Source: Candidatus Woesearchaeota archaeon
Lineage (GTDB): Archaea; Nanobdellota; Nanobdellia; Woesearchaeales; JAZDKJ01
NCBI GenBank assembly: GCA_043815525.1
Contig: JBDRIZ010000050.1
Span: 1-35,910, forward strand
Length of the DNA stretch: 35,910 bases
Direction: 5' to 3'
Within the stretch, counting starts at the first letter, position 1. Each line of letters starts with the position of its first letter. The translations under genes were made by a program, and so were the position numbers. This document shows positions 1 through 35,910 of this stretch, piece by piece. The notes under the pieces are model-generated. The model worked only from the letters and a program-made list of their open reading frames with translations. It was not told where the DNA came from and did not search any database.

Positions 1-174
1 AGTGTGCATGTGTCAGTTCCTGTGCAGACTGCAAAAACCTGTGGCAGTGCTGCTATTAGCGCTATAAGCAAGAAAACAGCCCTCTTTTTTGCCATTATAG
101 AGGGAATCCTGGTTTACTCATATTTATATTTATTGAAAAAAGCTTCTGAAAACATAAAAACTTATATATTGTGA
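1..174 (+). CDS. possible 3' end of an upstream CDS (C-terminal hydrophobic helix)
   Basis: Frame 1 is open from the window edge for 57 codons up to TGA 172-174. The tail reads ...CGSAAISAISKKTALFFAIIEGILVYSYLYLLKKASENIKTYIL, a hydrophobic helix flanked by lysines. No start is visible and the last codons overlap the AT-rich promoter of the next gene, so coding status is uncertain. Confidence 0.3.
   Translation, partial: SVHVSVPVQTAKTCGSAAISAISKKTALFFAIIEGILVYSYLYLLKKASENIKTYIL
161..170 (+). promoter_or_regulatory. TATA-like box heading the first operon
   Basis: cttatatatt is preceded by an A-run (cataaaaa, BRE-like) and ends 28 nt upstream of ATG 198. No properly spaced SD is present. This fits an archaeal-type leaderless or short-leader start. 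Confidence 0.45.
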
Positions 175-197
175 TTTTTTTAGGTAATCACGGGGAT

Positions 198-821
198 ATG
201 GCTAATCAAAAAGATTTGAGGACTATCAGCAATCTTCAGATTGGTCCGGATTATGTCCTTGTTCATGCTAACACAAAATTCTACCCTAAAGACACTGTCT
301 ATTATGCAGCGTATGTGTTCCTTGACAGGGCACACGTGATTCTGGATGGAGATCCTGAGAAAGTTATTCTCGTTGAGCTTAGACCTAAAGACACCAAGAA
401 TCTGGAAGATCTTGGCAGGGAATTCAATAACGAGATGTTAAGCCACTTAGTATACAAGCAGCAATATGAGATGAATAAGGATGCCCGCGACGCAGTCTTC
501 CAAGAGGTGTGTGCAGGAGTTGAAAGTAGTGAAGTTCCTATTTGCAGCAGCCATGAGGATTTACAAGTATGTAATGAAACTATTGGAGAGATGGACTACA
601 CAAAAGATCCGCTTGGCATAGCAAGGCCGTGGGAAGAAGTGCATGGTAAAATTGAGGAAGGGACTGATAACAATCCACAGTACAGTTACCTGGATGATCC
701 TCTTGGTATAGCAAAGCCGTGGGAAGAGCAGCCCGGCAGGATTCTAAAAGACGAAGGTAATGATGACATGGCAAGTACTGAAAAGTCAGGCAATCATTCT
801 GCTGATGAAAAAAAGAGCTGA
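198..821 (+). CDS. hypothetical protein: ~130-aa N-terminal domain plus acidic tail with two DPLGIA[RK]PWEE repeats (candidate substrate or carrier of the rSAM system)
   Basis: The ORF track gives 171..821 (GTG). ATG 198 (MANQKDL...) fits the TATA spacing better. The N-domain reads ...YYAAYVFLDRAHVILDGDPEKVILVELRPK...EFNNEMLSHLVYKQQ... The C-terminal tail holds two 30-aa repeats. The stop overlaps the next gene start by 17 nt. Confidence 0.8.
   Translation: MANQKDLRTISNLQIGPDYVLVHANTKFYPKDTVYYAAYVFLDRAHVILDGDPEKVILVELRPKDTKNLEDLGREFNNEMLSHLVYKQQYEMNKDARDAVFQEVCAGVESSEVPICSSHEDLQVCNETIGEMDYTKDPLGIARPWEEVHGKIEEGTDNNPQYSYLDDPLGIAKPWEEQPGRILKDEGNDDMASTEKSGNHSADEKKS
594..773 (+). repeat. in-frame tandem duplication, 2 x 90 nt (30 aa)
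   Basis: Unit 1 is DYTKDPLGIARPWEEVHGKIEEGTDNNPQY and unit 2 is SYLDDPLGIAKPWEEQPGRILKDEGNDDMA. The cores at 606-638 and 696-728 are 29/33 nt identical by hand alignment. Confidence 0.8.
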
Positions 822-1701
822 TGTGAAGATAGGGTTTGTCTGCAACAACAACTGCAGGTTCTGTGTGCAGGCGCATAAAAAGCAGTTTGGCAACAGGCCT
901 CTAAGTGATATTAAAAAAGACTTGGAGCTTGCCCGGAATAATTGTGAGGAGGTTGTTTTTACAGGCGGTGAACCGACAATACGTTCTGATATCCTTGACC
1001 TCGTGCGCTTTGCAAAATCTCTTGGTTACACTCAAATTCAGATACAATCTAATGGCCGTAGGTTTGCCTATCCAGGGTTTTGTAGGCAGATAATCGCCTC
1101 CGGAGCAACTGAGTTTGCACCTGCTCTGCACGGCCACTCTCCCAAGCTGCACGATTTTCTTACAGGTAGCACTGGCAGCTTTGACCAGACTGTGGCAGGC
1201 ATAAAAAATTTAAAGTCGTTGGGGCAGAGGGTTATCACAAACACTGTTATTGTCAAGCCAAACTACCGTTATGCCGAAAATATTGCAGAGCTTCTTGTAA
1301 GCCTTCGCGTTGACCAGTACCAGCTTGCTTTTGTGCATCCTATCGGACACGCTATGAAGAACTATGATTCTATTGTGCCTTCTGTAAGCCTCGCAGCACC
1401 TTTTGTGCAAAGGGGCCTTCAGGTAGGTATCGGTTTAGGGATGAGTGTGATGGCAGAGGCGATGCCCTTCTGCACAATGAATGGTTACGAGAGCTATGTC
1501 TCAGAGCTTGTGATTCCGGATACTGAGATAAGAGACCTGCAATATGACCCTGATTACAAGAAGACGAGAAAAACCGAGGGAAAGCAGAAGTTCTCTCAGT
1601 GCAAATCTTGTATTTATGATGGAAGTTGCGAGGGCCCGTGGAAAGAGTATCCTGAGAGAATGGGTTCTGACGAGTTTACCGCAGTCAAGGGGGTGTGTTA
1701 G
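805..1701 (+). CDS. radical SAM protein, small paralogue family (long type)
   Basis: The ORF track gives 760..1701. ATG 805 gives MKKRADVKIGFVCNNNCRFC, matching the paralogue N-termini. Motifs: CX3CX2C (CNNNCRFC), FTGGEPTIRSD, LHGHSPKLHDFLTGSTGSFDQTVAGIKNL, MPFCTMNGYE, CKSCIYDGSCEGPWKEYPERMGSDEF. Confidence 0.9.
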   Translation: MKKRADVKIGFVCNNNCRFCVQAHKKQFGNRPLSDIKKDLELARNNCEEVVFTGGEPTIRSDILDLVRFAKSLGYTQIQIQSNGRRFAYPGFCRQIIASGATEFAPALHGHSPKLHDFLTGSTGSFDQTVAGIKNLKSLGQRVITNTVIVKPNYRYAENIAELLVSLRVDQYQLAFVHPIGHAMKNYDSIVPSVSLAAPFVQRGLQVGIGLGMSVMAEAMPFCTMNGYESYVSELVIPDTEIRDLQYDPDYKKTRKTEGKQKFSQCKSCIYDGSCEGPWKEYPERMGSDEFTAVKGVC

Positions 1702-1926
1702 GTGGCTTGGAAGTGCGACAAGTGCGGCAACACAGAAAGCTTCACTGAAGTCAACACTGTCAACACGCATGTTACCCAGGATAAGAATTCCACACGGATA
1801 TTGAAGATAAATAACATTTACAGGAAGGAGGGGGCACTCAATGTCTGGTGCAACAAGTGTGACAGCGAGGATGTGTCATGGGTTGAACTCACTGACCAGG
1901 ACTCTTCATATCTTACCAGGAGTTAG
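1702..1926 (+). CDS. small Zn-ribbon-like protein (74 aa)
   Basis: A GTG start directly abuts the TAG of the previous gene. The protein has CDKC near the N-terminus and CNKC about 41 residues later (CxxC...CxxC) and an acidic C-terminus. It sits inside the translationally coupled operon. Confidence 0.6.
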   Translation: MAWKCDKCGNTESFTEVNTVNTHVTQDKNSTRILKINNIYRKEGALNVWCNKCDSEDVSWVELTDQDSSYLTRS

Positions 1927-1931
1927 AATGC

Positions 1932-3956
1932 ATGACCAAGGTTGCTGTTGTCGCGTGTGATGGATATGATAAAGTAGATTTGGCCATTGGTCGCGCAATC
2001 AGCCTTCTTGGAGGCATAAACGCTTTTGTTAAAAAGAAGCAGAAAATTTTGATTAAACCAAACTTGTGCGATCCGTTGCCTCCTGACAAGGCTGCAACTA
2101 CTCATCCTGAAGTTGCAAAATCTGTTATTGGAATTGTACTGGGGACTGGTGCAACCCCTGTTGTTGGCGAGCTTTCCGCAGGCAGCATACCTGGCAGGAC
2201 TGAAGAGGCTTTTGTTGCCACAGGCATGAAAGACGTCTGCGCTTCCACAGGGACAAGACTTGTTGATTTTCAGAAAGGTAGCTTTGTTCAGCAACATATC
2301 AAGGAGTATCTATTCCTTGAGAAAACCGACTTTGCAGAAGCTGTCCTTGACTCAGATGCAATAATCAACCTTCCAAAGCTAAAGACTCACGGTGCATGTT
2401 ACCTCACTGGTTGCGTAAAGAATCTTTTTGGGTGTATCCATCCTGAAGAGAGGGAGTATATTCATTCGCATGGTGAGAACTCCCTCAACAATGGTGTGGT
2501 GGATATTTTTTCTGTTGTCAAGAACAAGGTGGTATTGAATATTATGGACGCAGTAGTTGCAATGGAGGGTGATGAAGGCCCAAGCTACGGCAACCCAAAG
2601 AGGTTGGGTTATATTATTGCTTCCACCGATGCTGTGGCAGCAGATGCTGTCGCAGCGAAAATTACAAATCACAATCCAATGGAGATACCGATAATAAGCG
2701 ATTGCCATCACCGCAGGCTTGGCTGCGGCATCCTCAATGACATAGAAATCGTCGGAGATGGCTTTCGCCAGGTGCTTGATTTCAAGGTCCACACAAACTA
2801 CCTAAACAGGCATGACAAGGATAAAAAATCAAGGCTGCAGCCAGTAATTACATCTGCCTGCACGAGATGCTCTGCTTGCGAGAAGAGCTGCCCTGCTCAG
2901 GCGATTTCCTATAGTGATGATAAGGCAAGGTTTGAAATCGACCAAATAAAGTGCATCAAGTGCTATTGCTGCCTCGAGGTGTGCATCTTTGCGGCAATAA
3001 AGCTTGAGACTTCTGCGAGGCCAGCAGACCTTATTCGCCTCGGCCTAAACTGCAACCACAAGTGCCTGTTCTGCACTGTTGGTTTGGACAGGACTCCTGA
3101 TCTGTCCACAAAAGAGGTAATGAACCTCATCGATGTTTTGGCTGCGAATGGTTCGCAGAAACTTGCTTTTACCGGCGGAGAACCAACTTTGAGGCCTGAC
3201 CTTTTTGCTCTGGTGGCATACGCACGATCAAGGGGGATTAAGATAATTGAGTTGCAGACCAACGCTTCAGAAATTTCCAAAGCAGGCTATGCAAAAGCAA
3301 TAACTGACGCTGGAATCAGCCATTTCATGGTCGCCCTGCACTCGGACAAGGAAGAGGTTTACAACAAGCTTACACAAAGCAGGCATTTCAAAAACGCTGT
3401 TGGAGGAGTAAAAAATCTGCTTAAGTTTCCTGTAACAATAACAATTTCGCATGTGATAAATTCAGAGAACTATAAGGGCCTTGAGTCGTTTGTCAATTTT
3501 GTGCATTCAGAATTTCTTGCAAAACCATGCATTTATTTTGGTTTTGTGAGGCCGAATGGCACTGCAAAGGCAAACAAGTGGATTGTTCCAAAGATGAGCC
3601 TTGTCGAGCCATACCTGCATAAGGCTTTTGCAAAATGCGCAGCTCTTGGGATTGTTTTCATGGTTGAGGGTTTGCCTTTATGCTACATGCAGGGTTACGA
3701 GCAGCATAACGACGAGACAAGGCGCCTGCTCTGTTCTCCGGCTGTGCATCTCGAGGCAGGTGTTGTAAGAGATGACACTCATAAGAGGCATCTTGTGGAC
3801 AATAAAGGAGAGGCAGAGTGCTGCGATGTCTGCAGCCTGTCCAAACTGTGCCCGAGAGTCTGGAAAGAGTATTCTGACATCTACGGGACTGGCGAGCTTT
3901 TTCCTGTATTTGACGAGAAACTAAAGGATAGTCTGAAGGTGTTTTTCAGTGGTTGA
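1932..3956 (+). CDS. tri-domain fusion: DUF362 + 2x[4Fe-4S] ferredoxin + small-family radical SAM
   Basis: The N-terminus has DUF362 hallmarks: KVAVVACDGYD, ILIKPNLCDP...ATTHPEV, LPKLKTHG...TGCVKNLFG, DAVVAMEGDEGPSYGNP. The ferredoxin motifs CTRCSACEKSCP and CIKCYCCLEVC start at nt 2859. The rSAM core has CNHKCLFC (nt 3051-3074), FTGGEPTLRPD, LPLCYMQGYE and CDVCSLSKLCPRVWKEY. AGGAG lies 9 nt upstream of the ATG. Confidence 0.92.
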   Translation: MTKVAVVACDGYDKVDLAIGRAISLLGGINAFVKKKQKILIKPNLCDPLPPDKAATTHPEVAKSVIGIVLGTGATPVVGELSAGSIPGRTEEAFVATGMKDVCASTGTRLVDFQKGSFVQQHIKEYLFLEKTDFAEAVLDSDAIINLPKLKTHGACYLTGCVKNLFGCIHPEEREYIHSHGENSLNNGVVDIFSVVKNKVVLNIMDAVVAMEGDEGPSYGNPKRLGYIIASTDAVAADAVAAKITNHNPMEIPIISDCHHRRLGCGILNDIEIVGDGFRQVLDFKVHTNYLNRHDKDKKSRLQPVITSACTRCSACEKSCPAQAISYSDDKARFEIDQIKCIKCYCCLEVCIFAAIKLETSARPADLIRLGLNCNHKCLFCTVGLDRTPDLSTKEVMNLIDVLAANGSQKLAFTGGEPTLRPDLFALVAYARSRGIKIIELQTNASEISKAGYAKAITDAGISHFMVALHSDKEEVYNKLTQSRHFKNAVGGVKNLLKFPVTITISHVINSENYKGLESFVNFVHSEFLAKPCIYFGFVRPNGTAKANKWIVPKMSLVEPYLHKAFAKCAALGIVFMVEGLPLCYMQGYEQHNDETRRLLCSPAVHLEAGVVRDDTHKRHLVDNKGEAECCDVCSLSKLCPRVWKEYSDIYGTGELFPVFDEKLKDSLKVFFSG

Positions 3957-4776
3957 CTTAGGCATTGGAGACAGATGCAACAGCAGTTGCATAATGTGCA
4001 CAACAGTGAGGCCAGAGGACAAAAAGGTGGAGAACCGCATGCTCTCAAAGGAAGAGGTCTTTTCGATGATTGACAAAATGGAGAGGCCACCTTACATAGC
4101 TATCACAGGTGGCGAGCCTACAATAAGAAAAGACTTAACCGAGATAGTAGGTCATGCCAGAAATCGTTTTCCAGCTGCAGAGATAAAGCTTTTGACAAAC
4201 GCCAGGATGGCCAGCTATCCTGACTACGCAAACGACTTGCTCAGCACAGGTATTGATGTGTATATAATCCCTTTGCACAGCCATCACCCTGACCTTCATG
4301 ATTTTGTAACAAGGACAAAAGGAAGCTTTGTTCAGACCGTACAGGGCATCAGGAATTTATCAAAGGCAAAGATCGAGATAAGGATAGTCATCCATGGGAT
4401 TAACTATCCATTCCTTCCAGAGACTGCAGAGTTCATCAGGGATAATTTCCCCGGCGCCTCGGTTGTTATGATTTATTTTGACATAATTGGCAGCGCATTC
4501 ATCAACAGGGATCGGCTTGTTGTGCAGATGACCAGGATAGCACCTTATCTCGAAAAGGCTATTGATGTCTTGCAGCAGAATGACATCCATACCTATCATT
4601 TTCCTTTATGCGTCCTTGGCCTGCGCTACCGCGATAGTGCCAAAGGTGTGACTGTTGTTGGTCACAGGATAATGTTCGCAGACAGTTGTGCAGCATGCAG
4701 CATGAAGTCTAAGTGTTGCGGGATTTGGAAAGCTTATGCAAAGCTGGTCGGTACCGGAGAGTTCAAGCCAATATGA
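3949..4776 (+). CDS. radical SAM protein, small paralogue family (short type)
   Basis: The GTG start overlaps the upstream stop by 8 nt. Motifs: CNSSCIMC, ITGGEPTIRKD, LHSHHPDLHDFVTRTKGSFVQTVQGIRNL, FPLCVLG, CAACSMKSKCCGIWKAYAKLVGTGEF. Confidence 0.9.
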   Translation: MVDLGIGDRCNSSCIMCTTVRPEDKKVENRMLSKEEVFSMIDKMERPPYIAITGGEPTIRKDLTEIVGHARNRFPAAEIKLLTNARMASYPDYANDLLSTGIDVYIIPLHSHHPDLHDFVTRTKGSFVQTVQGIRNLSKAKIEIRIVIHGINYPFLPETAEFIRDNFPGASVVMIYFDIIGSAFINRDRLVVQMTRIAPYLEKAIDVLQQNDIHTYHFPLCVLGLRYRDSAKGVTVVGHRIMFADSCAACSMKSKCCGIWKAYAKLVGTGEFKPI

Positions 4777-6137
4777 AACGAGTTGTTTTGGTCTGGCCTT
4801 TTGACCACTGCCACTCGCCTAGCCTTTCTCTTTTGTACCAGGCAAAGATATTGAATGGTTCCTATGATGTTTCCGTTGTTTATTCAAACCAGCTTTTCTC
4901 TTCTGATAATCTTAGTCTGCCTCTTGAGGTGCAAGAAGAGCCTGAGCGTAGCCTAAAAAAGGTTGCAAGCGTGGTTGCCAAGCTGGATCCTGATTACGTA
5001 TGCATCGGAAGCTACAGGCAGCACACTCCTTTTATTGACAGGTTTGCCAAGCAGTTCCGGATGCAGCATGATGCTGCCTTGATTGCAACCGGCTATGTCC
5101 CGACATTTTCTCCAGAGGAGATGCTTTCTTTGACACCTGAGATTGAATTCATTCTTCGCGGCGAATCTGAGCGCTCGCTTAAGAATTTGTTGGACAGTCT
5201 TTCCAAATCACAAAGTCAGTCTGAAGTGAAAGGGCTTTCTATGAAAAAAGATGGAGTCTTCCATCACAACCCGACCGACAGAATTGAAGATTTGGATTCA
5301 CTGCCTTTGTTTGATTTTGAGGATATTGTGGGAAACAGGCCAAAAAGGATTGACATCCGCTCTTCTCTGGGTTGCATTATGGACTGCCGCTTCTGCGGTC
5401 TTCACAAGATGTGGCCAAGGCCTGTCAGGTATCATAGCGAAGATTATGTGCTTCGCCAAATCAAGCATCTGGACAGCCTGTATTCCATGGAGTTTGTGCA
5501 TTTTATAGACGAGATGTTTCTCTGTAATGTCAAAAGGGCAGAGTCTCTTGCGCAAGCCATCCACAGGAATTTTCCTTATCTTAAATGGGGTTGCATGTTC
5601 AGAAATGATACAGTTAGCGAGTCTGTAGCAAGCCTGCTGAAAGATTCTGGCTTGGTTAACGCAGCTGTTGGAGTGGAATCCAACAACCCAAAGGTGTTGC
5701 AGTTCCTGCAAAAGACCAAGTCGCCATCCAGCTACCTCGCAGGCATTAACAAGAATATTGACATGCTAAAGGAGAAGCTTGAGTTCCTTGAGTTGGGTTT
5801 TATCACAGGCACTCCTGTTGAGACTGCGTCAGACATCCTTTCGCTGATTGAGTTTGTGCAGGATATTAAAAATGACAGGAAAGAGCTGAAGGACCTGAGG
5901 ATAGCGCTTGGAAGGCTTGTCATCTACGCAGGTTCGGATCTCTATTCAAGAATTGGTCAGTTCAACATGGTCAAGGATGAGATGAGGTATTCTGCATACC
6001 AGAAATTCTTCGAAGCAGGCTATGACCGCTTGTTCTGGGCTGTTCCGTGGAACTATCTTGCAGAAAATAAGAACTTCAGGAGCCATGCAGACTACATGGA
6101 GATTCTATCCAAAGCTTTCGAGGCTGCAAGAACATGA
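4773..6137 (+). CDS. B12-binding-domain-type (class B-like) radical SAM protein
   Basis: The ORF track gives 4713..6137. ATG 4773 forms an ATGA overlap with the upstream stop (MKRVVLVWPF...). The N-terminal Rossmann-like region carries RGESERSLKNLLDSL, followed by SSLGCIMDCRFCGL (CX3CX2C) about 215 aa in. Confidence 0.88.
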   Translation: MKRVVLVWPFDHCHSPSLSLLYQAKILNGSYDVSVVYSNQLFSSDNLSLPLEVQEEPERSLKKVASVVAKLDPDYVCIGSYRQHTPFIDRFAKQFRMQHDAALIATGYVPTFSPEEMLSLTPEIEFILRGESERSLKNLLDSLSKSQSQSEVKGLSMKKDGVFHHNPTDRIEDLDSLPLFDFEDIVGNRPKRIDIRSSLGCIMDCRFCGLHKMWPRPVRYHSEDYVLRQIKHLDSLYSMEFVHFIDEMFLCNVKRAESLAQAIHRNFPYLKWGCMFRNDTVSESVASLLKDSGLVNAAVGVESNNPKVLQFLQKTKSPSSYLAGINKNIDMLKEKLEFLELGFITGTPVETASDILSLIEFVQDIKNDRKELKDLRIALGRLVIYAGSDLYSRIGQFNMVKDEMRYSAYQKFFEAGYDRLFWAVPWNYLAENKNFRSHADYMEILSKAFEAART

Positions 6138-7024
6138 GCGAGGCATTCATCAAGCTTGACTTCCGCTGCAACCAGGAGTGCCTGTTCTGCTGCACCTCTG
6201 ATGACAAGGACTCGCTTTCAGCAGAAGAGGCAAGGAATCTTATCGCGAAGTACGTTAATGACATGGGTTACAGAACAGTTTGTTTTACTGGCGGAGAGCC
6301 CACCTTAAGGCCTGACCTGCCAGAGCTTGTGAGTTATGCAAAAAGCCTGTCAGCAGAGGTAAAGTTGCAGACTAACGGATCGCTCTTGTATGACAAAAAG
6401 ATAGCTAGCCAATTAGTCGACGCTGGCGTCACAAGGGCTCTTGTGTCAATCCATTCTCATAAGGATGAAATAAACGATTTTATCACCAACACACCCGGTA
6501 GCCTGCAAAAGTCTCTTTCCGGCATACAGAATCTGCTCGAGTTAGGAGTTGATATTCATCTCGCATATGTAATCACCAACCAGAATATCGAACTCACTGA
6601 CTTTGTGAGGTTTGTTAAGTCCAGGTTTCCTGTAATCAACTTCTTTTTGTTTTTTTTGCCATATCCTTTGGCACGTGGCTGGCGCAATCGCCAGTACGTG
6701 CCTAGACTTGGGGATATTGAAAAAAACCTTTCCGAATTGTACGGCTACTGCAAATCAAAAGGGATTGGCTTCTCAACGCGGGGAATTCCGCTCTGCTACA
6801 TGGCTGGCTTCGAAAATCACTCTTCTGAAACTCAAGCTTTGATGTCTGAGGAAAAGCCGATGGTCATTAACGACTATGAGGTGCTTGAGCCAAAGCACAG
6901 CTTTGAAGAAACAAACGTAAAGGATGATTGCTGCAAATTTTGTGCTGTGAACGACTGTTGCGGCGGTGTCTGGAGATACTATCCTGACATTCACAAACAT
7001 CAATTATGGCCGGTGGTGAGATGA
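6134..7024 (+). CDS. radical SAM protein, small paralogue family (short type)
   Basis: ATGA overlap with the upstream gene. Motifs: CNQECLFCC, FTGGEPTLRPD, IHSHKDEINDFITNTPGSLQKSLSGIQNL, IPLCYMAGFE, CKFCAVNDCCGGVWRYY. Confidence 0.9.
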   Translation: MSEAFIKLDFRCNQECLFCCTSDDKDSLSAEEARNLIAKYVNDMGYRTVCFTGGEPTLRPDLPELVSYAKSLSAEVKLQTNGSLLYDKKIASQLVDAGVTRALVSIHSHKDEINDFITNTPGSLQKSLSGIQNLLELGVDIHLAYVITNQNIELTDFVRFVKSRFPVINFFLFFLPYPLARGWRNRQYVPRLGDIEKNLSELYGYCKSKGIGFSTRGIPLCYMAGFENHSSETQALMSEEKPMVINDYEVLEPKHSFEETNVKDDCCKFCAVNDCCGGVWRYYPDIHKHQLWPVVR

Positions 7025-7968
7025 AGCGCGACAGAAGGCTTGAGCTCCTTGTGGGCTACACCTGCAACAACAACTGCATGTTCTGCTACGTTGCAGCCGA
7101 GAGGGAAAAGTTCAAGGACAAGACAACTTCTGAACTAAAAAAGGATATGCTGGCTGCGAGGAAAAGAGGCACAACTGAACTCGCGTTTCTCGGTGGAGAG
7201 CCAACAATCAGGCCTGACCTGCTGGAGCTCGTGCGTTTTGCAGTGGACAACGGCTTTGAGCATATCAAGGTAACCACCAACGGCAGGATGATGAGCTATC
7301 CTGCTTTTGTCGATTCCATTGTTTTGGCAGGCATTACAAAAGTTCTTTTCTCTTTTCACAGCAGTAAGGGTGAGATTCACGATAAATTGACGAGGGTTGA
7401 AGGCAGCTTCAGGCAGCTCATGCAGGCAGTATCAAACGTTAAAAGGCACCCGCAAGTGGCAATAGAGACAAACTCCACAATCACAAAGCATAATCACACC
7501 GGCCTCCCGGATATGGCAAGGCTTTTTATCAGTCTCGGTATGTTATCATCCGAGTTCATATTCGTGTTCCCGTTCGGAAACAGCCTCAAGAACTTTCACG
7601 ACATCGTTCCTTCCTACAAAGAGTCAGCCAGGTTTATGGTCGAGGCTTTGGAAATTGGGGCAACAAGTAAAACCAAGGTGCTGATGCGTTATGTTCCTTT
7701 TTGTATTCTACCTAACCATATTGGTTATATTGCAGAACTTTACGACCCTCCTGAGCGCGAGCAGGTTGGTCCTGGCTTCGAGACACTTGATGTGATAAAA
7801 ATGCGAAAAACTGTTGATAGGGCACAGTTGGACAAGTGCAATGCTTGCAAGTTTACCCTTGTCTGTGAAGGCCCTTGGAAAATCTATCCAAGATTTATGG
7901 GCTCTGACGAGTTCAACCCAATTGACGGACAAAAGGTTATTGATGTGGGTGAGTTAAGGCAATGGTAG
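7021..7968 (+). CDS. radical SAM protein, small paralogue family (long type)
   Basis: The ORF track gives 7006..7968. ATG 7021 gives an ATGA overlap and MKRDRRLELLVGYTCNNNCMFC. Further motifs: FLGGEPTIRPD, VPFCILPNH, CNACKFTLVCEGPWKIYPRFMGSDEF. GGTGGTGAG lies upstream. Confidence 0.9.
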   Translation: MKRDRRLELLVGYTCNNNCMFCYVAAEREKFKDKTTSELKKDMLAARKRGTTELAFLGGEPTIRPDLLELVRFAVDNGFEHIKVTTNGRMMSYPAFVDSIVLAGITKVLFSFHSSKGEIHDKLTRVEGSFRQLMQAVSNVKRHPQVAIETNSTITKHNHTGLPDMARLFISLGMLSSEFIFVFPFGNSLKNFHDIVPSYKESARFMVEALEIGATSKTKVLMRYVPFCILPNHIGYIAELYDPPEREQVGPGFETLDVIKMRKTVDRAQLDKCNACKFTLVCEGPWKIYPRFMGSDEFNPIDGQKVIDVGELRQW

Positions 7969-8798
7969 TCTATGCCCTGACAGACAAGTGCAACCTGAAC
8001 TGCATCTTCTGTTCTAACGAGGATTTTAAGACATTTTTTAGCCCTCCAGATTACTTGCCGCCTTCACTAAAGGAGATTGAGCAATGGTTTTCGAGCGTGC
8101 CAAGAAGCGAGGAGAACATCACTCTGACTGGTGGTGAGCCAACCTTAAGGCCTGATTTGTTTGAGGTTTTGGACTTTCTGTCAGCTTCTTACCAGAAAGC
8201 CTGCATCACGCTTCTGACAAATGCCAGGAGGTTTGCTTACGATGATTACGCTGCTAAGTTTGCAAAATATGAGCGTTTGGAGATAGAGATTCCAATTCAT
8301 TCGCATTATGAGCGTGTCCACGATGCTCTTACAGGGTTTGCCGGTAGCTTCAGCCAGACCTTAAAAGGCATACAGAACCTCACAAGCCTTGGTGTCAGGA
8401 CTAATATCAGGGTTGTAATAAACAAACTGAACTATAAAGAACTCGAACAGATGATGCATTTCCTGAAATCAACAGGTGGAATAAACAGGGTGGTTTTCAT
8501 CAACATGCGAATCAAGGGCAGGGCCTCGCTTAACAAGGATGCTCTTCTTGTGAAGTACAAGGAGAGCATGCCATATCTCCGCAAGGCCCTTGCCTTTCTT
8601 AAAGGCAATGGGATTGGAATCCAGTTGCTTCACTTCCCATTTTGCGTTATTGACAAGGGGTACTGGTCATGCACCCTGGAAAATCCCTACAAGGCAAAGG
8701 CCTCTGCCTGTGCAAGCTGCTCTGTTGAAAAAAGATGCCCTGGAATGCTGGACTGCTACTTGAGAATTGTTGGAGAAAAGGAGTTCGTGGCACTATGA
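7962..8798 (+). CDS. radical SAM protein, small paralogue family (short type)
   Basis: ATG 7962 overlaps the upstream TAG. Motifs: CNLNCIFC, LTGGEPTLRPD, IHSHYERVHDALTGFAGSFSQTLKGIQNL, FPFCVIDKGY, CASCSVEKRCPGMLDCYLRIVGEKEF. Confidence 0.9.
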   Translation: MVVYALTDKCNLNCIFCSNEDFKTFFSPPDYLPPSLKEIEQWFSSVPRSEENITLTGGEPTLRPDLFEVLDFLSASYQKACITLLTNARRFAYDDYAAKFAKYERLEIEIPIHSHYERVHDALTGFAGSFSQTLKGIQNLTSLGVRTNIRVVINKLNYKELEQMMHFLKSTGGINRVVFINMRIKGRASLNKDALLVKYKESMPYLRKALAFLKGNGIGIQLLHFPFCVIDKGYWSCTLENPYKAKASACASCSVEKRCPGMLDCYLRIVGEKEFVAL

Positions 8799-9742
8799 AA
8801 TCTATCAAGCGAATGGCAGCCAATATTACACTAATGTTGGTAGTGTTTTTTATAGGTATGGGAATTGCTGAGCTGCTCTCATCATTTTTACTTGGTAAGA
8901 ACCCACCAATTTATACGACAGGCATGACAGTTGCTGGTGTTGATTTGCAGCATGAGATGGAAATCCTAGCTATTCATGAAGGCAGATTTGAGGTAATTGT
9001 TCCGGACAATGATAATTACCGGATAGCCGTGATTGGCGATTCAGTAACAATGGGCGGCGGTCTCAACCTGTCACAGACTTACATACCTAAGCTTGAGCAG
9101 CTTATTGAGACTCGTTTCCACAAAGATATCAGGATTATGAATTTTGCCAATGGCGGCACAAGCACGTATCAACACCTCGAGATACTGGAGAGATTTGTGT
9201 TGCCAAATACACCTGACTTGGTGATTCTCCAGATGAATGAGAATGACTACCAGATAAGAGAGGACATAACCCGCAACACCGCAGCCCTTGATAGGGTTCG
9301 GAGGCTGCTTTTGAGCAAAAAGGACCTGTCGCTTCCTCGATGGTTAAACTACAAGATTCAACTCTACCAATATGACGTGTACATAAGTAACATGAACAAT
9401 ACTGTAATGACATCCAACGTGCTGTCCCCGCTCAATAAGTTTGTCCATCTCCTACAGGAGGAGGATATACCATTTATTTTGTTCAGGGTACCTTGTCCGG
9501 GAGACTTCAAGGAGTACATATATTTTGATAGTGTCGAAAAGTACATCAAAGATGAGGGTTATCCTTATTTCGACCTGATGGGCACCACGTTCGGTCAATT
9601 GGACCCTCATGCTGCATATATGAGTGTCTCCCCCGATGGTAAGGTGCTTGACAGCCATCCTCTTGAGATCGGTCACGACATAATAGCTCAACAACTTTTT
9701 ACGCTGATTGTGCAGGGAGGATACATCAAAGAAGATGGATAG
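8795..9742 (+). CDS. membrane-anchored SGNH/GDSL-type hydrolase
   Basis: The ORF track gives 8735..9742. ATG 8795 gives an ATGA overlap. There is an N-terminal TM helix (ANITLMLVVFFIGMGIAELL). SGNH blocks: IAVIGDSVTMGGG (I), NFANGGTS (II), ILQMNENDY (III), LDSHPLEIGHDIIA (V). Confidence 0.8.
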   Translation: MKSIKRMAANITLMLVVFFIGMGIAELLSSFLLGKNPPIYTTGMTVAGVDLQHEMEILAIHEGRFEVIVPDNDNYRIAVIGDSVTMGGGLNLSQTYIPKLEQLIETRFHKDIRIMNFANGGTSTYQHLEILERFVLPNTPDLVILQMNENDYQIREDITRNTAALDRVRRLLLSKKDLSLPRWLNYKIQLYQYDVYISNMNNTVMTSNVLSPLNKFVHLLQEEDIPFILFRVPCPGDFKEYIYFDSVEKYIKDEGYPYFDLMGTTFGQLDPHAAYMSVSPDGKVLDSHPLEIGHDIIAQQLFTLIVQGGYIKEDG

Positions 9743-10643
9743 GCCAAAAAGGGTCGACATAAGGTTTGGCTACAGCTGCAATAACAATTGCATCTTTTGC
9801 ATAGACAAGGACTCAAGGAACAAGTATCCTGACATGACGACCAATCAGGTCAAACTCATCATAAAAGAAGCTGCAGGTAAGGGTGCTGAGCAGCTGACCT
9901 TCACTGGAGGAGAGCCGACAATCCGAAAAGATATTTTCGACCTTGTGTCATACGCTAAGAGCCTTGGCTTCAAGACCATAATGTTTACCACAAACGCAAG
10001 GATGCTGTCCTACTATCCTTTTGCAAAAAAGCTTACAGAAGTTGGCGTGAACAAGTATATGATATCATTACACGCACATACAAATGAGCTCTACGCCAAG
10101 CTAACCCAGACAGGTGGCTTTGACCAGGCTGTGCAGGGAATCAGAAATATTGTAAGCTTGCAGCAGAAGATCTGTGCAAGCTTTGTAGTTAACAAGCACA
10201 ACTACAGGATTCTTCCCGAATATGCGAGGTTCCTTGTAACTATAGGCATCACTAGTCTATTGCAGATGACCTATGTTATGCCTTGCGGAGGAGACCTGAG
10301 ACTGAACAGCCAGAACATTCCGAGCCTAACTGACGCAACACCATTCATCAAGAGGACAATTGATTTAAGAGAAAGTATCGGAATAGCGGAGATGATAGTG
10401 ATGGACGTGCCATTCTGCTTCCTGCAGGGCTACGAAAAGCACATTAACGAGCTTAACATTCCGCATATGGAGATTCACGCCGCAAACCCCGAGCACTCCA
10501 CTGATGACTACAATTTAAGAAGGAAGACAAACAAGGTCAAGCCAAGGCAGTGCAGAACATGCAGGCATGATGCTGTCTGCGAGGGTGTCTGGCCAGAGTA
10601 TGCAGAGATTTATGGGTTTGAGGAACTGGTTCCAGTGAACTAA
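9735..10643 (+). CDS. radical SAM protein, small paralogue family (long type)
   Basis: The ORF track gives 9708..10643. ATG 9735 gives MDRPKRVDIRFGYSCNNNCIFC. Further motifs: FTGGEPTIRKD, VPFCFLQGYE, CRTCRHDAVCEGVWPEYAEIYGFEE. Confidence 0.9.
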   Translation: MDRPKRVDIRFGYSCNNNCIFCIDKDSRNKYPDMTTNQVKLIIKEAAGKGAEQLTFTGGEPTIRKDIFDLVSYAKSLGFKTIMFTTNARMLSYYPFAKKLTEVGVNKYMISLHAHTNELYAKLTQTGGFDQAVQGIRNIVSLQQKICASFVVNKHNYRILPEYARFLVTIGITSLLQMTYVMPCGGDLRLNSQNIPSLTDATPFIKRTIDLRESIGIAEMIVMDVPFCFLQGYEKHINELNIPHMEIHAANPEHSTDDYNLRRKTNKVKPRQCRTCRHDAVCEGVWPEYAEIYGFEELVPVN

Positions 10644-11632
10644 TGATTAAAGCAAAGAGATTGTTAATGAACATCTCGCTTAGCATGATTATTATATTTC
10701 TGATGATCTCTGGCATTGAGCTGTATCTTAGGATTCACTACTCTGGCTTGCTAGCTCAGATACTGACTGGCAAAATGACTGGCTATCCCAATGCCGTGGA
10801 ATCTCTGGGCAAGCTCAGCCAAGGCTATCCTCTCACCCCTAATACAACTGTGGTTTACACTGGATACCTTACATTCCTACAGCCATCAACAATAACAACA
10901 AATAGCCAAGGATTTCGTGATGTTGAGCACAATAAGGGCAAGCCGGCAAATACTGTTCGTATTTTAAGTCTTGGGGATAGTGTCGCTTTCGGTGAGGGTG
11001 TCAATCTGGAAGATACATACGCCAAGGTTCTGGAGAGAAAGCTAAACAATCATAGTACAAAGAAGTACGAAGTCTTGAACTTTGGTCGTTTTGCCTACGG
11101 AACCATGGACGAACTTGAGCTTCTTGAGAAGAAAGGCTTGGATTATAGTCCTGACATCGTCATTTTGATGATGGTCTATAATGACTTTCAGAATGTGGGT
11201 ACTGTTCAGAATGACAACTTGTTATTGGAATCTGTCAGGAGGGATACTGCAAATTCAAGCTTGAGACTCTCACAATGGTTGGATAGAAAGCTTACTATCT
11301 TGGAATATAGGAAAAGCGAAAATATGTACAATGAGACAGACAAATACAATCTCGTAAAATTGCCCTTGGAAGGCATTATCAATCTTTGCCTTCAGCATGA
11401 TATCCATTTGATGGTGCTCCAGTATCACGGCCACCAGCCATATATGGATGATATCAGTAATTTTCTCGCAACACAGGGTATTAGAACCATAGACCTACAG
11501 AAGTCAAAATTGGTGACAGACTACAGAAATGGAGAAATTATGTTGCCAGACGGACATCCTACGCCTCTTGGCCACCAGATTATAGCAGATATATTATTTG
11601 AGAATCTTATTGAGGAAAAAATCTTGAAATGA
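10643..11632 (+). CDS. membrane-anchored SGNH/GDSL-type hydrolase (paralogue of 8795..9742)
   Basis: 1-nt overlap with the upstream TAA. There is an N-terminal TM helix (MNISLSMIIIFLMISGIELYL). SGNH blocks: ILSLGDSVAFGEG, NFGRFAYGT, ILMMVYNDF, LPDGHPTPLGHQIIA. Confidence 0.8.
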   Translation: MIKAKRLLMNISLSMIIIFLMISGIELYLRIHYSGLLAQILTGKMTGYPNAVESLGKLSQGYPLTPNTTVVYTGYLTFLQPSTITTNSQGFRDVEHNKGKPANTVRILSLGDSVAFGEGVNLEDTYAKVLERKLNNHSTKKYEVLNFGRFAYGTMDELELLEKKGLDYSPDIVILMMVYNDFQNVGTVQNDNLLLESVRRDTANSSLRLSQWLDRKLTILEYRKSENMYNETDKYNLVKLPLEGIINLCLQHDIHLMVLQYHGHQPYMDDISNFLATQGIRTIDLQKSKLVTDYRNGEIMLPDGHPTPLGHQIIADILFENLIEEKILK

Positions 11633-12528
11633 GTCAGATAGAAGAGCCAAGATATTGTTTATTTGAACATAAGTATGAGAACAAAGAATGGGTGGGGTAT
11701 ACAAAATTTATCCCGGAAGTCCTTGCAGTTAGGATTGGTGTTAAGCCGGTAATGAGAATCCCAATCAATCCTAATTTTGGGTACCCTAAGTTCAAAGAGC
11801 TGTGCAAAAGATTCGGTCTTGTGACGGGACTCTCAGATTACCAAATTAGGGAGCCCTACACACCAAAGGATATCCTGCCTTCTAAAACGCCTTATGGGCA
11901 CTATTTCATGTATGTTAGCAGAACGCAGGACCTGATTGAGCTGGCAAAAAAGTATGATTTATACGACCAGGATAGGTTCGGAGAGCTAATGGGCTATCCC
12001 CGGTGCTGCATTGACTATTACAGTCGAGTTTCAAACTCTCCCCCAGTCCACGAGGTTTATGGTTATGTGCATAGCAAAAGACCACTGTTTTGGCAGAATA
12101 ATTATCTATTACGCTTTAATTCCAACTACTATCTTCATGCATATTTTTTATGTTCTTTTGACTGCATGGATTCAAGGAAGCGGGGGCAGAAGATATTCGA
12201 AGCAATAAGGAAATTTGATGAGGTGTATGCAAGAAAGATAGAGCACCATCTCAAGCTTCCAATCCTCTTGGATGACACAAGGCCAGGAGGGATTCTTCAC
12301 AACTGGGACCGGCTCAAGGGCGTTGTTTTCAACGGTTCTTGGCATAATAATATCATTGTCTACTCAGGTCAATTGTCCCTTTGGCAGGGAGCATACTTCC
12401 CGATTTTTTCGAAATCCAATCAAGTTTTAATAAATGCAGATTCAATGTACCTATATTCCGATGGTAGGTTGATAGGAAAGATTAAAATAACAAACAATTT
12501 TGAGTCATTTTTCCTGCAATTTAGTTAA
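11629..12528 (+). CDS. hypothetical Cys-motif protein (GYPRCC ... C-x3-C)
   Basis: ATGA overlap with the upstream gene and GAGG upstream. The conserved-looking motifs are FGELMGYPRCCIDYY and HAYFLCSFDCMDS. There is no TM segment. It is the last gene of operon 1. I do not recognise the family with confidence. Confidence 0.8.
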   Translation: MSQIEEPRYCLFEHKYENKEWVGYTKFIPEVLAVRIGVKPVMRIPINPNFGYPKFKELCKRFGLVTGLSDYQIREPYTPKDILPSKTPYGHYFMYVSRTQDLIELAKKYDLYDQDRFGELMGYPRCCIDYYSRVSNSPPVHEVYGYVHSKRPLFWQNNYLLRFNSNYYLHAYFLCSFDCMDSRKRGQKIFEAIRKFDEVYARKIEHHLKLPILLDDTRPGGILHNWDRLKGVVFNGSWHNNIIVYSGQLSLWQGAYFPIFSKSNQVLINADSMYLYSDGRLIGKIKITNNFESFFLQFS

Positions 12529-12728
12529 AAAGTGTATCATATTTATGAGGTATAATAAGCAATTGTTCGAACAGTAAAAATGAAGAAGAATATTGACATC
12601 GTCTGCGCGCAGAATCTGCTTCGGGAGTCTGACGCTTAGGGCATCTGGAATGAAGTGACATGTACGCGAAGGAATAGGCGGACTACTCAAACAAATTGGG
12701 ATATGCTAAATGGTATTGGAGAGCTTGA

Positions 12729-12740
12729 TTAATATATTTT
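12729..12740 (+). promoter_or_regulatory. TATA-like box heading the second operon
   Basis: ttaatatatttt ends 25 nt upstream of ATG 12766, inside the only sizeable + strand gap (12529-12765). Confidence 0.4.
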
Positions 12741-12765
12741 CAAGTATTATTGAGAGGATTATAGC

Positions 12766-13662
12766 ATGAAACGGATCGATATCAAGGTAGATTATCGATG
12801 TAACAATAATTGCATTTTTTGCGTCATAGGCGAAGAGGGGCGCAAAGCCAAAGGAGTCACCGTTAGTGAGATAAAAAAAGAACTTGATTTTGCCAGACAA
12901 AGTGGAGCAACAGAGGTAGCTTTCACTGGCGGTGAGCCGACGATTCGAAAGGAAATAATTGAATTGATCAAATATGCCAAAAATTTGGATTATAAAAGTA
13001 TCATGCTGATAACGAATGGGAGAATGCTGTCGAAAAAAGAATTTGCCAGAAAGAGTGTTAATGCCGGATGTAACAAGTTCATGTTTAGCATCCACGGCAT
13101 CGGTAATAACCATGATGATTTAACAAGATCACCCGGAAGTTTTAAGCAAGCAATACAGGGCATGAAAAACATAAAAAATCTTGGACAAGAGATGATAAGT
13201 GACACTGTAGCTACAAAGCAGAACTACAAGAACCTTCCGGAAATTATCCATACCCTCATTAATCATGGTTCTCAAATCTGCCAGATTGATTTTGTCATTC
13301 CTTCCGGTAATGCTCTGAAATTCAAAGAAATCGTTTTGCCAAGGTTGAGCGAGTGCGCACCTTATGTTCATAAGACAATAGACTATGTCACAAACAAGGG
13401 AAAGAGCCAGATTATTGTTATGGGAATTCCAAATTGCTTTATGAAGGGTTATGAGACATACATGAATGAGCCGCGCGTTCCGTCAATCAACATTGTGTCC
13501 CCTCAGAGTGTGCATGCTGAAGTGGACTACAATACACAAAGAAAAAGCAACAAAGTGAGACTGGATGCATGTTGTGTATGTGAACATTTTATTAGGTGTG
13601 AAGGTATATGGCCTAATTATCTAGCACAATTCGGACAAGGTGAGTTCGTTCCAGAAAGATGA
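12766..13662 (+). CDS. radical SAM protein, small paralogue family (long type)
   Basis: Motifs: MKRIDIKVDYRCNNNCIFC, FTGGEPTIRKE, IHGIGNNHDDLTRSPGSFKQAIQGMKNI, IPNCFMKGYE, CCVCEHFIRCEGIWPNYLAQFGQGEF. Confidence 0.92.
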   Translation: MKRIDIKVDYRCNNNCIFCVIGEEGRKAKGVTVSEIKKELDFARQSGATEVAFTGGEPTIRKEIIELIKYAKNLDYKSIMLITNGRMLSKKEFARKSVNAGCNKFMFSIHGIGNNHDDLTRSPGSFKQAIQGMKNIKNLGQEMISDTVATKQNYKNLPEIIHTLINHGSQICQIDFVIPSGNALKFKEIVLPRLSECAPYVHKTIDYVTNKGKSQIIVMGIPNCFMKGYETYMNEPRVPSINIVSPQSVHAEVDYNTQRKSNKVRLDACCVCEHFIRCEGIWPNYLAQFGQGEFVPER

Positions 13663-14318
13663 ACTTGAAAGACATCGCTCGTATCAAGATGGCTGCAGTC
13701 TACATAATGGCTTTTCTTTTGATTGCCAGCATCTATCTAAATATTAGGGTGTTATCCCACGATTTTTGTTCCTTGAACATGAAGCAGACTGCTGAGGAAA
13801 AGCGCATGGTATATGCCAAGGAAAGGAATTATTCTCAGGATGGGGTTCCATTGAAGACTTTCAGGAAGTTTGACTATGACTGGAAGGATTCTGTTACAAT
13901 AACTAGCATTTCAGCAAGTTCCTTGGAAGACAGTGGAGCTAACCTAAAGGACTTGAGTGCCTCGCTTGCAAACAACAGCATACTGATAAGGTTGACATCA
14001 GCTGACAAATTCAATTCTGAGTTAGGCTATGACTTTTACTTATATGGCACCAATCATTACCAGATTAGGGTTTTTCCGGGTGTTGGTTATTATGTTTATA
14101 AGCAGGTGGATCAATCGCCAGAGATAGAGCATGTTGAAGGTAGCAGTAACATCTATGTGTACAACGACGAGAGAATATTGACCATCAGGTGCCCCTTGAA
14201 TATTTTGAATGTTGGCCAGCAGGTGGATATAAATGTGGCTGTCTTTAGTCCTGTCACCATGACATTTGATAAAAGCCAGTTTACAAAACCGATTGTTCTT
14301 GCTGTGCCGAAAGGATAG
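13659..14318 (+). CDS. signal-anchored extracytoplasmic protein, paralogue family A (1 of 4)
   Basis: ATGA overlap with the upstream gene. There is an N-terminal TM helix (AAVYIMAFLLIASIYL). Shared blocks are NLKDLSASLANNSILIRLTS and YDFYLYGTNHYQIRVFPGVGYYVYKQ, compared with 28597..29244, 18005..18793 and 18803..19312. Confidence 0.8.
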   Translation: MNLKDIARIKMAAVYIMAFLLIASIYLNIRVLSHDFCSLNMKQTAEEKRMVYAKERNYSQDGVPLKTFRKFDYDWKDSVTITSISASSLEDSGANLKDLSASLANNSILIRLTSADKFNSELGYDFYLYGTNHYQIRVFPGVGYYVYKQVDQSPEIEHVEGSSNIYVYNDERILTIRCPLNILNVGQQVDINVAVFSPVTMTFDKSQFTKPIVLAVPKG

Positions 14319-15301
14319 TGATTCCCGTGAGCCAGAATATACCACCAAGAATGATAGAAATCGGGTCTGATTGTAATCAACATTGCACGTTTTGCTGCCA
14401 GGCAGACCAGCGCGGCCTGCCTGACAAGGGTACTGAGCAGATAAAGAGGGAGATTGACCGGGCCGCAGCGGACGGTGTTAATAATCTGTCCATCCAAGGA
14501 GGAGAATTCACCATCAGGCCCGATTGCATAGAGTTGGTTGAGTTCGCTTTCCAAAAGAATTGTTTCAAAAATATTCATGTCACTACAAACGGACTAGTGT
14601 TTGCTTACAAGGCATTTTCTCAAAGAATTGCGCAAGCAGGCCTTTCAGCAGCTAATTTCTCCATTCATAGCCCTCGAGCTAAAGTCCATGATGCCTTGAC
14701 AAGGCGTTCAGGCAGCTTTGAATTGTCTATTAATGGTATTAGGAATCTTTCCCAATGCTATAACCCAACCTCGCAAGGAAGAGTGAACATCTGTAGTTCG
14801 ATTACTGTTGTAAAGCACAATTTTCACGACTTAATCAAGTTGATTGACCTTTTGGCAGATTTAGGCATCCATGATTTCCATTTGAACTATGCAATCCCAA
14901 CAGGCAATGCTCTGAAAAATTTCGATTCAGTAGTGCCGAGATTTTCAGAAATCTCAGGTTTTGTCCACAAAGCGATTTCTCATTGCGTAGAAAAAGAATA
15001 TAAAATATTTGTTACAGGTATTCCTTTGTGTTTCATGACTGGATTCGAAGTGTATCTTGATGAAGCTCATAAATCAGAATTTACCATGGTCCCATTTCAT
15101 CACCCAGGCAAGGATATCATTACCAATTACAAGGCGGAAGTACGGATGAGTATGAAGGTCAAGCACGATAAGTGTAAGAATTGTGGTTACGATCGGATAT
15201 GTGAGGGTGTTTTTAAAAACTATGTAGATGTCCACGGTTTTGAGGAAATGAACCCTAGCAAAAGAAAATTTGAGTCTTTGTTTGATTGGCATATTGGGTA
15301 G
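14318..15301 (+). CDS. radical SAM protein, small paralogue family (long type, divergent GGEF)
   Basis: GTG 14318 overlaps the upstream TAG by 1 nt; the alternative start is ATG 14351. Motifs: CNQHCTFCC, IQGGEFTIRPD, IHSPRAKVHDALTRRSGSFELSINGIRNL, IPLCFMTGFE, CKNCGYDRICEGVFKNYVDVHGFEE. Confidence 0.88.
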   Translation: MIPVSQNIPPRMIEIGSDCNQHCTFCCQADQRGLPDKGTEQIKREIDRAAADGVNNLSIQGGEFTIRPDCIELVEFAFQKNCFKNIHVTTNGLVFAYKAFSQRIAQAGLSAANFSIHSPRAKVHDALTRRSGSFELSINGIRNLSQCYNPTSQGRVNICSSITVVKHNFHDLIKLIDLLADLGIHDFHLNYAIPTGNALKNFDSVVPRFSEISGFVHKAISHCVEKEYKIFVTGIPLCFMTGFEVYLDEAHKSEFTMVPFHHPGKDIITNYKAEVRMSMKVKHDKCKNCGYDRICEGVFKNYVDVHGFEEMNPSKRKFESLFDWHIG

Positions 15302-15302
15302 C

Positions 15303-16148
15303 ATGGCATTAAGAATTTTTGAGCTTGATAACATCGTTTGGAATACAGAGGGTTCGGTATTTGAGAGGCTTCCACCATTTCATCTAAAAGGCAACCAAGA
15401 ACTTGTGGATTCAAAAGGAAAATCTATCAGGTTGGATGAGCATGCTTCACTTGTTTTCAGATTTATTAAAAGCCAAGGGGATATGATATCAATATCCCGT
15501 TACTATCAAGAAGAATTGATCTTTGACATTTTGCATCAGTTTGGTTTGATGAATTTCCTATGTTTCCTGACAATTGAATGGGATAAGGGCCTGGGAACAT
15601 TTAGGAAAGAAATCAAAAATCCTGAAGGCAATATCCGGATGAATCAGGAGGACATCAGTTTTATCAATACAAAATCAGCATATTTTTCGATTGTTGGCCA
15701 GGCTTTAGGCTGGGAAGGAAAGGGATACGACTCCTTGGTATTTTATGAAAAAGCAGTCGAGCTTGACCAAGAGAACCTATCTGCTCTTCTTGGTATTGCA
15801 CTCATCTTTTTCCAAAGGCATGAAACTGGCAAAGCCCTTGAGATATTTGATAGTCTGAAAGAAAAGATGAGGCATCCAGCAATACCTCTGTGCATGGCCA
15901 GAATCTACCGCGAAATAGGTGATTTGGGGCAGAGCATTAAGTTTTATGAGGACGCTGTTTCCCAGAATCCAGTGGATTGGATAGTCTACCAGGAGTTAGG
16001 TGAATTGTTTGAGATAACCAAACAGTATACCAACGAGTACAATTCAGTTCTTAAAGCTATTGAGAACAATCCACCGCCAGAAAAGTTGAAGTTATTTCGC
16101 AAAAGATTATATGTATTGACACAGCTAACCAAAGGAGATGGCATTTGA
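15303..16148 (+). CDS. TPR-repeat protein
   Basis: The ORF track gives 15270..16148. ATG 15303 lies 2 nt after the upstream TAG. The C-terminal half has TPR-like 34-mers (YEKAVELDQENLSALLGIALIFF..., ARIYREIGDLGQSIKFYEDAVSQNP, ELGELFEITKQYTNEYNSVLKAIENNP). Confidence 0.8.
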   Translation: MALRIFELDNIVWNTEGSVFERLPPFHLKGNQELVDSKGKSIRLDEHASLVFRFIKSQGDMISISRYYQEELIFDILHQFGLMNFLCFLTIEWDKGLGTFRKEIKNPEGNIRMNQEDISFINTKSAYFSIVGQALGWEGKGYDSLVFYEKAVELDQENLSALLGIALIFFQRHETGKALEIFDSLKEKMRHPAIPLCMARIYREIGDLGQSIKFYEDAVSQNPVDWIVYQELGELFEITKQYTNEYNSVLKAIENNPPPEKLKLFRKRLYVLTQLTKGDGI

Positions 16149-17104
16149 GTCAATTGGAGAACGATCTGGTCTTTGTAGAAAAGAAAAGGGCAATTTTCAA
16201 CATTGGGTACACCTGCAATAACAATTGCCGGTTCTGCGCTATTGCCAAGACAAGGGAGATGGTCTCGGACCTGACGACTGAGCAGATTAAAAGCAAGATT
16301 AGGCAGGTTAGAGAGGAAGGTGCCGAGGAATTGATTTTTTCAGGAGGCGAGTCTTCTGTCAGGCCTGATTTTGTAGAGATTGTGGACTTTTCTCGAAGAG
16401 TGGGGTTTAGCCATATTGAGATAACGACAAATGGAAGAATGTTTTCGTACAAGAAGTTCTGCCATGACATTGTTAGGGCAGGTCTTCATTATTTCCGGTT
16501 TTCAATTCATGGTCCGAATACAGAGATTCATGATTATCTGACCAGGACTCAAGGAAGTTATGATGAGGCTTTGAGAGGTATAGACAATATTAAGGCCATT
16601 GCCCAAGATTGGAGAAAGTGGTCAGTGGAGCCACTTTATATTGAAATAACTACTGCAATTGTCAAAAGCAACTATCAAGTATTGAAAGATATTGTGAAGC
16701 TGGCAGTAGACATGCAAGTGGATCAGCACAATATGAATTTTGTTATACCATGGGGCTCTGCGTGGATTCATAAGAGAGGGCTTATCCCAAAGATATCAGA
16801 TGTTATCCCTTACTTGTTTGATGCGATTAATTACGATAAGTGCCATAAGAGGATTGTAAAAAAAATCGCAAATATCCCTTTTTGTTTTATGAAGGGTTAT
16901 GAGGAATATATCAGTGAAGTTGCCGAAGGCAGGATTGATATCATGAATCCGCAGGGCGACCCCTTTGACTATCAAAACCACAGGCGAGCAAAAAAATGCA
17001 ACATGGAAGCATGCAAGGATTGTCAGCGTTATCATTTGTGCGAAGGGATGTACTATGAGTATATAGAAATCTACGGTGATTCCGAGTTCAGTGCTGTCAA
17101 ATGA
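16145..17104 (+). CDS. radical SAM protein, small paralogue family (long type, divergent GGES)
   Basis: The TTG start overlaps the upstream TGA, with AGGAG 8 nt upstream. Motifs: CNNNCRFC, FSGGESSVRPD, IHGPNTEIHDYLTRTQGSYDEALRGIDNI, IPFCFMKGYE, CKDCQRYHLCEGMYYEYIEIYGDSEF. Confidence 0.88.
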   Translation: MSQLENDLVFVEKKRAIFNIGYTCNNNCRFCAIAKTREMVSDLTTEQIKSKIRQVREEGAEELIFSGGESSVRPDFVEIVDFSRRVGFSHIEITTNGRMFSYKKFCHDIVRAGLHYFRFSIHGPNTEIHDYLTRTQGSYDEALRGIDNIKAIAQDWRKWSVEPLYIEITTAIVKSNYQVLKDIVKLAVDMQVDQHNMNFVIPWGSAWIHKRGLIPKISDVIPYLFDAINYDKCHKRIVKKIANIPFCFMKGYEEYISEVAEGRIDIMNPQGDPFDYQNHRRAKKCNMEACKDCQRYHLCEGMYYEYIEIYGDSEFSAVK

Positions 17105-18030
17105 ATAAGAATCTTGAGTTGGAGCTTGGTACCAAATGTAATAGCCACTGCATCTACTGTGAGCAGGGTAATAATCCCATAAACAGTTCTTATGGGTTTT
17201 TGCCTTTTGACGAAGCAAAGAGAGTCATAGGCCAAGCAGGCAAAAATGGGGCAAAGAGGCTGTTACTCCAAGGTGGGGAGCCAACCCTTCACCCAAACAT
17301 TATTGAGATCATCAAGTTTGCCAAAGATTTGGGATTCGAGGTCGTACTTTTCACTAATGGGCGCTTGTTTGCATATCCAGATTTTTCAAGAAAGATACTT
17401 GCAGCCGGTTTGGACAGAGTGACTTTTTCGATTCTTGGAAATACATCTCAATGCCATGACTCAATTACTCAAGCCAAAGGAAGCTTTGACCAAGCCTTGA
17501 AGGGTATTCGTAACGCACTTACCGTTCTAGACAGTTCAAAAATCTCAAACTCCTGCGTGATTATAAAGGGAAATTATCAATATTTATGTGATATTATGCA
17601 ACTTATGGCTTATATAGGAGTGAAAATGAATCATTTTATTAGTGTTATACCATATGATTCATTACTCAAACGAGAAGATATCTTCATTCCATATTCTGAC
17701 ATTCTTCCTTTTGTGAAAAAGACAATAAAAAAGAGGGGTGACAACCAAATTCTGTTTGAGAACATACCTCCATGCCTGATGGATGGATATGATATGTTCC
17801 TCGCAGAATATCACAACATTCCTCTAGACATAAAAAGAATGGATAGGAGAGATATTATTGAAAAAAAGAGCGTCCAAGATTCAAGAATAATGCTTGAAGT
17901 CTGTTCCGGTTGCCACAGGCACAATTCTTGCCTTGGTGTCCATAAAAGCTATGTCCACCTTTTTGGCAGCCATGAGTTCTGTCCAGTCCAAAAAAGGCTT
18001 ATAAATGCAACAAAAGGTATTTATAGGTAA
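17101..18030 (+). CDS. radical SAM protein, small paralogue family (long type)
   Basis: ATGA overlap with the upstream gene. Motifs: CNSHCIYC, LQGGEPTLHPN, GNTSQCHDSITQAKGSFDQALKGIRNA, IPPCLMDGYD, CSGCHRHNSCLGVHKSYVHLFGSHEF. Confidence 0.9.
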   Translation: MNKNLELELGTKCNSHCIYCEQGNNPINSSYGFLPFDEAKRVIGQAGKNGAKRLLLQGGEPTLHPNIIEIIKFAKDLGFEVVLFTNGRLFAYPDFSRKILAAGLDRVTFSILGNTSQCHDSITQAKGSFDQALKGIRNALTVLDSSKISNSCVIIKGNYQYLCDIMQLMAYIGVKMNHFISVIPYDSLLKREDIFIPYSDILPFVKKTIKKRGDNQILFENIPPCLMDGYDMFLAEYHNIPLDIKRMDRRDIIEKKSVQDSRIMLEVCSGCHRHNSCLGVHKSYVHLFGSHEFCPVQKRLINATKGIYR

Positions 18031-18793
18031 ATGCCTGACACCTGTAAAAGAGGTGGTGGTTGTGGTCACAGACAATAAAATTCAAAAAAAGGAGATAATA
18101 ATATTTGTTGTTATAGTTGCAGCTGGAATACTTCTTTACTTCCTGTTATTTGGCGTATCCAAAACGCCTGTAGTTCAATCGACCCAGCAGCCAAACGTTC
18201 AAGCGGTGGCATCGACACCACCCCTAGATGATATACTAGTTAATACTTACGACTACAACTTCATTCCAAACCTAGCCAAGCAAGACAAGTTACCTTCATT
18301 GTTTTTTAAGGATATATTCAGTTCATTTGGTATAGGCTATCAACCTGTTAGGCTTGACGCTGAGTCTCCTGCAGTGCCGGACAGTGCCGATGTTGAGAGG
18401 CTTTCAGTCTCTGCAACCAATAAAGATTTGTTTCTGAGGCTTGACTTATACGGCCCAGTTGACACAAACACATATTTGTACCAGTTCGAGGTGCCAAAGG
18501 CCGAAAAAGTGGGAGAGACAACCTATCAAATCCAAATTTCAGGCCAAAAGGAAGCACCAAAATTGGATATAAAGAAATTAACCAGTGATAAAAGAAGCTC
18601 GGATGTTGACTTTAATGACAAGTCATACAACGGTACTTTTAAGGTTATACAAGCAGGAAACAGTATCGAAGTGCAGGTCTCTTACTCTTTTTTTGGATTG
18701 ACATTGAAAGATGTGCCACTCCTGCCATTTGGTGGGTTCAATGTTGAGGTATTCGGAGGACTTGGCAAAGAGGCTTTGGACGATTTTCAATAG
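18005..18793 (+). CDS. signal-anchored extracytoplasmic protein, paralogue family A (2 of 4)
   Basis: There is a TM helix (IIIFVVIVAAGILLYFLLFGV). Blocks DVERLSVSATNKDLFLRLDL and YLYQFEVPKAEKVGETTYQIQISG align with the other family members. The start is uncertain: ATG 18005 overlaps the upstream gene by 26 nt, and in-frame GTGs at 18053-18062 follow an AGAGGTG motif. Confidence 0.75.
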   Translation: MQQKVFIGKCLTPVKEVVVVVTDNKIQKKEIIIFVVIVAAGILLYFLLFGVSKTPVVQSTQQPNVQAVASTPPLDDILVNTYDYNFIPNLAKQDKLPSLFFKDIFSSFGIGYQPVRLDAESPAVPDSADVERLSVSATNKDLFLRLDLYGPVDTNTYLYQFEVPKAEKVGETTYQIQISGQKEAPKLDIKKLTSDKRSSDVDFNDKSYNGTFKVIQAGNSIEVQVSYSFFGLTLKDVPLLPFGGFNVEVFGGLGKEALDDFQ

Positions 18794-18802
18794 GACGAGA
18801 AT

Positions 18803-19312
18803 ATGGCAGAAATATTAGACTTGGACCAGGATAGCTTTCAAAACCATCTTATTGGAGTGAGTGAGAAGGGGAAAGGCAAATTCAAGATTGAAGGATCCGA
18901 CTTGAAAGGGCTTTATGCATACATTTTGGATTCGTATGTATTAATAAAATTGGAACTTTTTGAATTGTTGAATCCAAAGATTACCTATTATTTTGCTATT
19001 GCGCCAGCGATGCAAAAACGCAATATTCGGAAGGTGTACCAGATTTTGGCCGGAGGCTTCGTGAAAGGCAGCGAAGGTAAGGTAATGCTCTGGGAACAAA
19101 AAATCGTTGACGAGCGGAAATTGCCACCGGAAAAGAAGGATAGCAGTAAGATAAAGGTCGTAGCGGGTGACGTTTACCTGATCTTACAAATTCCCATTAC
19201 ATTGGTTGAACTTAATCCCAGCCATGGCCCCCCTACTTTGCGTGAAGTCAATGCTGGTGTTATGGTGGATGAAGTTGTGGATGACAATCAACTTTCCGAA
19301 AAAATTGAATAA
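18803..19312 (+). CDS. soluble member of paralogue family A (3 of 4)
   Basis: SDLKGLYAYILDSYVLIKLEL and YYFAIAPAMQKRNIRKVYQILAGG align with the family blocks. No N-terminal TM helix is present. Confidence 0.75.
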   Translation: MAEILDLDQDSFQNHLIGVSEKGKGKFKIEGSDLKGLYAYILDSYVLIKLELFELLNPKITYYFAIAPAMQKRNIRKVYQILAGGFVKGSEGKVMLWEQKIVDERKLPPEKKDSSKIKVVAGDVYLILQIPITLVELNPSHGPPTLREVNAGVMVDEVVDDNQLSEKIE

Positions 19313-19334
19313 TCCTATTGCAGATTTTTGACTC

Positions 19335-20897
19335 ATGAAGTTAAAACTTATTTTTCCGCCTTTCGAAGATGTCTTTAAGGCTCGTATTCCTTTCGTTCCA
19401 GTTGGGATATCAACATTGTTTTCATATCTCAAGGCCGAAGGTATGGATGTTGAACAAGATGACTTGAATGTTAGGACTGCATTTTACAACCAGACCCATG
19501 ATTCCCAAATCAGCGTTTTTTTTGATAAGCGTCGATTGACTGATTTTTTAGATGGTATATCTGGTGACCTACTGGATGGGGCTTGCCAAAGGATTATGGA
19601 TCTTACTCAAATTAAAAGGTATGATATGGTAGGATTCTCAATTATTCAAGGTGCCCAGCTACAACCAGCTCTGGCCTTGGCGAAGAAAATTAAGGAAGAT
19701 ATTGGGTGCAAGATCCTGTTTGGGGGTCAGCAGGCAGCTAGGAACTTGGTTGAGCAGTATGATTTTGTTGACTATGCAGTTCTTGGAGAAGGCCAGGTTC
19801 CGGTGAAGATGCTTTGTGAGAGCATTGAGGGCAACAGGTCTTTTGACAACATTCCAAGGTTTGTATACAGGCAATCAGGAAAAGTATTTGAGAATCAAGG
19901 AAATTCCTGGCTTGGAGTAAATCAGTCTCCAGCTCCGGATTTCGAGGGTTTGCCGCTTCAAATGTACAAGGAGATGAAACATAAGTTCGGTAATGAATAT
20001 GAATGTTATGACATGCTGCTATTGCCATACTATTTTATGGAAGGTTGCACAGGGCATTGTTTCTTCTGTGCTCCGGAGCGTCAGAATTTGAACTTGAAGC
20101 CGGTTTCGCAAGTCATAGATGATTTGGTATATCTGAAAAGTAAGTTCCGAACCAAGTATTTTTATTTCTTGAATAATACTGTTAACGCAGATGAGCGTTA
20201 CCTCGAAGAGTTATGCAAGCGTATGGTTTCTGATGACCTTGATATTATGTGGAGCGATAGTGCAAGGCTTGATAACTTGGATAGCAGTTTGTTGTCTTTA
20301 ATGAAAGATTCGGGATGCGTTAAACTCGCATGGGGTCTGGAGGCTGGCAGTCAGAGTTTATTAGCAAAAATGAATAAGAATCTTAACCTTGCCGCCGCAG
20401 AAAGAATCTTACATATATCAAACGAGAAAGGAATATGGAATGAGGCAAATCTGATTATCGGATTTCCTTATGAGACTGAAGCAGAATTTTGCGAGACCGT
20501 CTCTTTCCTGGTAAGAAATAAGTCAATTGTTGATTGGATTAATGTGAGTCCTTTCTTTCTGAACCGTGGCACTGTGATGTACAAGTATCCGGAACGCTTC
20601 AGAATTAGGATTAATGGTTCTATTGCTGATGACAGCGGAACCCCTATATTCGATGAAATAGATGGCATGGATTGGCAGAAAAGAAAAGATGTTGTACTCA
20701 CAAGGGGGCAGGCAATAGTCAAGTTGTTGAATCAAAGGCATGATGTTCATCTTACGGACACACTATACTACTATTATGGCCAGCTTGAAGAAAAAGAATC
20801 AGTCCGCAGGGCTTTTGAGGATATTTACAAGCACGTCTGGTTTACCGAAGAGAATCCTGAAATGCGTCAGTTTGATTGTGCTGGCGGTAACCAGTGA
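19335..20897 (+). CDS. B12-binding-domain-type radical SAM protein (subfamily trio, member 1)
   Basis: Motifs: MKLKLIFPP...PVGISTLFSYLKAEGMDVEQDDLNVR, MEGCTGHCFFC (CX3CX2C), IMWSDSARLD, FDEIDGMDWQKRKD. The 3' end overlaps the convergent gene by 56 nt. Confidence 0.9.
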   Translation: MKLKLIFPPFEDVFKARIPFVPVGISTLFSYLKAEGMDVEQDDLNVRTAFYNQTHDSQISVFFDKRRLTDFLDGISGDLLDGACQRIMDLTQIKRYDMVGFSIIQGAQLQPALALAKKIKEDIGCKILFGGQQAARNLVEQYDFVDYAVLGEGQVPVKMLCESIEGNRSFDNIPRFVYRQSGKVFENQGNSWLGVNQSPAPDFEGLPLQMYKEMKHKFGNEYECYDMLLLPYYFMEGCTGHCFFCAPERQNLNLKPVSQVIDDLVYLKSKFRTKYFYFLNNTVNADERYLEELCKRMVSDDLDIMWSDSARLDNLDSSLLSLMKDSGCVKLAWGLEAGSQSLLAKMNKNLNLAAAERILHISNEKGIWNEANLIIGFPYETEAEFCETVSFLVRNKSIVDWINVSPFFLNRGTVMYKYPERFRIRINGSIADDSGTPIFDEIDGMDWQKRKDVVLTRGQAIVKLLNQRHDVHLTDTLYYYYGQLEEKESVRRAFEDIYKHVWFTEENPEMRQFDCAGGNQ

Positions 20898-22560
20898 TCC
20901 TCCAGACTTCAACTTCACCTTTCCTAGTGACAAGGTTTGTACGAAAGGTTTTGGATATGATATCACAATCAGGGTGAGAGGTGAGTACAGTGGTTTCAAT
21001 TCTCCTGTCCGGATGTGGTGCGCTGCAGTTCCAGAAACTGATGAAGTATAACCTTCCATCATCAATCATTTTTTGTATTGCCCGCGCTGGTATTCTTAAT
21101 GAGGAGTTATTGATGATTACCAACTCTTTACTGTTGTTTGGTTGATATGTGTATCCAAGAAAAAAATCTTGTCGGCCGACGTCATACTGCATTGCAAGGA
21201 TGGTTTGCCAAGGCACTAGTATGTACGAAGACATGTTCAGTTCACCATAACTTTGCCGCATCAATATGGTTATAGTCTCATACGAAGTAGGTGTATATGA
21301 TCTGTGAGTGATTTGGTTTGGATGGTAAAAAATAATCAGTAGTGCTGTAATGTTCAGCAAAGTAACCAGAAACATTTTATTCTTAAGATATTTCATTGAA
21401 AAAACACGAAGTAGGCTATTGCTAACAAAATATGTGCCTGCTGCAATAAGAATCAGGAATGGTGCAAATGTAAGCACAAAATGCCCTCCAGGCCCTCTGA
21501 AGAATGAAAGGTAAAGGGTGTTATGCATTATCATCCACGCTGCCACAAAAATAAGTGGTTTTCGTTGTTCATGGTATCTTACGAAGAAAAAGGCGGAGCA
21601 CACAAAAAACAATAAGGGCATAACATTAATGGAGGGCATTGTGTAAAAGACTTGAATGTAACGCTCAAGCCAGTGAGCAACATGTTTTGGGATGTATTGG
21701 ATTCCAAAACCCAGTCCTCCCTTATCGTGGAAATCCGCCACGCCAACAAAATGGAGAAATGGCAGTGATAGTATGACTGTTAAAAGAAATGATACAGCCC
21801 ATTTTTTTAACGCGAGGTTTACGTTTGTTCTTGCAGGTCGTAAGAGAAAAAAGCCAAGACAGAACAGGGTAGCTAATAAGCCGATGGTTTCTGTCCGAAC
21901 CTCCATTGCGTAGAATACCGACACCCATGCGAGGAGATATGCCTTGAAAGTGTTTTGCCTCAAACTGCTCACGATAAAAAAGATAGCCAGTAGGGTTACT
22001 AGATTGCTAAAAGCTTCCGCTTCACCTTTATTGGCATACAGCACAAACTCAGGGATTATCGCATAAAGAAAGACGGAAAATATGGCAATTGGCGCATTGT
22101 TAATAAGTAGAAAAACCAAGAGGAACAGAACAGCTATCGCAGCCATGTCACAGAGAATATTAAATGCGTGCATTTTTTCGACGCTAATTGGTGAAAATAT
22201 TAGAAAGATTCTCATTGCCATAGGGTAACCGATTGGGTGGCTTATTGGGATGTGGCTCGAGACCTGACCAGGGCACTTATAATCTTTGCTTAGGCAATTG
22301 GCTGTATGAAGGTATTCCCAGCTGCTGCTATTCACATCATCGCTGTTTGAAAACATGCTTAGCCTGAGATACAGGCCAAGAGCTAGGCAAATTATTAGTA
22401 AGACTGTATAGGTCTTATTCAGACGCCTGAAATATGATGATATTGTGCGGATATTTATCGCAATGAGCGATATTAGCAGGATAAGATTCAGGAAAACAAT
22501 TGGTATATATAGGGAGTTGAACAGATGTGTGTATAGCTGCAAGGCAAATGCAGGTATCAT
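20842..22560 (-). CDS. polytopic membrane protein, GT-C-fold glycosyltransferase-like (ArnT/PMT-like), with C-terminal soluble domain
   Basis: The 572-aa ORF has about a dozen hydrophobic helices over about 400 aa. An acidic DD motif sits in the first loop (SMFSNSDDVNSS). A roughly 170-aa non-hydrophobic C-terminus follows. No WWDYG (AglB) motif was seen. The function call is weak. Confidence 0.8.
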   Translation of the reverse strand: MIPAFALQLYTHLFNSLYIPIVFLNLILLISLIAINIRTISSYFRRLNKTYTVLLIICLALGLYLRLSMFSNSDDVNSSSWEYLHTANCLSKDYKCPGQVSSHIPISHPIGYPMAMRIFLIFSPISVEKMHAFNILCDMAAIAVLFLLVFLLINNAPIAIFSVFLYAIIPEFVLYANKGEAEAFSNLVTLLAIFFIVSSLRQNTFKAYLLAWVSVFYAMEVRTETIGLLATLFCLGFFLLRPARTNVNLALKKWAVSFLLTVILSLPFLHFVGVADFHDKGGLGFGIQYIPKHVAHWLERYIQVFYTMPSINVMPLLFFVCSAFFFVRYHEQRKPLIFVAAWMIMHNTLYLSFFRGPGGHFVLTFAPFLILIAAGTYFVSNSLLRVFSMKYLKNKMFLVTLLNITALLIIFYHPNQITHRSYTPTSYETITILMRQSYGELNMSSYILVPWQTILAMQYDVGRQDFFLGYTYQPNNSKELVIINNSSLRIPARAIQKMIDDGRLYFISFWNCSAPHPDRRIETTVLTSHPDCDIISKTFRTNLVTRKGEVEVWRITGYRQHNQTDAFQDSLR

Positions 22561-22580
22561 GCTGATTAAGGTGACGTGAT

Positions 22581-22592
22581 TGGTATAAAATG
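22581..22592 (-). promoter_or_regulatory. TATA-like box for the membrane-protein gene
   Basis: The minus strand reads cattttatacca about 22 nt upstream of ATG 22560. The box is A/T-symmetric and could also fire on the + strand. Confidence 0.4.
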
Positions 22593-22718
22593 CTTGCGCA
22601 ATCAGAGATGTTACGGATGTGGAATACTGTTAGCATCCAAAACAGTTGGCAGAATTGAATATTTGGAGTGCATAATAAAAAACACCCTATTCCTTGGGCT
22701 GAAGCCAAAGGTTTGTTG

Positions 22719-22792
22719 AGAAATCTGCGAAGCGGATTTCTGACATGCCAGAGAAGCTTCGTTTCTCTGAACATTTTTTCGTGCTGTTTTTT
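22719..22792 (+). terminator. twin stem-loops followed by two T6 tracts (terminator-like, or 3' end of a small + strand RNA)
   Basis: Hairpin 1 is agaaatctgc-gaa-gcggatttct (22719-22741, 10 bp including one T:G). Hairpin 2 is cagagaagc-ttc-gtttctctg (22749-22769, 9 bp including one G:T). T6 runs follow at 22775-22780 and 22787-22792. The wobble pairs form only in a + strand transcript. Confidence 0.3.
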
Positions 22793-22887
22793 GGAATGTA
22801 AAATTTCTGTCGAAATTTTCCATAAATCCATTTCTTAGGTATGTGGCTGTACTATCAATCTGCAACCATTGCTGGATTATGGCTAAT

Positions 22888-24333
22888 CTATTTATCCACC
22901 CAATCATAACCATATATATGGAAATACGGCACCAGGTAGTCAAAATCAAGCCTGTCGTATATTCCTGAAGAAACATATTTTACTAACCTTGCGAAGTACA
23001 TTCCTTTATCCTTTCTCAGCATCTTGCCAAGCCTTTTGTTGAATGTCTCGATATAGGCTTTTCTCTGCAGCCATTCCACTGTGGCTGGAGAGACATCTTT
23101 TAGTCGCACAACAGCATCAAATGTTATGTTGTCTGCCTTCTGCCATCTTTTTTGGTCTATTGCACCGCCGTATTCGCTTATCAGCATCTGTCCTTCTTCT
23201 GTGAATGGCTTGTAGATAAAGAATGCTGACCTGTTGGCATCAAGCTCCTTTGCGAGCCTTATTGTACTCTGCATTGTTGAAACATTTTCTCCAGGTCCGC
23301 CAAGCATGTAGTATGCAGTTACCCCAACCCCATGCCTCTTGCACAGTTTGAAAATCCTCCTAATCTGGTCATTTGAAATGTTTTTGTTGTAAATCTTGTT
23401 TCGAATGAATGGGTCTCCTGCCTCCACTCCAATCCTGAGCAGTGCGCATCCTGACTTTGCGAGCATTCTTATTTTTTCCTCATCGAGGTGGTCTATTCTT
23501 GAGAACATGCTGTACCTGTGCTCTTCAGAGTCTGTTTCTTTCTTGTAGCTGTCAGTGAATTCTTGCAGCCATTTCCTGTTCATTGTTGGCACCTGGTCAA
23601 ACATCTGCACAAACCTCATGCCTCTTCCTTCATACTTGTTCCATTGGTACGCAATTTCCTTGGCATACGCTTGAGGGTTTCTCAGCCTGTAATAGTTTCC
23701 CTTTACGGATTTTGAGATTCCATGCGCGTCGCAGTATGTGCATTTGTACGGACAGCCTCTTGTTCCTATGCAATACATCATCCCAAGATAGTAGAAGTAT
23801 TTGTCAAGGTCAGGCCAGAGGTCCCAGTTTGGGGTTGGCATTTCATCGATATTTTTGATGAAGCATCCGCCTGGATTTTTTATTATTCCTCCTTTCTTCT
23901 TTGCCCATATTCCCTTGATTCCGGCCAGGCTTTTGTTTCCTGACAATCTGTCCATATATTCTGTCAGCGCAAATTCTCCGTCTCCTATGCAGACAGCATC
24001 CACCCAGGGTATGTCAAGTGTCTCCGCAGGTTTTATTGACGCATGATATCCGCCGCAGATTATCTTGGCATCAGATATTTCCTTAGCCTCTTCTGCTATT
24101 TTCTTAATGTACTGCATGTACATGGTGTTGCATGACATCCCAATAACATCCGGTCTGTGCCTTTGGATCATCCTGTGCAGGTGGCTTTTCCAGTGTCTTG
24201 TGTGAAAAGTCATGTCTGTGATGCTCGCATCGTGGTTTGTCCTTTCGTTGATATAGGTTGCAAGGTTTGTGATGGAGATGTCCAATGTGCTGAAGTCCCC
24301 TCCAAGAAGCGGATTGATAAACATAATTTTCAT
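22888..24333 (-). CDS. B12-binding-domain-type (class B-like) radical SAM protein
   Basis: Motifs: MKIMFINPLLGG..., DVIGMSCNTMY, KIICGGYHAS, CIGDGEFALTEYMDRL, GTRGCPYKCTYCDA (CX3CX2C), LRIGVEAGD. Confidence 0.92.
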   Translation of the reverse strand: MKIMFINPLLGGDFSTLDISITNLATYINERTNHDASITDMTFHTRHWKSHLHRMIQRHRPDVIGMSCNTMYMQYIKKIAEEAKEISDAKIICGGYHASIKPAETLDIPWVDAVCIGDGEFALTEYMDRLSGNKSLAGIKGIWAKKKGGIIKNPGGCFIKNIDEMPTPNWDLWPDLDKYFYYLGMMYCIGTRGCPYKCTYCDAHGISKSVKGNYYRLRNPQAYAKEIAYQWNKYEGRGMRFVQMFDQVPTMNRKWLQEFTDSYKKETDSEEHRYSMFSRIDHLDEEKIRMLAKSGCALLRIGVEAGDPFIRNKIYNKNISNDQIRRIFKLCKRHGVGVTAYYMLGGPGENVSTMQSTIRLAKELDANRSAFFIYKPFTEEGQMLISEYGGAIDQKRWQKADNITFDAVVRLKDVSPATVEWLQRKAYIETFNKRLGKMLRKDKGMYFARLVKYVSSGIYDRLDFDYLVPYFHIYGYDWVDK

Positions 24334-24408
24334 TGTAGTTCCAGTTTGAAGTATTGTATATAATTTTTGCTTAAGGTATATATAATAGCAGATTTACTCC
24401 AGCAATTG
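24334..24408. promoter_or_regulatory. divergent promoter region with two back-to-back TATA-like boxes
   Basis: tgtatataatttt (24355-24367) reads as aaaattatataca on the minus strand, 22 nt upstream of ATG 24333. gtatatataata (24376-24387) lies 22 nt upstream of ATG 24409. Neither start has an SD. Confidence 0.5.
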
Positions 24409-25968
24409 ATGAGAGTCAAGTTGATAGTCGCTCCGCAGACTAATCCTGACCCTTACTGGAAGCCCCTGCCTCCTTTGGGTGTTGCGACAATAACTTCATA
24501 TCTGCGCAGTAAAGGCTATGATGTCTCGCAGGACGATCTGGACATCAGGACAATTGTTGCTGACAGGACTGTCAGCGCTCCAGGCCAGAAGATTAATCTT
24601 AGTGTGTTCAGGGAGCAGGACAGGGTTAAAGAATATCTCCTTGGCAGTTCCGTCGATCCCTATCTGGAGAGCACTGTGAACAGGCTTCTTTCGTGGACTG
24701 ATTACAAAGGTTATGATGTTGTTGCCATATCCATGGGCATAAGATCGCACCAGCTGATGCCTGCGATGTGCATTGCAAAGAAGATAAAGGAGGAGACAGG
24801 CGCAGCAATTGTTGTCGGTGGCAGGAGAATTTACCCTGAAATCCTAAAAGACTACCAGTTTGTGGATTTCGGAATGCTTGCTGATACAGGAGAGAATTTT
24901 GAGAAGTTGCTTGGTTTTCTGTCAGGTAGCTCTGTCAAAAAATGGGATATTCCTTTTCTCATTTATCGCGATGGCGGGGAGATTAAGATTAATCCTCCAG
25001 ACTCCCTTGACATGGACTCAATAAGCCATCCTGATTATGATGGTCTGCCTCTGGATCTTTACAAGTACAAGCCCCACACAGAATTCCCAGGCCTTCGAGA
25101 AGCTGACGTGCTTATCCTTCCCTATCATGCTATTGAGGGTTGTGTCGGCAAGTGCGCTTTTTGCAGTGGTCATGCAGGAAAGCTTCGCAACAAGTCTCCA
25201 AAGAAGATTGGCGATGATATTGGAAAAATCAAGAAAAAGTTGGGAACAGCAAACTTCATGTTCATGAGTAATGAGATTAACATCAGCTATGATTTCATGG
25301 AGAATTTTGCCAAGTCTTTGATCCCGCACAAAATCTTGTGGACTGATTCTGCAAGGCTTGACGTCTTTGACAAGGAACTTATGAGGCTTACAGCAGAATC
25401 CGGTTGCATCCAGCTTACCTACGGCTTGGAATCAGGCAGTCAGAGGCTGCTAGACAAAATGTGTAAGGGGGTGGATTTGAAAAAGGCAGCCGACATCCTA
25501 AAACATGGCTATAAATTTGGCATCTGGAGCCATGTGAATGTGATTGCAGGCCTTCCATTCGAGACAGATGAGGACATAAAGGAAACAATTGGATTCCTCA
25601 ATGAGAACGCGCAATACATCAATTCTCTTACTGTGACAAAATTCTATGTTGCCTATAACTCTCCAATCGAGAATAATCCAGAAAAATTCGGCTTGGTGCT
25701 AAGAAAGGAAACCCAGGAGAGGTTTTCGAATGTTGTGCTTGACAGCTTCATTTTTGATGAGATTGATGGATTGAAGTGGGAAGAGAAGAAGCTGCAGCAG
25801 GAGAAGTCAGTTGAGATGATTGACAAAGGCTATAAGAAAAAGGCAAGGGCTGTTGTTCCAATCCCATCTCTTTTCTATCTCTACTCGGTTCTTGGCAGGG
25901 ATATGCAAAAAATCGAGGAGACTGTTGATAAGTGCAAAATGCTGAAGTCATATGGTATGTATGGCTAA
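24409..25968 (+). CDS. B12-binding-domain-type radical SAM protein (subfamily trio, member 2)
   Basis: The ORF track gives 24367..25968 (TTG). ATG 24409 gives MRVKLIVAPQ...PPLGVATITSYLRSKGYDVSQDDLDIR, matching the other trio N-termini. Further motifs: IEGCVGKCAFC, ILWTDSARLD, FDEIDGLKWEEKKL. Confidence 0.9.
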   Translation: MRVKLIVAPQTNPDPYWKPLPPLGVATITSYLRSKGYDVSQDDLDIRTIVADRTVSAPGQKINLSVFREQDRVKEYLLGSSVDPYLESTVNRLLSWTDYKGYDVVAISMGIRSHQLMPAMCIAKKIKEETGAAIVVGGRRIYPEILKDYQFVDFGMLADTGENFEKLLGFLSGSSVKKWDIPFLIYRDGGEIKINPPDSLDMDSISHPDYDGLPLDLYKYKPHTEFPGLREADVLILPYHAIEGCVGKCAFCSGHAGKLRNKSPKKIGDDIGKIKKKLGTANFMFMSNEINISYDFMENFAKSLIPHKILWTDSARLDVFDKELMRLTAESGCIQLTYGLESGSQRLLDKMCKGVDLKKAADILKHGYKFGIWSHVNVIAGLPFETDEDIKETIGFLNENAQYINSLTVTKFYVAYNSPIENNPEKFGLVLRKETQERFSNVVLDSFIFDEIDGLKWEEKKLQQEKSVEMIDKGYKKKARAVVPIPSLFYLYSVLGRDMQKIEETVDKCKMLKSYGMYG

Positions 25969-26116
25969 CCATAAGTCAGGTGTGCTTTTGAACTCTGCAT
26001 TGATTTCCACGCTGTACGCTTGCTTCCTTCCACGCCTGGTTAGGAGAGGAAAAAAGCTGTACCAGTTGGAATTCTGCAGCTTGTCTGCCTAGTAATGTGT
26101 GTAACATTACCTAAAT

Positions 26117-26130
26117 GCTTATATACATTT
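26117..26130 (+). promoter_or_regulatory. TATA-like box
   Basis: gcttatatacattt ends 18 nt upstream of ATG 26149. No SD is present. Confidence 0.45.
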
Positions 26131-26148
26131 TTCCAATCACTCTTTTGA

Positions 26149-27267
26149 ATGGAGCATGGTGTTGCGATTGATGTTGGCACCACAAACTTAAGCATCTCTT
26201 TGGTAAATCTATCCACCAAGGCTGTTCTTGGCAGTCTTTCCTTGCCAAATCCCCAGTCAAAATATGGTGCAGACATCCTGACAAGGTATTCTGCTGCTGT
26301 TAAGGACTGTTCTGTCAGGCTGGAGCTGCACTCAATGATTGTTAGTGTGTTAAGGGACTCTGTCCGCAAGATTTGTGCAGACCATCCTTCATGCAAGGTT
26401 GGCAGGCTTGTGATAGTGGGCAACACAATCATGTATGCTTTTCTTATGAACGAGGATTGCATGAATTTTATCAGGAGAAAAACGACTATTTCTGATTATC
26501 ATGCTGTTGAAGGCCCTGTGATTGTTTCAGGAGTGAAAACCATGGTATTCCCTCCTTTGGCAAGCTATGTTGGCTCTGATGCGCTTGCAGTCCTTTTGAG
26601 CACAGGAATCCACAAATCTGAATCAGTTCAGATGGTTGTTGACTTTGGCACTAACTCTGAGATTCTTGTCGGAAATAGGGACAGAATACTGCTAACCTCT
26701 GTTGCAGGCGGTGCAGCTTTTGAGGACCCTTCAATGTCTTTCAGCAGCCAAGCTGCAGATGGTGCAGTATATCAGGCAAGCTACTATGAAGGTTCGTTCG
26801 CATTCAAATTTCTTGGCAAAAAGGCCTTGTCATTATGCGGGTCAGGGATACTTGACATTGTGGCAGAGGCAAAAAGGCATGGGTTGATTGACGCTTCAGG
26901 AAGGTTGGCAGGTAATGGTATCATGCTGACAGAATCAATAAGTATCACCCAAAAGGATATAAGGGCAGTCCAGCTTGCAAAAGCTGCCACAAGGGCTGCA
27001 ATTGATATTCTGACTGCAAGCACAGGTAAGGTAACGAAGCTTTATGTGGCAGGTAATTTCGGCAATTACCTGAATCTTGACAATGCCAGGTTAATAGGTT
27101 TGATTCCAGCTCTTGACAGCCAGATAGTAAAAGACTGCGCTGTCAAGGGCGCTGCTATGTTGCTTGAAGACCTGGATTTGGCTCAGATAATTTCAAGGCT
27201 TGAGTTTGTTGACTTGCCCAGCCATCCCTCATTCCAGGAGCGTTTCATTGGCAGTATGGTATTATGA
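26149..27267 (+). CDS. ASKHA-fold ATPase, DUF4445 / corrinoid reductive-activase-like (RACo/RamA C-terminal domain type), without an Fe-S domain
   Basis: The phosphate-1 motif is AIDVGTTNLS, the phosphate-2 motif is VVDFGTNSEILVG, followed by SVAGGAAFE and LCGSGILD. At 372 aa it has no Cys cluster resembling a [2Fe-2S] or [4Fe-4S] ferredoxin domain. Confidence 0.85.
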   Translation: MEHGVAIDVGTTNLSISLVNLSTKAVLGSLSLPNPQSKYGADILTRYSAAVKDCSVRLELHSMIVSVLRDSVRKICADHPSCKVGRLVIVGNTIMYAFLMNEDCMNFIRRKTTISDYHAVEGPVIVSGVKTMVFPPLASYVGSDALAVLLSTGIHKSESVQMVVDFGTNSEILVGNRDRILLTSVAGGAAFEDPSMSFSSQAADGAVYQASYYEGSFAFKFLGKKALSLCGSGILDIVAEAKRHGLIDASGRLAGNGIMLTESISITQKDIRAVQLAKAATRAAIDILTASTGKVTKLYVAGNFGNYLNLDNARLIGLIPALDSQIVKDCAVKGAAMLLEDLDLAQIISRLEFVDLPSHPSFQERFIGSMVL

Positions 27268-28610
27268 GGGTCTGCCTGGTTTATCCGAAATTCAAGTATG
27301 CCTGCGGAGACCCTCCCTTAGGTATTCTGTACATTGCTGCTTATCTGCGCCAGCATGAAATTCCTGTTTCAGTGATTGACACTACATTTAATCCTTCGAT
27401 TTATTTTGTTAGGCAAAAGTTGTTTGATCTGAAGCCAGGAATCGTTGGAATCTACTGCGACACCATGATGTATAATGACTGCCTGAGTATTGCTGCCTTG
27501 GCAAAATCAGTTAATGCAAATGTAATTGTTGGAGGTCCGCACGCTGCAGTGGCTCCTGAGACTTTGATAATGGACAGGAATGTTGACAGTGTATGTGTTG
27601 GTGAGGCAGAACTTACTATGCTTGATTATGTCAAGGCATTGCAGAAAGGCGCTAGTCTTTCGTCTGTTGATGGCATCTGGCACAAGAGCGGCAAGGCTGT
27701 TGTTAAGAACAGGCAGCGCAAGCCAATACAAGATTTGGACAGCCTTCCGTTCCCTGCAAGGGACTTGATTGATTTTGAGAGGCATATTTCGAACTGGTAC
27801 CACTTCAGCCATGTTTCAGGCATTCGAGGCACTTCAATCCTTGCCTCGAGGGGCTGTGTATTCTCGTGCTCCTACTGCCAGCCAACCCTTGACAGGATTT
27901 TTGGGAAAGGGCTAAGGCACAGGTCTCCTGAGAATGTCGTGCAAGAGCTTTTGCAATTGCATAAAATTTACAAAATTAACGCCTTCCATCTTCAGGATGA
28001 TACAGCAACAGTCTCAGATGGCTGGCTCTTTGATTTCTGCAGGCTCATGAGCAGGAAGAATTTTGTTTGGTCATGCAACTCCAGGATTGACACGCTTAAT
28101 GAGGAGAAGGTTATTGCGATGAAGAAGGCTGGTGTTAGGGAGATATATCTTGGAATCGAGAGCGCTTCAGACAGGATTTTGAAGGAAATCTACAACAAGA
28201 CCGCCTCAATAGACCCAAAAGATGCAATCGACATTCTGAAGAGGCATGGATTGAGGGCATTGGGGTATTTCATGCTTGGCGCTCCGACAGAGACATATGA
28301 CGAGGCTGAGTCAACAATCGATTTCGCAGTCAAATCTGACTTGGACATGGCCACTTTTTCAATCTCTACCCCTTTTCCTGGCACCTACATGCACAGCGCT
28401 TTTGTCAGGACTGGTTGTTTTCATGATTTTTCAGAATATGACTACTACCGCTCGAATAAGCACAATATCTCTGAAATACCTGGACGTGATCTGGAGCTGT
28501 TGAAGAGAAAAGCTTACCTCAGGTTTTACCTGCATCCAAAAAGGGTTGGAGGCACTCTGTCTGAGCTAAGGCAGCTTGGCAAGGTCTTGTTAAAGCTTAA
28601 GAGATTTTAG
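27264..28610 (+). CDS. B12-binding-domain-type (class B-like) radical SAM protein
   Basis: ATGA overlap with the upstream gene. Motifs: MRVCLVYPKF...PPLGILYIAAYLRQHEIPVSVID, VIVGGPHA, CVGEAELTMLDYVKAL, ASRGCVFSCSYCQP, YLGIESASD. Confidence 0.92.
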   Translation: MRVCLVYPKFKYACGDPPLGILYIAAYLRQHEIPVSVIDTTFNPSIYFVRQKLFDLKPGIVGIYCDTMMYNDCLSIAALAKSVNANVIVGGPHAAVAPETLIMDRNVDSVCVGEAELTMLDYVKALQKGASLSSVDGIWHKSGKAVVKNRQRKPIQDLDSLPFPARDLIDFERHISNWYHFSHVSGIRGTSILASRGCVFSCSYCQPTLDRIFGKGLRHRSPENVVQELLQLHKIYKINAFHLQDDTATVSDGWLFDFCRLMSRKNFVWSCNSRIDTLNEEKVIAMKKAGVREIYLGIESASDRILKEIYNKTASIDPKDAIDILKRHGLRALGYFMLGAPTETYDEAESTIDFAVKSDLDMATFSISTPFPGTYMHSAFVRTGCFHDFSEYDYYRSNKHNISEIPGRDLELLKRKAYLRFYLHPKRVGGTLSELRQLGKVLLKLKRF

Positions 28611-29244
28611 GTATAGCTATATTTGCGAATTGTACCTCATCTCTTAAATTCTGGCTGCCATTATTTTTGTTGAATCCTGCTATGTCAAAGATTTGGACTG
28701 AGATTGTTGCGTTTGTCTTAAGCATTTTTGCAGGTAGTTCAATCTCAATATAATCTGGCCCTGAGTCAATTCCCAGTCCGGCAATTGTTGCTGGCGCAGG
28801 CTTATTTCCAATATGCTTCCAGACGTATATTCTTGAGTTTGGGATTATCCTTATCTGGTGGTTTTCCTGTCCGAATATGTATAATTCGTATGCAAGCTGG
28901 TCATTTAGGTAGCCGTATGTTGTGAATTTTATGTATGCCTTGTCTTTGTCATTGCTGTAGTACAGGTCTTTTAGGTCCGCCCCCATGTAATCCAGTTTTG
29001 CATCTCCTTTTGGGCTTGTGGCAATCGGCTCTATCCCTGTCCAGTCAATGTCCAGGTTTGAAAAAGCGTCTGTCAATGCCTCTTGGTCTCCAAATTGAGT
29101 TGCTTGGCCTGTAATCGTTTTGTCATGTTTGTCGGTTCTTACTTTGGCAAGCAGGACCAAGGCAAGTATTGCCACTGCAACAACCAGCACAAGTTTACCC
29201 CAGTGTTGTTTGCTGTGATGAGCCAGTTTCTTTTTTCCGACCAT
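28597..29244 (-). CDS. signal-anchored extracytoplasmic protein, paralogue family A (4 of 4)
   Basis: The ORF is open to 29364 (TTG). ATG 29244 gives MVGKKKLAHHSKQHWGKLVLVVAVAILALVLLA, a short tail plus TM as in the paralogues. Blocks: ADLKDLYYSNDKDKAYIKFTT and YELYIFGQENHQIRIIPNSRIYVWKH. The 3' end overlaps the convergent rSAM gene by 14 nt. Confidence 0.75.
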   Translation of the reverse strand: MVGKKKLAHHSKQHWGKLVLVVAVAILALVLLAKVRTDKHDKTITGQATQFGDQEALTDAFSNLDIDWTGIEPIATSPKGDAKLDYMGADLKDLYYSNDKDKAYIKFTTYGYLNDQLAYELYIFGQENHQIRIIPNSRIYVWKHIGNKPAPATIAGLGIDSGPDYIEIELPAKMLKTNATISVQIFDIAGFNKNNGSQNLRDEVQFANIAIPKIS

Positions 29245-29368
29245 AATAAGTGGAGTCAACTTTTTTGGTGCTACGCATACAACTTGTAGGTTTTCCTCCT
29301 CGCGAAGTCTTTGATGAGGAAAACCGTTAGTGCGCTTATCAGCAAACAGTTGATTTATCCCCAATAGG

Positions 29369-29379
29369 TTTTATATATT
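29369..29379 (+). promoter_or_regulatory. TATA-like box
   Basis: ttttatatatt ends 25 nt upstream of ATG 29405. Confidence 0.45.
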
Positions 29380-29404
29380 GTCTATTATTTAAGCATTTGC
29401 AGGG

Positions 29405-30421
29405 ATGGACTCAAAAAGCCGTGTCTTTGCTGTTCTTGAAGGAAATCTTCCTGACAGGGTTCCAGTCTTCCCTGTGGTCGATGAGTATCACGCGCCAAAA
29501 GTTCTTGGCTATGCTGCAAAGGATTGCCTTGTTGATGGAATGAAGATGGCAGAAAGCCTGTTGGCAGCTCTTCGCCTCTATAAGTATGATGGGATTATTG
29601 CCAATCTCGGTCCTGGAAGAGACCCATACAAACAGCTCGGCTGCACAGTTGATCTTGACAGTGGTGACGTAGCGCTTTTCACAGATAATTTAGTTAAAAG
29701 TGAAGAAGACCTGTCAAAGGTTGTGCCACCAGATCTTTTCGGAACAGGCATGCTTGCTCCTGTTCAGCATATCTTGGATAAGGTTGGTGACACTCATTTT
29801 GTTGTGGGGTCTGTGCGAGCTCCTTTTGAGATATCTTACATACAAAGAGGTTCCATGGCCTTCATGTCTGACATTTATGAGAATCCTGGATTTGTCTGTA
29901 AAATGATTAATGTGGCAAAGAAAATCACTCTTGCTCTTGGCGATGCTTTGATTGAGTCAGGAGTCCATGCCCTTGTCGTTAAGGATTCAGTTGCCTCTGC
30001 CTCTATGATATCGCCAGAGCATTACAGTGAGTTTGCTTTCCCTCTTGAGCAGGAAGTAATCAGCCATTTCAGGAAAAAAGTGCCTGTCATCCTTCACATC
30101 TGCAGGAATTCAGAGCCTTTGCTGCAGAAGATGGCAAAGACTCGTGCATCTGTACTGGAAATTGACTCGCTTGTTGACCTGGCAAAAGCAAAAGATCTTG
30201 TTGGCAACAAGGTGGTTATCAAGGGAAATGTTGATTCTGTCGAAGTGCTCGAGAGAGGCAGCACAGAAGTCATAAGGAGATCTGTCGCGAACTGCATGAA
30301 TGCTGCAAAAGCACATGGTAACTATATCCTAAGCACAGGCGATTCTGTACCTAGAGGTTGCAGTATGGATAGTATGAAGAGCTTTGTTGGTCATGGCAAG
30401 GTGCTGGGTCGATATGGATGA
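29405..30421 (+). CDS. uroporphyrinogen-decarboxylase-fold methyltransferase (MtaA/CmuA-like corrinoid-dependent methyltransferase)
   Basis: The N-terminus SRVFAVLEGNLPDRVPVFP is typical of the MtaA/URO-D family. An H231-x-C233 ... C319 pattern (VILHICRN ... VPRGCSMD) matches the HxC...C zinc motif of MT2-type enzymes. Confidence 0.88.
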   Translation: MDSKSRVFAVLEGNLPDRVPVFPVVDEYHAPKVLGYAAKDCLVDGMKMAESLLAALRLYKYDGIIANLGPGRDPYKQLGCTVDLDSGDVALFTDNLVKSEEDLSKVVPPDLFGTGMLAPVQHILDKVGDTHFVVGSVRAPFEISYIQRGSMAFMSDIYENPGFVCKMINVAKKITLALGDALIESGVHALVVKDSVASASMISPEHYSEFAFPLEQEVISHFRKKVPVILHICRNSEPLLQKMAKTRASVLEIDSLVDLAKAKDLVGNKVVIKGNVDSVEVLERGSTEVIRRSVANCMNAAKAHGNYILSTGDSVPRGCSMDSMKSFVGHGKVLGRYG

Positions 30422-31044
30422 ATGATCTCATTAATGCAATAATTGCTGGAGAAAGACAAAAGGCAAAGGCAATCACTGAGTCAATTATTGAAGAGGATTC
30501 TGCGTACGAGATAATCACTAACTCCATATCTAAGGCAATGGAAGTTGTAGGCCAGAGGTACGAGACAGGGGAATACTTTATCCCTGAAATGATTCGTTCT
30601 GCAAAGTGCGCTGAACTTGCTTTTTCTATACTGAAGCCGCATATTAGATTGGAGTCGGTTCAGGAGGGAAAAAAGGTTGTCATCGGAACTGTTAAGGGAG
30701 ATGTCCACGATATTGGCAAGAATATCATGAAATCTGTTCTTGAATGCTCAGGGTTTACAGTGTATGACCTTGGTGTGAATGTCCATCCAAAGCAGTTTAT
30801 TGATAAGATTATTGAAACAGGCAGCACCTTGCTGCTCCTCTCCGCCCTTACAACTGCGACAAGTCTTGCCATGCAGGAGGTCTTGTCCGAATTGGTAAGG
30901 CTTGGCATGCGTGAGAGGGTGAAGGTTCTTGTTGGGGGGGTTTCTGTTAGCGAGTCGTTTGCCAGGAGTATTGGCGCTGACTATTATGGAAGTTCGATTA
31001 AGGAGACTTTGGAGTTTTGCAAAAGTGTGCCTAATTCTGTTTGA
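30418..31044 (+). CDS. corrinoid (cobalamin-binding) protein, MtaC/MtbC-like
   Basis: ATGA overlap with the upstream gene. An N-terminal helical cap is followed by a Rossmann B12 domain with DxHxxG (DVHDIG, aa 95-100, nt 30700-30717), SALT (SxL) and VLVGGVS (GG). Confidence 0.9.
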   Translation: MNDLINAIIAGERQKAKAITESIIEEDSAYEIITNSISKAMEVVGQRYETGEYFIPEMIRSAKCAELAFSILKPHIRLESVQEGKKVVIGTVKGDVHDIGKNIMKSVLECSGFTVYDLGVNVHPKQFIDKIIETGSTLLLLSALTTATSLAMQEVLSELVRLGMRERVKVLVGGVSVSESFARSIGADYYGSSIKETLEFCKSVPNSV

Positions 31045-32281
31045 TTATCCATTTCCAGGCTGGGATTAGTGTTATTGTGCCTTCGTCACTTCTTATTTCT
31101 CTCTCATCTTTCTTGGTGATTAGTAATGCCTCTTTTTGGTTGAAATTCCTCATGAATTCCCTTAATGGCTTAAGGTCTTCCTTGCTGATAGTCTCTTGAT
31201 ATTTTATCTCTATTGGCAGATGGTTGTGGATTATGTCAACTTCATTTCTGTTCTTGTAAAAGCTTGTCGCTTTCAGGTGGTTTATTGCCAGAGTCTCGAC
31301 CATTCGTCCAAAAAAAGCGCTGTCAATGCTTGTTTTGTAGAGAGTAATAATCGCATTGTCAGAGGGATAAGCTCTTTTTTTCTTTCGAAGCGTTGTGATA
31401 TTTCCTGTCCGATAGTTTCCCAGCACTCTTATCAGGAAGCTTTCTTTCAGAAAAGAGATATAATCCTTTATCACTCTCCTGTCTTTGTCAAATTGTCTGC
31501 TTAGCGATTGGTAGTCAATGTACATTCCTGGATTCGCAGCTATCAATTCCAGAAGCACTGTCAGGAATTGTGGGTCTTCTATCTTGAATAATTTTGGGAT
31601 GTCTTTGTAGATGATTTTATCTACCACCAATGTGCTGATGTATTGCTTGTAGTCTTTGTCGCTTTCAATGTCAAAAGTCTCAGGGAATCCCCCTCTTTCA
31701 ACATACTTTATGAACAAAGGCTTGATCCTTGTTTCATATTTTGTGTCTTCTATTTTGCTGAGTCTGAGATACTCCTTGAAGCTGAAAGGTTCTAGGTGAA
31801 AATGGAAAATCCTTCCTGCCAGTGTTTCGCTTGTTTTTTTCCTTATAAAAAGCGATTCTGAACCGCTTATCATGAATTTGATTTTTGGGTAGAGGTCGTA
31901 ATATTTCTTTAGCTCGTTCTCCCAGTTGTTGCATTTCTGTATCTCATCCAGGAAAACATATGTTTTTTCGCTGCGAAAATCCTTGTTTTGAATTTCCTTG
32001 TATGTTTCCAGAACCTCGCTGAGCCCTGCTGAGATATCATCAAAGGAGAAGAATAGTATATTTACCGGAGGAGTATTTTCCCTCAAGAGATGTTCGATAA
32101 CCTGGTAGATTATTGTGGTTTTGCCTATGCGCCTGAGCCCCACTAGGGAGATTATGAATCTCTTTCTAAGATGTTTTTCGATTTCTTTGTATATATCTCT
32201 CTTGAATTGGAGGGCCAGGTCAGGGTCTACGCGTCCTTTTATCCACCAGTGGTTGAACTCCTCCAGTCTTCTGTTTTCCAT
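31031..32281 (-). CDS. AAA-type ATPase with DUF4143-like C-terminal domain
   Basis: The Walker A motif is LVGLRRIGKTT and the Walker B-like motif is YVFLDEIQ. The C-terminal region reads ...ETLAINHL...EVDII..., as in the AAA_14/DUF4143 family. The 3' end overlaps the corrinoid gene by 14 nt. Confidence 0.9.
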   Translation of the reverse strand: MENRRLEEFNHWWIKGRVDPDLALQFKRDIYKEIEKHLRKRFIISLVGLRRIGKTTIIYQVIEHLLRENTPPVNILFFSFDDISAGLSEVLETYKEIQNKDFRSEKTYVFLDEIQKCNNWENELKKYYDLYPKIKFMISGSESLFIRKKTSETLAGRIFHFHLEPFSFKEYLRLSKIEDTKYETRIKPLFIKYVERGGFPETFDIESDKDYKQYISTLVVDKIIYKDIPKLFKIEDPQFLTVLLELIAANPGMYIDYQSLSRQFDKDRRVIKDYISFLKESFLIRVLGNYRTGNITTLRKKKRAYPSDNAIITLYKTSIDSAFFGRMVETLAINHLKATSFYKNRNEVDIIHNHLPIEIKYQETISKEDLKPLREFMRNFNQKEALLITKKDEREIRSDEGTITLIPAWKWIIKQN

Positions 32282-32420
32282 TTTAAGTACATCATAATGT
32301 ACATATTTATAAAACTTGTGGTCATGCTGATGTACATATTCCGCACATGCAAGCTGAAGTATTTGGCAAGGCTCTTGACCTGCATAAGTTTAATAACATT
32401 ACAAAACTACCGTAGCTGAT
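32282..32420. promoter_or_regulatory. divergent promoter region
   Basis: The minus strand reads ttttataaatat (32304-32315) about 22 nt upstream of ATG 32281. On the plus strand, aagtttaataacatt (32386-32400) lies 20 nt upstream of ATG 32421. Confidence 0.45.
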
Positions 32421-33947
32421 ATGAACATCAAGCTTCTCCTTGCCCCTGATTTTATTCCGCGGACCAAGTTTGCCTTGCCTCCGATGGGCATTGCCTCCAT
32501 TTCCGCAATGTTGAGGAGTGATGGCCATAAGGTTGAACAGGACGACCTGGACATCAAGTCGAGGAATATCGAATTATCTGTTTTCTCAAGGACAGATGAA
32601 ATCGAGCGCTATTTGTTGAAAAACAGTTCTTTTCCAGAACTTGAGCATACTCTTGACTCTCTCCTCAACCTCACCAGGACGAAAGGTTTTGACGTTTTTG
32701 GCCTTTCTGTTGCAGAGCCTTCCCATCTTGTTGCTGCTTTGTGCCTTGCAAAAAGGATTAAGGACCTGACAAAGGCGATTATTGTGATTGGTGGCAGGGT
32801 CTCAATTAGCCAGTCTTTGCTCAGGTACGGATTTATTGATTATGTTATCACCGGTGACGCAGAGCATTCGTTCTCTTCTCTTTTGCGCTGCCTCGAAGGC
32901 AAATCCAGTCTGCAGAATGTTCCTGGTTTGGCCTATAGGGATACTGCAGTAAAGCAAAATCCGGTTGTCCAAAGTGACTTGGAATCAATCCCTGCTCCTG
33001 ACTTTGAAGGCCTGCCAATTGAACTGTATTGCCATAACGCCTTTGACACTGTTGACCCTTACTATGAGACATACAACAAGCCTTTCCCGCTTGGCTCAGA
33101 TTCCAAGGTTTTGATGCTGCCGTACCTTCTCACCAAGGGTTGTAGTTTCTCGTGCTCTTTTTGCGGTGTTTCAGCCTCAAAAAAACAAAGCATATTGTAT
33201 AAGAGCGCTGAAAAGATTGCAGCCGAACTTGATAGTTTGAAGAAGAAATACAGGACAAGATATTTCTTTCTTATGGACAGCACCCTGAACTGCAGTTATA
33301 AGTGGCTTGAAGATGTGTGTGGCAAGATTAGTTCAGCTGATATCTTGTGGTCTGACTCTGCGACTCCCATGCACTTTCCTGCAGGCCTTCTCAGGAAGAT
33401 GCGCTCTGCAGGCTGCGTTAGGCTTACCTGGGGTGTTGAGTCTTTGTCAGATCCCATTCTGAAAAAGATGAGTAAGCCATTTACTGCAGAAATCGCAAAA
33501 TCCACCTTGAAGGACTCACATGATGCAGGCATCTGGAACTACACAAACTGGGTGGCTGGATTTCCGCACGAGACTGAGTCTATGCTTAACGAGACGCTAG
33601 CAAATATAAGAACCAGTAAAGCCTGGATAGATGACTACACTGTCACAGGCTTTATTTTGCAGCAGTCAGAAATCTACAACAGTCCGCAGAAGTATTGCAT
33701 TAATATTGGCGCAAAGTCTTCCTATCTTGACTCTGCAAAGGACAGGATGGAGACCGATTCCTTTGATGAGATTGGCGGCCTTTCATGGAAAGATAAGCAG
33801 AAGCAGATTGATGATTTTAGGCGAAGAATGGTGGCCGCTCTTGGCAATAGCTTGAATCCATTGCCAATGCATACTGTGTTTTACCTTTATGACAAGTTCC
33901 ATGATAAGGAGAGTGTACTGTCATGGCTTAGGAGTATAGGCTTATGA
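32421..33947 (+). CDS. B12-binding-domain-type radical SAM protein (subfamily trio, member 3)
   Basis: Motifs: MNIKLLLAPDF...PPMGIASISAMLRSDGHKVEQDDLDIK, TKGCSFSCSFC, ILWSDSATPM, FDEIGGLSWKDKQK. Confidence 0.9.
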   Translation: MNIKLLLAPDFIPRTKFALPPMGIASISAMLRSDGHKVEQDDLDIKSRNIELSVFSRTDEIERYLLKNSSFPELEHTLDSLLNLTRTKGFDVFGLSVAEPSHLVAALCLAKRIKDLTKAIIVIGGRVSISQSLLRYGFIDYVITGDAEHSFSSLLRCLEGKSSLQNVPGLAYRDTAVKQNPVVQSDLESIPAPDFEGLPIELYCHNAFDTVDPYYETYNKPFPLGSDSKVLMLPYLLTKGCSFSCSFCGVSASKKQSILYKSAEKIAAELDSLKKKYRTRYFFLMDSTLNCSYKWLEDVCGKISSADILWSDSATPMHFPAGLLRKMRSAGCVRLTWGVESLSDPILKKMSKPFTAEIAKSTLKDSHDAGIWNYTNWVAGFPHETESMLNETLANIRTSKAWIDDYTVTGFILQQSEIYNSPQKYCINIGAKSSYLDSAKDRMETDSFDEIGGLSWKDKQKQIDDFRRRMVAALGNSLNPLPMHTVFYLYDKFHDKESVLSWLRSIGL

Positions 33948-34857
33948 GCAGCGAAATGTTTCGCCAGCCGAAAAGGTTTGACGTACAGCTGGGGTATGGT
34001 TGCGATAATAAGTGCGTTTTCTGCTGTGTTGGTTTTAGGGACAAGAGAAAGAACAAGTCTGCAGGAGAGGTTCTTGAGTCTATTGCCAAAGCAAGGTTAA
34101 ATGGCGCAAAAAAGTGTGCTTCTCAGGAGGCGAGCCTTTTTCAAGGCCTGATATTGCAGAGTTGATTGCTGCAGCAAAAAATGAGGGCTTTTCTGATATT
34201 TGGGCAATCAGCAATGGTCGCATGCTTTCAAAGCAGGGCTTGGCGAAGAAGGTTGTCCAGGCAGGCCTGACAGGTATTTGCATAAGCTGCCACAGTTCCT
34301 GCAAGGATTTGAACAATTACCTCGCAGGCAAAAAGGACAATTTCAGGAAAGTGAAAAATGCATTGGCAAACCTCAGGCAGTACAAGATCAGGATTTCCAG
34401 CAATACTGTCGTAATGAAATCAAACTGCACAGAGCTTGCTCAAATAATTGATTTTCTAATCAGGAACGGTGTAAACGCTTTTTCCTCTCTGGTTTTTGTC
34501 ATGCCAAGCGAGAATGCCTGGCTGAACAGATGGCGGCTTGTTCCAAGGGTATCGTCTGTCATTCCATACGTCATTGAGGCCATAAATTTTGGTAAGAGCA
34601 AGGGTTTCTTGGTAAATACAGAAGGTTTTCCTTTCTGTTTGCTGCAGGGTTATGAAAACCATATTTCTGAGTTTGCCATGCCATTGGAGTGGTCTTCTGA
34701 TACTCCTGAGAGTTTCCATTCCGACCACTTGCAGCACATAAGGGATGGCAAGGCAAGAAGTGAGGAGTGCGGCAATTGCCTGTATAATAGTCAGTGCGGT
34801 GGCATCTGGGTCAACTACGCAAAGATTTATCCTTTGGATGAGTTTTGTACTCGCTAG
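33944..34857 (+). CDS. radical SAM protein, small paralogue family, split by a -1 frame change (33944..34165 plus 34114..34857)
   Basis: The first frame carries FDVQLGYGCDNKCVFCC and ends early at TGA 34163-34165. The second frame carries CFSGGEPFSRPD, CHSSCKDLNNYLAG, FPFCLLQGYE and CGNCLYNSQCGGIWVNYAKIYPLDEF. The frames join on gcAAAAAAGtg (34108-34114). Either a -1 slip or one extra A restores ...NGAKKVCFSGGEP... Confidence 0.8.
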
Positions 34858-35185
34858 TCCTTATCCTCTTTATTCCCTTCTTAAGGTATGGCAGGTCTTT
34901 TTCTATAACCATCCATACGCGTTCGATATTTACTCCAAAGTACGCGTGGCTTAATATGTCTCTTAGGCCTGCAATGTCTTTCCAGGGGATATCCGGGTAT
35001 TTCTCTCTAAAACCTGATGGAATGTTTTTGACAGCTTCTCCTATGACCTCCAGTTGCCTTATCACTGCGCTTTGCCTCAGCTTGTCTTTGGAAAATTTTT
35101 CCTTATTCAGTCCCAGGGTGAATTCCTCAATGTTTCTTATGCTTTCCAGGATGTCATCTACAAATAATCCTATGTCTCTTTTCAT
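34811..35185 (-). CDS. hepT: HepT-type HEPN (DUF86) toxin
   Basis: The 124-aa protein starts MKRDIGLFVDDILESIRNIEEF and has an Rx4H HEPN motif (RDILSH). An ATGA overlap links it to the upstream nucleotidyltransferase gene. The 3' end overlaps the convergent rSAM gene by 47 nt. Confidence 0.9.
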   Translation of the reverse strand: MKRDIGLFVDDILESIRNIEEFTLGLNKEKFSKDKLRQSAVIRQLEVIGEAVKNIPSGFREKYPDIPWKDIAGLRDILSHAYFGVNIERVWMVIEKDLPYLKKGIKRIRTSEYKTHPKDKSLRS

Positions 35186-35655
35186 ATTATCCTGTACTCC
35201 TCTTTTAAGGCCATCTCCTTTATTCTGGGCTTTATCGCTGTGTATTCCACCAGGTCAACTTTTTTCCCAAGCGCTGTCCCCAGCAGCCTGGAAAGTCTTA
35301 TGAAGTCAAGTAGGCTCATAGTCTCATCATCAACCTGGACAGCTATGTCAATATCGCTATTGTTCCTTTGTTTCCCTCTTGAATAGCTGCCGAAGATTCC
35401 TGCTCTTCGCACCTTGTTTTTCTTTAGTATGCCCCCTATTTTGCGCCGAATATTCTCAAGGCCATTCATATTTTTCCCAACCTTTTGAGGTTTCAATTCT
35501 TTGTCAGCAAGCGCTTCTTTTTTTGCAAGCAACCCTTGTGAAAGATTCTTGCCTAAGTATACCCTCTTCTTCCCAATTTTTTCCCCTCTTCTAATTGAGA
35601 TGACCCTATAAAAGTAGTTTTTCCCGTTAACCTTCCTTTTTTCTGTGTATGGCAT
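35182..35655 (-). CDS. mntA: MntA-type nucleotidyltransferase antitoxin with a basic N-terminal extension
   Basis: The NTase motif is GIFGSYSRGKQRNNSDIDIAV (GSx10-12DxD). The ORF track start is 35703. ATG 35655 (MPYTEKRKVNGKNYFYRV...) fits the TATA at 35675-35686. A minimal NTase could also start at ATG 35469 (MNGLENIRRKI...). Confidence 0.85.
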   Translation of the reverse strand: MPYTEKRKVNGKNYFYRVISIRRGEKIGKKRVYLGKNLSQGLLAKKEALADKELKPQKVGKNMNGLENIRRKIGGILKKNKVRRAGIFGSYSRGKQRNNSDIDIAVQVDDETMSLLDFIRLSRLLGTALGKKVDLVEYTAIKPRIKEMALKEEYRII

Positions 35656-35666
35656 AAGGTGTTTAT

Positions 35667-35699
35667 GTCTACAATATTTATAAATCTTTCGTTGTAGAC
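35667..35699 (-). promoter_or_regulatory. TATA-like box bracketed by an 8-bp inverted repeat (putative TA operator)
   Basis: gtctacaa (35667-35674) and ttgtagac (35692-35699) are perfect inverted repeats. They flank tatttataaatc, which reads as gatttataaata on the minus strand about 20 nt upstream of ATG 35655. Confidence 0.4.
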
Positions 35700-35745
35700 A
35701 CAAAGGGTGTTCTGCCGTTGCCTGCTTAAGGTGCTCATGAAATAA

Positions 35746-35759
35746 GGGGTTGCGACCCC
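35746..35759 (-). terminator. short GC hairpin followed by a T-rich tract on the minus strand
   Basis: ggggt-tgcg-acccc has a 5-bp stem. On the minus strand it is followed by ttattt and lies 30 nt downstream of the stop of the partial minus-strand ORF. Confidence 0.25.
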
Positions 35760-35788
35760 CTATAACCCCCTTCCGCCTTCGCTTCTCG

Positions 35789-35910
35789 TCAAGCCCTTGT
35801 GGGGCTAGCCGTATCGCGCTCGGCGGTAAAGTCGTTCAATCTTTGTTGTCGGTCATCGATTACTTTGATGTTGTGGTGGCGTTCTTGGTCGAGAATGTAG
35901 GCCGTTGACT
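35789..35910 (-). CDS. 3' fragment of a minus-strand CDS running off the window
   Basis: The reverse frame is open from the window edge: ...STAYILDQERHHNIKVIDDRQQRLNDFTAERDTASPTRA, with the stop (tca) at 35789-35791. This stretch is visibly more G+C-rich than the rest of the window. Only 39 codons are visible. Confidence 0.3.
   Translation of the reverse strand, partial: STAYILDQERHHNIKVIDDRQQRLNDFTAERDTASPTRA

Follow-up and report, generated by a model that had tools for sequence, protein, structure and literature searches.

The 35,910-nucleotide stretch analysed here (the window), an entire contig from the metagenome-assembled genome of a tiny-genome Woesearchaeota archaeon, probably carries (we put the probability at about 0.62) a member of the broader class of His-Xaa-Ser (Hxs)-type radical SAM (rSAM) protein-maturation systems, greatly enlarged and rearranged. 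The ORF map, Pfam scans and a motif scan of the window bore out the 18 rSAM domains counted in the initial annotation, all with a PF04055 match and a CX3CX2C motif, and divided them between 12 small paralogues (275–327 aa) and six large B12-type proteins with an N-terminal B12-binding region. This density is far above chance, and the same gene order recurs in independent contigs. The count holds for domains but not for intact genes: as assembled, the twelfth small gene (33944..34857; genes lie on the plus strand unless stated otherwise) is broken into 33944–34165 and 34114–34857 by a 1-nt frameshift at an A6 run (34108–34113), and is either a pseudogene or the product of a homopolymer sequencing error; its assignment comes from the Pfam scan and the cluster motifs. 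The two long co-directional blocks described earlier (198–12528 and 12766–20897) are real, with neighbouring genes that overlap or abut in the ORF map, and the starts at 198, 24409, 26149 and 29405 are indeed preceded, at a distance of 29–35 nt, by TATA-like boxes. GC content falls from ~0.45 to ~0.40 near 11 kb. The right-hand third of the window shows mixed gene orientation and contains unrelated defence-type genes.

The first gene, previously described as repeat-bearing, turned out to encode an HxsD-like protein (198..821; the ORF is listed from a GTG at 171, and the ATG at 198 is the likely start). It matches TIGR03976 HxsD with an E value of 2.8e-9 over profile positions 3–87 of 90, at 37.2 bits and hence below the NCBIfam cut-off of 50 bits, and PF27806 HxsD is present in 59 of 59 homologues. 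A folded N-terminal domain of ~110 aa leads into an acidic, disordered linker and then a tail; in the AF2 model, residues 8–110 have pLDDT values above 90, while the tail stays at ~50. Unlike canonical HxsD, which has no tail, the window protein bears in its disordered tail two copies of a DPxGIxxPW motif, DPLGIARPWEE (606..638) and DPLGIAKPWEE (696..728). In an alignment of 25 homologues, ranging from DPANN archaea to bacteria, the D, P, G, I, A, P and W columns are invariant, with one to three spaced copies of the motif per tail.

When 18,950 NCBIfam models were searched, the best match for all 12 small rSAMs was HxsC or HxsC4, in every case below the NCBIfam cut-offs (267.9 bits for TIGR03977 HxsC). 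The CNxxCxFC and GGEPT motifs and the auxiliary-cluster motif (PxC plus CxxCx5C) are kept in all 12, which differ from canonical HxsC in having no N-terminal extension of ~110 aa. Small rSAM 1 (760..1701, probable start ATG 805; PF04055 81 bits, HxsC4 157.9 bits, HxsC 114.7 bits) has reciprocal-best orthologues of 72–73% identity in L005 and L081 and of 57–60% in L019 and L036, and small rSAM 3 (3949..4776; TIGR03977 178.7 bits over profile positions 31–290 of 292) stands nearest to canonical HxsC, with 26% identity over 267 aa to the Aeromonas protein. Pfam and NCBIfam scans identified small rSAMs 4 (6134..7024, together with its cluster motifs), 9 (14318..15301) and 11 (17101..18030), the last two also by orthologue comparison. 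Orthologues in contig L001 further mark small rSAM 5 (7006..7968, probable start 7021; 67%, at the start of L001), 6 (7962..8798; 58%, HxsC 172.9 bits), 8 (12766..13662; 61%) and 10 (16145..17104; 61%), and small rSAM 7 (9708..10643, probable start 9735; HxsC4 171.2 bits) has 70–72% orthologues in L001 and L002. Each small paralogue is an old orthogroup, since reciprocal-best counterparts in other contigs share 43–73% identity, against 25–41% among neighbours in the window. Among proteins of solved structure, the nearest in sequence are BlsE and tetraether synthase, which act on small molecules or lipids. A +8 Da change is all that is known, as far as we are aware, of the chemistry performed by canonical HxsC.

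The remaining small rSAM (number 2) forms part of a fusion with DUF362 and a 2x[4Fe-4S] ferredoxin (1932..3956; PF04015 178.5 bits, Fer4 matches, PF04055 73.9 bits). The same 674-aa DUF362-Fer4-rSAM fusion occurs in L022 beside canonical HxsD-HxsB-HxsA, with DUF483 also present; DUF362 belongs to the same Pfam clan as LarA (CL0471). Between rSAM 1 and the fusion lies the gene for a 74-aa zinc-ribbon protein (1702..1926; CxxC...CxxC, weak TFIIS/TFS zinc-ribbon matches), which has seven homologues of 67–79% identity conserved over the full length, always follows the orthologue of rSAM 1 and serves as a marker of the subtype. The subtype head module, made up of HxsD, rSAM, zinc ribbon and DUF362-rSAM, is conserved in L005, L081 and L087. 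Divergently transcribed from it on the minus strand is a gene present only as its truncated 5' end (1..95, MAKKRAVFLLIALIAALPQVFAVCTGTDTCT...), whose translation shows it to encode a secreted protein rich in Cys; the N-terminus matches Cys-rich proteins of 424–428 aa whose genes lie 5' of HxsD in L006 and L081, and the gene is the first of a neighbouring operon, conserved in the subtype and cut by the contig end. The left block closes with a DUF483 protein with four conserved Cys residues (11629..12528; GYPxCC...CSxxC, PF04467 26 bits and alignments), for whose AF2 model (pTM 0.87) no fold match was found in the PDB. In other genomes DUF483 is fused to HxsC-like rSAMs (11 cases) as well as to B12 rSAMs (2 cases), and thus ties the two enzyme classes together.

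All six large rSAMs have a B12-rSAM NCBIfam match, but the earlier description of them as B12-binding stands at the Pfam level for only four; PF02310 scores 26.9 bits in the first and 20.6 bits in the fourth, short of the gathering score of 32.1 bits. They comprise 4713..6137 (probable start 4773; PF04055 50.1 bits, BchE/PhpK-like NCBIfam matches), 19335..20897, 22888..24333 on the minus strand (Pfam scan, with a 52% orthologue within the L001 cluster), 24367..25968 (probable start 24409), 27264..28610 and 32421..33947. The second, fourth and sixth share one subfamily. The fifth overlaps by 4 nt the gene for a corrinoid activase-like protein of the RACo/AcsV/RamA type (26149..27267; PF14574, PF17651, AcsV 166 bits and under the cut-off), which has no N-terminal ferredoxin domain. 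An MtaA/CmuA-like methyltransferase of the URO-D fold (29405..30421; PF01208 178.6 bits, TIGR01463 120.8 bits against a cut-off of 235) and a corrinoid B12-binding protein (30418..31044; PF02310, PF02607, TIGR02370 150.9 bits against a cut-off of 215) follow. In L001, B12 rSAM genes lie in among the HxsC-like ones.

Several further genes point to the cell envelope. Two encode membrane-anchored SGNH/GDSL hydrolases, one with a hydrophobic N-terminal segment and a Lipase_GDSL_2 match of 29.4 bits, under the cut-off (8735..9742), the other identified by family scans and a 55% orthologue in L001 (10643..11632). They are joined by a TPR protein (15270..16148; TPR Pfam matches, orthologue at the same position in L001) and, on the minus strand, a GT-C (PMT_2) membrane glycosyltransferase (20842..22560; PF13231 34.4 bits), homologues of which adjoin HxsC-like genes also in L006, L028 and L038. 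Family scans upheld the initial annotation of the non-rSAM genes, apart from its four secreted or anchored paralogues. Three of these are clearly related (E 2.5e-13 and 7.9e-15), namely the anchored family A proteins at 13659..14318 (no family match) and 28597..29364 (minus strand), paired by paralogue comparison, and a paralogue without an anchor at 18803..19312 (family A profile E 7.9e-15), but the anchored protein at 18005..18793 is only a weak relative (family A profile 16.8 bits). The SGNH, GT-C and corrinoid genes fit a glycan or lipid target equally well.

The Hxs system was shown in 2026 to defend E. coli against phages and to mature a periplasmic effector, the HxsA protein being matured by HxsB, HxsC and HxsD, with HxsD bound by HxsC (PMC13128918). 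HxsD of the tail-bearing type was found in 71 species-representative genomes, with HxsB no more than 10 kb away in 65 of them; HxsC-like domains, conservatively counted, occur in 50 of the 71 and number at least three in 29. The same HxsD type adjoins bona fide HxsB and HxS-repeat HxsA precursors in DPANN, CPR, Myxococcota and Binatia, and in many DPANN and CPR loci leader-bearing HxS-repeat precursors lie ~2.3 kb 3' of HxsD. The HxsB proteins of L007 and L008 score 496 and 503 bits against a TIGR03978 cut-off of 370, and HxsD_rel there is also above its own cut-off. The earlier view that no characterized pathway is comparable has to be given up in the light of the HxsD-like first gene, the HxsC/HxsC4 best matches, the HxsB genes of related loci and the published Hxs function. 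Yet the window does not belong to the four-gene Hxs system as defined, because it has neither HxsA nor HxsB, its HxsC-like proteins lack the N-terminal extension and its HxsD carries the motif-bearing tail. Across the 35.9 kb, searches found no HxsA (HxS repeats or HxsA leader), no HxsB (best score 24.7 bits) and no HxsD_rel; none of the three was found within 10 kb in the nearest relatives of the subtype, nor was any recognizable precursor or protein substrate found in the subtype.

We consider it very improbable that the contig arose by chimeric assembly or that unrelated rSAM genes accumulated in it by chance. The GC shift and the mixed right-hand third might suggest as much, but L001 is collinear with the window from 7006 to 18030, its orthologues crossing the GC shift, and also holds the orthologue of 22888–24333 inside its cluster; the head module is kept elsewhere, and family A, B12-subfamily and HxsC-like paralogues are found on both sides. 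Such conservation of gene order argues that the contig is no chimera, and with the one-to-one orthologues it sustains the idea of one coherent rSAM/cobalamin modification locus. Harder to dismiss, though still doubtful, is the proposal that a canonical system is split, with HxsA and HxsB elsewhere in the genome and this contig as its accessory half, which would only provide additional tailoring enzymes for an HxS-repeat effector of the ordinary sort. A Micrarchaeia genome does carry canonical HxsD-HxsB-HxsA on scaffold 1 (L033) and a separate HxsC-like cluster with DUF362-Fer4 on scaffold 4 (L004), and the genome of the window is represented by one contig only. However, the window operon is headed by its own HxsD gene, and in three or more populations the head module takes the place of HxsB and HxsA, neither of which occurs in the 10-kb flanks.

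That the enzymes work on an envelope component other than a protein, either a scavenged lipid or a glycan, with the HxsC/HxsD homology reflecting ancestry only, seems improbable to us. The anchored hydrolases, the TPR protein and the recurrent GT-C gene beside HxsC-like genes would suit such a target, as would the kinship to BlsE and tetraether synthase and the failure to find a protein substrate. The operon is nevertheless headed by an HxsD-like protein, and the same enzyme orthogroups adjoin HxsA peptides in both archaea and bacteria, whose lipids differ. With a cut-off of 450 bits, Tes scores of no more than 67 speak against tetraether-lipid tailoring; a proteusin-type reading likewise gained no specific support, and no NHLP/Nif11 precursor was found. 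Slightly more improbable again is that the enzymes act on the tail of HxsD, converting its DPxGIxxPW core into a conserved peptide-derived product or cofactor, with the HxsD domain as an in-built leader or chaperone. In its favour, the motif stays invariant all the way from DPANN to Myxococcota and, where the disordered linker ends, comes in spaced copies resembling multi-core precursors; canonical HxsD has no such tail, and the subtype offers no other recognizable precursor. In most tail-bearing loci, however, a distinct HxsA precursor is encoded as well, which makes the tail dispensable as a substrate there; moreover, motif copy number is not linked to loss of HxsA or HxsB, and a docking motif fits the strict invariance at least equally.

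The best reading is that an exported or envelope protein is matured here by radical chemistry in many steps. Of the two options raised initially, multi-step modification of a peptide or protein, with a link to the envelope, is the better supported. The HxsD-like protein, with its folded domain and its two invariant tail motifs, may serve as an adaptor hub. Each of the 12 anciently diverged HxsC-like enzymes, with one SAM-cleaving and one auxiliary four-Cys cluster, probably carries out its own radical reaction on a common protein or peptide substrate. The six B12-type rSAMs would probably add methyl groups or make related changes, served by the corrinoid activase, the MtaA-like methyltransferase and the corrinoid protein. 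DUF362 and the two-cluster ferredoxin fused to an HxsC-like enzyme form a likely electron inlet, and DUF483 may act as a four-Cys partner domain for both enzyme classes. Because the locus encodes anchored hydrolases, a GT-C glycosyltransferase, a TPR protein and anchored family A proteins, the product would be exported and then finished at the envelope. By analogy with the E. coli system alone, the locus may also serve in defence. What sets it apart is that both HxsA, the substrate of the known system, and HxsB are missing, while an HxsD-like protein and a dozen HxsC-like enzymes have been kept, possibly to mature another exported protein of this archaeon.

The reading best supported by our analysis is that the locus is an enlarged and rearranged Hxs-type maturation system. 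The window is a complete contig from a metagenome-assembled genome (MAG) of a Woesearchaeota archaeon. Among its roughly 36 genes (ORF list, Pfam scans and motif scan), 18 radical SAM (rSAM) domains were recognized by PF04055 (Radical_SAM), each with a CX3CX2C motif, in agreement with the initial annotation. Twelve of them belong to small enzymes of 275–327 residues, one being the C-terminal part of a DUF362-ferredoxin fusion, and six to larger proteins of 448–533 residues with a B12-binding region at the N-terminus. The motif had been described as intact in each of them, which holds in 18 of 18 cases; a one-base frameshift in an A6 run (34108–34113), however, divides the twelfth small gene into 33944–34165 and 34114–34857. 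Either the homopolymer was misread in sequencing or the gene has recently become a pseudogene. Similarly, the N-terminal region assigned to B12 binding is present in all six larger proteins, although PF02310 falls below its gathering score in two of them. These six proteins combine an N-terminal B12-binding domain with a CX3CX2C core, as in the class B (cobalamin-dependent) rSAM enzymes, and all match B12-rSAM NCBIfam families, none reaching an equivalog cut-off. As noted before, there are two long blocks in which the genes run in one direction and overlap, and TATA-like boxes lie about 30 nt upstream of several starts. The 237-bp gap between the two blocks (12529–12765), with TATA-like elements near the 12766 start, contains no convincing ORF and gave no Rfam match; in the window as a whole, no tRNA, Rfam match or relevant tandem repeat was found.

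For every small rSAM scanned, the best NCBIfam match is an enzyme of the His-Xaa-Ser system, HxsC or HxsC4. HxsC (TIGR03977, cut-off 267.9 bits) is the top match for 3949–4776 (178.7 bits) and 7962–8798 (172.9 bits), while HxsC4 (NF038332, cut-off 500 bits) is best for the remaining ten, with 82–171 bits where scanned, the frameshifted twelfth gene being left out; all of these scores are below the curated NCBIfam cut-offs. The twelve enzymes are 25–41% identical to each other, and all keep the SAM-cluster motif CNxxCxFC, a GGEPT motif and four further Cys residues (PxC and CxxCx5CxGxW), a pattern consistent with one auxiliary cluster. In every stand-alone member the CX3CX2C motif lies 10–28 residues after the start of the listed ORF, so these enzymes lack the N-terminal extension of canonical HxsC. 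The HxsC of an Aeromonas plasmid (gene order hxsD-B-C-A) has 401 residues with an extension of ~110 residues that is absent from all window enzymes, and none of them displays the pairing of at least 267.9 bits on TIGR03977 with this extension that characterizes canonical HxsC. In the fusion protein, DUF362, which shares a Pfam clan with the lactate racemase LarA, is joined to a two-cluster ferredoxin domain and an HxsC-like enzyme.

The first gene (198–821) had no match in the Pfam copy used here. It does match the HxsD model TIGR03976 with an E value of 2.8e-9 and 37.2 bits (cut-off 50), over almost the entire 90-position profile, and PF27806 (HxsD), a newer Pfam family with precomputed matches, is found in 59 of 59 homologues of this gene, one of which is 88% identical. 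With an HxsD-like gene at its head and HxsC or HxsC4 as the closest models for its small rSAMs, the locus can no longer be regarded as having no characterized relative, as had been proposed. An alignment of 25 homologues revealed a conserved N-domain, a variable acidic linker and one to three copies of an invariant [YF]xxDPxGIxxPW motif. The window protein has two copies (606–638 and 696–728), and its tail peptide reads YLDDPLGIAKPWEE. This tail of ~90 residues is absent from canonical HxsD, which in the Aeromonas plasmid system is a protein of only 96 residues. In the AlphaFold2 model, residues 8–110 of the N-domain mostly have a pLDDT above 90 and the tail is disordered. The fold had no significant match in the PDB, the best E value being 0.013, to small alpha+beta proteins such as Rpb11, Pcc1 and type III secretion chaperones; its assignment to the fold of PqqD-type recognition elements was therefore impossible, and the idea that HxsD acts as such an element was rejected. 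Nor could the number of tail copies be tied to the loss of HxsA and HxsB: one homologue (P0127, locus L085) has two copies together with HxsB, and another (P0125, locus L084) has three, with an HxsD_rel-like gene after it.

In Escherichia coli, HxsB, HxsC and HxsD mature the HxsA effector, with HxsC binding HxsD; maturation comprises processing at the N-terminus and a mass change of +8 Da on an SHRSS motif, and mature HxsA acts from the periplasm to block the entry of phage DNA (Li et al., Nat Commun 2026, PMC13128918). In the survey published there, 99.7% of HXS systems were in Pseudomonadota and nearly always consisted of four genes (PMC13128918). The window resembles this canonical system (TIGR03976–TIGR03978) in having a small HxsD-family protein at the operon head and HxsC homologues that carry a SAM cluster and, at the C-terminal end, a second one, as well as in the expectation that the product acts outside the cytoplasm; its relatives with tailed HxsD hold a true HxsB and an HxsA with HxS repeats. 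On the other hand, the host is an archaeon, HxsA and HxsB are missing, twelve HxsC-like enzymes stand in place of one, and the locus further contains six B12 rSAMs, DUF362-ferredoxin, DUF483, a zinc-ribbon protein and enzymes of the envelope. Six-frame scans of the window detected neither HxS repeats nor, by profile, an HxsA leader, while the same scans recovered 41 repeat ORFs and 38 leader matches in the related loci. The best window ORF scored 24.7 bits against the HxsB profile, and a profile search for HxsD_rel gave none. A precursor hidden in the window was also sought through the HxS-repeat scan, the HxsA-leader profile and small ORFs in the gaps 12529–12765 and 25969–26148, all of which were unconvincing.

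The closest relatives likewise lack HxsB, HxsD_rel, the HxsA leader and HxS repeats; they comprise the contigs L005/L006 and L086/L087, which represent one population, and L081/L082. Together with the window they share a head module composed of the tailed HxsD, an HxsC-like enzyme (72–73% identical to 760–1701), a zinc-ribbon protein of 72–74 residues and the DUF362-ferredoxin-rSAM fusion. The HxsC-like enzyme, the zinc-ribbon protein and the fusion occur instead of HxsB, HxsD_rel and HxsA. Members of this subtype are rare. Only a handful of homologues of the zinc-ribbon protein turned up among 5.8 billion sequences, and scanning metagenomes contributed no more than two further contigs, both belonging to the L005 population. 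The zinc-ribbon protein is unlikely to be a precursor, because its conservation spans the whole length, as in a folded subunit. At its left end, the contig breaks off within the beginning of a divergently oriented gene that encodes a secreted, Cys-rich protein (1–95, minus strand), the first 31 codons lying at 95–1. The same position in the two other populations of this subtype (L006, 1763–9885; L081, 2–6085; both minus strand) is occupied by a conserved four-gene operon encoding a Cys-rich protein of 424–428 residues, a protein of 228–248 residues with a signal peptide and a C-terminal anchor, a Cys-rich protein of 1035–1200 residues with a thrombospondin type 3 repeat, and an anchored protein of 310–379 residues. 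It is possible that these products are clients of the system.

In a survey of one genome per species, HxsD with the C-terminal tail was found in 71 genomes. The hosts include the DPANN lineages Woese-, Nano-, Aenigm-, Micr-, Undin-, Alti- and Iainarchaeota and, among bacteria, Myxococcota and Polyangiaceae, Binatia, other Deltaproteobacteria-type lineages and one Elusimicrobia genome; outside the 71-genome survey, a further look-up yielded a Patescibacteria locus. The loci were profiled with the window genes plus two verified HxsB and HxsD_rel proteins, HxsB of L007/L008 scoring 496 and 503 bits on TIGR03978 (cut-off 370) and HxsD_rel 69.9 bits (cut-off 41). HxsB lies within 10 kb of HxsD in 65 of the 71 loci and a leader-bearing HxsA is present in at least 31, HxsD_rel also being frequent among the loci, whereas the window has none of these and no HxsB or leader-bearing HxsA adjoins its HxsD. 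In many loci the HxsA-like precursor is encoded typically ~2.3 kb downstream of HxsD, and consists of a conserved leader (LPKIKKKISSFLxxEEGKISKQS), a hydrophobic segment and then HxS repeats or a His/Cys-rich core; examples are found at L016 12225–12617, L029 7979–8491 and L013 2079–2504. Across the DPANN and CPR loci (L010–L080) these cores vary from HxS repeats to short His-rich ends (THAHHASY) and very Cys-rich regions. This leader-sharing precursor family of DPANN and CPR apparently has not been described so far; our literature search found no paper on archaeal, CPR or multi-HxsC Hxs variants, and NCBIfam contains the models HxsC4 (NF038332, termed 'rare') and HxsD_rel (NF038315).

What the window has in common with these loci is the HxsD type with its invariant DPxGIxxPW motif, present in two copies, the accessory genes (DUF483, DUF362-Fer4 with or without rSAM, B12 rSAM and GT-C), and the HxsC-like orthogroups themselves, with 57–60% identity to L019 and L036. 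The latter is a complete locus of the tailed type in the closed genome of Ca. Fermentimicrarchaeum limneticum (CP058998.1). All twelve small rSAMs carry the PxC and CxxCx5CxGxW motifs of the short HxsC-like enzymes that are orthologous between genomes, and most of them have reciprocal-best orthologues (in L001, L004, L005, L017, L019, L026 and L036) that are much closer than any paralogue in the window. By a conservative, overlap-free count, HxsC-like domains occur in 50 loci; 29 have three or more, 7 have five or more and none has more than eight within 20 kb, so that the twelve of the window are the largest number seen. In one Micrarchaeia MAG (JAVZHX), a canonical HxsD-HxsB-HxsA set is located on one scaffold (L033, JAVZHX010000001.1) and a separate cluster of 4–5 HxsC-like genes with DUF362-ferredoxin on another (L004, JAVZHX010000004.1). 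The components of such a system can therefore be encoded at separate places in one genome.

The initial annotation had also raised the possibility of an assembly chimera, and the GC content does fall from ~0.45 to ~0.40 around the middle of the window (about 11000–23000, with the shift near 11 kb). The 57.7-kb contig L001 is, however, collinear with 7006–18030 at 43–72% identity. As its gene order is kept across the GC shift, the latter does not mark a join made in assembly, and the collinearity speaks against a chimera. L001 also carries DUF483, SGNH hydrolases, a TPR protein and five interleaved B12 rSAMs, and inside its cluster lies a 52% identical orthologue of the minus-strand B12 rSAM 22888–24333, tying the right-hand third of the window to the same system. 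In locus L022, the same 674-residue DUF362-Fer4-rSAM fusion and DUF483 adjoin a canonical HxsD-HxsB-HxsA set. The earlier view of a coherent modification locus is thus retained, but not that of one without relatives.

Several accessory genes deserve comment. DUF483 has four invariant or near-invariant Cys residues (GYPxCC...CSxxC), and a search of 1.84 billion representative proteins returned 482 relatives; among the best 150 of these, 11 are fused to an HxsC-like rSAM and 2 to a B12 rSAM. Fusions to both types indicate that DUF483 is a partner of both enzyme classes. In P0190 (842 residues) a single HxsC-like domain is followed by two tandem DUF483 domains, and in P0212 and P0315 (B12 rSAM proteins of ~1,020 residues) DUF483 is at the C-terminus. 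Its AlphaFold2 model (pLDDT 86.9, pTM 0.87) matched no solved fold and its sequence had no match in the PDB; a resemblance to NleE was too weak to use. GT-C glycosyltransferases are found again beside HxsC-like genes in L006, L028 and L038. In L006 (19468–20522) genes for a GT-C-like membrane protein and a HypF/NodU-like carbamoyltransferase come after the rSAM genes, a hint, from gene content, of possible glycan-type finishing steps. Of the four anchored or secreted paralogues reported for the window (family A), those at 13659, 28597 and 18803 are related and that at 18005 is only weakly related to the others. An AAA_14/DUF4143 ATPase (31031–32281, minus strand; PADLOC candidate family PDC-S01, 219.8 bits) and, at the right end, a HepT/MNT toxin-antitoxin pair (34811–35185 and 35182–35703, minus strand) are inserted among the rSAM genes. 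Their presence would fit, but does not establish, a defence neighbourhood. In PADLOC, the window rSAMs showed no more than a generic similarity to the viperin core; no model there covers the Hxs system, and no viral contig with the system was found.

The locus was also compared with other known systems. Proteusin-type RiPP clusters such as that of polytheonamide combine an rSAM epimerase with B12 rSAM C-methyltransferases, and the B12 rSAMs 19335, 24367 and 32421 do match the C-methyltransferase model TIGR03975, weakly, with 73–105 bits (cut-off 281.85). Such scores are far under the cut-offs, the small rSAMs are HxsC-like, and no NHLP/Nif11-type precursor was present in any ORF scanned. PQQ and mycofactocin biosynthesis share with the window a small chaperone-like protein paired with rSAMs and an extremely conserved short peptide motif, yet in the window this motif sits on the chaperone-like protein itself, and the PqqE and MftC models gave 40–67 bits, under their cut-offs. 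For the tetraether lipid enzyme Tes (NF045702, cut-off 450 bits), the best score in the window was 67.2 bits. The corrinoid trio of the initial annotation stands at the family level, as an AcsV/RamA-like activase, an MtaA/CmuA-like methyltransferase and a corrinoid protein, but all three are under their cut-offs (activase-like, 166 against 800 bits; MT2-like, 120.8 against 235; corrinoid protein, 150.9 against 215). No MT1-type methyltransferase was found beside the MtaA-like and corrinoid genes (29405–31044) or elsewhere in the window, whereas a system of the Mta/Mtb/Mtg type would be expected to have MT1, corrinoid protein, MT2 and activase, each above its family cut-off. At 26149–28610, the activase-like gene, which lacks the ferredoxin domain that RACo/AcsV have at the N-terminus, shares 4 nt with a B12 rSAM gene; this overlap suggests that the activase may directly serve that enzyme.

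In an Hxs-type maturation system of this kind, the HxsD-like protein would be the hub, and a protein, probably an exported one, would be the common target of the twelve specialized HxsC-like enzymes and the six cobalamin enzymes. Candidate substrates are the HxsD tail, the Cys-rich secreted proteins of the divergent operon, the anchored family A proteins and an HxsA encoded elsewhere in the genome, as in the split Micrarchaeia MAG. A role in defence is only an analogy with the E. coli HXS system. A bolder proposal, which we consider rather improbable, would make the HxsD-like protein the hub of a radical 'assembly line', with its repeated invariant DPxGIxxPW tail recruiting the dozen rSAMs to one client or being itself converted into a conserved peptide-derived product; the subtype lacking HxsA and HxsB would then be a distinct system with a target other than an HxS-repeat effector, for example the divergent Cys-rich secreted proteins. 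If true, ultra-small symbiotic archaea would possess a way of maturing envelope proteins that forms a class of its own.

Its scale, its host and the absence of the usual substrate make the locus remarkable, with its relatives now identified. DPANN archaea have genomes of ~1 Mb and have shed most biosynthesis. Since a host with such a tiny genome spends ~35 kb on 18 radical enzymes, their product must matter to it. The invariant short HxsD motif, the fusion of DUF483 to both rSAM classes and the conserved HxsA leader are handles for experiment, and the dozen specialized HxsC-like paralogues offer many entry points to the chemistry of canonical HxsC, of which only the +8 Da change is known. The Hxs family is now linked to a far broader radiation, so far undescribed, that extends through DPANN, CPR, Myxococcota and Binatia and in which many conserved orthogroups have arisen from the multiplication of HxsC.

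Follow-up and report, generated by a model that had tools for sequence, protein, structure and literature searches.

We found that the 12 homologous small radical SAM (rSAM) modules encoded in one Woesearchaeota gene cluster belong, as judged by sequence comparison, to the HxsC branch of the radical SAM superfamily, in which they are minimal at the N-terminus. The cluster lies in a stretch of 35,910 nt, which was analysed as a whole and is referred to as the window. On balance, we favour the view that these enzymes belong to an expanded archaeal Hxs-like maturation system, which would modify its substrate, probably a peptide or protein, in a series of radical reactions.

Ten of the modules are stand-alone and intact, one is fused behind a DUF362-ferredoxin and one is broken by a frameshift. 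All 12 match Pfam Radical_SAM and share 25-40% pairwise identity; because the profile E-values of the copies against one another and their relatives range from 1e-38 to 1e-110, their homology is, at the level of sequence, not due to chance. The copies, all on the plus strand, are located at 805-1701 (paralogue 1), 3015-3956 (paralogue 2, from nt ~3015, assigned by Pfam as the C-terminal domain of the fusion protein), 3949-4776 (3), 6134-7024 (4), 7006-7968 (5), 7962-8798 (6), 9708-10643 (7), 12766-13662 (8, identical to the Candidatus Woesearchaeota MAG protein P0001), 14318-15301 (9, a GGEF variant), 16145-17104 (10, a GGES variant), 17101-18030 (11) and 33944-34857 (12). The last is interrupted: near 34105-34110, its frame is shifted by -1 within a run of six A, and A7 instead of A6 would restore the reading NGAKK followed directly by VCFSGGEP. 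Eleven of the 12 copies are therefore intact. The sequence-only reading had listed its 12 paralogues under 805-18030; the array is real, but its frameshifted member lies beyond that span. Overall, this observation is confirmed in part.

For every copy, HxsC (TIGR03977, best E 1.2e-52) and HxsC4 (NF038332, best E 3.1e-50) ranked ahead of all other NCBIfam families, with scores of ~115-180 bits that are far under the respective NCBI cut-offs of 267.9 and 500. Apart from weak matches to SPASM-type families, the isolated C-termini matched only the C-terminal ends of both models. A tblastn search with copy 3949 returned 498 plasmid records; among the matches listed with an annotated feature almost all are hxsC, and the alignment with rhizobial hxsC runs end to end (residues 4-275). 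In addition, hhalign against annotated HxsC gave a Prob of 99.7 (E 6.8e-27). Likenesses to HxsC/HxsC4 comprise the four sequence blocks, the conserved Cys after the core (PLC in S. meliloti HxsC, QLC in Nostoc), the CxxCx5C-G-G-x-[FW]-x2-Y element and the terminal GxEF, seen as GFEF in S. meliloti. PxC and CxxC are 25 residues apart in the S. meliloti protein and 22-26 in the short-class copies, with a 19-residue tail. The four-block, four-Cys signature is thus, by sequence, a known HxsC/HxsC4 hallmark and not new to this window. A clean mapping onto a known subfamily had been named beforehand as a result that would overturn the proposal; this applies in part, as HxsC/HxsC4 is the best assignment, although at scores under the NCBI cut-offs.

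The differences from Hxs systems are also clear. The paralogues lack the ~90-residue domain that HxsC has at its N-terminus, a difference that together with the low scores weakens the Hxs-like reading; ten copies have a ~20-residue insert ahead of CxxC, and the enzyme is present in 12 copies, where Hxs systems have one. Neither a HxS-repeat protein (HxsA) nor an HxsB-type SPASM partner was found within the window, which weakens this reading further. Finally, the system has an archaeal host. This host, a woesearchaeote, is a tiny symbiotic archaeon.

In an alignment of the 12 copies, the invariant columns (numbering of copy 805) are C13, C17, C20, G54, G55, E56, N83, N135, N153, P221, C223, C266, C269, C275 and Y282, that is, CxxxCxxC, GGE, three Asn, PxC, CxxCx5C and a Tyr. 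When the block patterns of the sequence-only reading were applied literally as regular expressions, they proved over-specified. Block i was found in all copies, block ii in 9/12, copy 805 (GGEPTIRSD) being a further exception. The first half of block iii matched 5/12 and its second half, G[IVM]xN[LIVA], 10/12. In block iv, PxCxxxG[YF][ED] matched 9/12, CxxCx5CxGxWxxY and GxxEF 7/12 each, and CxxCx5C alone 12/12. The two proposed length classes exist, but copy 6134 had been misplaced in the short one: the PxC-to-CxxC spacing is 22-26 residues in 3949 and 7962 only, whereas the remaining copies, with 6134 and the long-class paralogue 1 among these ten, have 43-48. The insert, described as basic, is clearly so in a few copies only and is acidic in 6134, the fused copy of 1932 and 33944.

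The operon starts with an HxsD-like gene (171-821, plus strand, likely start Met at codon 10), a position that it also holds in five other loci. It matches NCBIfam HxsD (TIGR03976, E 2.8e-9) and annotated Nostoc HxsD (hhalign Prob 95.4, E 1.8e-8), and its homologues bear the names HxsD or PF27806. The AF2 model comprises a domain (residues ~15-120, pLDDT 95-98) and a disordered tail (46-69), which is an addition relative to Hxs systems and contains two DPLGIA[RK]PWEE motifs (nt 606-638 and 696-728); the motif is kept in 61/70 homologues. Next to paralogue 1 follows a 74-aa four-Cys zinc-ribbon protein (1702-1926, plus strand), and then the fusion protein (1932-3956, plus strand) of DUF362 (aa 39-243), a 2x[4Fe-4S] ferredoxin (aa ~305-358) and rSAM paralogue 2, as seen from Pfam and PDB ferredoxin matches. 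The order HxsD, rSAM, zinc ribbon, DUF362-ferredoxin-rSAM recurs in contig L008, where the zinc-ribbon orthologue is at 11420-11638 (phmmer E 1.6e-34); the parts of the fusion are likewise fused in L008 and are separate genes in L003.

For every paralogue tested, other DPANN contigs encode a separate orthologue, and the orthologues keep their one-to-one order in another genome. Paralogue 1, also recognised by its Pfam and NCBIfam matches, has an orthologue of 57% identity in L003. With bootstrap values of 95-100%, six paralogues each group with an orthologue of their own from contig L001, among them paralogues 6 (99), 7 (100; 70% identity), 9 (95), 10 (100) and 11 (99); paralogue 5 has a partial L001 orthologue (68% identity). 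Public proteins fuse 2-5 such modules with every Cys motif kept. The non-redundant, position-specific roles proposed earlier gain support from these pairs and natural fusions, and the interpretation of the array is, overall, partly supported. The dN values were 0.2-0.57; since dS is saturated, the dN/dS ratio is uninformative.

Between the rSAM genes lie many further genes (plus strand unless noted). A B12-binding rSAM is encoded at 4713-6137 (Pfam B12-binding and Radical_SAM; NCBIfam matches sub-threshold), and five more are found in an accessory block at 19335-33947 (19335-20897; 22888-24333, minus; 24367-25968; 27264-28610; 32421-33947), together with a PMT_2 GT-C membrane protein (20842-22560, minus), a RACo-like activase (26149-27267), a URO-D/MtaA-like protein (29405-30421) and a corrinoid protein (30418-31044). 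Two membrane-anchored GDSL/SGNH hydrolase-like proteins are located at 8735-9742 (just below the Pfam cut-off) and 10643-11632 (Pfam; L001 orthologue of 55% identity). A DUF483 protein (11629-12528; Pfam) is, according to its neighbourhoods, a recurrent partner fused to HxsC-type rSAMs elsewhere, and a TPR protein (15270-16148) is syntenic with L001. An unknown-family protein at 13659-14318, with relatives in the L001 and L012 rSAM clusters, has paralogues at 18005-18793, 18803-19312 (without anchor) and 28597-29364 (minus); three of these four proteins are membrane-anchored. The window also holds a PADLOC PDC-S01 ATPase and a HepT/MNT toxin-antitoxin pair.

These genes suggest how an expanded form of the His-Xaa-Ser (Hxs) maturation system might operate in DPANN archaea. 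Each paralogue would hold a SAM-cleaving [4Fe-4S] cluster by its CxxxCxxC, and the HxsD-like protein would serve as adaptor, HxsC being known to bind HxsD (PMC13128918). The DUF362-ferredoxin module probably supplies electrons. The paralogues may act on one shared substrate or on related ones, each introducing a radical modification that differs from the others in its site or its chemistry. Such a substrate is probably of ribosomal origin; the HxsD-like protein, with its conserved disordered tail, is one candidate, and the unknown-family proteins of the cluster, three of them membrane-anchored, are others. Additional modifications, probably methylations, would come from the six B12-dependent rSAMs and the corrinoid-reactivation set.

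Among solved structures, the rSAM core is closest to BlsE, a cytosylglucuronate decarboxylase, and to GDGT-MAS/Tes, with sequence E-values of 4.9e-24 and 5.8e-22 and Foldseek E-values of 1.5e-13 and 1.1e-12; TM-scores of structural neighbours are only 0.5-0.7. BlsE works on a nucleoside sugar acid and GDGT-MAS/Tes on lipids, which weakens the Hxs-like reading, as do the SGNH hydrolases and the GT-C glycosyltransferase, which fit a non-peptide substrate. The paralogues might instead tailor a nucleotide-sugar, glycan or envelope membrane lipid by epimerisation, dehydrogenation, decarboxylation or C-C coupling, and the hydrolases, the GT-C transferase and the B12 methylases would finish a surface glycoconjugate or lipid. 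A PMT_2-like neighbour in L008, the highest scores of the B12 rSAMs against BchE, HpnJ and lipid-type families, and paralogues devoid of both an RRE-like domain and the N-terminal domain of HxsC are consistent with this alternative. However, HxsC, by far the closest family, works on a protein, and the HxsD-like partner heads the operon. Moreover, the PDB matches cover the generic core only (16-22% identity; for BlsE and GDGT-MAS/Tes ~170-215 residues at 21-22%), the NCBIfam models for these two enzymes are far below cut-off, and so are all family matches of the B12 rSAMs. We therefore regard a non-peptide substrate as rather unlikely.

Exactly four Cys beyond the SAM cluster are positionally conserved, as had been read from the sequence; all four recur without exception in 127 family members and are also seen in annotated HxsC. 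They are also short of the seven-Cys SPASM motif, and Pfam SPASM matches 0/12 copies. Each paralogue most probably carries one fully Cys-ligated auxiliary Fe-S cluster, with the Cys of PxC just past the last core strand and those of the C-terminal CxxCx5C as predicted ligands. Copy 12766 was modelled by AF2 with a pLDDT of 96.9, C-terminal module included. In HxsC, the C342A/C345A exchange reduced HxsA processing (PMC13128918); these residues correspond to the CxxC of the window copies, because the 234-237-residue spacing agrees. The twitch enzymes BtrN, SkfB and MoaA match the core, and like them the paralogues have a small C-terminal extension with Cys enough for a single auxiliary cluster and one ligand in the linker directly after the core (PMC6231123). 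However, the Cys are laid out 1+3 (PxC ... CxxCx5C) instead of 1+1+2 (PMC6231123), the matches stop near residue 170-220 and leave the C-terminal module uncovered, CX2CX13C of MoaA is absent and MoaA models are far below cut-off. With the SPASM enzymes (SuiB, anSME, PqqE, CteB) the paralogues share CxxCx5C as the first part of CX2CX5CX3C, the longest Foldseek alignments (SuiB, 333-343 columns, TMq 0.66-0.70, at an rmsd of ~6 Å) and weak C-terminal matches (TIGR04053, AhbD; E 0.03-0.1), but they have four of the seven motif Cys, lack the CX9-15GX4C element and have one auxiliary cluster at most instead of two. No match of the isolated C-terminus to PDB sequences and no solved structure covering this module in the PDB were found, so that the half-SPASM/twitch-like character given to it in the sequence-only reading is tentative.

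The four Cys could also bind structural zinc, a [2Fe-2S] cluster or a cluster with a site open for substrate, given that SkfB has [2Fe-2S], that MoaA and CteB have open coordination sites (PMC6231123) and that the HxsC CxxC double mutation lowered but did not abolish processing (PMC13128918). The invariance of four Cys nevertheless suggests full ligation, and the HXS authors assign HxsC two 4Fe-4S cluster domains (PMC13128918), making this alternative improbable. The C-termini align with Cas4/AddB-type nucleases at chance level in sequence. Those nucleases ligate a [4Fe-4S] cluster by one Cys and CxxCx5C, which argues, by analogy only, in the same direction.

Lastly, an archaeal antiviral defence island akin to bacterial HXS, an anti-phage system of HxsA-D (PMC13128918), with paralogues diversified in an arms race and no stepwise pathway, would fit the PDC-S01 ATPase and the toxin-antitoxin pair but is very improbable, as no HxsA-like effector was found in the window, one-to-one orthologues occur in the same order elsewhere unlike in arms-race turnover, the PADLOC rSAM matches are only generic (viperin-level) and the cluster has many biosynthetic accessory genes.

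Overall, HxsC is a known, barely studied family, and the window shows an expanded archaeal form of it.

The window contains 12 paralogous small radical SAM (rSAM) modules, the number counted in the sequence-only reading. All 12 match the Pfam family Radical_SAM (PF04055) above its gathering threshold (best E 8.5e-26), which places them in the radical SAM superfamily. Ten of them, named here by their start coordinates, are intact stand-alone genes (805, 3949, 6134, 7006, 7962, 9708, 12766, 14318, 16145, and 17101). Another makes up the C-terminal third of a fusion protein of 674 aa (1932-3956), whose N-terminal part consists of DUF362 and a 2x[4Fe-4S] ferredoxin. The twelfth copy (33944-34857) lies outside the span originally given for the array and is split by a -1 frameshift at ~34105-34110, inside an A6 homopolymer; A7 instead of A6 would restore its frame, and the frameshift is either an assembly error or the mark of a recent pseudogene. 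The genes in the window are almost all on the plus strand and close-packed, with frequent overlaps of 4-60 nt, and Rfam and tRNA scans of the window found nothing.

Pairwise identity among the 12 copies is 25-40%, and the invariant positions are CxxxCxxC, GGE, three Asn, PxC, CxxCx5C, and one Tyr. The four-block signature that had been read by eye is thus real, although its literal patterns are too tight when motif matches are counted over the copies. As written, the first block holds in all 12 and the second in 9, while the first half of the third is found in only 5 of the 12. For the fourth block, PxCxxxG[YF][ED] occurs in nine copies, and the full CxxCx5CxGxWxxY and the terminal GxxEF in seven each. 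The proposed division into two length classes stands in that two PxC-CxxC spacings exist, but the short class (22-26 residues from PxC to CxxC) comprises 3949 and 7962 only; copy 6134, which had been placed there, has a 46-residue, acidic spacer. The observation of an rSAM array with a shared signature is therefore real and over-specified, and its interpretation turned out to be right in part.

Among the NCBIfam models, HxsC (TIGR03977, best E 1.2e-52) and HxsC4 (NF038332, best E 3.1e-50) were the top matches of all 12 copies. The curated whole-protein cut-offs of NCBI (267.9 bits for HxsC and 500 bits for HxsC4) are not reached: the scores of the first copy are 114.5 and 157.1 bits, respectively, and the best E-values correspond to an estimated score of about 180 bits, so that all copies stay below them. 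MoaA, AhbD, NirJ, PqqE, and others follow tens of orders of magnitude behind, and membership in the MoaA, PqqE, anSME, BtrN, NirJ/AhbD, or viperin families was rejected as far weaker than HxsC and far under cut-off. For MoaA (TIGR02666/TIGR02668), the cut-offs are 284-325 bits, compared to 46-52 bits for the first copy and a best E-value of 5.7e-28 among all copies; in addition, MoaA has a C-terminal CX2CX13C three-Cys cluster, whereas the window copies carry CxxCx5C plus an upstream Cys. PADLOC placed the rSAMs in no defence system and returned generic viperin similarity only. The comparison with twitch and SPASM families suggested by the sequence-only reading hence leaves the copies nearest to HxsC/HxsC4, though under the curated cut-offs.

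The C-terminal module follows the same pattern. Excised C-termini matched only the C-terminal ends of the models (positions 242-290 of 292 in HxsC and 299-335 of 335 in HxsC4), with SPASM-type families at only E 0.03-0.1, and the copies share the HxsC arrangement of a conserved Cys after the core followed by CxxCx5C-GG...Y...GxEF. A profile of the 12 copies aligned with the annotated Nostoc HxsC (hhalign Prob 99.7, E 6.8e-27), reaching the CxxCx5C-GG. A tblastn search of plasmids with copy 3949 returned 498 records; among the listed matches with an annotated feature, almost all are hxsC, and rhizobial hxsC genes align end to end with this copy. The annotated HxsC of S. meliloti shares the blocks CDQLCVMC, SGGEP, TN, FPLC, and, at the extreme C-terminus, C-LN-C-RSKET-C-GGFFQWY...GFEF; its PxC-CxxC gap of 25 residues and its tail of 19 residues exactly reproduce the short-class geometry. 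The ~90-residue N-terminal domain of HxsC is missing in the window copies: in the 11 copies that stand alone, the SAM motif begins at residues 10-24, compared to residue 96 in S. meliloti HxsC, and in the fused copy it comes after the DUF362-ferredoxin part. Judged by sequence, the signature is a known HxsC hallmark and no new motif.

The four Cys noted beyond the SAM cluster are indeed invariant in an alignment of 127 homologues from DPANN archaea, CPR bacteria, Elusimicrobiota, Omnitrophota, and Margulisiibacteriota. They fall short, as had been remarked, of the seven Cys of SPASM, CX9-15GX4C-gap-CX2CX5CX3C-gap-C, which hold two auxiliary clusters (PMC6231123). With four conserved Cys only and no PF13186 match at E<=0.01 in the 12 copies, a SPASM domain was rejected. 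Twitch is a truncated SPASM fold (β-hairpin and α2') with one auxiliary cluster, whose Cys lie one before the hairpin, one after it, and two after α2' (PMC6231123). Its Cys count fits the window copies, but their layout is 1+3, with one linker Cys and CxxCx5C, and the first three Cys of the SPASM element CX2CX5CX3C resemble this CxxCx5C more than the twitch pattern does. In PDB sequence searches, no twitch protein aligned over the C-terminus of the copies, and the C-terminal profile alone gave chance-level matches only (E > 1). The AF2 model of copy 12766 (pLDDT 96.9, pTM 0.93, C-terminal module included) predicts short strands and helices after the core. Foldseek found core-level likeness only, with BlsE, GDGT-MAS, SkfB, viperins, and MoaA at TMq 0.5-0.65; alignments were longest with the SPASM enzyme SuiB (TMq 0.66-0.70, rmsd ~6 Å).

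HxsC itself has been described with two 4Fe-4S domains, and its C342A/C345A variant showed less HxsA processing (PMC13128918). Because the offset from the SAM motif is 234-237 residues, this CxxC corresponds to that of the window copies. The Cys invariance, the two described domains, and the mutant phenotype together lend indirect support to a second cluster, and we predict that each enzyme carries the RS cluster and one auxiliary cluster. Cas4/AddB-type nucleases ligate a [4Fe-4S] cluster by a lone Cys and CX2CX5C; by analogy, the 1+3 Cys set would be chemically sufficient.

Directly upstream of copy 805 lies an HxsD-like ORF (171-821). It matches HxsD (TIGR03976) with E 2.8e-9 and 37.2 bits, under the cut-off of 50, and aligns with the annotated Nostoc HxsD (hhalign Prob 95.4, E 1.8e-8); its 70 relatives in the database bear the name HxsD or contain PF27806. 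These matches indicate an HXS-type HxsD partner in a divergent form with an added tail. Its profile showed no similarity (hhalign E 0.33) to an ORF of 82 aa located upstream of S. meliloti hxsB and annotated only as hypothetical. The protein is modelled as a folded domain (pLDDT 95-98) followed by a disordered tail. Foldseek found no PDB match for the model below E 0.001, the best being Rpb11-like at 0.011, and the predicted fold is not an obvious RRE. The tail contains two copies of the motif D-P-L-G-I-A-[RK]-P-W-E(E) (nt 606-638 and 696-728), which is strikingly conserved, with one to three copies in each of 61 of the 70 relatives. This motif could serve either as the core of a substrate peptide or for docking.

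The bacterial HXS anti-phage system comprises HxsA and HxsB (PMC13128918), whereas the window cluster is archaeal, lacks both, and combines a twelve-fold HxsC-type set with a tailed HxsD. A six-frame search of the window for an HxsA-type substrate with at least three HxS units gave one chance match inside a B12 rSAM. No adjacent HxsB (a SPASM rSAM of ~470 aa) was found, as the 12 copies are without SPASM and the other window rSAMs are B12-binding. Literature searches on DPANN rSAM arrays, DUF483, and DUF362 found nothing on such a cluster type, and a twelve-fold expanded archaeal Hxs-like cluster without HxsA and HxsB is new to the literature searched. In three other DPANN contigs (L009, L010, and L012), HxsB-like SPASM rSAMs do occur downstream of tailed HxsD genes. 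These contigs show a second architecture, in which a ~375-390 aa gene is followed by the tailed HxsD, a second HxsD-like ORF of 57-83 aa, and a ~470 aa rSAM, which has a SPASM domain in L010. The first gene is Peptidase_A24/Arc_PepC prepilin-peptidase-like in L010 upon rescanning, has a faint precomputed Arc_PepC match in L009, and matches no family in L012. Such an arrangement may point to a connection with exported proteins that resemble pilins.

The opening gene order is conserved: tailed HxsD, rSAM, 72/74-aa Zn ribbon, DUF362-ferredoxin-rSAM, and rSAM recur in L008, a 334-kb JGI contig. The Zn-ribbon ORF (1702-1926; 74 aa, four Cys) sits in an apparent intergenic gap of the window, and its ~70% identical orthologue at the same position in L008 identifies it as a real, conserved operon member. 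In the Micrarchaeia locus L003, orthologues of 805, the fusion rSAM, and 3949 are present and DUF362-ferredoxin is a separate gene. DUF483, a separate gene in the window (11629-12528), forms the C-terminal end of fusions with HxsC-type rSAMs elsewhere (L012 17-1213 and L008 11643-14522, the latter a 959-aa DUF362-ferredoxin-rSAM-DUF483 protein). The Logan contig L001 contains orthologues of 7006, 7962, 9708, 12766, 14318, 16145, and 17101 in the same order (43-70% identity), interleaved with the same SGNH hydrolase, DUF483, TPR, and B12-rSAM genes. Six window/L001 pairs received 95-100% bootstrap in a neighbour-joining tree, which argues that the duplications are old and that every copy was kept; the paralogues are anciently distinct. 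The dN/dS check that had been proposed yielded no ratio, since dS is saturated in every orthologue pair and nearly all paralogue pairs.

A profile search of the full protein library returned 6,068 clusters (50% identity) at E<=1e-30. Its top matches were public metagenome proteins of 600-1,400 aa (P0191-P0204) with two to five tandem HxsC-type modules; in each module, both the SAM motif and the Cys motifs of the C-terminus are kept. In an Elusimicrobia locus (L005), about ten rSAM genes follow one another, several being of the HxsC type; the genes between them encode two Peptidase_U32 proteins, an aminotransferase, and an M20 peptidase. The enzyme family is the same there, the accessory set a different one.

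Further along the window, a RACo-like corrinoid reductive activase, a URO-D/MtaA-like methyltransferase, and a B12-binding corrinoid protein (26149-31044) are interspersed among six B12-binding rSAM genes and may form a set devoted to loading or reactivating cobalamin. Four paralogous proteins have no family assignment (13659-14318, 18005-18793, and 18803-19312 on the plus strand, 28597-29364 on the minus strand); three of the four have an N-terminal membrane anchor, and relatives occur in pairs in two rSAM clusters (L001 19612-20759 and L012 5887-7817). On the minus strand, an AAA_14/DUF4143 ATPase (31031-32281) matches the PADLOC candidate defence family PDC-S01, and a similar ATPase is found at the L009 rSAM locus. 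A HepT-like RNase and MNT nucleotidyltransferase toxin-antitoxin pair (34811-35703, minus strand) lies at the contig end.

Functionally, the HxsD-like protein may serve as an adaptor, as in the reported HxsC-HxsD complex (PMC13128918), or its own tail may be the substrate that it presents. Electrons would come from the DUF362-ferredoxin fusion, and the paralogues would act one after another, either on a single substrate or on several related ones. Methylations would be added by the six B12 rSAMs, accompanied by the activase, the methyltransferase, and the corrinoid protein. Besides the DPLGIA[RK]PWEE tail, the Zn ribbon and the four unassigned paralogous proteins, three of them membrane-anchored, are candidate substrates. 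A non-peptide substrate, a glycan or lipid, is suggested as the main rival by the nearest structures, BlsE and GDGT-MAS, and by the SGNH and GT-C genes in the cluster.

On the peptide side, the most far-reaching reading is a widespread DPANN, perhaps also CPR, maturation pathway new to the literature searched, which we regard as a long shot. DDPLGIA[RK]PWEE, in one to three copies, would be carried in cis on the HxsD-like scaffold. A series of HxsC-type rSAMs, up to a dozen in number and each equipped with an unusual 1+3-Cys auxiliary cluster, would remodel it stepwise together with several B12 rSAMs, to give a heavily cross-linked or methylated peptide-derived product. Such a pathway would resemble the logic of PQQ or mycofactocin in combining a conserved core with a small partner protein of its own. 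In the K-P-W core there is a hint of cross-linking of the Lys-Trp type.

The family of HxsC-type rSAMs is very large, and none of its members has a defined chemistry or a solved structure; the sole functional work on them, a 2026 study of the HXS anti-phage system, left the reaction undefined (PMC13128918). Here, one catalytic module is deployed in arrays, with 12 in the window and two to five fused per polypeptide elsewhere. The invariant 1+3 Cys set offers a handle for auxiliary-cluster spectroscopy, the HxsD-like protein with its conserved tail a candidate substrate or adaptor to work on, and the one-to-one orthologue sets a means to dissect the order of steps. DPANN archaea have strongly reduced genomes, so that ~36 kb with 18 rSAM genes represents a large investment and should matter to the biology of such an archaeon. 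The cluster would have a bearing on symbiont-host interaction should its substrate prove to be a protein of the cell surface or a cofactor derived from a peptide.

What the first reader, a model, noticed from the sequence alone, without database searches (positions are those of the whole stretch)
198..821. Leaderless first gene: folded N-domain plus tandem DPLGIA[RK]PWEE repeats, a candidate substrate or carrier
The first gene of the big operon has a ~130-aa N-terminal domain and an acidic tail. The tail holds two 30-aa repeats (nt 594-683 and 684-773) whose cores, DPLGIARPWEE and DPLGIAKPWEE, are 29/33 nt identical.

First-gene position, a repeated short core with Trp, Lys/Arg and Pro, and a long leader-like domain are what one expects of a RiPP-type precursor processed by rSAM enzymes. 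Lys-Trp and Trp crosslinks are established rSAM chemistry in streptide and darobactin.

From memory, the N-domain segment EFNNEMLSHLVYKQQ also resembles the LLNDYxLRE signature of HxsD-type small proteins, which accompany rSAM/SPASM maturases. I cannot verify this without an HMM.
Basis: partly seen in the sequence, partly recalled or inferred. Interest (0 to 1): 0.65.

Follow-up and report, generated by a model that had tools for sequence, protein, structure and literature searches.

The report
Long HxsD adaptor with conserved tail motif
The first gene of this large radical-SAM operon encodes an HxsD-type helper protein carrying a floppy acidic tail with two copies of a short, highly conserved, undescribed peptide motif. 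The motif is more likely a docking handle for partner enzymes than a peptide to be modified.

Summary
Gene 198-821 encodes 207 aa: a confidently folded N-domain of about 110 aa and a disordered acidic tail with DPLGIARPWEE and DPLGIAKPWEE (29/33 nt, 10/11 aa; shuffles reach 7/11 at most).

The HxsD recollection is right at family level. TIGR03976 gives E 2.5e-9 but falls below cut-off, all homologues carry PF27806, and a canonical HxsD hits the profile at 1.5e-15.

The tail motif (aromatic-x-[DE]-D-P-L-G-I-A-x-P-W-E-E) occurs in 1-3 copies in about 87% of the 150 best-scoring family representatives. These come from DPANN archaea, CPR bacteria and Myxococcota. Canonical 95-aa HxsD lacks the motif, and it was never found outside HxsD (38/38 metagenome matches).

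Most relatives encode long HxsD, a short HxsD-like protein, HxsB, then an HxsA precursor with His-x-Ser repeats, so a dedicated substrate already exists. The Lys/Arg position is usually Val or Ile. Some relatives carry a ferredoxin after the motif.

Best reading (0.5): an adaptor whose N-domain binds HxsC-like radical-SAM enzymes and whose tail motifs are tethered docking sites. A substrate in cis remains possible (0.25), partly because this window holds no HxsB or HxsA. I rate it a new variant of a known kind.

The parts
156..169 (+). BRE/TATA-like promoter element AAAACTTATATAT, 28 nt upstream of the start codon
   Evidence: Read from the sequence. Conserved in the relatives L081, L083 and L088. 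Its function as a promoter and the transcript start are inferred, not shown.
198..821 (+). Gene for the long-form HxsD-family protein (207 aa plus stop)
   Evidence: TIGR03976 gives E 2.5e-9 and 37.3 bits. There are 59 homologues carrying PF27806. The canonical Paraburkholderia HxsD hits the family profile at E 1.5e-15.
198..527 (+). Folded HxsD-type N-domain, residues 1-110 (strand-strand-strand-helix-strand-strand-helix-helix)
   Evidence: AlphaFold2 gives pLDDT 95-98 for residues 11-100. TIGR03976 matches residues 26-108. Foldseek finds no PDB match with E<=1e-3; the weak matches are Rpb11/RpoL-, Pcc1- and type III secretion chaperone-like.
528..818 (+). Acidic tail predicted to be disordered, residues 111-207
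   Evidence: pLDDT is 47-65. The tail has 23 D+E against 9 K+R.
597..650 (+). Tail motif copy 1, extended form YTKDPLGIARPWEEVHGK (residues 134-151; core 606-638)
687..740 (+). Tail motif copy 2, extended form YLDDPLGIAKPWEEQPGR (residues 164-181; core 696-728)
805..1701 (+). HxsC-like radical SAM enzyme (298 aa; CxxxCxxC at residues 13-20; no N-terminal domain). It overlaps the end of the HxsD gene by 17 nt and is the likely partner of the N-domain.
   Evidence: HxsC4 model 152.7 bits and HxsC model 114.6 bits, both below cut-off. Its orthologues lie directly beside the long HxsD gene in both locus types. The start at 805 was chosen by comparison with paralogues and is inferred.
1702..1926 (+). 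Conserved 74-aa zinc-ribbon protein (WKCDKCG...WCNKCD), found only in relatives that share this window's gene order
1932..3956 (+). Fusion of DUF362, a 4Fe-4S dicluster domain and an HxsC-like radical SAM domain
   Evidence: The same gene order is seen in L081 to L084.
3949..20897 (+). Rest of the operon: nine more HxsC-like radical SAM genes, two B12-binding radical SAM genes, two GDSL-like hydrolases, DUF483, a TPR protein and three uncharacterised paralogous proteins

Best explanation
The gene encodes a long-form member of the HxsD family. HxsD is the small accessory protein of His-Xaa-Ser (HXS) radical-SAM maturation systems.

The roughly 110-residue N-domain most likely docks onto HxsC-type radical SAM enzymes, starting with the translationally coupled gene 2. 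This is inferred from homology to E. coli HxsD, which pulls down with HxsC.

The 97-residue acidic tail is a flexible tether. It carries two copies of an 18-residue short linear motif (aromatic-x-[DE]-D-P-L-G-I-A-x-P-W-E-E-x-[HY]-G-K).

I read these motifs as docking sites that recruit or hold a partner of the maturation machinery. The most likely partners are the HxsC-like enzymes, which here lack the ~110-residue N-terminal domain of canonical HxsC. Two motifs per chain would let one adaptor serve several of the twelve paralogous enzymes.

On this reading the protein is not the substrate. In relatives the substrate is a separate HxsA peptide with His-x-Ser repeats. In this window the substrate is not encoded nearby.

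Shown here: family membership, disorder of the tail, conservation and copy-number variation of the motif, its exclusive linkage to the HxsD domain, and the gene neighbourhoods. Inferred: binding to HxsC-like enzymes and the docking role of the motif.
For: Family membership:
- TIGR03976 gives E 2.5e-9 over 3-87 of 90 profile positions.
- All 59 homologues carry PF27806, and several are named HxsD by JGI or NCBI.
- Canonical Paraburkholderia HxsD matches the long-HxsD profile at E 1.5e-15.
- The signature segment aligns with the canonical one.

HxsD biology: E. coli HxsD forms a complex with HxsC in pull-downs and is needed for HxsA maturation (PMC13128918).

A separate substrate exists in relatives:
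- 72 of 80 related loci hold an HxsB-type ORF. The five tested on TIGR03978 scored 428-491 bits against a cut-off of 370.
- In 66 loci HxsB starts within 400 nt downstream. In 62 of those the gap holds an ORF of at least 45 aa, nearly all resembling a short tail-less HxsD-like protein.
- An HxsA-like precursor follows HxsB, and 43 loci hold His-x-Ser arrays.

Motif behaviour:
- It is present in 130 of the 150 best representatives, with 2-3 copies in 28.
- D at -8, I at -4, P at -1 and W are 89-100% conserved, while the K/R site is variable.
- The distance from the N-domain's FNNELL segment to the first motif varies from 35 to 121 residues, and inter-motif spacing from 11 to 64.
- The tail is predicted disordered and does not dock on its own N-domain.
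- All 38 metagenome matches to DPLGIAKPW lie in HxsD ORFs. None lies elsewhere in 1.25 Mb of related loci.

Fusions: four representatives continue into a ferredoxin domain after the motif. That fits a platform bringing factors to a radical SAM enzyme.

Partner candidates:
- Gene-2 orthologues sit directly beside the long HxsD gene in both locus types, in tandem in the window's type and divergently in L011, L034 and L068.
- 109 of 131 HxsC-like ORFs in these loci have the CxxxCxxC motif within the first 50 residues. Canonical HxsC has it at about residue 117-130 and pairs with a tail-less HxsD.
Against: - No binding was measured or modelled.
- The partner of the motif is not identified. HxsB, the HxsA leader or an outside factor fit the co-occurrence data nearly as well.
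- The link between tail-bearing HxsD and N-domain-less HxsC rests on essentially one phylogenetic split.
- The window has no HxsB, no HxsA and no other evident precursor in 36 kb. That leaves the tail as one of few visible candidate substrates.
- Near-invariance of nine residues across archaea and bacteria is also what a strictly recognised modification site would show.
- Multi-copy cores with conserved flanks are a known layout of precursor peptides.
Confidence: 0.5

Rival explanations
1. Substrate in cis. The HxsD-like domain acts as a built-in leader that binds the radical SAM enzyme. The tethered motif, probably its invariant Trp, is then modified by one or more of the co-encoded radical SAM or B12-radical SAM enzymes. 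The product either stays on the protein, as a crosslink or protein-derived cofactor, or is released.
For: - The motif is more conserved than the rest of the protein and is always attached to the HxsD domain.
- It occurs in 1-3 copies with conserved flanks.
- The gene is first in the operon and overlaps an HxsC-like gene.
- The domain it is fused to binds HxsC in E. coli, which would bring the tail close to an active site.
- This window and its closest relatives have no HxsA, no HxsB and no small precursor ORF.
Against: - Most relatives already encode a dedicated HxsA precursor next to HxsB.
- Canonical HXS systems work with a tail-less HxsD.
- Lys/Arg is not conserved, so a streptide- or darobactin-type Lys-Trp link cannot be the family-wide chemistry.
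- The motif stays the same while the set of neighbouring radical SAM paralogues ranges from none to about ten.
- Ferredoxin domains follow the motif in four representatives.
- No protease is evident in the operon.
- Linker length is highly variable.
Confidence: 0.25
2. The motif recruits a factor outside the radical SAM set. Candidates are an electron donor, a chaperone, or a membrane or export component. Alternatively it is an autoinhibitory or regulatory element of the adaptor.
For: - The motif is invariant although the neighbouring enzyme sets differ.
- Ferredoxin fusions show that electron-transfer modules are brought to this protein.
- HxsA in relatives has a hydrophobic segment after its leader, so it is probably exported or membrane-anchored.
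Against: - The motif is found only in HxsD proteins. A general host receptor would be expected to have other clients.
- The ferredoxin-fused members keep the motif, so ferredoxin is probably not its ligand.
- AlphaFold2 does not dock the tail on its own N-domain.
Confidence: 0.12
3. Carrier or scaffold. A small molecule or amino acid is attached to a tail residue, built up by the many radical SAM enzymes, and then released. Known examples of this logic are the LysW amino-group carrier and scaffold-peptide pathways.
For: - The tail is acidic and flexible, with a conserved Trp-Glu-Glu that loosely recalls the EDWGE end of LysW (from my own knowledge).
- The operon has many enzymes and no visible peptide substrate.
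Against: - The motif is internal, with 4-106 residues following it.
- The residues after Trp vary (EE, TP, KP, DE, SP), so there is no fixed acceptor residue.
- No ATP-grasp or other ligase turned up among the window products scanned.
Confidence: 0.08
4. The repeat is a chance or low-complexity feature of a linker and has no function.
For: Tandem Repeats Finder reports nothing. Outside the core the two units are only weakly similar.
Against: - The self-match is 10/11 against a maximum of 7/11 in 300 shuffles, and differences are synonymous.
- The motif is conserved across archaeal and bacterial phyla whose N-domains share about 30% identity.
Confidence: 0.02

Closest known systems
HxsD of the His-Xaa-Ser (HXS) system (TIGR03976 / PF27806). 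Studied in E. coli strain MEM as part of an antiphage system (PMC13128918).
   Same: The N-domain is homologous. The gene sits at the head of an operon of HxsC-type radical SAM enzymes. Relatives have the full D-B-A gene set plus HxsC paralogues. It presumably has the same accessory, HxsC-binding role.
   Different: - Canonical HxsD is 94-96 aa with no tail and no P-W motif.
- The D and R of LLNDYxLRE that were mutated in E. coli are S and Y here.
- The TIGR03976 score is below cut-off.
- The window lacks HxsB and HxsA.
- The HxsC-like partners lack the N-terminal domain of canonical HxsC.
- Hosts are archaea and CPR bacteria, whereas the published survey found 99.7% of systems in Pseudomonadota.
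HxsD-like protein (NCBIfam NF038315), the short paralogue encoded next to long HxsD in most relatives
   Same: It has the same fold family and sits in the same loci.
   Different: It is about 80 aa with no tail and no motif. It is absent from this window.
RiPP precursors with protein-like leader domains (NHLP and Nif11 classes) and multi-core precursors
   Same: A large N-terminal domain precedes short repeated C-terminal units, and the gene lies next to radical SAM enzymes.
   Different: - No NHLP or Nif11 model matched.
- The supposed core is invariant while the supposed leader varies, which is the reverse of those classes.
- A separate precursor, HxsA, exists in relatives.
- No modification has been shown.
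Hub proteins with disordered acidic tails ending in short docking motifs, such as the bacterial SSB C-terminal tail and the archaeal ribosomal stalk protein aP1 (from my own knowledge)
   Same: A folded domain is joined to an acidic linker of variable length and a short hydrophobic-anchored motif. Multivalency is a shared feature.
   Different: There is no sequence relationship. The partner here is unknown. The motif is not at the extreme C-terminus.
PqqD-type RiPP recognition elements, which are small accessory proteins of radical SAM peptide maturases (from my own knowledge)
   Same: Both are small non-catalytic partners of a radical SAM maturase.
   Different: The predicted topology differs, and Foldseek returned no significant PDB match (E<=1e-3); weak matches were Rpb11-, Pcc1- and chaperone-like.

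Membership tests
HxsD (TIGR03976 / PF27806) | Profile score at or above the curated cut-off (50 bits for TIGR03976) | tested here: not met
   37.3 bits, E 2.5e-9, residues 26-108 against profile positions 3-87 of 90. This is homology without meeting the equivalog threshold.
HxsD (TIGR03976 / PF27806) | Pfam PF27806 (HxsD) domain | tested here: inconclusive
   The window protein got no PF27806 hit in the local Pfam scan. All 59 homologues carry a precomputed PF27806 hit. The 88%-identical P0001 is listed as 'PF27806:HxsD (weak)'.
HxsD (TIGR03976 / PF27806) | Reciprocal homology with canonical HxsD of a four-gene HXS operon | tested here: met
   Paraburkholderia HxsD hits the long-HxsD profile at E 1.5e-15 over positions 26-109. 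Aeromonas HxsD hits at E 5e-7.
HxsD (TIGR03976 / PF27806) | LLNDYxLRE signature with the Asp and Arg shown to matter in E. coli | tested here: not met
   The aligned segment is NNEMLSHLVY, with Asp replaced by Ser and Arg by Tyr. The mutational data come from PMC13128918.
HxsD (TIGR03976 / PF27806) | Encoded with HxsB, HxsC and HxsA | tested here: not met
   The window has only HxsC-like genes, all below cut-off. It has no HxsB, no HxsA leader and no His-x-Ser array. The feature is met in most relatives.
HxsD (TIGR03976 / PF27806) | Single-domain protein of about 95 aa | tested here: not met
   The protein is 207 aa with a 97-residue tail. Canonical members are 94-96 aa.
HxsD (TIGR03976 / PF27806) | Physical complex with HxsC | not testable with these tools
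   Shown only for E. coli.
RiPP precursor (leader plus core) | Encoded next to its maturase | tested here: met
   The gene overlaps an HxsC-like radical SAM gene by 17 nt.
RiPP precursor (leader plus core) | NHLP- or Nif11-type leader homology | tested here: not met
   NCBIfam returned only HxsD, HxsD-like and a spurious photolyase hit.
RiPP precursor (leader plus core) | It is the only or dedicated substrate of the cluster | tested here: inconclusive
   Relatives have a separate HxsA precursor. This window has none.
RiPP precursor (leader plus core) | Post-translational modification of the core | not testable with these tools
   This needs mass spectrometry after co-expression.
Lys-Trp crosslinked peptides (streptide or darobactin type) | Conserved Lys and Trp partners in the core | tested here: not met
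   Trp defines each instance, and the alignment of 60 homologues has it invariant. The Lys/Arg site is K 28% and R 7% against V 26% and I 18% in 203 instances.
LysW-type amino-group carrier protein | Acceptor Glu at the extreme C-terminus, and an ATP-grasp ligase in the cluster | tested here: not met
   4-106 residues follow the last motif. No ATP-grasp domain appeared among the products scanned.

The most novel reading that the evidence does not exclude
The invariant Trp-containing motif is a self-contained substrate. A whole branch of HXS-like systems in DPANN archaea, CPR bacteria and Myxococcota would then use an HxsD-fold domain as a built-in leader. The co-encoded radical SAM enzymes would install a conserved modification on the tail, such as a protein-tethered Trp-derived cofactor or a crosslink. 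In operons like this one, which lack HxsB and HxsA, that modified tail would be the product of the pathway.
Probability: 0.2. Interest if true: 0.8.

Novelty: new variant of a known kind. Interest (0 to 1): 0.55.

Why it matters
HXS was only recently shown to be a radical-SAM-matured antiphage system, and the role of HxsD in it is still unclear. The published survey placed 99.7% of systems in Pseudomonadota.

This gene belongs to a large branch not covered by that survey. The profile search found 2504 clusters at 50% identity. Among related genomic loci the hosts are mainly DPANN archaea, CPR bacteria and Myxococcota.

In this branch HxsD has gained a disordered tail with a nearly invariant 18-residue motif. 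The HxsC enzymes have lost their N-terminal domain and multiplied.

The motif gives a concrete handle for asking what HxsD does. Peptide pull-downs, Trp mutants and complex modelling are all feasible.

If the motif is a docking site, it explains how one small adaptor can serve a dozen paralogous enzymes. If it is a substrate, it defines a new class of leader-core fusion.

Tried and rejected
- I tried an AlphaFold2 prediction of a linker-fused HxsC-like + long HxsD chain with a block alignment. Only pLDDT would have been returned in any case.
- A protein search with the tail alone (57 aa) found no candidates, apparently a limit of the word index on so short a query.
- PADLOC gave no hit for the HxsD protein. 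The radical SAM genes gave only generic viperin-level hits.
- A viral-contig scan for the motif gave 0 matches.
- Foldseek against the PDB gave nothing at E<=1e-3.
- I searched the window for HxsB, an HxsA leader, His-x-Ser arrays, a short HxsD-like gene and further P-W motifs. All were negative.
- Small ORFs in the two gaps I checked (about 12529-12765 and 25969-26148) include nothing that looks like a precursor.
- I rejected Lys-Trp crosslinking as the family-wide chemistry.
- I rejected the idea that extra motif copies go with loss of HxsA. L001, L011 and L097 have two copies together with HxsB and HxsA or His-x-Ser arrays, and P0005 has three copies and is followed by a short HxsD-like gene.
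- I treat the HxsD-long + HxsD-like single-chain fusions (P0062, P0079) with caution. The two genes abut or overlap, so one indel could create such a fusion.
- Text search found no paper that mentions the motif or the long form.
Full report
**1. The observation**

The ORF 198-821 on the + strand encodes 207 residues. The ORF finder extends it to a GTG at 171, but homologues align from the ATG at 198.

The two cores DPLGIARPWEE (nt 606-638) and DPLGIAKPWEE (nt 696-728) are 29/33 nt and 10/11 aa identical. Three of the four nucleotide differences are synonymous and the fourth is Arg/Lys. In 300 shuffles of the protein no 11-mer self-match exceeded 7/11.

Outside the cores the two 30-aa units are only weakly alike, at 14/30 aa. 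Tandem Repeats Finder reports nothing.

AlphaFold2, run with a 60-sequence alignment, folds residues 8-110 as strand-strand-strand-helix-strand-strand-helix-helix. pLDDT is 95-98 for residues 11-100. From about residue 111 to 207 pLDDT is 47-65. The tail has 23 D+E against 9 K+R.

The gene heads a tightly packed + strand operon that runs to about 20897. A BRE/TATA-like element at 156-169 lies 28 nt before the ATG and is conserved in three relatives. A near-leaderless archaeal transcript is therefore plausible but unproven.

**2. The family**

- NCBIfam TIGR03976 (HxsD) matches residues 26-108 over profile positions 3-87 of 90, at E 2.5e-9 and 37.3 bits. The curated cut-off is 50 bits.
- The window protein got no PF27806 hit in the local Pfam scan. 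All 59 homologues found in the protein search carry a precomputed PF27806 hit, and several are named HxsD by JGI or NCBI.
- A profile built from these homologues is hit by the canonical 94-aa HxsD of a Paraburkholderia plasmid at E 1.5e-15.
However, the Asp and Arg that were mutated in E. coli are Ser and Tyr here.
- Foldseek finds no PDB match at E<=1e-3. The weak matches are small alpha/beta assembly or chaperone subunits such as Rpb11/RpoL, Pcc1 and type III secretion chaperones. None is an enzyme.

**3. The tail motif across the family**

The motif is present in essentially all 59 homologues, in one copy (53), two (4) or three (2). In the alignment D137, I141, P144 and W145 are invariant. 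That is stronger conservation than anywhere in the N-domain except one Glu.

An exhaustive profile search finds 2504 representative clusters at E<=1e-3. Of the best 150, 130 carry at least one motif and 28 carry two or three.

From 203 instances the extended motif has these features:
- an aromatic residue at -11 (55%) and an aliphatic residue at -10;
- D/E at -9, D at -8 (93%), P at -7 (84%) and L or E at -6;
- G at -5 (80%), I at -4 (94%) and A at -3 (80%);
- a variable residue at -2 (K 28, V 26, I 18, R 7%);
- P at -1 (89%), then W;
- E E K [YHF] G K after the Trp.

Other properties of the motif:
- The distance from the FNNELL segment of the N-domain to the first motif ranges from 35 to 121 residues. 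Spacing between copies ranges from 11 to 64.
- Canonical HxsD from Aeromonas and Paraburkholderia is 94-96 aa and has neither tail nor motif.
- A DNA-pattern scan of metagenome contigs for DPLGIAKPW returned 38 stretches, all inside HxsD ORFs.
- The motif occurs nowhere else in 1.25 Mb of related loci and is absent from viral contigs.

**4. Genomic context in relatives**

A scan of one genome per species found 273 relatives. The best 80 are mostly DPANN archaea, CPR bacteria and Myxococcota, together with MAGs labelled Methanosarcinales.

In 72 of the 80 loci there is an HxsB-type ORF. The five I tested on TIGR03978 scored 428-491 bits against a cut-off of 370. In 66 loci HxsB starts within 400 nt downstream of the long HxsD gene. 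In 62 of those 66 the gap holds an ORF of at least 45 aa, nearly all resembling a second, short HxsD-like protein of about 80 aa without a tail. One tested scored 40.7 bits on NF038315 against a cut-off of 41.

Directly after HxsB most loci encode an HxsA-like precursor. It has a conserved leader (LPKIKKKISSFLxxEEGKISKQSLL), a hydrophobic segment and long His-x-Ser arrays. 43 of 80 loci hold such arrays.

The metagenome loci show the same order. In the family at large, the peptide substrate is therefore a separate gene.

**5. How this window differs**

The window has no HxsB, no short HxsD-like gene, no HxsA leader, no His-x-Ser array and no further P-W motif. The two intergenic gaps I checked hold no plausible precursor ORF.

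Its closest relatives (P0001 at 88% identity, P0003, P0004 and L113) share its gene order:
1. long HxsD;
2. an HxsC-like radical SAM enzyme of about 298 aa;
3. a 72-74-aa zinc-ribbon protein;
4. a DUF362-ferredoxin-radical SAM fusion.

The zinc-ribbon gene is absent from the 80 genome loci.

Copy number of the motif does not follow this split. Two- and three-copy proteins also occur next to HxsB and HxsA.

**6. Clues to mechanism**

- E. coli HxsD binds HxsC in pull-downs and is required for HxsA maturation. HxsB and HxsC did not associate stably.
- Orthologues of window gene 2 lie directly beside the long HxsD gene in both locus types. They are in tandem in the window's type and divergent in L011, L034 and L068.
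- 109 of 131 HxsC-like ORFs in these loci have the CxxxCxxC motif within their first 50 residues. Canonical HxsC carries a ~110-residue N-terminal domain before it. Tail-bearing HxsD thus goes with N-domain-less HxsC, although this is essentially one evolutionary split.
- Four representatives (P0078, P0127, P0145, P0146) continue after the motif into a 2Fe-2S or 4Fe-4S ferredoxin domain. Two others (P0062, P0079) continue into the short HxsD-like domain, but these could be indel artefacts of abutting genes.
- The tail does not dock on its own N-domain in the monomer model.

**7. Interpretation**

The best-supported reading, at about 0.5, is an adaptor. The HxsD-fold N-domain binds HxsC-type radical SAM enzymes. 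The disordered acidic tail carries one to three tethered docking motifs that recruit or hold a partner. The most likely partners are the N-domain-less HxsC-like enzymes.

Features in favour are:
- the variable linker length;
- the hydrophobic anchor pattern (aromatic, L, I, W, Y/H) set in acidic sequence;
- domains fused after the motif;
- a dedicated HxsA substrate in most relatives;
- an invariant motif despite a changing set of enzymes.

The main rival, at about 0.25, is a substrate in cis, with the HxsD domain as a built-in leader. It is favoured by the extreme conservation, the strict linkage to the HxsD domain, the repeats with conserved flanks, and the absence of any other visible substrate in this window.

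A Lys-Trp crosslink cannot be the family-wide chemistry, because the Lys/Arg position is Val or Ile in 44% of instances.

Less likely readings are recruitment of an outside factor (0.12), a LysW-like carrier (0.08) and chance (0.02).

**8. Comparison with what is known, and novelty**

The protein is a homologue of HxsD but fails several membership features of the curated family. These are the score cut-off, the signature residues, the size, and the HxsB/HxsA neighbourhood in this window.

The published HXS work does not mention archaea and placed 99.7% of systems in Pseudomonadota. Full-text searches found no paper on the motif, on long HxsD or on the HxsC paralogue families.

I therefore rate it a new variant of a known kind. 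It has a well-defined and experimentally tractable open question: what the P-W motif binds, or what it becomes.

Noticed in passing
window 1702-1926 (+): A conserved 74-aa zinc-ribbon protein (WKCDKCG...WCNKCD) lies between the HxsC-like gene and the DUF362 fusion. It occurs only in relatives with this window's gene order (L081, L082-84, L088, L113) and in none of the 80 genome loci. It gives a weak TFS-like hit (E 8e-4). It could be a substrate or a replacement for the short HxsD-like protein.
   Followed up: partly
window 805-18030 (+) and 33944-34857 (+): There are eleven stand-alone HxsC-like radical SAM paralogues and one DUF362-ferredoxin fusion. All score below the HxsC and HxsC4 cut-offs, and all have the CxxxCxxC motif near the N-terminus. 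Canonical HxsC has a ~110-residue N-terminal domain that these lack.
   Followed up: partly
window 33944-34165 and 34114-34857 (+): The last HxsC-like gene is split into two overlapping frames, with the cluster motif in the first piece. This is either a frameshifted pseudogene or a sequencing error.
   Followed up: no
window 4713-6137, 19335-20897, 22888-24333 (-), 24367-25968, 27264-28610, 32421-33947; also 26149-27267, 29405-30421, 30418-31044: Six B12-type radical SAM enzymes (five with a Pfam B12-binding hit) are interleaved with three cobalamin-related genes. These are a RACo-type corrinoid activase, a URO-D/MtaA-like methyltransferase and a small corrinoid protein. Together they look like a dedicated methyl-cobalamin supply and repair set for the methylases.
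   Followed up: no
window 13659-14318, 18005-18793, 18803-19312 (+) and 28597-29364 (-): Four paralogous proteins of 169-262 aa have no significant family match. Three have an N-terminal membrane anchor. They were not found in the 80 related genome loci. They are possible alternative substrates or products of the operon.
   Followed up: partly
window 1-107 (-); L081 1-444 (-): The divergent upstream gene begins with a signal peptide (MAKKRAVFLLIALIAALPQVFAVCTG...). In the relative L081 it continues as a Cys-rich secreted protein.
   Followed up: no
window 8735-9742, 10643-11632, 11629-12528, 15270-16148 (+), 20842-22560 (-): These genes are two membrane-anchored GDSL-like hydrolases, a DUF483 protein, a TPR protein and a PMT_2-like multi-pass membrane glycosyltransferase. 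DUF483, the DUF362 fusion and the PMT_2-like gene recur in many related HXS-like loci.
   Followed up: partly
window 31031-32281 (-) and 35182-35703 (-): An AAA_14/DUF4143 ATPase matches the PADLOC candidate defence family PDC-S01 at 219.8 bits. A Pol-beta-type nucleotidyltransferase matches PDC-S09. Both suggest a defence-island setting, and similar ATPases sit next to HxsB in L006 and L011.
   Followed up: no
relatives P0078, P0127, P0145, P0146, P0060, P0062, P0079, P0148, P0188: Natural domain fusions of long HxsD exist. Partners are C-terminal 2Fe-2S or 4Fe-4S ferredoxins, a second HxsD-like domain, tandem HxsD domains, and Lys/Ala/Pro-rich N-terminal extensions in bacterial members.
   Followed up: partly
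L001-L080 and L089-L126: HXS-like systems in DPANN archaea and CPR bacteria encode HxsA precursors with a distinct conserved leader (LPKIKKKISSFLxxEEGKISKQSLL), a hydrophobic segment and up to about 29 His-x-Ser repeats. This differs from the signal-peptide-type HxsA of Proteobacteria.
   Followed up: partly
L087 1196-2338 (+): A 380-aa multi-pass membrane protein lies directly upstream of a three-motif long HxsD. It contains a GDAK-type segment that recalls prepilin or preflagellin (A24) peptidases. I judged this by eye only.
   Followed up: no

What the first reader, a model, noticed from the sequence alone, without database searches (positions are those of the whole stretch)
1932..3956. DUF362 + 2x[4Fe-4S] ferredoxin + radical SAM fused in one 674-aa protein
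Residues 1-300 carry the DUF362 hallmarks (KPNL, TTHP, KTHG...KN.FG, AMEG..GP..G.P). Residues ~310-360 carry two CxxCxxCxxxCP-type ferredoxin motifs. Residues ~365-674 are a full member of the small rSAM family.

DUF362 is an uncharacterised family that is often ferredoxin-linked. A covalent link to an rSAM core suggests it acts as a built-in electron-input or redox module for reductive SAM cleavage. It might serve the whole paralogue set, since no flavodoxin or other reductase is encoded here. If so, this fusion would be a functional clue for DUF362 itself.
Basis: partly seen in the sequence, partly recalled or inferred. Interest (0 to 1): 0.7.

Follow-up and report, generated by a model that had tools for sequence, protein, structure and literature searches.

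The report
DUF362–ferredoxin fused to radical SAM maturase
A real, conserved archaeal gene joins an enzyme-like domain of unknown function and its built-in iron-sulfur "wire" to a radical SAM protein-modifying enzyme, and this recurring link is the first concrete clue to what the unknown domain works with.

Summary
ORF 1932-3956 (+) encodes 674 aa with DUF362 (178 bits), a 2x[4Fe-4S] ferredoxin domain and a Radical_SAM core plus a 4-Cys C-terminal domain.

The fusion is not an artefact. A 92%-identical copy from an independent assembly is colinear with no indel. At least 16 protein clusters (90% identity), on DPANN-type archaeal MAG contigs where named, carry the partnership.

The domain order varies: DUF362-Fer4-rSAM, rSAM-DUF362-Fer4, or rSAM-DUF362-Fer4-rSAM. 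In a complete Micrarchaeota genome the parts are unfused but have overlapping stops and starts.

The rSAM half is HxsC-like. Related loci carry bona fide HxsB and HxsD, and the window starts with an HxsD-like gene. The window is therefore a hugely expanded archaeal cousin of the bacterial HXS protein-maturation (antiphage) system, with 18 rSAM genes.

DUF362 has the LarA (nickel-pincer lactate racemase) fold. It appears to keep the His/Lys/His positions of LarA's cofactor site, so it looks like an enzyme rather than a passive redox tag.

Best reading (about 0.45): DUF362-Fer4 is a self-contained oxidoreductase module recruited as the in-cluster redox partner of these rSAM enzymes. Outside DPANN and some anammox bacteria, DUF362-Fer4 shows no rSAM linkage.

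The parts
171..821 (+). HxsD-like small protein (216 aa) with a C-terminal duplicated DPLGIA(R/K)PWEE motif
   Evidence: NCBIfam TIGR03976 HxsD: E=2.8e-9, 37.2 bits, below the cut-off of 50. The orthologue in L090 carries a weak PF27806 HxsD hit. In the bacterial HXS system HxsD binds HxsC (PMC13128918).
760..1701 (+). R1: HxsC-like small radical SAM enzyme (313 aa), immediately upstream of the fusion
   Evidence: Radical_SAM 81 bits. HxsC4 scores 158 bits and HxsC 115 bits, both below their cut-offs. R1 is orthologous to the N-terminal rSAM that is fused to DUF362-Fer4 in P0015 and P0016: 340-346 bits, against 221 bits or less for the other paralogues.
1702..1926 (+). 74-aa four-Cys (CxxC...CxxC) zinc-ribbon-like ORF that exactly fills the R1/fusion gap
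   Evidence: A 58%-identical ORF lies next to the DUF362-Fer4 gene in Woesearchaeota locus L013, at 4713-4934. It is called as a gene in L090. Only sub-threshold zinc-ribbon Pfam hits were found.
1932..3956 (+). The fusion gene: DUF362 - 2x[4Fe-4S] ferredoxin - HxsC-like radical SAM (674 aa)
1932..2786 (+). DUF362 domain (residues 1-285), LarA-like two-lobed fold. K42, N44, T57, D142, K149, K151, H153, T159, K163, G167, H178, D206 and D238 are invariant.
   Evidence: Pfam PF04015, 178.5 bits. AF2 model pLDDT 96.2. The top 17 Foldseek PDB hits are all LarA-family enzymes, E down to 2.7e-7. Invariant residues come from the 44-sequence alignment.
2844..2993 (+). Two-cluster [4Fe-4S] ferredoxin domain (residues 305-354)
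   Evidence: Fer4, Fer4_9, Fer4_10 and Fer4_7 score above their cut-offs. PDB sequence hits include clostridial ferredoxins, MvhB and NuoI/TYKY. The eight Cys are invariant.
3042..3503 (+). Radical SAM core (residues 371-524): C374/C378/C381 and the GGEPT SAM-binding motif
   Evidence: PF04055, 73.9 bits. Foldseek hits include BlsE, GDGT-MAS, SkfB, SuiB, MoaA and viperin.
3504..3953 (+). C-terminal domain of the HxsC-like family, with four invariant Cys (C584, C631, C634, C640). A probable auxiliary Fe-S site.
   Evidence: Alignment of 13 fusions. The HxsC4 profile match runs to the end of the protein, residues 368-659. That this is an auxiliary cluster is an inference.
3949..4776 (+). R3: the window's best HxsC match (275 aa). 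Its start overlaps the fusion's stop by 8 nt.
   Evidence: TIGR03977 HxsC: E=1.2e-52, 178.7 bits, cut-off 267.9. Coordinates.

Best explanation
ORF 1932-3956 is a genuine natural fusion of two units that work together.

Unit 1 is DUF362-Fer4. It is a self-contained oxidoreductase-like module. It has a LarA-fold catalytic domain that probably holds a cofactor or metal at the conserved H153/K163/H178 site. It is always followed by its own two-[4Fe-4S] ferredoxin domain.

Unit 2 is an HxsC-like radical SAM enzyme with an additional four-Cys C-terminal site.

The gene sits in an expanded archaeal (DPANN-type) relative of the His-Xaa-Ser (HXS) protein/peptide maturation system. The window holds an HxsD-like gene, 12 small HxsC-like rSAM genes and 6 B12-rSAM genes.

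The most likely role of DUF362-Fer4 is as the cluster's own redox partner. Its ferredoxin domain relays single electrons between the DUF362 active site and the Fe-S clusters of the attached rSAM, and probably of neighbouring rSAMs. The most probable direction is inward, priming the [4Fe-4S] cluster for reductive SAM cleavage.

Shown: the architecture, the fold, the conserved partnership and the HXS kinship.
Inferred: the electron path, its direction, the donor, and service to other paralogues.
For: (1) Architecture and conservation.
- HMM scores are above the cut-offs for all three domains.
- All 15 Fe-S Cys are invariant in 13 fusions at 36-92% identity.
- An independent assembly is colinear, with a synonymous-biased substitution pattern.

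(2) A recurrent partnership in variable topology.
- DUF362-Fer4-rSAM occurs in P0001-P0013.
- rSAM-DUF362-Fer4 occurs in P0015, P0016, P0123 and P0126.
- rSAM-DUF362-Fer4-rSAM occurs in P0003.
- The N-terminal rSAM of P0015/16 is the orthologue of window R1, the upstream neighbour. The C-terminal rSAM of the other fusions is the orthologue of the window's fused half.

(3) An unfused state exists.
- In the complete genome of Ca. Fermentimicrarchaeum limneticum the order is rSAM(330)-DUF362Fer4(374)-rSAM(298), with overlapping stops and starts.
- In L013, L014, L015 and L019 stand-alone DUF362-Fer4 is flanked by HxsC-like rSAMs.

(4) The window has one ferredoxin module for 18 CxxxCxxC ORFs and no other CxxCxxCxxxC motif.

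(5) A second, independent lineage shows the link. In 25 Brocadia/Kuenenia-type loci a B12-binding rSAM lies directly upstream on the same strand.

(6) Some relatives join DUF362-Fer4 only to a Cys-rich domain resembling the rSAM family's C-terminal domain, giving a chain of Fe-S sites (weak, E=0.06).

(7) There is a precedent. Most glycyl-radical activating enzymes carry a two-cluster ferredoxin-like domain in cis (PMC13450708).

(8) HXS kinship.
- HxsB scores 397 and 477 bits (cut-off 370) in related loci L002 and L006.
- HxsD scores 57.8 and 52 bits (cut-off 50) in L002 and L008.
Against: - No experiment or structure shows electron transfer. The inter-domain geometry of the AF2 model is uncertain (pTM 0.60, ferredoxin pLDDT 59-83).
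- DUF362's fold is that of an enzyme that does hydride chemistry on a bound cofactor, not of any known electron-input module.
- In 23 phylogenetically diverse loci, stand-alone DUF362-Fer4 has no consistent rSAM neighbour. rSAM service therefore cannot be the family-wide function.
- DUF362-Fer4 is also found fused to a lipid A-type acyltransferase.
- Neighbouring genes of these arrays fuse readily. Many tandem rSAM-rSAM fusions exist, so fusion alone is weaker evidence than usual.
- The fusions to "different" rSAM types are simply fusions to the two flanking genes of one conserved block.
Confidence: 0.45

Rival explanations
1. DUF362-Fer4 is a tailoring oxidoreductase of the same pathway. It acts on the same substrate, or a pathway intermediate, before or after the rSAM step. 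The ferredoxin domain serves only DUF362's own catalysis, and fusion merely channels the substrate.
For: - DUF362 has the LarA enzyme fold, with conserved residues at the LarA catalytic-His and cofactor positions.
- DUF362-Fer4 is an autonomous unit found widely without rSAM neighbours.
- It has other enzyme fusion partners: a lipid A acyltransferase and GT4.
- It holds a fixed position inside a conserved block, R1-(Zn-ribbon)-DUF362Fer4-R2, as a pathway step would.
Against: - There is one copy per array of up to 18 rSAMs.
- The same module sits next to a different class of rSAM (B12-type) in anammox bacteria.
- No substrate is known.
Confidence: 0.3
2. The module is an electron sink rather than a source. 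The ferredoxin clusters accept the electron released from the substrate radical through the four-Cys C-terminal cluster during an oxidative cross-link or desaturation. They then pass it to the DUF362 site, which reduces some acceptor.
For: - The bacterial HXS modification is net oxidative (+C -4H, +8 Da; PMC13128918).
- The HxsC-like family has an invariant extra four-Cys site.
- Some relatives join DUF362-Fer4 to that C-terminal-like domain alone, without an rSAM core.
Against: - The homology of those tails to the rSAM C-terminal domain is weak (E=0.064).
- No chemistry is known for the archaeal system.
- In SPASM/twitch enzymes the electron is usually thought to return to the radical SAM cluster (general knowledge, not tested here).
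Confidence: 0.1
3. The fusion is a neutral by-product of genome compaction. Adjacent, overlapping genes in DPANN arrays merge easily, and there is no direct functional coupling beyond co-expression.
For: - Many tandem rSAM-rSAM fusions of two to four domains occur in the same family.
- Genes in the window and in L016 overlap by 4-8 nt, so losing a single stop fuses them.
Against: - Adjacency is conserved across Nanoarchaeota/Woesearchaeota-, Aenigmatarchaeota- and Micrarchaeota-labelled contigs at 34-50% identity.
- The fused form persists over 36-92% identity with linkers intact.
- Codon changes are synonymous-biased.
Confidence: 0.1
4. The fusion is an assembly or gene-calling artefact, with a missed stop or frameshift at a junction.
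For: None found. The window's own reads were not available.
Against: - The same 2025-nt ORF without indels occurs in an independent run (SRR27458547).
- At least 16 clusters at 90% identity, from NCBI, JGI, ENA and Logan assemblies, have the same architecture.
Confidence: 0.02

Closest known systems
HxsC, the radical SAM maturase of the His-Xaa-Ser (HXS) antiphage system (TIGR03977; Nat Commun 2026, PMC13128918)
   Same: - The rSAM half and all small paralogues in the window hit HxsC or HxsC4 best or near-best.
- An HxsD-like gene precedes them.
- Related archaeal loci with the same fusion carry HxsB and HxsD above NCBIfam cut-offs, in the bacterial order HxsD-HxsB-HxsC.
   Different: - Scores are far below the equivalog cut-offs: 74.7 versus 267.9 for the fused half.
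- The window has no HxsB and no His-Xaa-Ser repeat protein.
- The system is archaeal, whereas HXS is reported as 99.7% Pseudomonadota.
- There are 12 small plus 6 B12-type rSAM paralogues instead of two.
- A DUF362-Fer4 module is attached, which bacterial HXS lacks.
LarA, the nickel-pincer nucleotide (NPN) lactate racemase and its 2-hydroxyacid racemase/epimerase homologues (DUF2088/PF09861; PDB 5HUQ, 6C1W, 7S91, 9Q3K)
   Same: - Same Pfam clan, CL0471 (PMC11770544).
- The top 17 Foldseek hits for the DUF362 model are all LarA-family.
- Colinear alignments place invariant DUF362 H153, K163 and H178 on LarA H174 (catalytic), K184 (NPN tether) and H200 (Ni ligand).
- Some true LarA proteins carry a precomputed PF04015 hit.
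   Different: - There is no significant sequence match.
- LarA H108 has no His counterpart.
- DUF362 is shorter (about 285 versus 424 aa).
- DUF362 is almost always followed by a two-cluster ferredoxin, which implies net redox chemistry rather than racemisation.
- No lar biosynthesis genes appear in any locus examined.
Stand-alone DUF362-ferredoxin proteins (COG2006; NCBIfam Npun_F2552 family as nearest curated model)
   Same: The N-terminal 360 residues are 34-52% identical to hundreds of 370-400-aa DUF362-Fer4 proteins. These come from anammox Planctomycetota, Methanoperedens, Chloroflexota, Margulisiibacteriota and others.
   Different: - Those proteins are not fused to rSAM.
- Except in Brocadia/Kuenenia-type anammox bacteria, they are not next to an rSAM gene.
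- The Npun_F2552 score is 124 bits against a cut-off of 500.
Glycyl-radical-enzyme activating enzymes with an in-cis ferredoxin-like two-cluster domain (e.g. the 4-hydroxyphenylacetate decarboxylase activase)
   Same: A radical SAM core is covalently joined to an eight-Cys, two-[4Fe-4S] ferredoxin-like domain (PMC13450708).
   Different: - In those enzymes the ferredoxin domain is an insert in the rSAM enzyme, and its role is still unknown.
- Here it is N-terminal and comes as the tail of a separate DUF362 enzyme-like domain.

Membership tests
Pfam DUF362 (PF04015) | HMM score at or above the gathering threshold (24 bits) over the whole profile | tested here: met
   178.5 bits, E=2.1e-52, profile positions 1-200 of 200.
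2x[4Fe-4S] bacterial-type ferredoxin domain (Fer4 clan) | Two CxxCxxCxxxC(P) motifs and an HMM score above threshold | tested here: met
   C310/313/316/320-P and C341/344/347/351 are present. Fer4 scores 28.0 (cut-off 21.1), Fer4_9 28.5 (27), Fer4_10 27.9 (25.5) and Fer4_7 27.7 (27). All eight Cys are invariant in 13 homologues. The second motif lacks the trailing Pro.
Radical SAM superfamily (PF04055) | CxxxCxxC cluster motif, GGE-type SAM motif, and HMM score above threshold | tested here: met
   C374/C378/C381 and GGEPT 415-419 are present. The score is 73.9 bits against a cut-off of 29.5. The partial TIM-barrel fold matches BlsE, SkfB, MoaA and viperin.
HxsC equivalog (TIGR03977) / HxsC4 (NF038332) | NCBIfam score at or above the curated cut-off (267.9 / 500) | tested here: not met
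   The fused half scores 74.7 and 82.3 bits. The best window paralogue, R3, scores 178.7 bits. These are HxsC-like proteins, not HxsC.
HXS system (HxsA-HxsB-HxsC-HxsD) | An HxsA effector with His-Xaa-Ser repeats encoded in the locus | tested here: not met
   A six-frame scan found no ORF with dense HxS repeats.
HXS system (HxsA-HxsB-HxsC-HxsD) | An HxsB rSAM/SPASM maturase (TIGR03978, cut-off 370) in the locus | tested here: not met
   The window has no ORF of about 480 aa of rSAM/SPASM type. The 92% relative L090 has an opposite-strand gene upstream of HxsD. HxsB is present above the cut-off in related loci L002 (397 bits) and L006 (477 bits).
HXS system (HxsA-HxsB-HxsC-HxsD) | HxsD (TIGR03976, cut-off 50 bits) in the locus | tested here: inconclusive
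   Window ORF 171-821 scores 37.2 bits, E=2.8e-9, below the cut-off. HxsD in L002 and L008 scores 57.8 and 52.0 bits, above it.
LarA / NPN-dependent racemase superfamily (PF09861, DUF2088) | Sequence membership (HMM or PDB sequence match) | tested here: not met
   There is no Lar_N hit in Pfam. No PDB sequence hit was found with the single sequence or the profile.
LarA / NPN-dependent racemase superfamily (PF09861, DUF2088) | LarA two-domain fold | tested here: met
   The top 17 Foldseek hits are all LarA family, E from 2.7e-7 to 8.4e-4, TM-score (query-normalised) about 0.45-0.54.
LarA / NPN-dependent racemase superfamily (PF09861, DUF2088) | Cofactor-tethering Lys184, Ni-ligand His200, catalytic His108 and His174 | tested here: inconclusive
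   hhalign and HMMER give the same register: H153=H174, K163=K184, H178=H200. All three residues are invariant in 44 DUF362 sequences. The alignments are not statistically significant (E 0.14-0.3), and H108 has no counterpart. One profile run gave a spurious short hit instead.
LarA / NPN-dependent racemase superfamily (PF09861, DUF2088) | Bound nickel-pincer nucleotide; larB/larC/larE present in the genome | not testable with these tools
   No lar genes were seen in any fetched locus. Whole genomes could not be scanned.
SPASM/twitch rSAM subfamily | PF13186 SPASM hit with a 7-Cys motif | tested here: not met
   There is no SPASM hit in the fusion. Only a four-Cys set is present (C584, C631, C634, C640).

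The most novel reading that the evidence does not exclude
DUF362 is a second family of enzymes built on the LarA scaffold. It would carry a Lys-tethered nickel-pincer-type (or other hydride-accepting) cofactor at K163/H178. Through its obligatory two-cluster ferredoxin tail it would split a two-electron donor into low-potential single electrons. That would make it a new class of dedicated reductase for radical SAM enzymes. It could also be the "missing" non-LarA NPN-binding protein inferred for the roughly 15% of genomes, notably cyanobacteria, that have larB/C/E but no larA (PMC11796402). The nearest curated model for DUF362 is the cyanobacterially named Npun_F2552 family.
Probability: 0.08. 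Interest if true: 0.9.

Novelty: new variant of a known kind. Interest (0 to 1): 0.6.

Why it matters
DUF362 (COG2006) is a large family found across anaerobic bacteria and archaea, with no assigned function. A full-text search for "DUF362" found no functional study.

This work adds three concrete handles:
- A repeatedly fused or adjacent partner, the HxsC-like radical SAM enzymes.
- A fold and candidate active site (LarA-like, H153/K163/H178).
- An obligatory Fe-S wire.

Together these make the family testable as an oxidoreductase that talks to radical SAM enzymes.

The work also extends the newly described HXS maturation/antiphage system, reported as 99.7% Pseudomonadota, to DPANN-type archaea. 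There it occurs in a very different, massively expanded form, with 18 rSAM genes in 36 kb.

If the module is a dedicated reductase, it would bear on how tiny-genome archaea power many radical SAM enzymes. It could also supply a portable reductant partner for rSAM enzymology.

Tried and rejected
- PDB sequence searches with the whole protein and with a DUF362-only profile found nothing for residues 1-300. The fold had to be obtained by AF2 plus Foldseek.
- The full-length Foldseek search was swamped by rSAM hits. A separate DUF362-only model was needed.
- Global hhalign against LarA failed.
- hhalign against a LarA profile built from the 14 selected hits (77-99% identical) gave a spurious 11-residue match, DAIINLPKLKT versus DQAINTPRLKT. 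The residue mapping is therefore reported as probable only.
- A scan for His-Xaa-Ser repeat ORFs in the window was negative.
- A search for a common neighbour of stand-alone DUF362-Fer4 in 23 diverse loci (112 ORFs) found no family in more than 3 ORFs. There was no rSAM enrichment and no lar genes.
- A tblastn search of PLSDB plasmids gave 4 uninformative hits.
- PADLOC gave only generic viperin-like rSAM similarity for the fusion.
- Homology between the Cys-rich tails of the 540-aa DUF362-Fer4 forms and the rSAM C-terminal domain was only weakly supported (E=0.064).
- I considered treating the very large multi-domain proteins (for example P0197, 1826 aa) as independent fusions. I rejected this without caveat, because merged gene calls cannot be excluded.
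- Literature searches for Npun_F2552, PF04015 and COG2006 gave nothing functional.
Full report
**1. Observation**

The ORF at 1932-3956 on the + strand starts with ATG, is 674 codons long and is uninterrupted.

Pfam scoring confirms all three parts:
- DUF362 at 178.5 bits, over the complete 200-position profile (residues 39-243).
- Several two-cluster ferredoxin models above their gathering scores (residues 305-354).
- Radical_SAM at 73.9 bits (residues 371-524).

I aligned the protein with 12 full-length relatives at 36-92% identity. There are no gaps at the junctions relative to the closest copy. The eight ferredoxin Cys, the CxxxCxxC triad (C374/C378/C381) and GGEPT are invariant. So is a further four-Cys set in the C-terminal domain (C584, C631, C634, C640).

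A 92%-identical protein comes from an unrelated sequencing run (SRR27458547, locus L090). It lies in the same gene order:
- HxsD-like gene, rSAM, a 74-aa ORF, then the fusion.
- Its ORF has the identical length.
- There is no indel.
- Codon differences are 72 synonymous versus 52 non-synonymous, with only three substitutions in the two linkers.

The fusion is therefore real and under purifying selection. The artefact explanation is effectively excluded, although the window's own reads were not available.

**2. How common is it, and in what forms**

The word-indexed search found these forms:
- 13 clusters (90% identity) with the same DUF362-Fer4-rSAM order.
- Two clusters with the rSAM at the N-terminus (P0015, P0016).
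- One cluster with an rSAM at both ends (P0003, 974 aa).
- Forms of about 540 aa in which DUF362-Fer4 carries only a Cys-rich tail or head (P0017-P0020, P0026, P0028, P0032).
- Hundreds of ordinary 370-400-aa DUF362-Fer4 proteins.

The exhaustive HMMER scan of 1.84 billion 50%-identity representatives found only about a dozen representatives with DUF362 and rSAM in one chain. The fusion is rare.

Source names and GTDB record titles place the fusion, and its unfused neighbours, in several groups:
- Nanoarchaeota, Woesearchaeota, Aenigmatarchaeota and Micrarchaeota.
- Unclassified archaeal MAGs.
- One contig binned as Campylobacterales.

No genome in the GTDB representative set is close to the window (best 45-50%). 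Its origin is inferred to be an unrepresented DPANN-type archaeon.

**3. The partnership is older than the fusion**

In the complete genome of Ca. Fermentimicrarchaeum limneticum (L016), a 374-aa stand-alone DUF362-Fer4 lies between two small rSAM genes. Its start and stop overlap those genes, and four more rSAM genes precede it.

In L013, L014, L015 and L019, stand-alone or tailed DUF362-Fer4 is likewise flanked by HxsC-like rSAMs.

An all-against-all BLAST gave two results:
- The window's fused rSAM half is the orthologue of the C-terminal rSAM of the other fusions: 196-298 bits, against 186 or less for window paralogues.
- The N-terminal rSAM of P0015/P0016 is the orthologue of window R1 (760-1701), the gene just upstream: 340-346 bits, against 221 or less.

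The ancestral state is therefore a conserved block, rSAM_A - DUF362Fer4 - rSAM_B. It has fused leftwards, rightwards or both ways in different lineages.

A caveat applies. The same family shows many tandem rSAM-rSAM fusions, so neighbours in these compact arrays merge readily.

**4. What the locus is**

NCBIfam places all small rSAM paralogues of the window nearest to HxsC or HxsC4, below the equivalog cut-offs. The first ORF of the window is HxsD-like (37 bits, cut-off 50).

Loci that carry the same fusion encode bona fide components, in the bacterial order HxsD-HxsB-HxsC:
- HxsB at 397 and 477 bits (cut-off 370).
- HxsD at 57.8 and 52 bits (cut-off 50).

HXS was described in 2026 as an antiphage system (PMC13128918):
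- HxsB and HxsC mature the HxS-repeat effector HxsA, adding a +8 Da modification.
- HxsC binds HxsD.
- 99.7% of systems are in Pseudomonadota.

The window differs from that system:
- It has no HxsA-like repeat protein.
- It has no HxsB.
- It contains 12 small HxsC-like rSAM genes, one of them frameshifted, and 6 B12-binding rSAM genes.
- It also encodes two GDSL/SGNH-like proteins, DUF483, a TPR protein, a PMT_2 glycosyltransferase, a corrinoid protein, a URO-D/MtaA-like methyltransferase and a RACo-like activase.

It is best described as an expanded archaeal relative of HXS with an unknown substrate, not as a member of HXS.

**5. What DUF362 is**

No solved structure matches DUF362 by sequence.

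An AF2 model of residues 1-299, built on 44 homologues, is very confident (pLDDT 96.2, pTM 0.94). Its 17 best PDB neighbours are all LarA-family enzymes that use the nickel-pincer nucleotide. They include lactate and malate racemases and single-His LarA-like enzymes, with E from 2.7e-7 to 8.4e-4. The next hits are unrelated and insignificant. This agrees with Pfam clan CL0471 (PMC11770544).

I recovered the LarA sequence of PDB 5HUQ exactly. Local hhalign and glocal HMMER give the same colinear register over 100-280 residues:

| DUF362 residue | LarA residue | LarA role |
|---|---|---|
| H153 | H174 | catalytic |
| K163 | K184 | cofactor tether |
| H178 | H200 | Ni ligand |

LarA H108 has no His partner. 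The three DUF362 residues are invariant in 44 diverse sequences.

The sequence alignments are not statistically significant on their own (E 0.14-0.3). One run against a low-diversity LarA profile produced a spurious short hit. The mapping is therefore probable, not proven.

The conserved domain has no invariant Cys. DUF362 thus looks like a cofactor- or metal-binding catalytic domain. The ferredoxin that almost always follows it, and always on its C-terminal side whatever the position of the rSAM, looks like its own electron wire.

**6. Is rSAM linkage general for DUF362?**

No.
- In 70 loci outside the DPANN clade, the HxsC-family HMM finds essentially no neighbours.
- Clustering of neighbours showed a B12-binding rSAM directly upstream, on the same strand, in 25 Brocadia/Kuenenia-type loci.
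- Scalindua loci instead have a nitroreductase and an enolase as neighbours.
- 112 neighbour ORFs from 23 diverse lineages share no family in more than three cases.
- Other fusion partners include a lipid A-type acyltransferase. One 1826-aa protein combines a B12-binding domain with two Radical_SAM domains, DUF362-Fer4, GT4 and TPR domains; it may be a merged gene call.

DUF362-Fer4 is therefore an autonomous unit that has been recruited to rSAM systems at least in DPANN archaea, and possibly in anammox bacteria.

**7. Mechanism**

The favoured reading is that DUF362-Fer4 is the cluster's own redox partner. The arguments for it:
- It is the only ferredoxin-type element among 18 rSAM genes.
- There is one copy per array in every locus examined.
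- The ferredoxin lies within about 20 residues of the rSAM core in the window protein.
- Relatives join the module to a domain resembling the rSAM family's Cys-rich C-terminus.
- A two-cluster ferredoxin in cis is a known feature of most glycyl-radical activases (PMC13450708).

The direction of flow (electron input for SAM cleavage versus electron removal), the donor or acceptor at the DUF362 site, and service to other paralogues are all inferences.

The main rival is that DUF362-Fer4 is simply another tailoring enzyme of the pathway. This fits its enzyme-like fold and fixed position in the block, and cannot be excluded. I give about 0.45 to the redox-partner model, 0.3 to the tailoring model, 0.1 to an electron-sink variant, 0.1 to neutral fusion and 0.02 to artefact.

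**8. Novelty and verdict**

The proteins exist in public databases, labelled only "DUF362 domain-containing protein". I found no paper on DUF362 function, on this fusion, or on archaeal HXS-like systems.

It is a new variant of known kinds: an HxsC-like rSAM maturase with a LarA-fold/ferredoxin module.

The most novel reading not excluded has three parts:
- DUF362 is a second LarA-scaffold, pincer-type cofactor enzyme.
- It acts as a dedicated rSAM reductase.
- It could be the missing NPN-binding protein of organisms that have larBCE but lack larA (PMC11796402).

I rate that reading at about 8%.

Noticed in passing
window 1702-1926 (+); L013 4713-4934; L090 2046-2270: An unannotated 74-aa ORF with two CxxC knuckles (zinc-ribbon or rubredoxin-like) exactly fills the gap between R1 and the fusion. 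It is 58% conserved next to the DUF362-Fer4 gene of a Woesearchaeota MAG. It could be a substrate or scaffold, or a small metal/electron protein of the core block.
   Followed up: partly
window 760-34857: The window has an extraordinary density of radical SAM genes. Eighteen ORFs carry CxxxCxxC in 36 kb: 12 small HxsC-like and 6 B12-binding. Nearly all are on the + strand, many with overlapping stops and starts.
   Followed up: partly
window 33932-34857 (+): One small rSAM paralogue is split by a frameshift. The CxxxCxxC-bearing N-terminus (33932-34162) is in a different frame from the remaining 247 aa (34114-34857). This is either a pseudogene or a sequencing error.
   Followed up: no
window 26149-31044: This stretch holds a corrinoid methyl-transfer set and one B12-rSAM (27264-28610). 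The set is a RACo-like activase lacking the usual N-terminal Fe-S domain (26149-27267), a URO-D/MtaA-like methyltransferase (29405-30421) and a B12-binding corrinoid protein (30418-31044). Further B12-rSAM genes flank the stretch. It may recharge or supply cobalamin for the rSAM methylases.
   Followed up: no
window 13659-14318 (+), 18803-19312 (+), 28597-29364 (-): These are paralogous proteins of unknown function. The 13659 and 28597 ORFs match at E=3e-14, and both have an apparent N-terminal membrane anchor. They are interspersed among the rSAM genes and are possible substrates or surface products of the system.
   Followed up: partly
window 8735-9742 and 10643-11632 (+); 20842-22560 (-); 11629-12528 (+): These ORFs are two paralogous membrane-anchored GDSL/SGNH-like proteins, a PMT_2-type glycosyltransferase and a DUF483 protein. 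PMT_2 and DUF483 recur in the related archaeal loci (L001, L002, L008). This hints at a cell-surface, glycan or lipid target.
   Followed up: no
window 31031-32281 (-), 34811-35703 (-): There is an AAA_14/DUF4143 ATPase (PADLOC candidate family PDC-S01, 220 bits) and a HepT/MNT toxin-antitoxin pair (MNT matches PDC-S09). Such genes are typical of defence islands, which is interesting given that bacterial HXS is antiphage.
   Followed up: no
whole window: Cumulative GC skew rises almost monotonically across the window, and G+C drops from about 0.46 to about 0.40 between 11 and 23 kb. This suggests one replichore or one transcription direction, and possibly a mosaic origin.
   Followed up: no
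L023-L088 (Brocadia/Kuenenia-type anammox loci): In 25-29 of these loci there is a conserved trio: B12-binding rSAM, DUF362-Fer4, MgtE divalent-cation transporter. This is an independent DUF362-rSAM adjacency, with a metal transporter immediately downstream.
   Followed up: partly
proteins P0256-P0258 (true LarA): Some authentic nickel-dependent lactate racemases carry a precomputed PF04015 (DUF362) hit alongside Lar_N. This shows that the two families touch at the sequence level.
   Followed up: partly

Follow-up and report, generated by a model that had tools for sequence, protein, structure and literature searches.

Why should three genes typical of corrinoid-dependent methyl transfer lie among genes for B12-type radical SAM (rSAM) enzymes? 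The window, by which we mean the whole stretch of DNA analyzed, is one 35.9-kb MAG contig, and our domain searches agree with the initial annotation in finding all three genes on its forward strand: a short RACo/RamA-type ASKHA ATPase (26149..27267; PF17651 and PF14574), an MtaA-like URO-D-fold corrinoid methyltransferase (29405..30421; Pfam URO-D, E 2e-52) and a His-on corrinoid protein (30418..31044; PF02607 and PF02310). The ATGA overlap reported between the RACo stop and an rSAM start is present at 27264-27267, and a second ATGA joins the URO-D stop to the corrinoid protein start at 30418-30421. Judged from the sequence comparisons that follow, the trio belongs, as a conserved accessory, to a cassette of B12-rSAM and glycosyltransferase genes.

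The short RACo (372 amino acids) is composed of the middle domain (Raco_middle, E 1.4e-29) and the ATPase domain (RACo_C_ter/ASKHA, E 9e-43) in Pfam searches. It matches positions 210-472 of the 632 in AcsV, and the profile of its clade aligns to residues 207-616 of the 631-residue RACo of C. hydrogenoformans (3ZYY; E 3e-100); the [2Fe-2S] domain and linker are thus absent from the window protein. The initial annotation had described an activase without an Fe-S domain, and this condition is clade-wide and no artefact. Upstream extension of the ORF is impossible, the 180-nt gap on its 5' side codes for nothing, and the closest homologues (388-413 amino acids) all lack PF00111. The ATPase motifs named earlier are also in place, with DVGTTN at residues 8-13, DFGTNSE at 165-171 and GGAAFE at 187-192, all invariant across the short-RACo clade; the clade alignment contains no conserved Cys. 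RACo lacking the Fe-S domain is confined to this clade, which is tight and stands apart from the curated RamA family. We regard the short RACo as a candidate activator that would use ATP in the reduction of Co(II) to Co(I).

The URO-D protein (338 amino acids) is closest to MtaA by both sequence and fold. Its predicted structure (AF2; pLDDT 93.5) has MtaA (4AY7) as top PDB fold match (TM 0.85), and its sequence matches 4AY7 with an E value of 5e-31, as against only 8e-8 for CdmB, an MT1. The best NCBIfam matches are to MtaA/CmuA models, at 94-124 bits and below the cutoffs of 235-600. Placement among known methyltransferases, as suggested initially, goes as far as a clade of its own, apart from the curated MtaA and MtbA families, with MtaA the nearest fold. 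The clade is tight (43-64% identity, with the next relatives falling to 28%). The proposed zinc motif, HxC...C, stands in its first part, since H231 and C233 are invariant, but its third position is an invariant Asp; aligned to MtaA, the clade motif reads H231-x-C233...D313. The Cys residues downstream of HxC in the window protein, C297 and C319, were set aside as metal ligands, as neither is conserved in the clade. URO-D-fold enzymes can also serve as MT1, examples being CdmB, CmuA and the O-demethylase MTI (PMC13222342).

The corrinoid protein (208 amino acids) carries B12-binding_2 and B12-binding domains, that is, a cap and a Rossmann B12 domain, and is MtgC/MtbC-like with NCBIfam scores below the cutoffs. 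Its DxHxxG motif, noted from the start, occurs as DVHDIG at residues 95-100, and the pattern GD[IV]H[ND][IV]G is kept in 32/32 distinct copies from the clade.

Six B12-type rSAM genes had been claimed for the window and six were found, two of them (4713 and 24367) with B12-domain scores below the Pfam threshold. The one overlapping the RACo stop (27264..28610, forward; B12-binding 65 bits, Radical_SAM 80 bits) has an invariant C198-x3-C202-x2-C205 and is the window's nearest relative (33-36% identity, 211-242 bits) of the A-type rSAMs, encoded 3' of the corrinoid protein in Actinomycetota cassettes. Just upstream of RACo lies a B12-type rSAM (24367..25968, forward; Pfam, NCBIfam) with 69% identity to gene 49-1614 of the related locus L001, where it likewise precedes the short RACo, with a PMT_2 gene and a small ORF in between. 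Its paralogue at 32421..33947 (forward; Pfam, NCBIfam), 61% identical to L001 19523-21013, is downstream of the corrinoid protein, an AAA_14 ATPase gene being inserted between them; another paralogue, at 19335..20897 (forward; Pfam), shows 31-35% identity to these two. The top NCBIfam matches of the HpnJ/BchE-like rSAM at 22888..24333 (reverse; B12-binding 63 bits, Radical_SAM 80 bits) are BchE and HpnJ, below cutoff. The distant member at 4713..6137 (forward) scores 50 bits for Radical_SAM, a subthreshold 26.9 bits for B12-binding and 423 bits against a custom B12-rSAM model. The cassette rSAMs as a group are nearest to HpnJ and BchE, which are non-methylases, and among solved structures to AprD4.

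A PMT_2 (GT-C) membrane glycosyltransferase (20842..22560, reverse; PF13231) has 37% identity to an L001 PMT_2, and PMT_2 genes are found in most cassette loci. Divergent from the URO-D gene is a membrane-anchored protein (28597..29364, reverse) with a hydrophobic segment in its translation and no match in Pfam or NCBIfam; the Met at nt 29244 is its probable true start. A homologue (38% identity) lies just upstream of the L001 URO-D gene, at 9017-9466, where the called genes of L001 are on the reverse strand. The trio region also contains mobile-type genes, namely the AAA_14/DUF4143 ATPase and HepT/MNT.

The absence of an MT1 and an MtrH-like gene, remarked on previously, was borne out, as no window ORF of at least 80 amino acids matches MtaB, MttB or MtrH-type families. 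No MT1, pterin/CoM or other second corrinoid methyltransferase was found in the 20-kb Pfam-annotated relatives, and because none of the cassettes encodes an enzyme that would donate methyl groups to the corrinoid protein, the visible genes leave the corrinoid cycle unclosed. Genes for B12 transport and adenosyltransferase are not present, and no cobalamin riboswitch was detected in the loci searched. A fusion of DUF362, two [4Fe-4S] ferredoxin domains and radical SAM (1932..3956, forward; Pfam) was originally put forward as electron donor. Loci L038 and L039 each have a separate DUF362 gene that overlaps the stop codon of the short RACo, but no further locus yielded DUF362; on such anecdotal grounds the fusion might conceivably be the electron source for the Fe-S-less activator.

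The trio proved to be more than a chance neighbour of the rSAM genes. HpnJ/BchE-like B12-rSAM genes occur within 10 kb of URO-D relatives in 26 of 30 informative loci, although the Actinomycetota loci are syntenic by descent and the 26 may amount to three independent observations. These loci, found in Thermoleophilia and related Actinomycetota, in DPANN-like archaea and elsewhere, usually also carry GT2 and PMT_2 glycosyltransferases and a short RACo. The link is seen in both main branches of the URO-D clade, on three separate branches of its tree, and in two domains of life with otherwise differing gene order. Of the 30 loci with both a URO-D and a corrinoid protein gene, 29 have the two side by side, with gaps of -10 to 63 nt; in the remaining one, L001, a GDSL-like gene and an ORF of 138 aa lie between them. 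The Actinomycetota cassette runs URO-D, corrinoid protein and zero to three A-type rSAMs (none in four loci), then, in the opposite direction, PMT_2, an rSAM of about 365 aa, GT2 and a B-type rSAM, followed by short RACo in the first orientation. A third variant, L120, has Polysacc_synt flippase and deacetylase genes as neighbours. Five genes around the trio are orthologous between the window and L001; PMT_2 is common to the window and Thermoleophilia at the family level only. In L006 and L029 the stop codon of the corrinoid protein gene overlaps the start of an rSAM gene, and every trio gene is, in some lineage, translationally coupled to or directly 5' of a B12-rSAM, of which there are 1-6 per trio. 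In Thermoleophilia the cassette is set among core genes (the atp operon, murA-like, proBA, nadD and rsfS), and no C1-metabolism genes occur within 10 kb on either side. Four loci have URO-D and corrinoid protein genes with no rSAM or RACo nearby, indicating that this pair can work in other settings.

Co-occurrence holds when counted from the trio but not when counted from the rSAMs: among the 80 loci that encode related B12-rSAMs the trio was found just once, and clusters without it have up to 7 rSAM genes. The trio thus appears to be the accessory of one pathway, and a general service to class B rSAMs is not supported. We found no published description of a coupling between such a trio and B12-rSAMs.

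Gene content, domain architectures, motifs and neighbourhood conservation are the observed part of the model that we propose. It is highly probable, from the genomic context, that the trio and the B12-rSAM and glycosyltransferase genes act in one pathway, which most likely builds or decorates a cell-envelope glycoconjugate. More tentatively, the trio may be a working three-protein methyl-transfer module that adds non-radical methylation to this pathway; the intact domains and motifs, conserved throughout the clade, count in favour of a module. We infer the direction of transfer, the acceptor, the source of the corrinoid methyl group and the electron donor as follows. The corrinoid protein would hold cobalamin His-on and cycle between Co(I) and CH3-Co(III), and the MtaA-like enzyme would shuttle the methyl group to or from this cobalamin, its His-Cys-Asp metal site binding the other partner, a small nucleophile or leaving group. 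Transfer from CH3-Co(III) to a heteroatom acceptor on a pathway intermediate is the direction we lean to, with some hesitation, and would supplement the radical chemistry of the rSAMs. The methyl group might come from SAM, through a bifunctional MtsA-like mode, or from an rSAM partner. After oxidative inactivation, the short RACo and ATP would enable Co(II)-to-Co(I) reduction, with the electron provided in trans by a separate ferredoxin-type protein.

The module might instead serve the rSAM enzymes directly, as the initial annotation proposed, a reading that we regard as rather unlikely. The MtaA-like enzyme would then act as an MT1, passing a non-SAM methyl group by way of the corrinoid protein to the cob(I)alamin bound by an rSAM. 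In addition or instead, the short RACo would drive reduction of Co(II) to Co(I), a step required in each round of radical methylation; the electron might come from the rSAM's own Fe-S cluster, so that the activator would need no Fe-S domain. With no second methyltransferase in any cassette, the encoded proteins that handle methyl-cobalamin comprise, beyond the trio, only the rSAMs; one trio per 1-6 B12-rSAMs is what a shared service would predict, and the stop/start overlaps of rSAM genes with RACo in the window and with the corrinoid protein in L006 and L029, as well as the restriction of Fe-S-less RACo to this clade, point the same way. The canonical B12-rSAM cycle requires re-reduction of cob(II)alamin at each turnover, for which flavodoxin is only "potentially" the in vivo reductant (PMC8992657), and there is precedent for a RamA-like protein reactivating a client that is not a corrinoid protein, split MetH (PMC5764234). 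However, 79 of 80 related B12-rSAM loci lack the trio, including clusters of 5-7 genes, the cassette rSAMs have non-methylases as nearest relatives and AprD4 as nearest structure, URO-D and corrinoid protein pairs exist apart from rSAMs, and four Actinomycetota loci lack the A-type rSAM. Protein-to-protein hand-over of the methyl group is also disfavoured, as solved structures of class B rSAMs have their cobalamin buried where the Rossmann and barrel domains meet, and we know of no precedent for enzymatic corrin-to-corrin methyl transfer between two proteins.

It is improbable that the trio handles cobalamin itself, with the corrinoid protein storing or receiving salvaged corrinoid, the MtaA-like enzyme setting or removing the upper methyl ligand (as in CblC-like thiol-dependent dealkylation), and the Fe-S-less ATPase acting, like diol-dehydratase reactivase, as a chaperone that uses ATP to load or exchange cobalamin in B12-rSAM apo-enzymes. 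ASKHA-fold ATPases that exchange cobalamin are known in DdrA/PduG, the activator has intact ATPase motifs and neither redox centre nor conserved Cys, the trio sits beside B12 clients and not C1-metabolism genes, and one host, a DPANN archaeon, encodes many B12 enzymes within a single locus. Yet the end-to-end alignment with the RACo middle and ATPase domains (E 3e-100) makes a RACo-like role on the corrinoid protein the simplest reading, the B12 transport and adenosyltransferase genes and riboswitch are missing, and most B12-rSAM clusters do without such a module. Least credible is the simpler alternative of the initial annotation, that a stray methylotrophy or O-demethylase fragment lies here by chance, with MT1/MT2 located in another part of the genome. 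The single contig leaves the remaining genome unseen, mobile-type genes share the region, and some URO-D clade members stand alone without rSAMs; but chance is hard to reconcile with co-location in 26/30 loci across two domains and three tree branches in otherwise different gene orders, with the Thermoleophilia setting among core genes, free of C1-metabolism genes for 10 kb on either side, or with the tight URO-D and RACo clades lying apart from the curated MtaA, MtbA and RamA families.

The trio differs from the reference proteins RACo and MtaA at two points. The RACo of C. hydrogenoformans has a [2Fe-2S] domain and linker, whereas the window RACo has neither. The HxC of the metal site is common to MtaA and to the URO-D clade described here, but D313 (in LSTGDS) aligns with the third zinc ligand of MtaA (in LAPGCGI of 4AY7), which is a Cys; because this ligand is an invariant Asp in the clade, it is uncertain that a thiol would be activated in the manner of MtaA.

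The genes of the window, which is a complete 35,910-nt MAG contig, were mapped from six-frame ORFs and matches to Pfam and NCBIfam. The three genes under study, termed here the trio, were confirmed by ORFs and domains where the initial annotation had placed them. They encode a 372-aa protein with the RACo middle and ASKHA ATPase domains (26149-27267), here called short RACo, a protein of the URO-D fold with a match to Pfam URO-D (29405-30421), and a corrinoid protein, CoP, with cap and Rossmann domains (PF02607 and PF02310; 30418-31044). Six B12-type radical SAM (rSAM) genes were mapped, at 4713, 19335, 22888 (minus strand), 24367, 27264 and 32421, the same number of cobalamin-type rSAMs as counted initially. 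The ATGA overlap first noted between the RACo stop and the start of rSAM 27264 is present, as is a second ATGA overlap. A PMT_2 (GT-C) glycosyltransferase is encoded at 20842-22560 (minus strand), and an AAA_14/DUF4143 ATPase (31031-32281, minus strand) lies between the CoP gene and rSAM 32421. Positions 760-18030 hold ten tandem rSAM paralogues of ~300 aa each, which are HxsC/HxsC4-like and all below NCBIfam cutoffs; interleaved with them are two GDSL-like proteins (8735 and 10643), single DUF483 (11629) and TPR (15270) proteins, and several ORFs that match no family. A 674-aa protein encoded at 1932-3956 fuses three parts, DUF362, a 2x[4Fe-4S] ferredoxin and radical SAM, and a HepT/MNT toxin-antitoxin pair (34811-35703, minus strand) is located at the contig end.

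With ~18 rSAM genes in 36 kb, rSAM density is unusually high for a DPANN contig. An eleventh small rSAM, at 33944-34857, is seemingly frameshifted, reflecting either a pseudogene or an assembly error. An ATG at 33944, overlapping the stop codon of rSAM gene 32421-33947, shares its frame with the CxxxCxxC motif of this small protein (CDNKCVFC, nt 34001); the remainder is encoded by an ORF at 34114-34857.

The corrinoid protein has the domains expected of methyltransferase-cognate corrinoid proteins, a B12-binding_2 cap (PF02607, E 2.6e-17) and a Rossmann B12-binding domain (PF02310, E 3e-21) with a DxHxxG motif. The motif, DVHDIG, is kept in all 32 of the 32 distinct copies from the clade. Scores fall under all named-family cutoffs: 151 bits with TIGR02370 (cutoff 215), 155 with MtgC_2 (370) and 145 with MtbC (350).

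The URO-D protein matches Pfam URO-D with an E-value of 2e-52. Its top NCBIfam matches are to MtaA/CmuA-type models, all far below cutoff, with 106 and 94 bits for the MtaA/MtbA models NF040654 and NF041608 (cutoffs 400 and 600) and 121 and 124 bits for the subfamily models TIGR01463 and PRK06252 (cutoffs 235 and 244); for a Thermoleophilia relative the score is 170 bits (cutoff 235). Family placement was judged from NCBIfam scores and PDB matches, as a stand-in for a phylogeny against MtbA, MtsA, CmuA and MtvB. A confident AlphaFold2 model (pLDDT 93.5), based on 30 clade members, agrees with Pfam in predicting the (beta/alpha)8 barrel of MtaA and MtbA, and the top PDB match of this predicted structure by Foldseek is M. 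mazei MtaA (4AY7, TM 0.85). By sequence, too, 4AY7 is the top match, and the protein is much closer to MtaA (E 5e-31) than to the MT1 CdmB (E 8e-8). The HxC...C zinc motif read from the sequence initially was upheld only in its first half. H231 and C233 (HxC) are invariant in the clade, but the downstream cysteines C297 and C319 are not conserved, and it is the invariant D313 (LSTGDS) that aligns to the Cys serving as the third zinc ligand of MtaA (LAPGCGI, 4AY7). The window protein therefore differs from the His-x-Cys...Cys site of MtaA/MtbA in having Asp at the third position. The clade is sharply bounded, with ~43 protein clusters at 43-64% identity, after which the next matches drop to 28%.

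The protein encoded at 26149-27267 holds the middle and ASKHA ATPase domains of the RACo/RamA/AcsV activators (PF17651 and PF14574) and nothing of their attached Fe-S (ferredoxin) domain; it does not reach the AcsV and RamA family cutoffs. It aligns to positions 210-472 of the 632 in AcsV, and the profile of the short-RACo clade covers residues 207-616 of RACo 3ZYY, which has 631 (E 3e-100). The motifs DVGTTN, DFGTNSE and GGAAFE are present and are invariant over 15 short-form relatives, the invariant residues of the clade being D8-G10-T11, D165-G167-T168-N169 and G188-A190-E192. That the activase lacks an Fe-S domain, as claimed initially, is borne out by the absence of any PF00111 or Fer4 match in Pfam and by an alignment that begins at RACo residue 207. 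The ORF is closed at its 5' side, and the 180-nt intergenic gap upstream encodes no domain. No Cys is conserved in the alignment of the 15 short-form relatives, which leaves no hidden Fe-S site. All of the nearest homologues (37-46% identity, 388-413 aa) lack PF00111 and most of the remoter ones (460-640 aa) have the [2Fe-2S] domain and linker; loss of the Fe-S domain is thus a trait of the clade. Judging from sequence, the electron for short RACo must come in trans. A stand-alone DUF362 gene overlaps the short-RACo stop in two related loci (L038/L039), and we considered DUF362 as a general electron-donor partner. A DUF362 model of our own found it in no other URO-D-clade locus (L001-L039) besides these two and the window, so that the general role was rejected and DUF362 is a weak lead as the donor. 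Another Fe-S-less RACo (P0085, 393 aa; 10001-11182 of locus L036) is encoded directly after rnfCDGEAB and a thioredoxin gene, which suggests that short activators can pair with separate low-potential electron systems.

Consistent with the initial annotation, which had reported neither an MT1 nor an MtrH-like methyltransferase, none was found among the window ORFs: there is no MtaB, MttB, MtgB, MT-type second URO-D, or MtrH/MetH-type MT2. No MT1 or MT2 of those types was found in the Pfam-annotated 20-kb relatives. The window and these relatives thus lack the second methyltransferase of a three-component corrinoid system (MT1 + CoP + MT2). In Thermoleophilia the trio is not regularly accompanied by an MT1 and a CoM or THF methyltransferase just outside, an arrangement that would have counted against the model first proposed. 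A second URO-D gene found downstream of the URO-D/CoP pair in three loci (L009, L010 and L121) was considered as the missing MT1 and rejected, as Pfam identifies it as a true HemE (415 bits).

Neighbourhoods of the URO-D clade were collected by exact-protein look-ups with precomputed Pfam annotation and by scanning the GTDB representative genomes, which gave 27 loci that we annotated with HMMs built for this analysis. At least one B12-rSAM lies within 10 kb in 26 of the 30 loci with enough flanking sequence. The four loci lacking one (L002/3, L008, L009/L121 and L010) carry only the URO-D and CoP pair; in the Hydrothermarchaeota-type examples (L009, L010, L121), genes for a SucD-like CoA-ligase subunit, a true HemE and the oligosaccharyltransferase AglB/STT3 come after this pair and no rSAM is present, so that the pair also has another conserved setting. 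A common cassette recurs in MAGs of Thermoleophilia, Gaiellales and other Actinomycetota, and in 'Bacterium BMS3Abin01'. It begins with the URO-D and CoP genes and zero to three copies of a B12-rSAM that we term A-type, continues with a convergent block on the opposite strand (PMT_2, an rSAM of ~365 aa, GT2 and a second, B-type B12-rSAM), and ends with a short RACo of 388-408 aa, again with no Fe-S domain, in the original orientation. The cassette is always flanked by core genes (the atp operon, murA-like, proB, proA, nadD, LytR_C and rsfS). The A-type gene is 3' of CoP on the same strand, with gaps of -4 to ~360 nt, based on estimated starts, and overlaps CoP in L006/L017 and L029. It is absent from four loci, whereas every contig that extends far enough carries the B-type/GT2/rSAM block. 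The window rSAM nearest to the A-type is 27264 (33-36% identity), the gene that overlaps the RACo stop.

Other relatives have different surroundings. A DPANN-like locus (L001, 60% identity) shares orthologues of URO-D, CoP and short RACo, together with rSAM 24367 (69%), rSAM 32421 (61%), a PMT_2, a GDSL protein and the membrane protein encoded divergently from the URO-D gene. In L122 the short RACo adjoins the URO-D gene, and in L120 the URO-D and CoP genes lie beside an rSAM, GT2, a B12-rSAM, a Polysacc_synt flippase and a polysaccharide deacetylase. In a neighbor-joining tree of the URO-D clade, rooted with distant homologues, the B12-rSAM association falls on three distinct branches, one of Actinomycetota, one of L120 and one of the window with L001 and L122. 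Since the Actinomycetota loci are syntenic by descent, independent observations are few. The link between trio and B12-rSAM nonetheless holds over two domains of life, though the surrounding gene order differs wholly.

Several further features of these loci were observed. The stretch of L001 examined has no AAA_14/DUF4143 gene, the equivalent interval holding two PMT_2 genes, a DegT-type aminotransferase and another B12-rSAM; the window gene may therefore be an insertion. A membrane-anchored protein with no family match (28597-29364, minus strand) is encoded divergently from the window URO-D gene. L001 encodes a homologue with 38% identity (9017-9466) directly upstream of its own URO-D gene, so the protein may be part of the module in DPANN-type loci. 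In L120 a 436-aa PAPS_reduct-family protein (3184-4494) is immediately upstream of the URO-D gene and a SAM methyltransferase is also nearby; the former might point to a glycan that undergoes sulfur chemistry.

The neighbouring rSAM genes have the B12-binding domain and CxxxCxxC core of class B rSAMs. Genes 27264, 22888, 32421 and 19335 are at or above the Pfam threshold, with 4713 and 24367 below it for the B12 domain; in the A-type alignment, every sequence has C198, C202 and C205. None could be assigned to a named family such as HpnJ, BchE or PhpK. Best scores for a window gene are 161 bits with BchE (cutoff 481) and 154 with HpnJ (cutoff 578); the cassette B-type reaches 238 bits. The solved structures nearest to the cassette rSAMs, all distant, are the AprD4 core, 9CCB, OxsB, TokK, TsrM and CysS. 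No cobalamin riboswitch or other Rfam element was detected in the window and five cassette loci.

The association was also examined in reverse. A metagenome scan with an A-type rSAM profile yielded 80 loci (29-43% identity), only one of which, a full cassette (L048), contains URO-D, CoP and RACo. With 26/30 in one direction and 1/80 in the other, the trio predicts B12-rSAM neighbours, not vice versa. We had considered the trio as a general service module for rSAMs, and its absence from 79 of these 80 loci led us to reject this. The trio thus belongs to a single type of pathway as an accessory, and class B rSAMs do not generally require it. Many loci of the reverse scan are clusters of multiple B12-rSAMs, up to seven genes; groups of 4-7 HpnJ/BchE-like B12-rSAMs within 15-20 kb (among L040-L119, e.g. 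L078, L049 and L061) are common in environmental metagenomes, and all but one of them are devoid of CoP, URO-D and RACo genes alike.

The set of methyltransferase, corrinoid protein and ATPase is intact and conserved, as is its neighbourhood of HpnJ/BchE-like B12-rSAMs and glycosyltransferases with no second methyltransferase; that the trio is an unrelated fragment, the simpler reading raised initially, is very improbable. The trio and the rSAMs quite likely act in one pathway, probably one for an envelope glycoconjugate. We favor an MtaA-like direction, in which a heteroatom acceptor would take up, at the His-Cys-Asp site, the methyl group of CH3-Co(III)-CoP, because the protein is much closer to MtaA than to CdmB (5e-31 vs 8e-8) and HxC is kept. 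This direction would leave the methyl source for CoP unexplained. URO-D-fold enzymes can also serve as MT1s (PMC13222342).

The initial annotation had proposed that the trio loads, repairs or remethylates cobalamin for the six rSAMs, or supplies methyl groups from a non-SAM donor. In the form considered here, the trio would regenerate the cobalamin of class B rSAMs from outside, by a non-SAM methyl relay and/or by ATP-coupled reduction of Co(II) to Co(I). The missing second methyltransferase, the ratio of one trio to many rSAMs and the overlapping genes are all in keeping with such a role. Moreover, cob(II)alamin needs re-reduction with each radical methylation and the physiological reductant is not established (PMC8992657), and a RamA-like protein already serves a client other than a CoP, the split MetH (PMC5764234). 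However, the reverse association is weak, the cassette rSAMs have affinities to the non-methylases HpnJ, BchE and AprD4, and methyl transfer from corrin to corrin between proteins has no known precedent. We regard external regeneration as possible, if rather doubtful, and a role of the trio in handling cobalamin or as a chaperone as unlikely.

Class B radical SAM enzymes rank with the largest enzyme groups and with the hardest to handle; in antibiotics, lipids, cofactors and methyl-coenzyme M reductase they carry out methylations and rearrangements. External regeneration, if true, would give them a first dedicated partner system in vivo; flavodoxin, the system employed in vitro, is described only as "potentially" physiological for class B rSAM cobalamin (PMC8992657). 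If the trio adds only an extra methylation step, a corrinoid methyltransferase system would be serving the synthesis of envelope glycans and not C1 energy metabolism, and of such a role we found no description in the literature. The link at the gene level defines a concrete, clonable system that looks complete, with corrinoid carrier, methyltransferase and ATP-dependent activator. It raises the questions of whether methyl-cobalamin chemistry can be supplied from outside the rSAM protein, whether a RACo-type ATPase can work with no Fe-S cluster of its own, and what the glycoconjugate pathway produces; the place of this pathway in the chromosome is conserved among the subsurface Thermoleophilia loci examined, and a DPANN archaeon has it in expanded form. 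The genomic link is solid and should make an open question of B12-rSAM enzymology testable, the mechanism still being a proposal.

Comparison with known systems places the trio as follows. With the methanogen systems MtaA/MtbA + MtaC/MtbC + RamA it has in common the URO-D TIM barrel, HxC, a cap-Rossmann CoP with DxHxxG and an ASKHA ATPase. In contrast to MtaA and MtbA, its methyltransferase scores far below the equivalog and subfamily cutoffs and the third Zn ligand is changed from Cys to an invariant Asp; MT1s of the MtaB/MtbB/MttB type and CoM pathway genes are lacking nearby, the activator has no Fe-S domain, and B12-rSAMs and glycosyltransferases make up the neighbourhood. The methylthiol:CoM methyltransferase MtsA/MtsB of Methanosarcina, in which one MtaA-type URO-D enzyme and one corrinoid protein carry out both half-reactions, sets a precedent for having a single methyltransferase gene; it differs from the trio in host biology and gene neighbourhood. 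The chloromethane systems CdmBCA/CmuAB and the O-demethylases Odm, Vdm and Mtv, like the trio, combine a URO-D-fold methyltransferase, there an MT1, with a small corrinoid protein and an ATP-dependent RACo-type activator (PMC13222342). Unlike the trio, they always include an MT2 forming methyl-H4folate; CdmB matches the URO-D protein weakly (E 8e-8) and has no metal site, whereas the trio clade keeps HxC...D.

RACo of Carboxydothermus hydrogenoformans (3ZYY; CoFeSP complex 4C1N) is homologous end-to-end to the short form over the middle and ASKHA ATPase domains, but its N-terminal [2Fe-2S] domain and linker (residues 1-206) have no counterpart in the short form, which, with no conserved Cys, would be unable to hold an electron-donating cluster. 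RamA-like DUF4445 proteins reactivate the split methionine synthase MetH of Phaeobacter and Desulfovibrio, so that activators of the RACo/RamA type have cobalamin-enzyme clients beyond methylotrophy (PMC5764234); those proteins have ferredoxin domains and MetH as client, whereas no MetH-like gene is near the trio. The class B rSAM methylases TokK, Mmp10, CysS and GenK share the B12-binding and CxxxCxxC architecture of the trio's neighbours, and known methylases of this class are self-contained, SAM methylating their own cob(I)alamin (PMC8992657). A search of full-text literature found no described set of corrinoid methyltransferase, CoP and activator linked to B12-rSAM genes. By sequence, the parts of the trio all belong to known superfamilies and fall outside the named families. 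Their pairing, as a corrinoid module with an Fe-S-less activator, with a class B rSAM/glycosyltransferase cassette is conserved and apparently new to the literature.

Follow-up and report, generated by a model that had tools for sequence, protein, structure and literature searches.

The window, i.e., the whole 35,910-nt stretch of DNA analyzed here, is one entire contig of a 1.43-Mb groundwater MAG (236 contigs, 84% complete) and carries 12 copies of an HxsC-like radical-SAM family, one of which is split. Two ORFs, the second of them in the -1 frame relative to the first, represent the two halves of this single gene (Table 1). The 0 frame from its ATG reaches the junction as AAT GGC GCA AAA AAG TGT, after which the upstream ORF continues for 16 out-of-frame codons and ends at a TGA (34163-34165), the 17th codon after the AAG. 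The upstream piece carries the CX3CX2C cluster motif in the form CDNKCVFC, and the downstream piece supplies the GGEP SAM-binding motif, the remainder of the radical-SAM barrel, and a C-terminal region with four cysteines, with no second lesion anywhere along its length. The Pfam Radical_SAM profile (PF04055) aligns residues 15-56 of the upstream piece with its positions 2-47 (21.2 bits for this N-terminal piece alone) and residues 2-115 of the downstream piece with its positions 50-166 (42.4 bits, against a cut-off of 29.5). As the profile continues across both pieces, the break falls exactly at the junction, inside one domain; based on both motifs and the above-cut-off score, we assign the broken gene to the Radical SAM superfamily. 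The initial annotation, made from the letters of the DNA, had placed the split at an A_AAA_AAG heptamer, the stop at the above TGA, and the conserved continuation in the -1 frame from 34114, and had quoted the corresponding strings from the paralogs; all these coordinates are borne out by the sequence, and the quoted strings are indeed present in the window.

Table 1. Coordinates of the broken gene, its junction, and its flanking features in the window.
Feature	Coordinates	Strand	Description
Upstream neighbor	32421..33947	+	B12-binding radical-SAM gene of 508 aa, unbroken both in the window and at the locus of the ortholog
Gene start context	33929..33947	+	AGGAG about 10 nt before ATG 33944; start codon overlapping the stop codon of the preceding gene as ATGA
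Upstream piece	33944..34165	+	57 genuine N-terminal codons up to AAG 34112-34114
AGGT	34094..34097	+	Sole SD-like element upstream of the heptamer; 4 nt, 10 nt before the heptamer
Junction	34108..34114	+	A6 run 34108-34113 plus G34114, giving A_AAA_AAG in the X_XXY_YYZ phase of the 0 frame
Downstream piece	34114..34857	+	-1 frame, 247 codons, opens VCFSGGEPF
Weak stem tcagg/cctga	34123-34127 / 34147-34151	+	5 bp, 19-nt loop; absent from the minimum-energy fold
Downstream neighbor	34811..35185	-	HepT-like toxin gene, convergent, 47-nt overlap with the 3' end of the broken gene

The ATGA overlap between the broken gene and the B12-binding radical-SAM gene preceding it suggests that the two are translationally coupled. 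The convergent HepT gene on the other side is arranged likewise in the orthologous locus described below. The cluster around the broken gene further includes glycosyltransferase-like, GDSL, and secreted-protein genes. Positions 34491-34645 of the downstream piece are matched with zero differences by a 155-nt contig of run X2, a groundwater metatranscriptome; this may mean that the broken gene is transcribed, or it may be carried-over DNA.

The best-scoring named families for the intact ortholog and the paralogs are HxsC and HxsC4 (TIGR03977, NF038332), with the ortholog scoring far below the curated NCBIfam cut-offs of both (108.8 versus 500 bits for NF038332 and 84.4 versus 267.9 bits for TIGR03977). 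The ortholog and paralogs have in common with the HxsC/HxsC4 maturases the CX3CX2C motif, the GGEP motif, and Cys-rich C-terminal regions. Within the window, no HxsA, HxsB, or HxsD gene is seen adjoining the broken gene. In the nearest non-orthologous relative, with 48% identity (P0005; locus L013, JGI 3300049995), the neighborhood contains an HxsD-family gene (PF27806) at 3948-4376, which backs the tie of the paralog family to His-Xaa-Ser-type systems; the same locus also encodes an archaeal prepilin-peptidase-like protein and two more radical-SAM proteins. Many of the top matches in the protein search are proteins of 600-1400 aa with two to five matched stretches, i.e., tandem fusions of the domain, and the 674-aa product of the window ORF at 1932-3956 is a comparable tandem fusion of the small radical-SAM domain.

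The close ortholog of the broken gene (P0003) is uninterrupted and codes for a 304-aa protein with 89% amino acid identity to the window gene read via a -1 shift. Its locus has the same gene order as the window, viz., B12-binding radical SAM, small radical SAM, HepT, and MNT; the called genes for the first two (568-2094 and 2091-3005) show the same 4-nt overlap, and the start region is nearly identical. This locus lies on a 4048-nt Logan contig of a ~90% identical relative, which spans 33519-34700 in the alignment of a public groundwater run to the region; the protein cluster to which the downstream piece belongs led to the same contig. In this relative, the stretches corresponding to 32590-32688, 33439-33519, and 34700-34782 are too diverged for alignment. 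Compared to the window, its contig has one uncompensated extra A behind position 34107, such that the ortholog reads GGC GCA AAA AAA TTG TGC (A7) at the site where the window reads GGC GCA AAA AAG TGT GC. The simple shortening of A7 to A6 offered by the initial annotation therefore holds as regards the loss of one base, but the comparison adds a substitution to it (TTG/Leu in the ortholog versus GTG/Val in the window), and the change is not a bare shortening. Val, Leu, and Ile are all found in the family at this hydrophobic position of the junction.

When 1.84 billion representatives were searched exhaustively without a profile, the above 48%-identical protein (328 aa) emerged as the sole further near relative; it is intact in two independent assemblies and its site reads GTA AGA AAG ATC. 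The ten paralogs of the window that could be aligned are likewise intact, with neither an A-run nor a shift at the site. No further orthologs were found in 40 related genomes, JGI metagenome contigs, and GTDB genomes. The broken pieces themselves are on record from one contig alone, i.e., that of the MAG containing the window, and an exact-protein look-up of the neighboring genes found no independent assembly of the same strain on record. In one groundwater sample (run X1; SRR27458547), contigs of the exact strain are found together with the ~90% relative having the same gene order.

With respect to the ortholog, dN/dS is 0.225 for the -1-frame part of the broken gene and 0.32 for its N-terminal part, with the adjacent B12-binding radical-SAM and HepT genes at 0.16 and 0.17, respectively. 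When the 48% relative is used as the outgroup, five amino acid changes fall on the window lineage versus seven on that of the ortholog, and all 28 of the columns that are invariant across the comparison set (seven relatives and paralogs) are kept in the broken gene. By these measures, the downstream frame appears indistinguishable from that of a gene under purifying selection. The gene thus shows the hallmarks of a young frameshift pseudogene, namely a single lesion, intact orthologs, and no accumulated decay. A downstream frame without decay implies a break that is very recent, artifactual, or bypassed, and its preservation fits an error or a frameshift-expressed gene equally well.

The surroundings of the heptamer offer little in the way of recoding signals. 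The 86 nt that follow it (34115-34200) have a predicted folding energy of -20.7 kcal/mol for pseudoknot-free structures, whereas shuffled versions average -22.75 (z=+0.69); 150 of the 200 shuffles reach an energy at least as low. The initial annotation had pointed to a weak tcagg/cctga stem and had seen no strong stimulator; the stem exists, its arms being codons of the conserved Ser-Gly and Pro-Asp, and the folding result agrees with the latter remark. No GGAGG occurs upstream of the heptamer, and the AGGT found there is part of conserved A-R-L codons and is identical in the intact ortholog. Across the genome, in-phase A_AAA_AAG occurs at 313 sites in 1260 long ORFs versus 144 expected from codon frequencies, and Lys-Lys is encoded as AAA_AAG in 29.7% of the instances after NNA versus 21.6% after NNB (OR 1.53, p=7e-6). 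The heptamer, being enriched and not avoided, is thus ordinary coding sequence in this genome, which argues that A_AAA_AAG alone is probably not very shift-prone in this organism. Its correct phase is also not improbable: of the 731 A7 runs in long ORFs, 312 (43%) have their first A at codon position 3, and any of these would become an in-phase A_AAA_AAN on losing one A. Neither the split nor the heptamer is conserved in the 89% ortholog, the 48% relative, or the ten paralogs. The programmed -1 frameshifting entertained in the initial annotation is accordingly set against an intact A7 ortholog, heptamer-free relatives and paralogs, and the want of an evident stimulator, and such a reading of the split gene is not supported. 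As an observation on the decoding apparatus, only five to six credible tRNA genes are detected in the 1.43 Mb of the MAG (ARAGORN, Rfam RF00005), nearly all of them intron-bearing, and ARAGORN at lowered thresholds returned only noise; the other tRNA genes of the MAG either are missing from the assembly or deviate too far from the standard models to be recognized.

The quality of the assembly was gauged by a census in which 1142 long-ORF proteins from 1.27 Mb of a same-genus genome (G001) were compared with the MAG by tblastn. Frame switches were seen in two of the 558 proteins with good matches, neither of them at a homopolymer: by appearance the first is probably two separate genes, and the second stems from a 31-nt insert in a POR-alpha gene. 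The reverse control gave a comparable picture (2/529). Inside uninterrupted alignments, which amount to 475 kb of conserved coding sequence, 838 A/T runs of at least 6 nt (289 of these of at least 7 nt) are read through, which places homopolymer miscalls in this assembly below ~0.4% per run. An intrinsic genome-wide scan, which is noisy for single cases, found homopolymers at 95 frame-switch junctions versus 82 expected, i.e., no excess, and 84% of the genome lies under ORFs of at least 120 aa, unlike an indel-ridden assembly. Systematic homopolymer miscalling is ruled out by the zero homopolymer breaks in 558 conserved genes. The contigs of the exact strain in groundwater runs X1 and X2 are few and short (151-174 nt), and all of them fall away from 34108-34114. 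The clean census favors a real mutation in a redundant accessory paralog, and a lone consensus error is compatible with it.

The above 31-nt insert (contig C92:1121-1151, with the gene on the minus strand) is unique, contains a 9-bp hairpin, and sits between ...PITPQ and THIVERLADY of a pyruvate:ferredoxin oxidoreductase alpha-type gene; it carries stops, shifts the frame, and is absent from the same-genus genome. Candidate explanations are a mini-intron within a protein gene, a small insertion, and an artifact of assembly. Ribosomal protein S8e, whose only matches among the control genomes are the four archaea, is present and marks the organism as an archaeon. Its gene sits at a contig end twice, with the same score each time (C1:8391-8633 and C93:23806-24048), and its C-terminus is on a third contig (C221:1950-2048); these placements are redundant or overlapping contig ends of the MAG.

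Taking these observations together, we lean toward the split being a young, lineage-private loss of one base in the Lys-Lys A-run of one of the twelve HxsC-like paralogs, a reading that we hold with slightly more confidence than doubt. The ancestral site would have been GCA AAA AAA TTG (Ala-Lys-Lys-Leu), as in the ortholog. In the lineage of the window, TTG would have changed to GTG, replacing Leu with Val, a residue accepted by the family at this site, and replication slippage would then have reduced A7 to A6 to give GCA AAA AAG TGT. Translation from ATG 33944 would consequently run to the TGA at 34163 and produce a 73-residue fragment with the Fe-S cluster loop only, and the remaining enzyme in the -1 frame would be unmade or made in traces via unprogrammed slippage. 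A_AAA_AAG would then be a by-product of an in-phase A7 run shortened before a G and not an evolved recoding signal. The lesion would have to be very recent, because the downstream frame still looks like that of a gene under purifying selection. An alternative path with an equal number of steps, comprising a synonymous change of AAA to AAG followed by the loss of one T from TTG, fits the sequences equally well; the lost base would then not belong to the A-run. As there is only one close ortholog, the polarity of the changes rests on this ortholog, the single 48% relative, and the paralogs; the order of the two changes, and the presence of the missing base as a real feature of the organism's DNA as opposed to a consensus error, are the parts of this account that we infer.

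Of the explanations in the initial annotation, the deletion and the homopolymer error both stand after the comparison with the ortholog. In the case of an assembly or sequencing consensus error, the organism would possess A7 followed by GTG, and hence an intact 304-codon gene, from which the MAG dropped one A. We consider this unlikely, albeit to be reckoned with: the break falls in a homopolymer and is seen in one assembly only, the frame downstream of it is perfectly preserved, the MAG is fragmented and has redundant contig ends, and at least one sample contains the ~90% relative alongside sequence of the exact strain, but the A/T runs read in frame in the census, the low per-run miscall rate that they imply, and the share of the genome under long ORFs all speak against it. 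Expression dependent on frameshifting, wherein a fraction of the ribosomes would slip by -1 on A_AAA_AAG via tandem re-pairing of tRNA-Lys to generate a full-length ...NGAKK-VCFSGGEP... protein, appears improbable to us and would mostly amount to tolerated leakiness rather than a selected device. That neither the split nor the heptamer recurs in any relative, that no downstream structure is found, and that in-phase A_AAA_AAG is enriched genome-wide count against such expression, despite the heptamer being in phase, the downstream piece being free of decay, and the -1 product fitting the family profile at every conserved column. The upstream AGGT does match the spacing of the corresponding dnaX element but is a 4-mer inside conserved codons. 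Furthermore, A_AAA_AAG owes its high slipperiness in E. coli to tRNA-Lys(UUU) being the sole tRNA-Lys. The intact ortholog, for its part, is not decisive alone, since the fucA1 orthologs of other Sulfolobales are full length too.

The A-tract (codons 55-57 of 304) might also toggle between A7 (on) and A6 (off) through slipped-strand mispairing, thereby switching one paralog of a probable surface-modification cluster. Both states do occur in nature, the relative having A7 and the window A6, in a tract that is early in the gene and in a cluster with glycosyltransferase-like, GDSL, and secreted-protein genes. However, the two states come from lineages ~10% apart and not from one population, none of the paralogs has such a tract at the site, and 6-7 nt is short compared to the tracts of known contingency loci; we regard phase variation as highly improbable. 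Finally, it is barely credible that a two-piece enzyme assembles from the 73-aa fragment with the cluster loop and a separately made 247-aa protein whose translation begins at GTG 34114: the cut lies within the first beta-alpha unit of the barrel, the first piece ends in a 16-residue out-of-frame tail, and the relatives are all single chains. Although a GTG does open the -1 frame, it is the Val codon of the hydrophobic position of the family. No SD-like motif precedes this GTG, which is a weak test given the patchy use of SD motifs in this organism and not disqualifying, since most window genes are without one.

The preferred reading of a recent one-base loss can be set beside the known systems. 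The established cellular archaeal case of programmed -1 frameshifting is the fucA1 gene for the alpha-L-fucosidase of Saccharolobus (Sulfolobus) solfataricus (PMC1616953, PMC8211752), which has an A-AAA-AAT site with a putative stem-loop and rare codons, and shifts with an efficiency of 5% in E. coli and ~10% in the homologous S. solfataricus cell-free system (PMC1616953). Mass spectrometry, mutagenesis, and in-vitro translation all attest to its trans-frame product (PMC1616953, PMC8211752). Both it and the window gene are archaeal genes with a short N-terminal ORF followed by a long -1-frame ORF, an in-phase A-rich heptamer, full-length genes in close relatives, and a predicted trans-frame product matching the intact homologs; however, the product of fucA1 is experimentally proven, whereas that of the window gene is a prediction, and the window gene is without a detectable flanking element. 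Other Sulfolobales orthologs of fucA1 are full length (review PMC8211752), and an intact ortholog by itself is therefore compatible with expression by slippage. The initial annotation had held that an A7 ortholog with an uninterrupted ORF would refute programmed frameshifting: such an ortholog, with a 304-aa ORF, does exist, and by that standard the programmed reading fails, but on its own the ortholog leaves room for leaky frameshift expression.

In the E. coli dnaX gene (tau/gamma) the site is conserved, and the shift ends translation early to yield a second functional product, whereas the window gene would need the shift for its sole functional product. Heptamer and phase are identical in the two, but the A_AAA_AAG of dnaX is preceded by a strong SD-like AGGGAG and followed by a hairpin (PMC8211752), and the window gene is without such stimulators. 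Young frameshift pseudogenes at A/T homopolymers have been described in archaeal genomes (van Passel et al., 2007, as cited in PMC8211752), and the window gene resembles these in showing a 1-nt indel in an A-tract, intact relatives, and membership in a redundant multi-copy family. It is of the same kind, if unusually fresh, with no second lesion and a normal dN/dS.

The finding is an ordinary one. For annotation, it means that the two ORFs are to be treated as one frameshifted radical-SAM gene, i.e., a pseudogene or a low-quality site, and neither as two genes nor as a case of recoding. More generally, an in-phase A7 Lys-Lys run that lacks one base mimics a canonical slippery heptamer, and a heptamer in the correct phase is accordingly weak evidence for programmed frameshifting; in light of fucA1, an intact ortholog taken alone is weak evidence as well. 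We consider it decidedly improbable that the break is real and that the Woesearchaeota ribosome, unaided by a stimulator, regains the frame on A_AAA_AAG often enough to be useful, the paralog being kept at low dosage by -1 frameshifting. If this were true, the gene would follow fucA1 as the second cellular archaeal case of -1 frameshifting and would be the first from a DPANN member.
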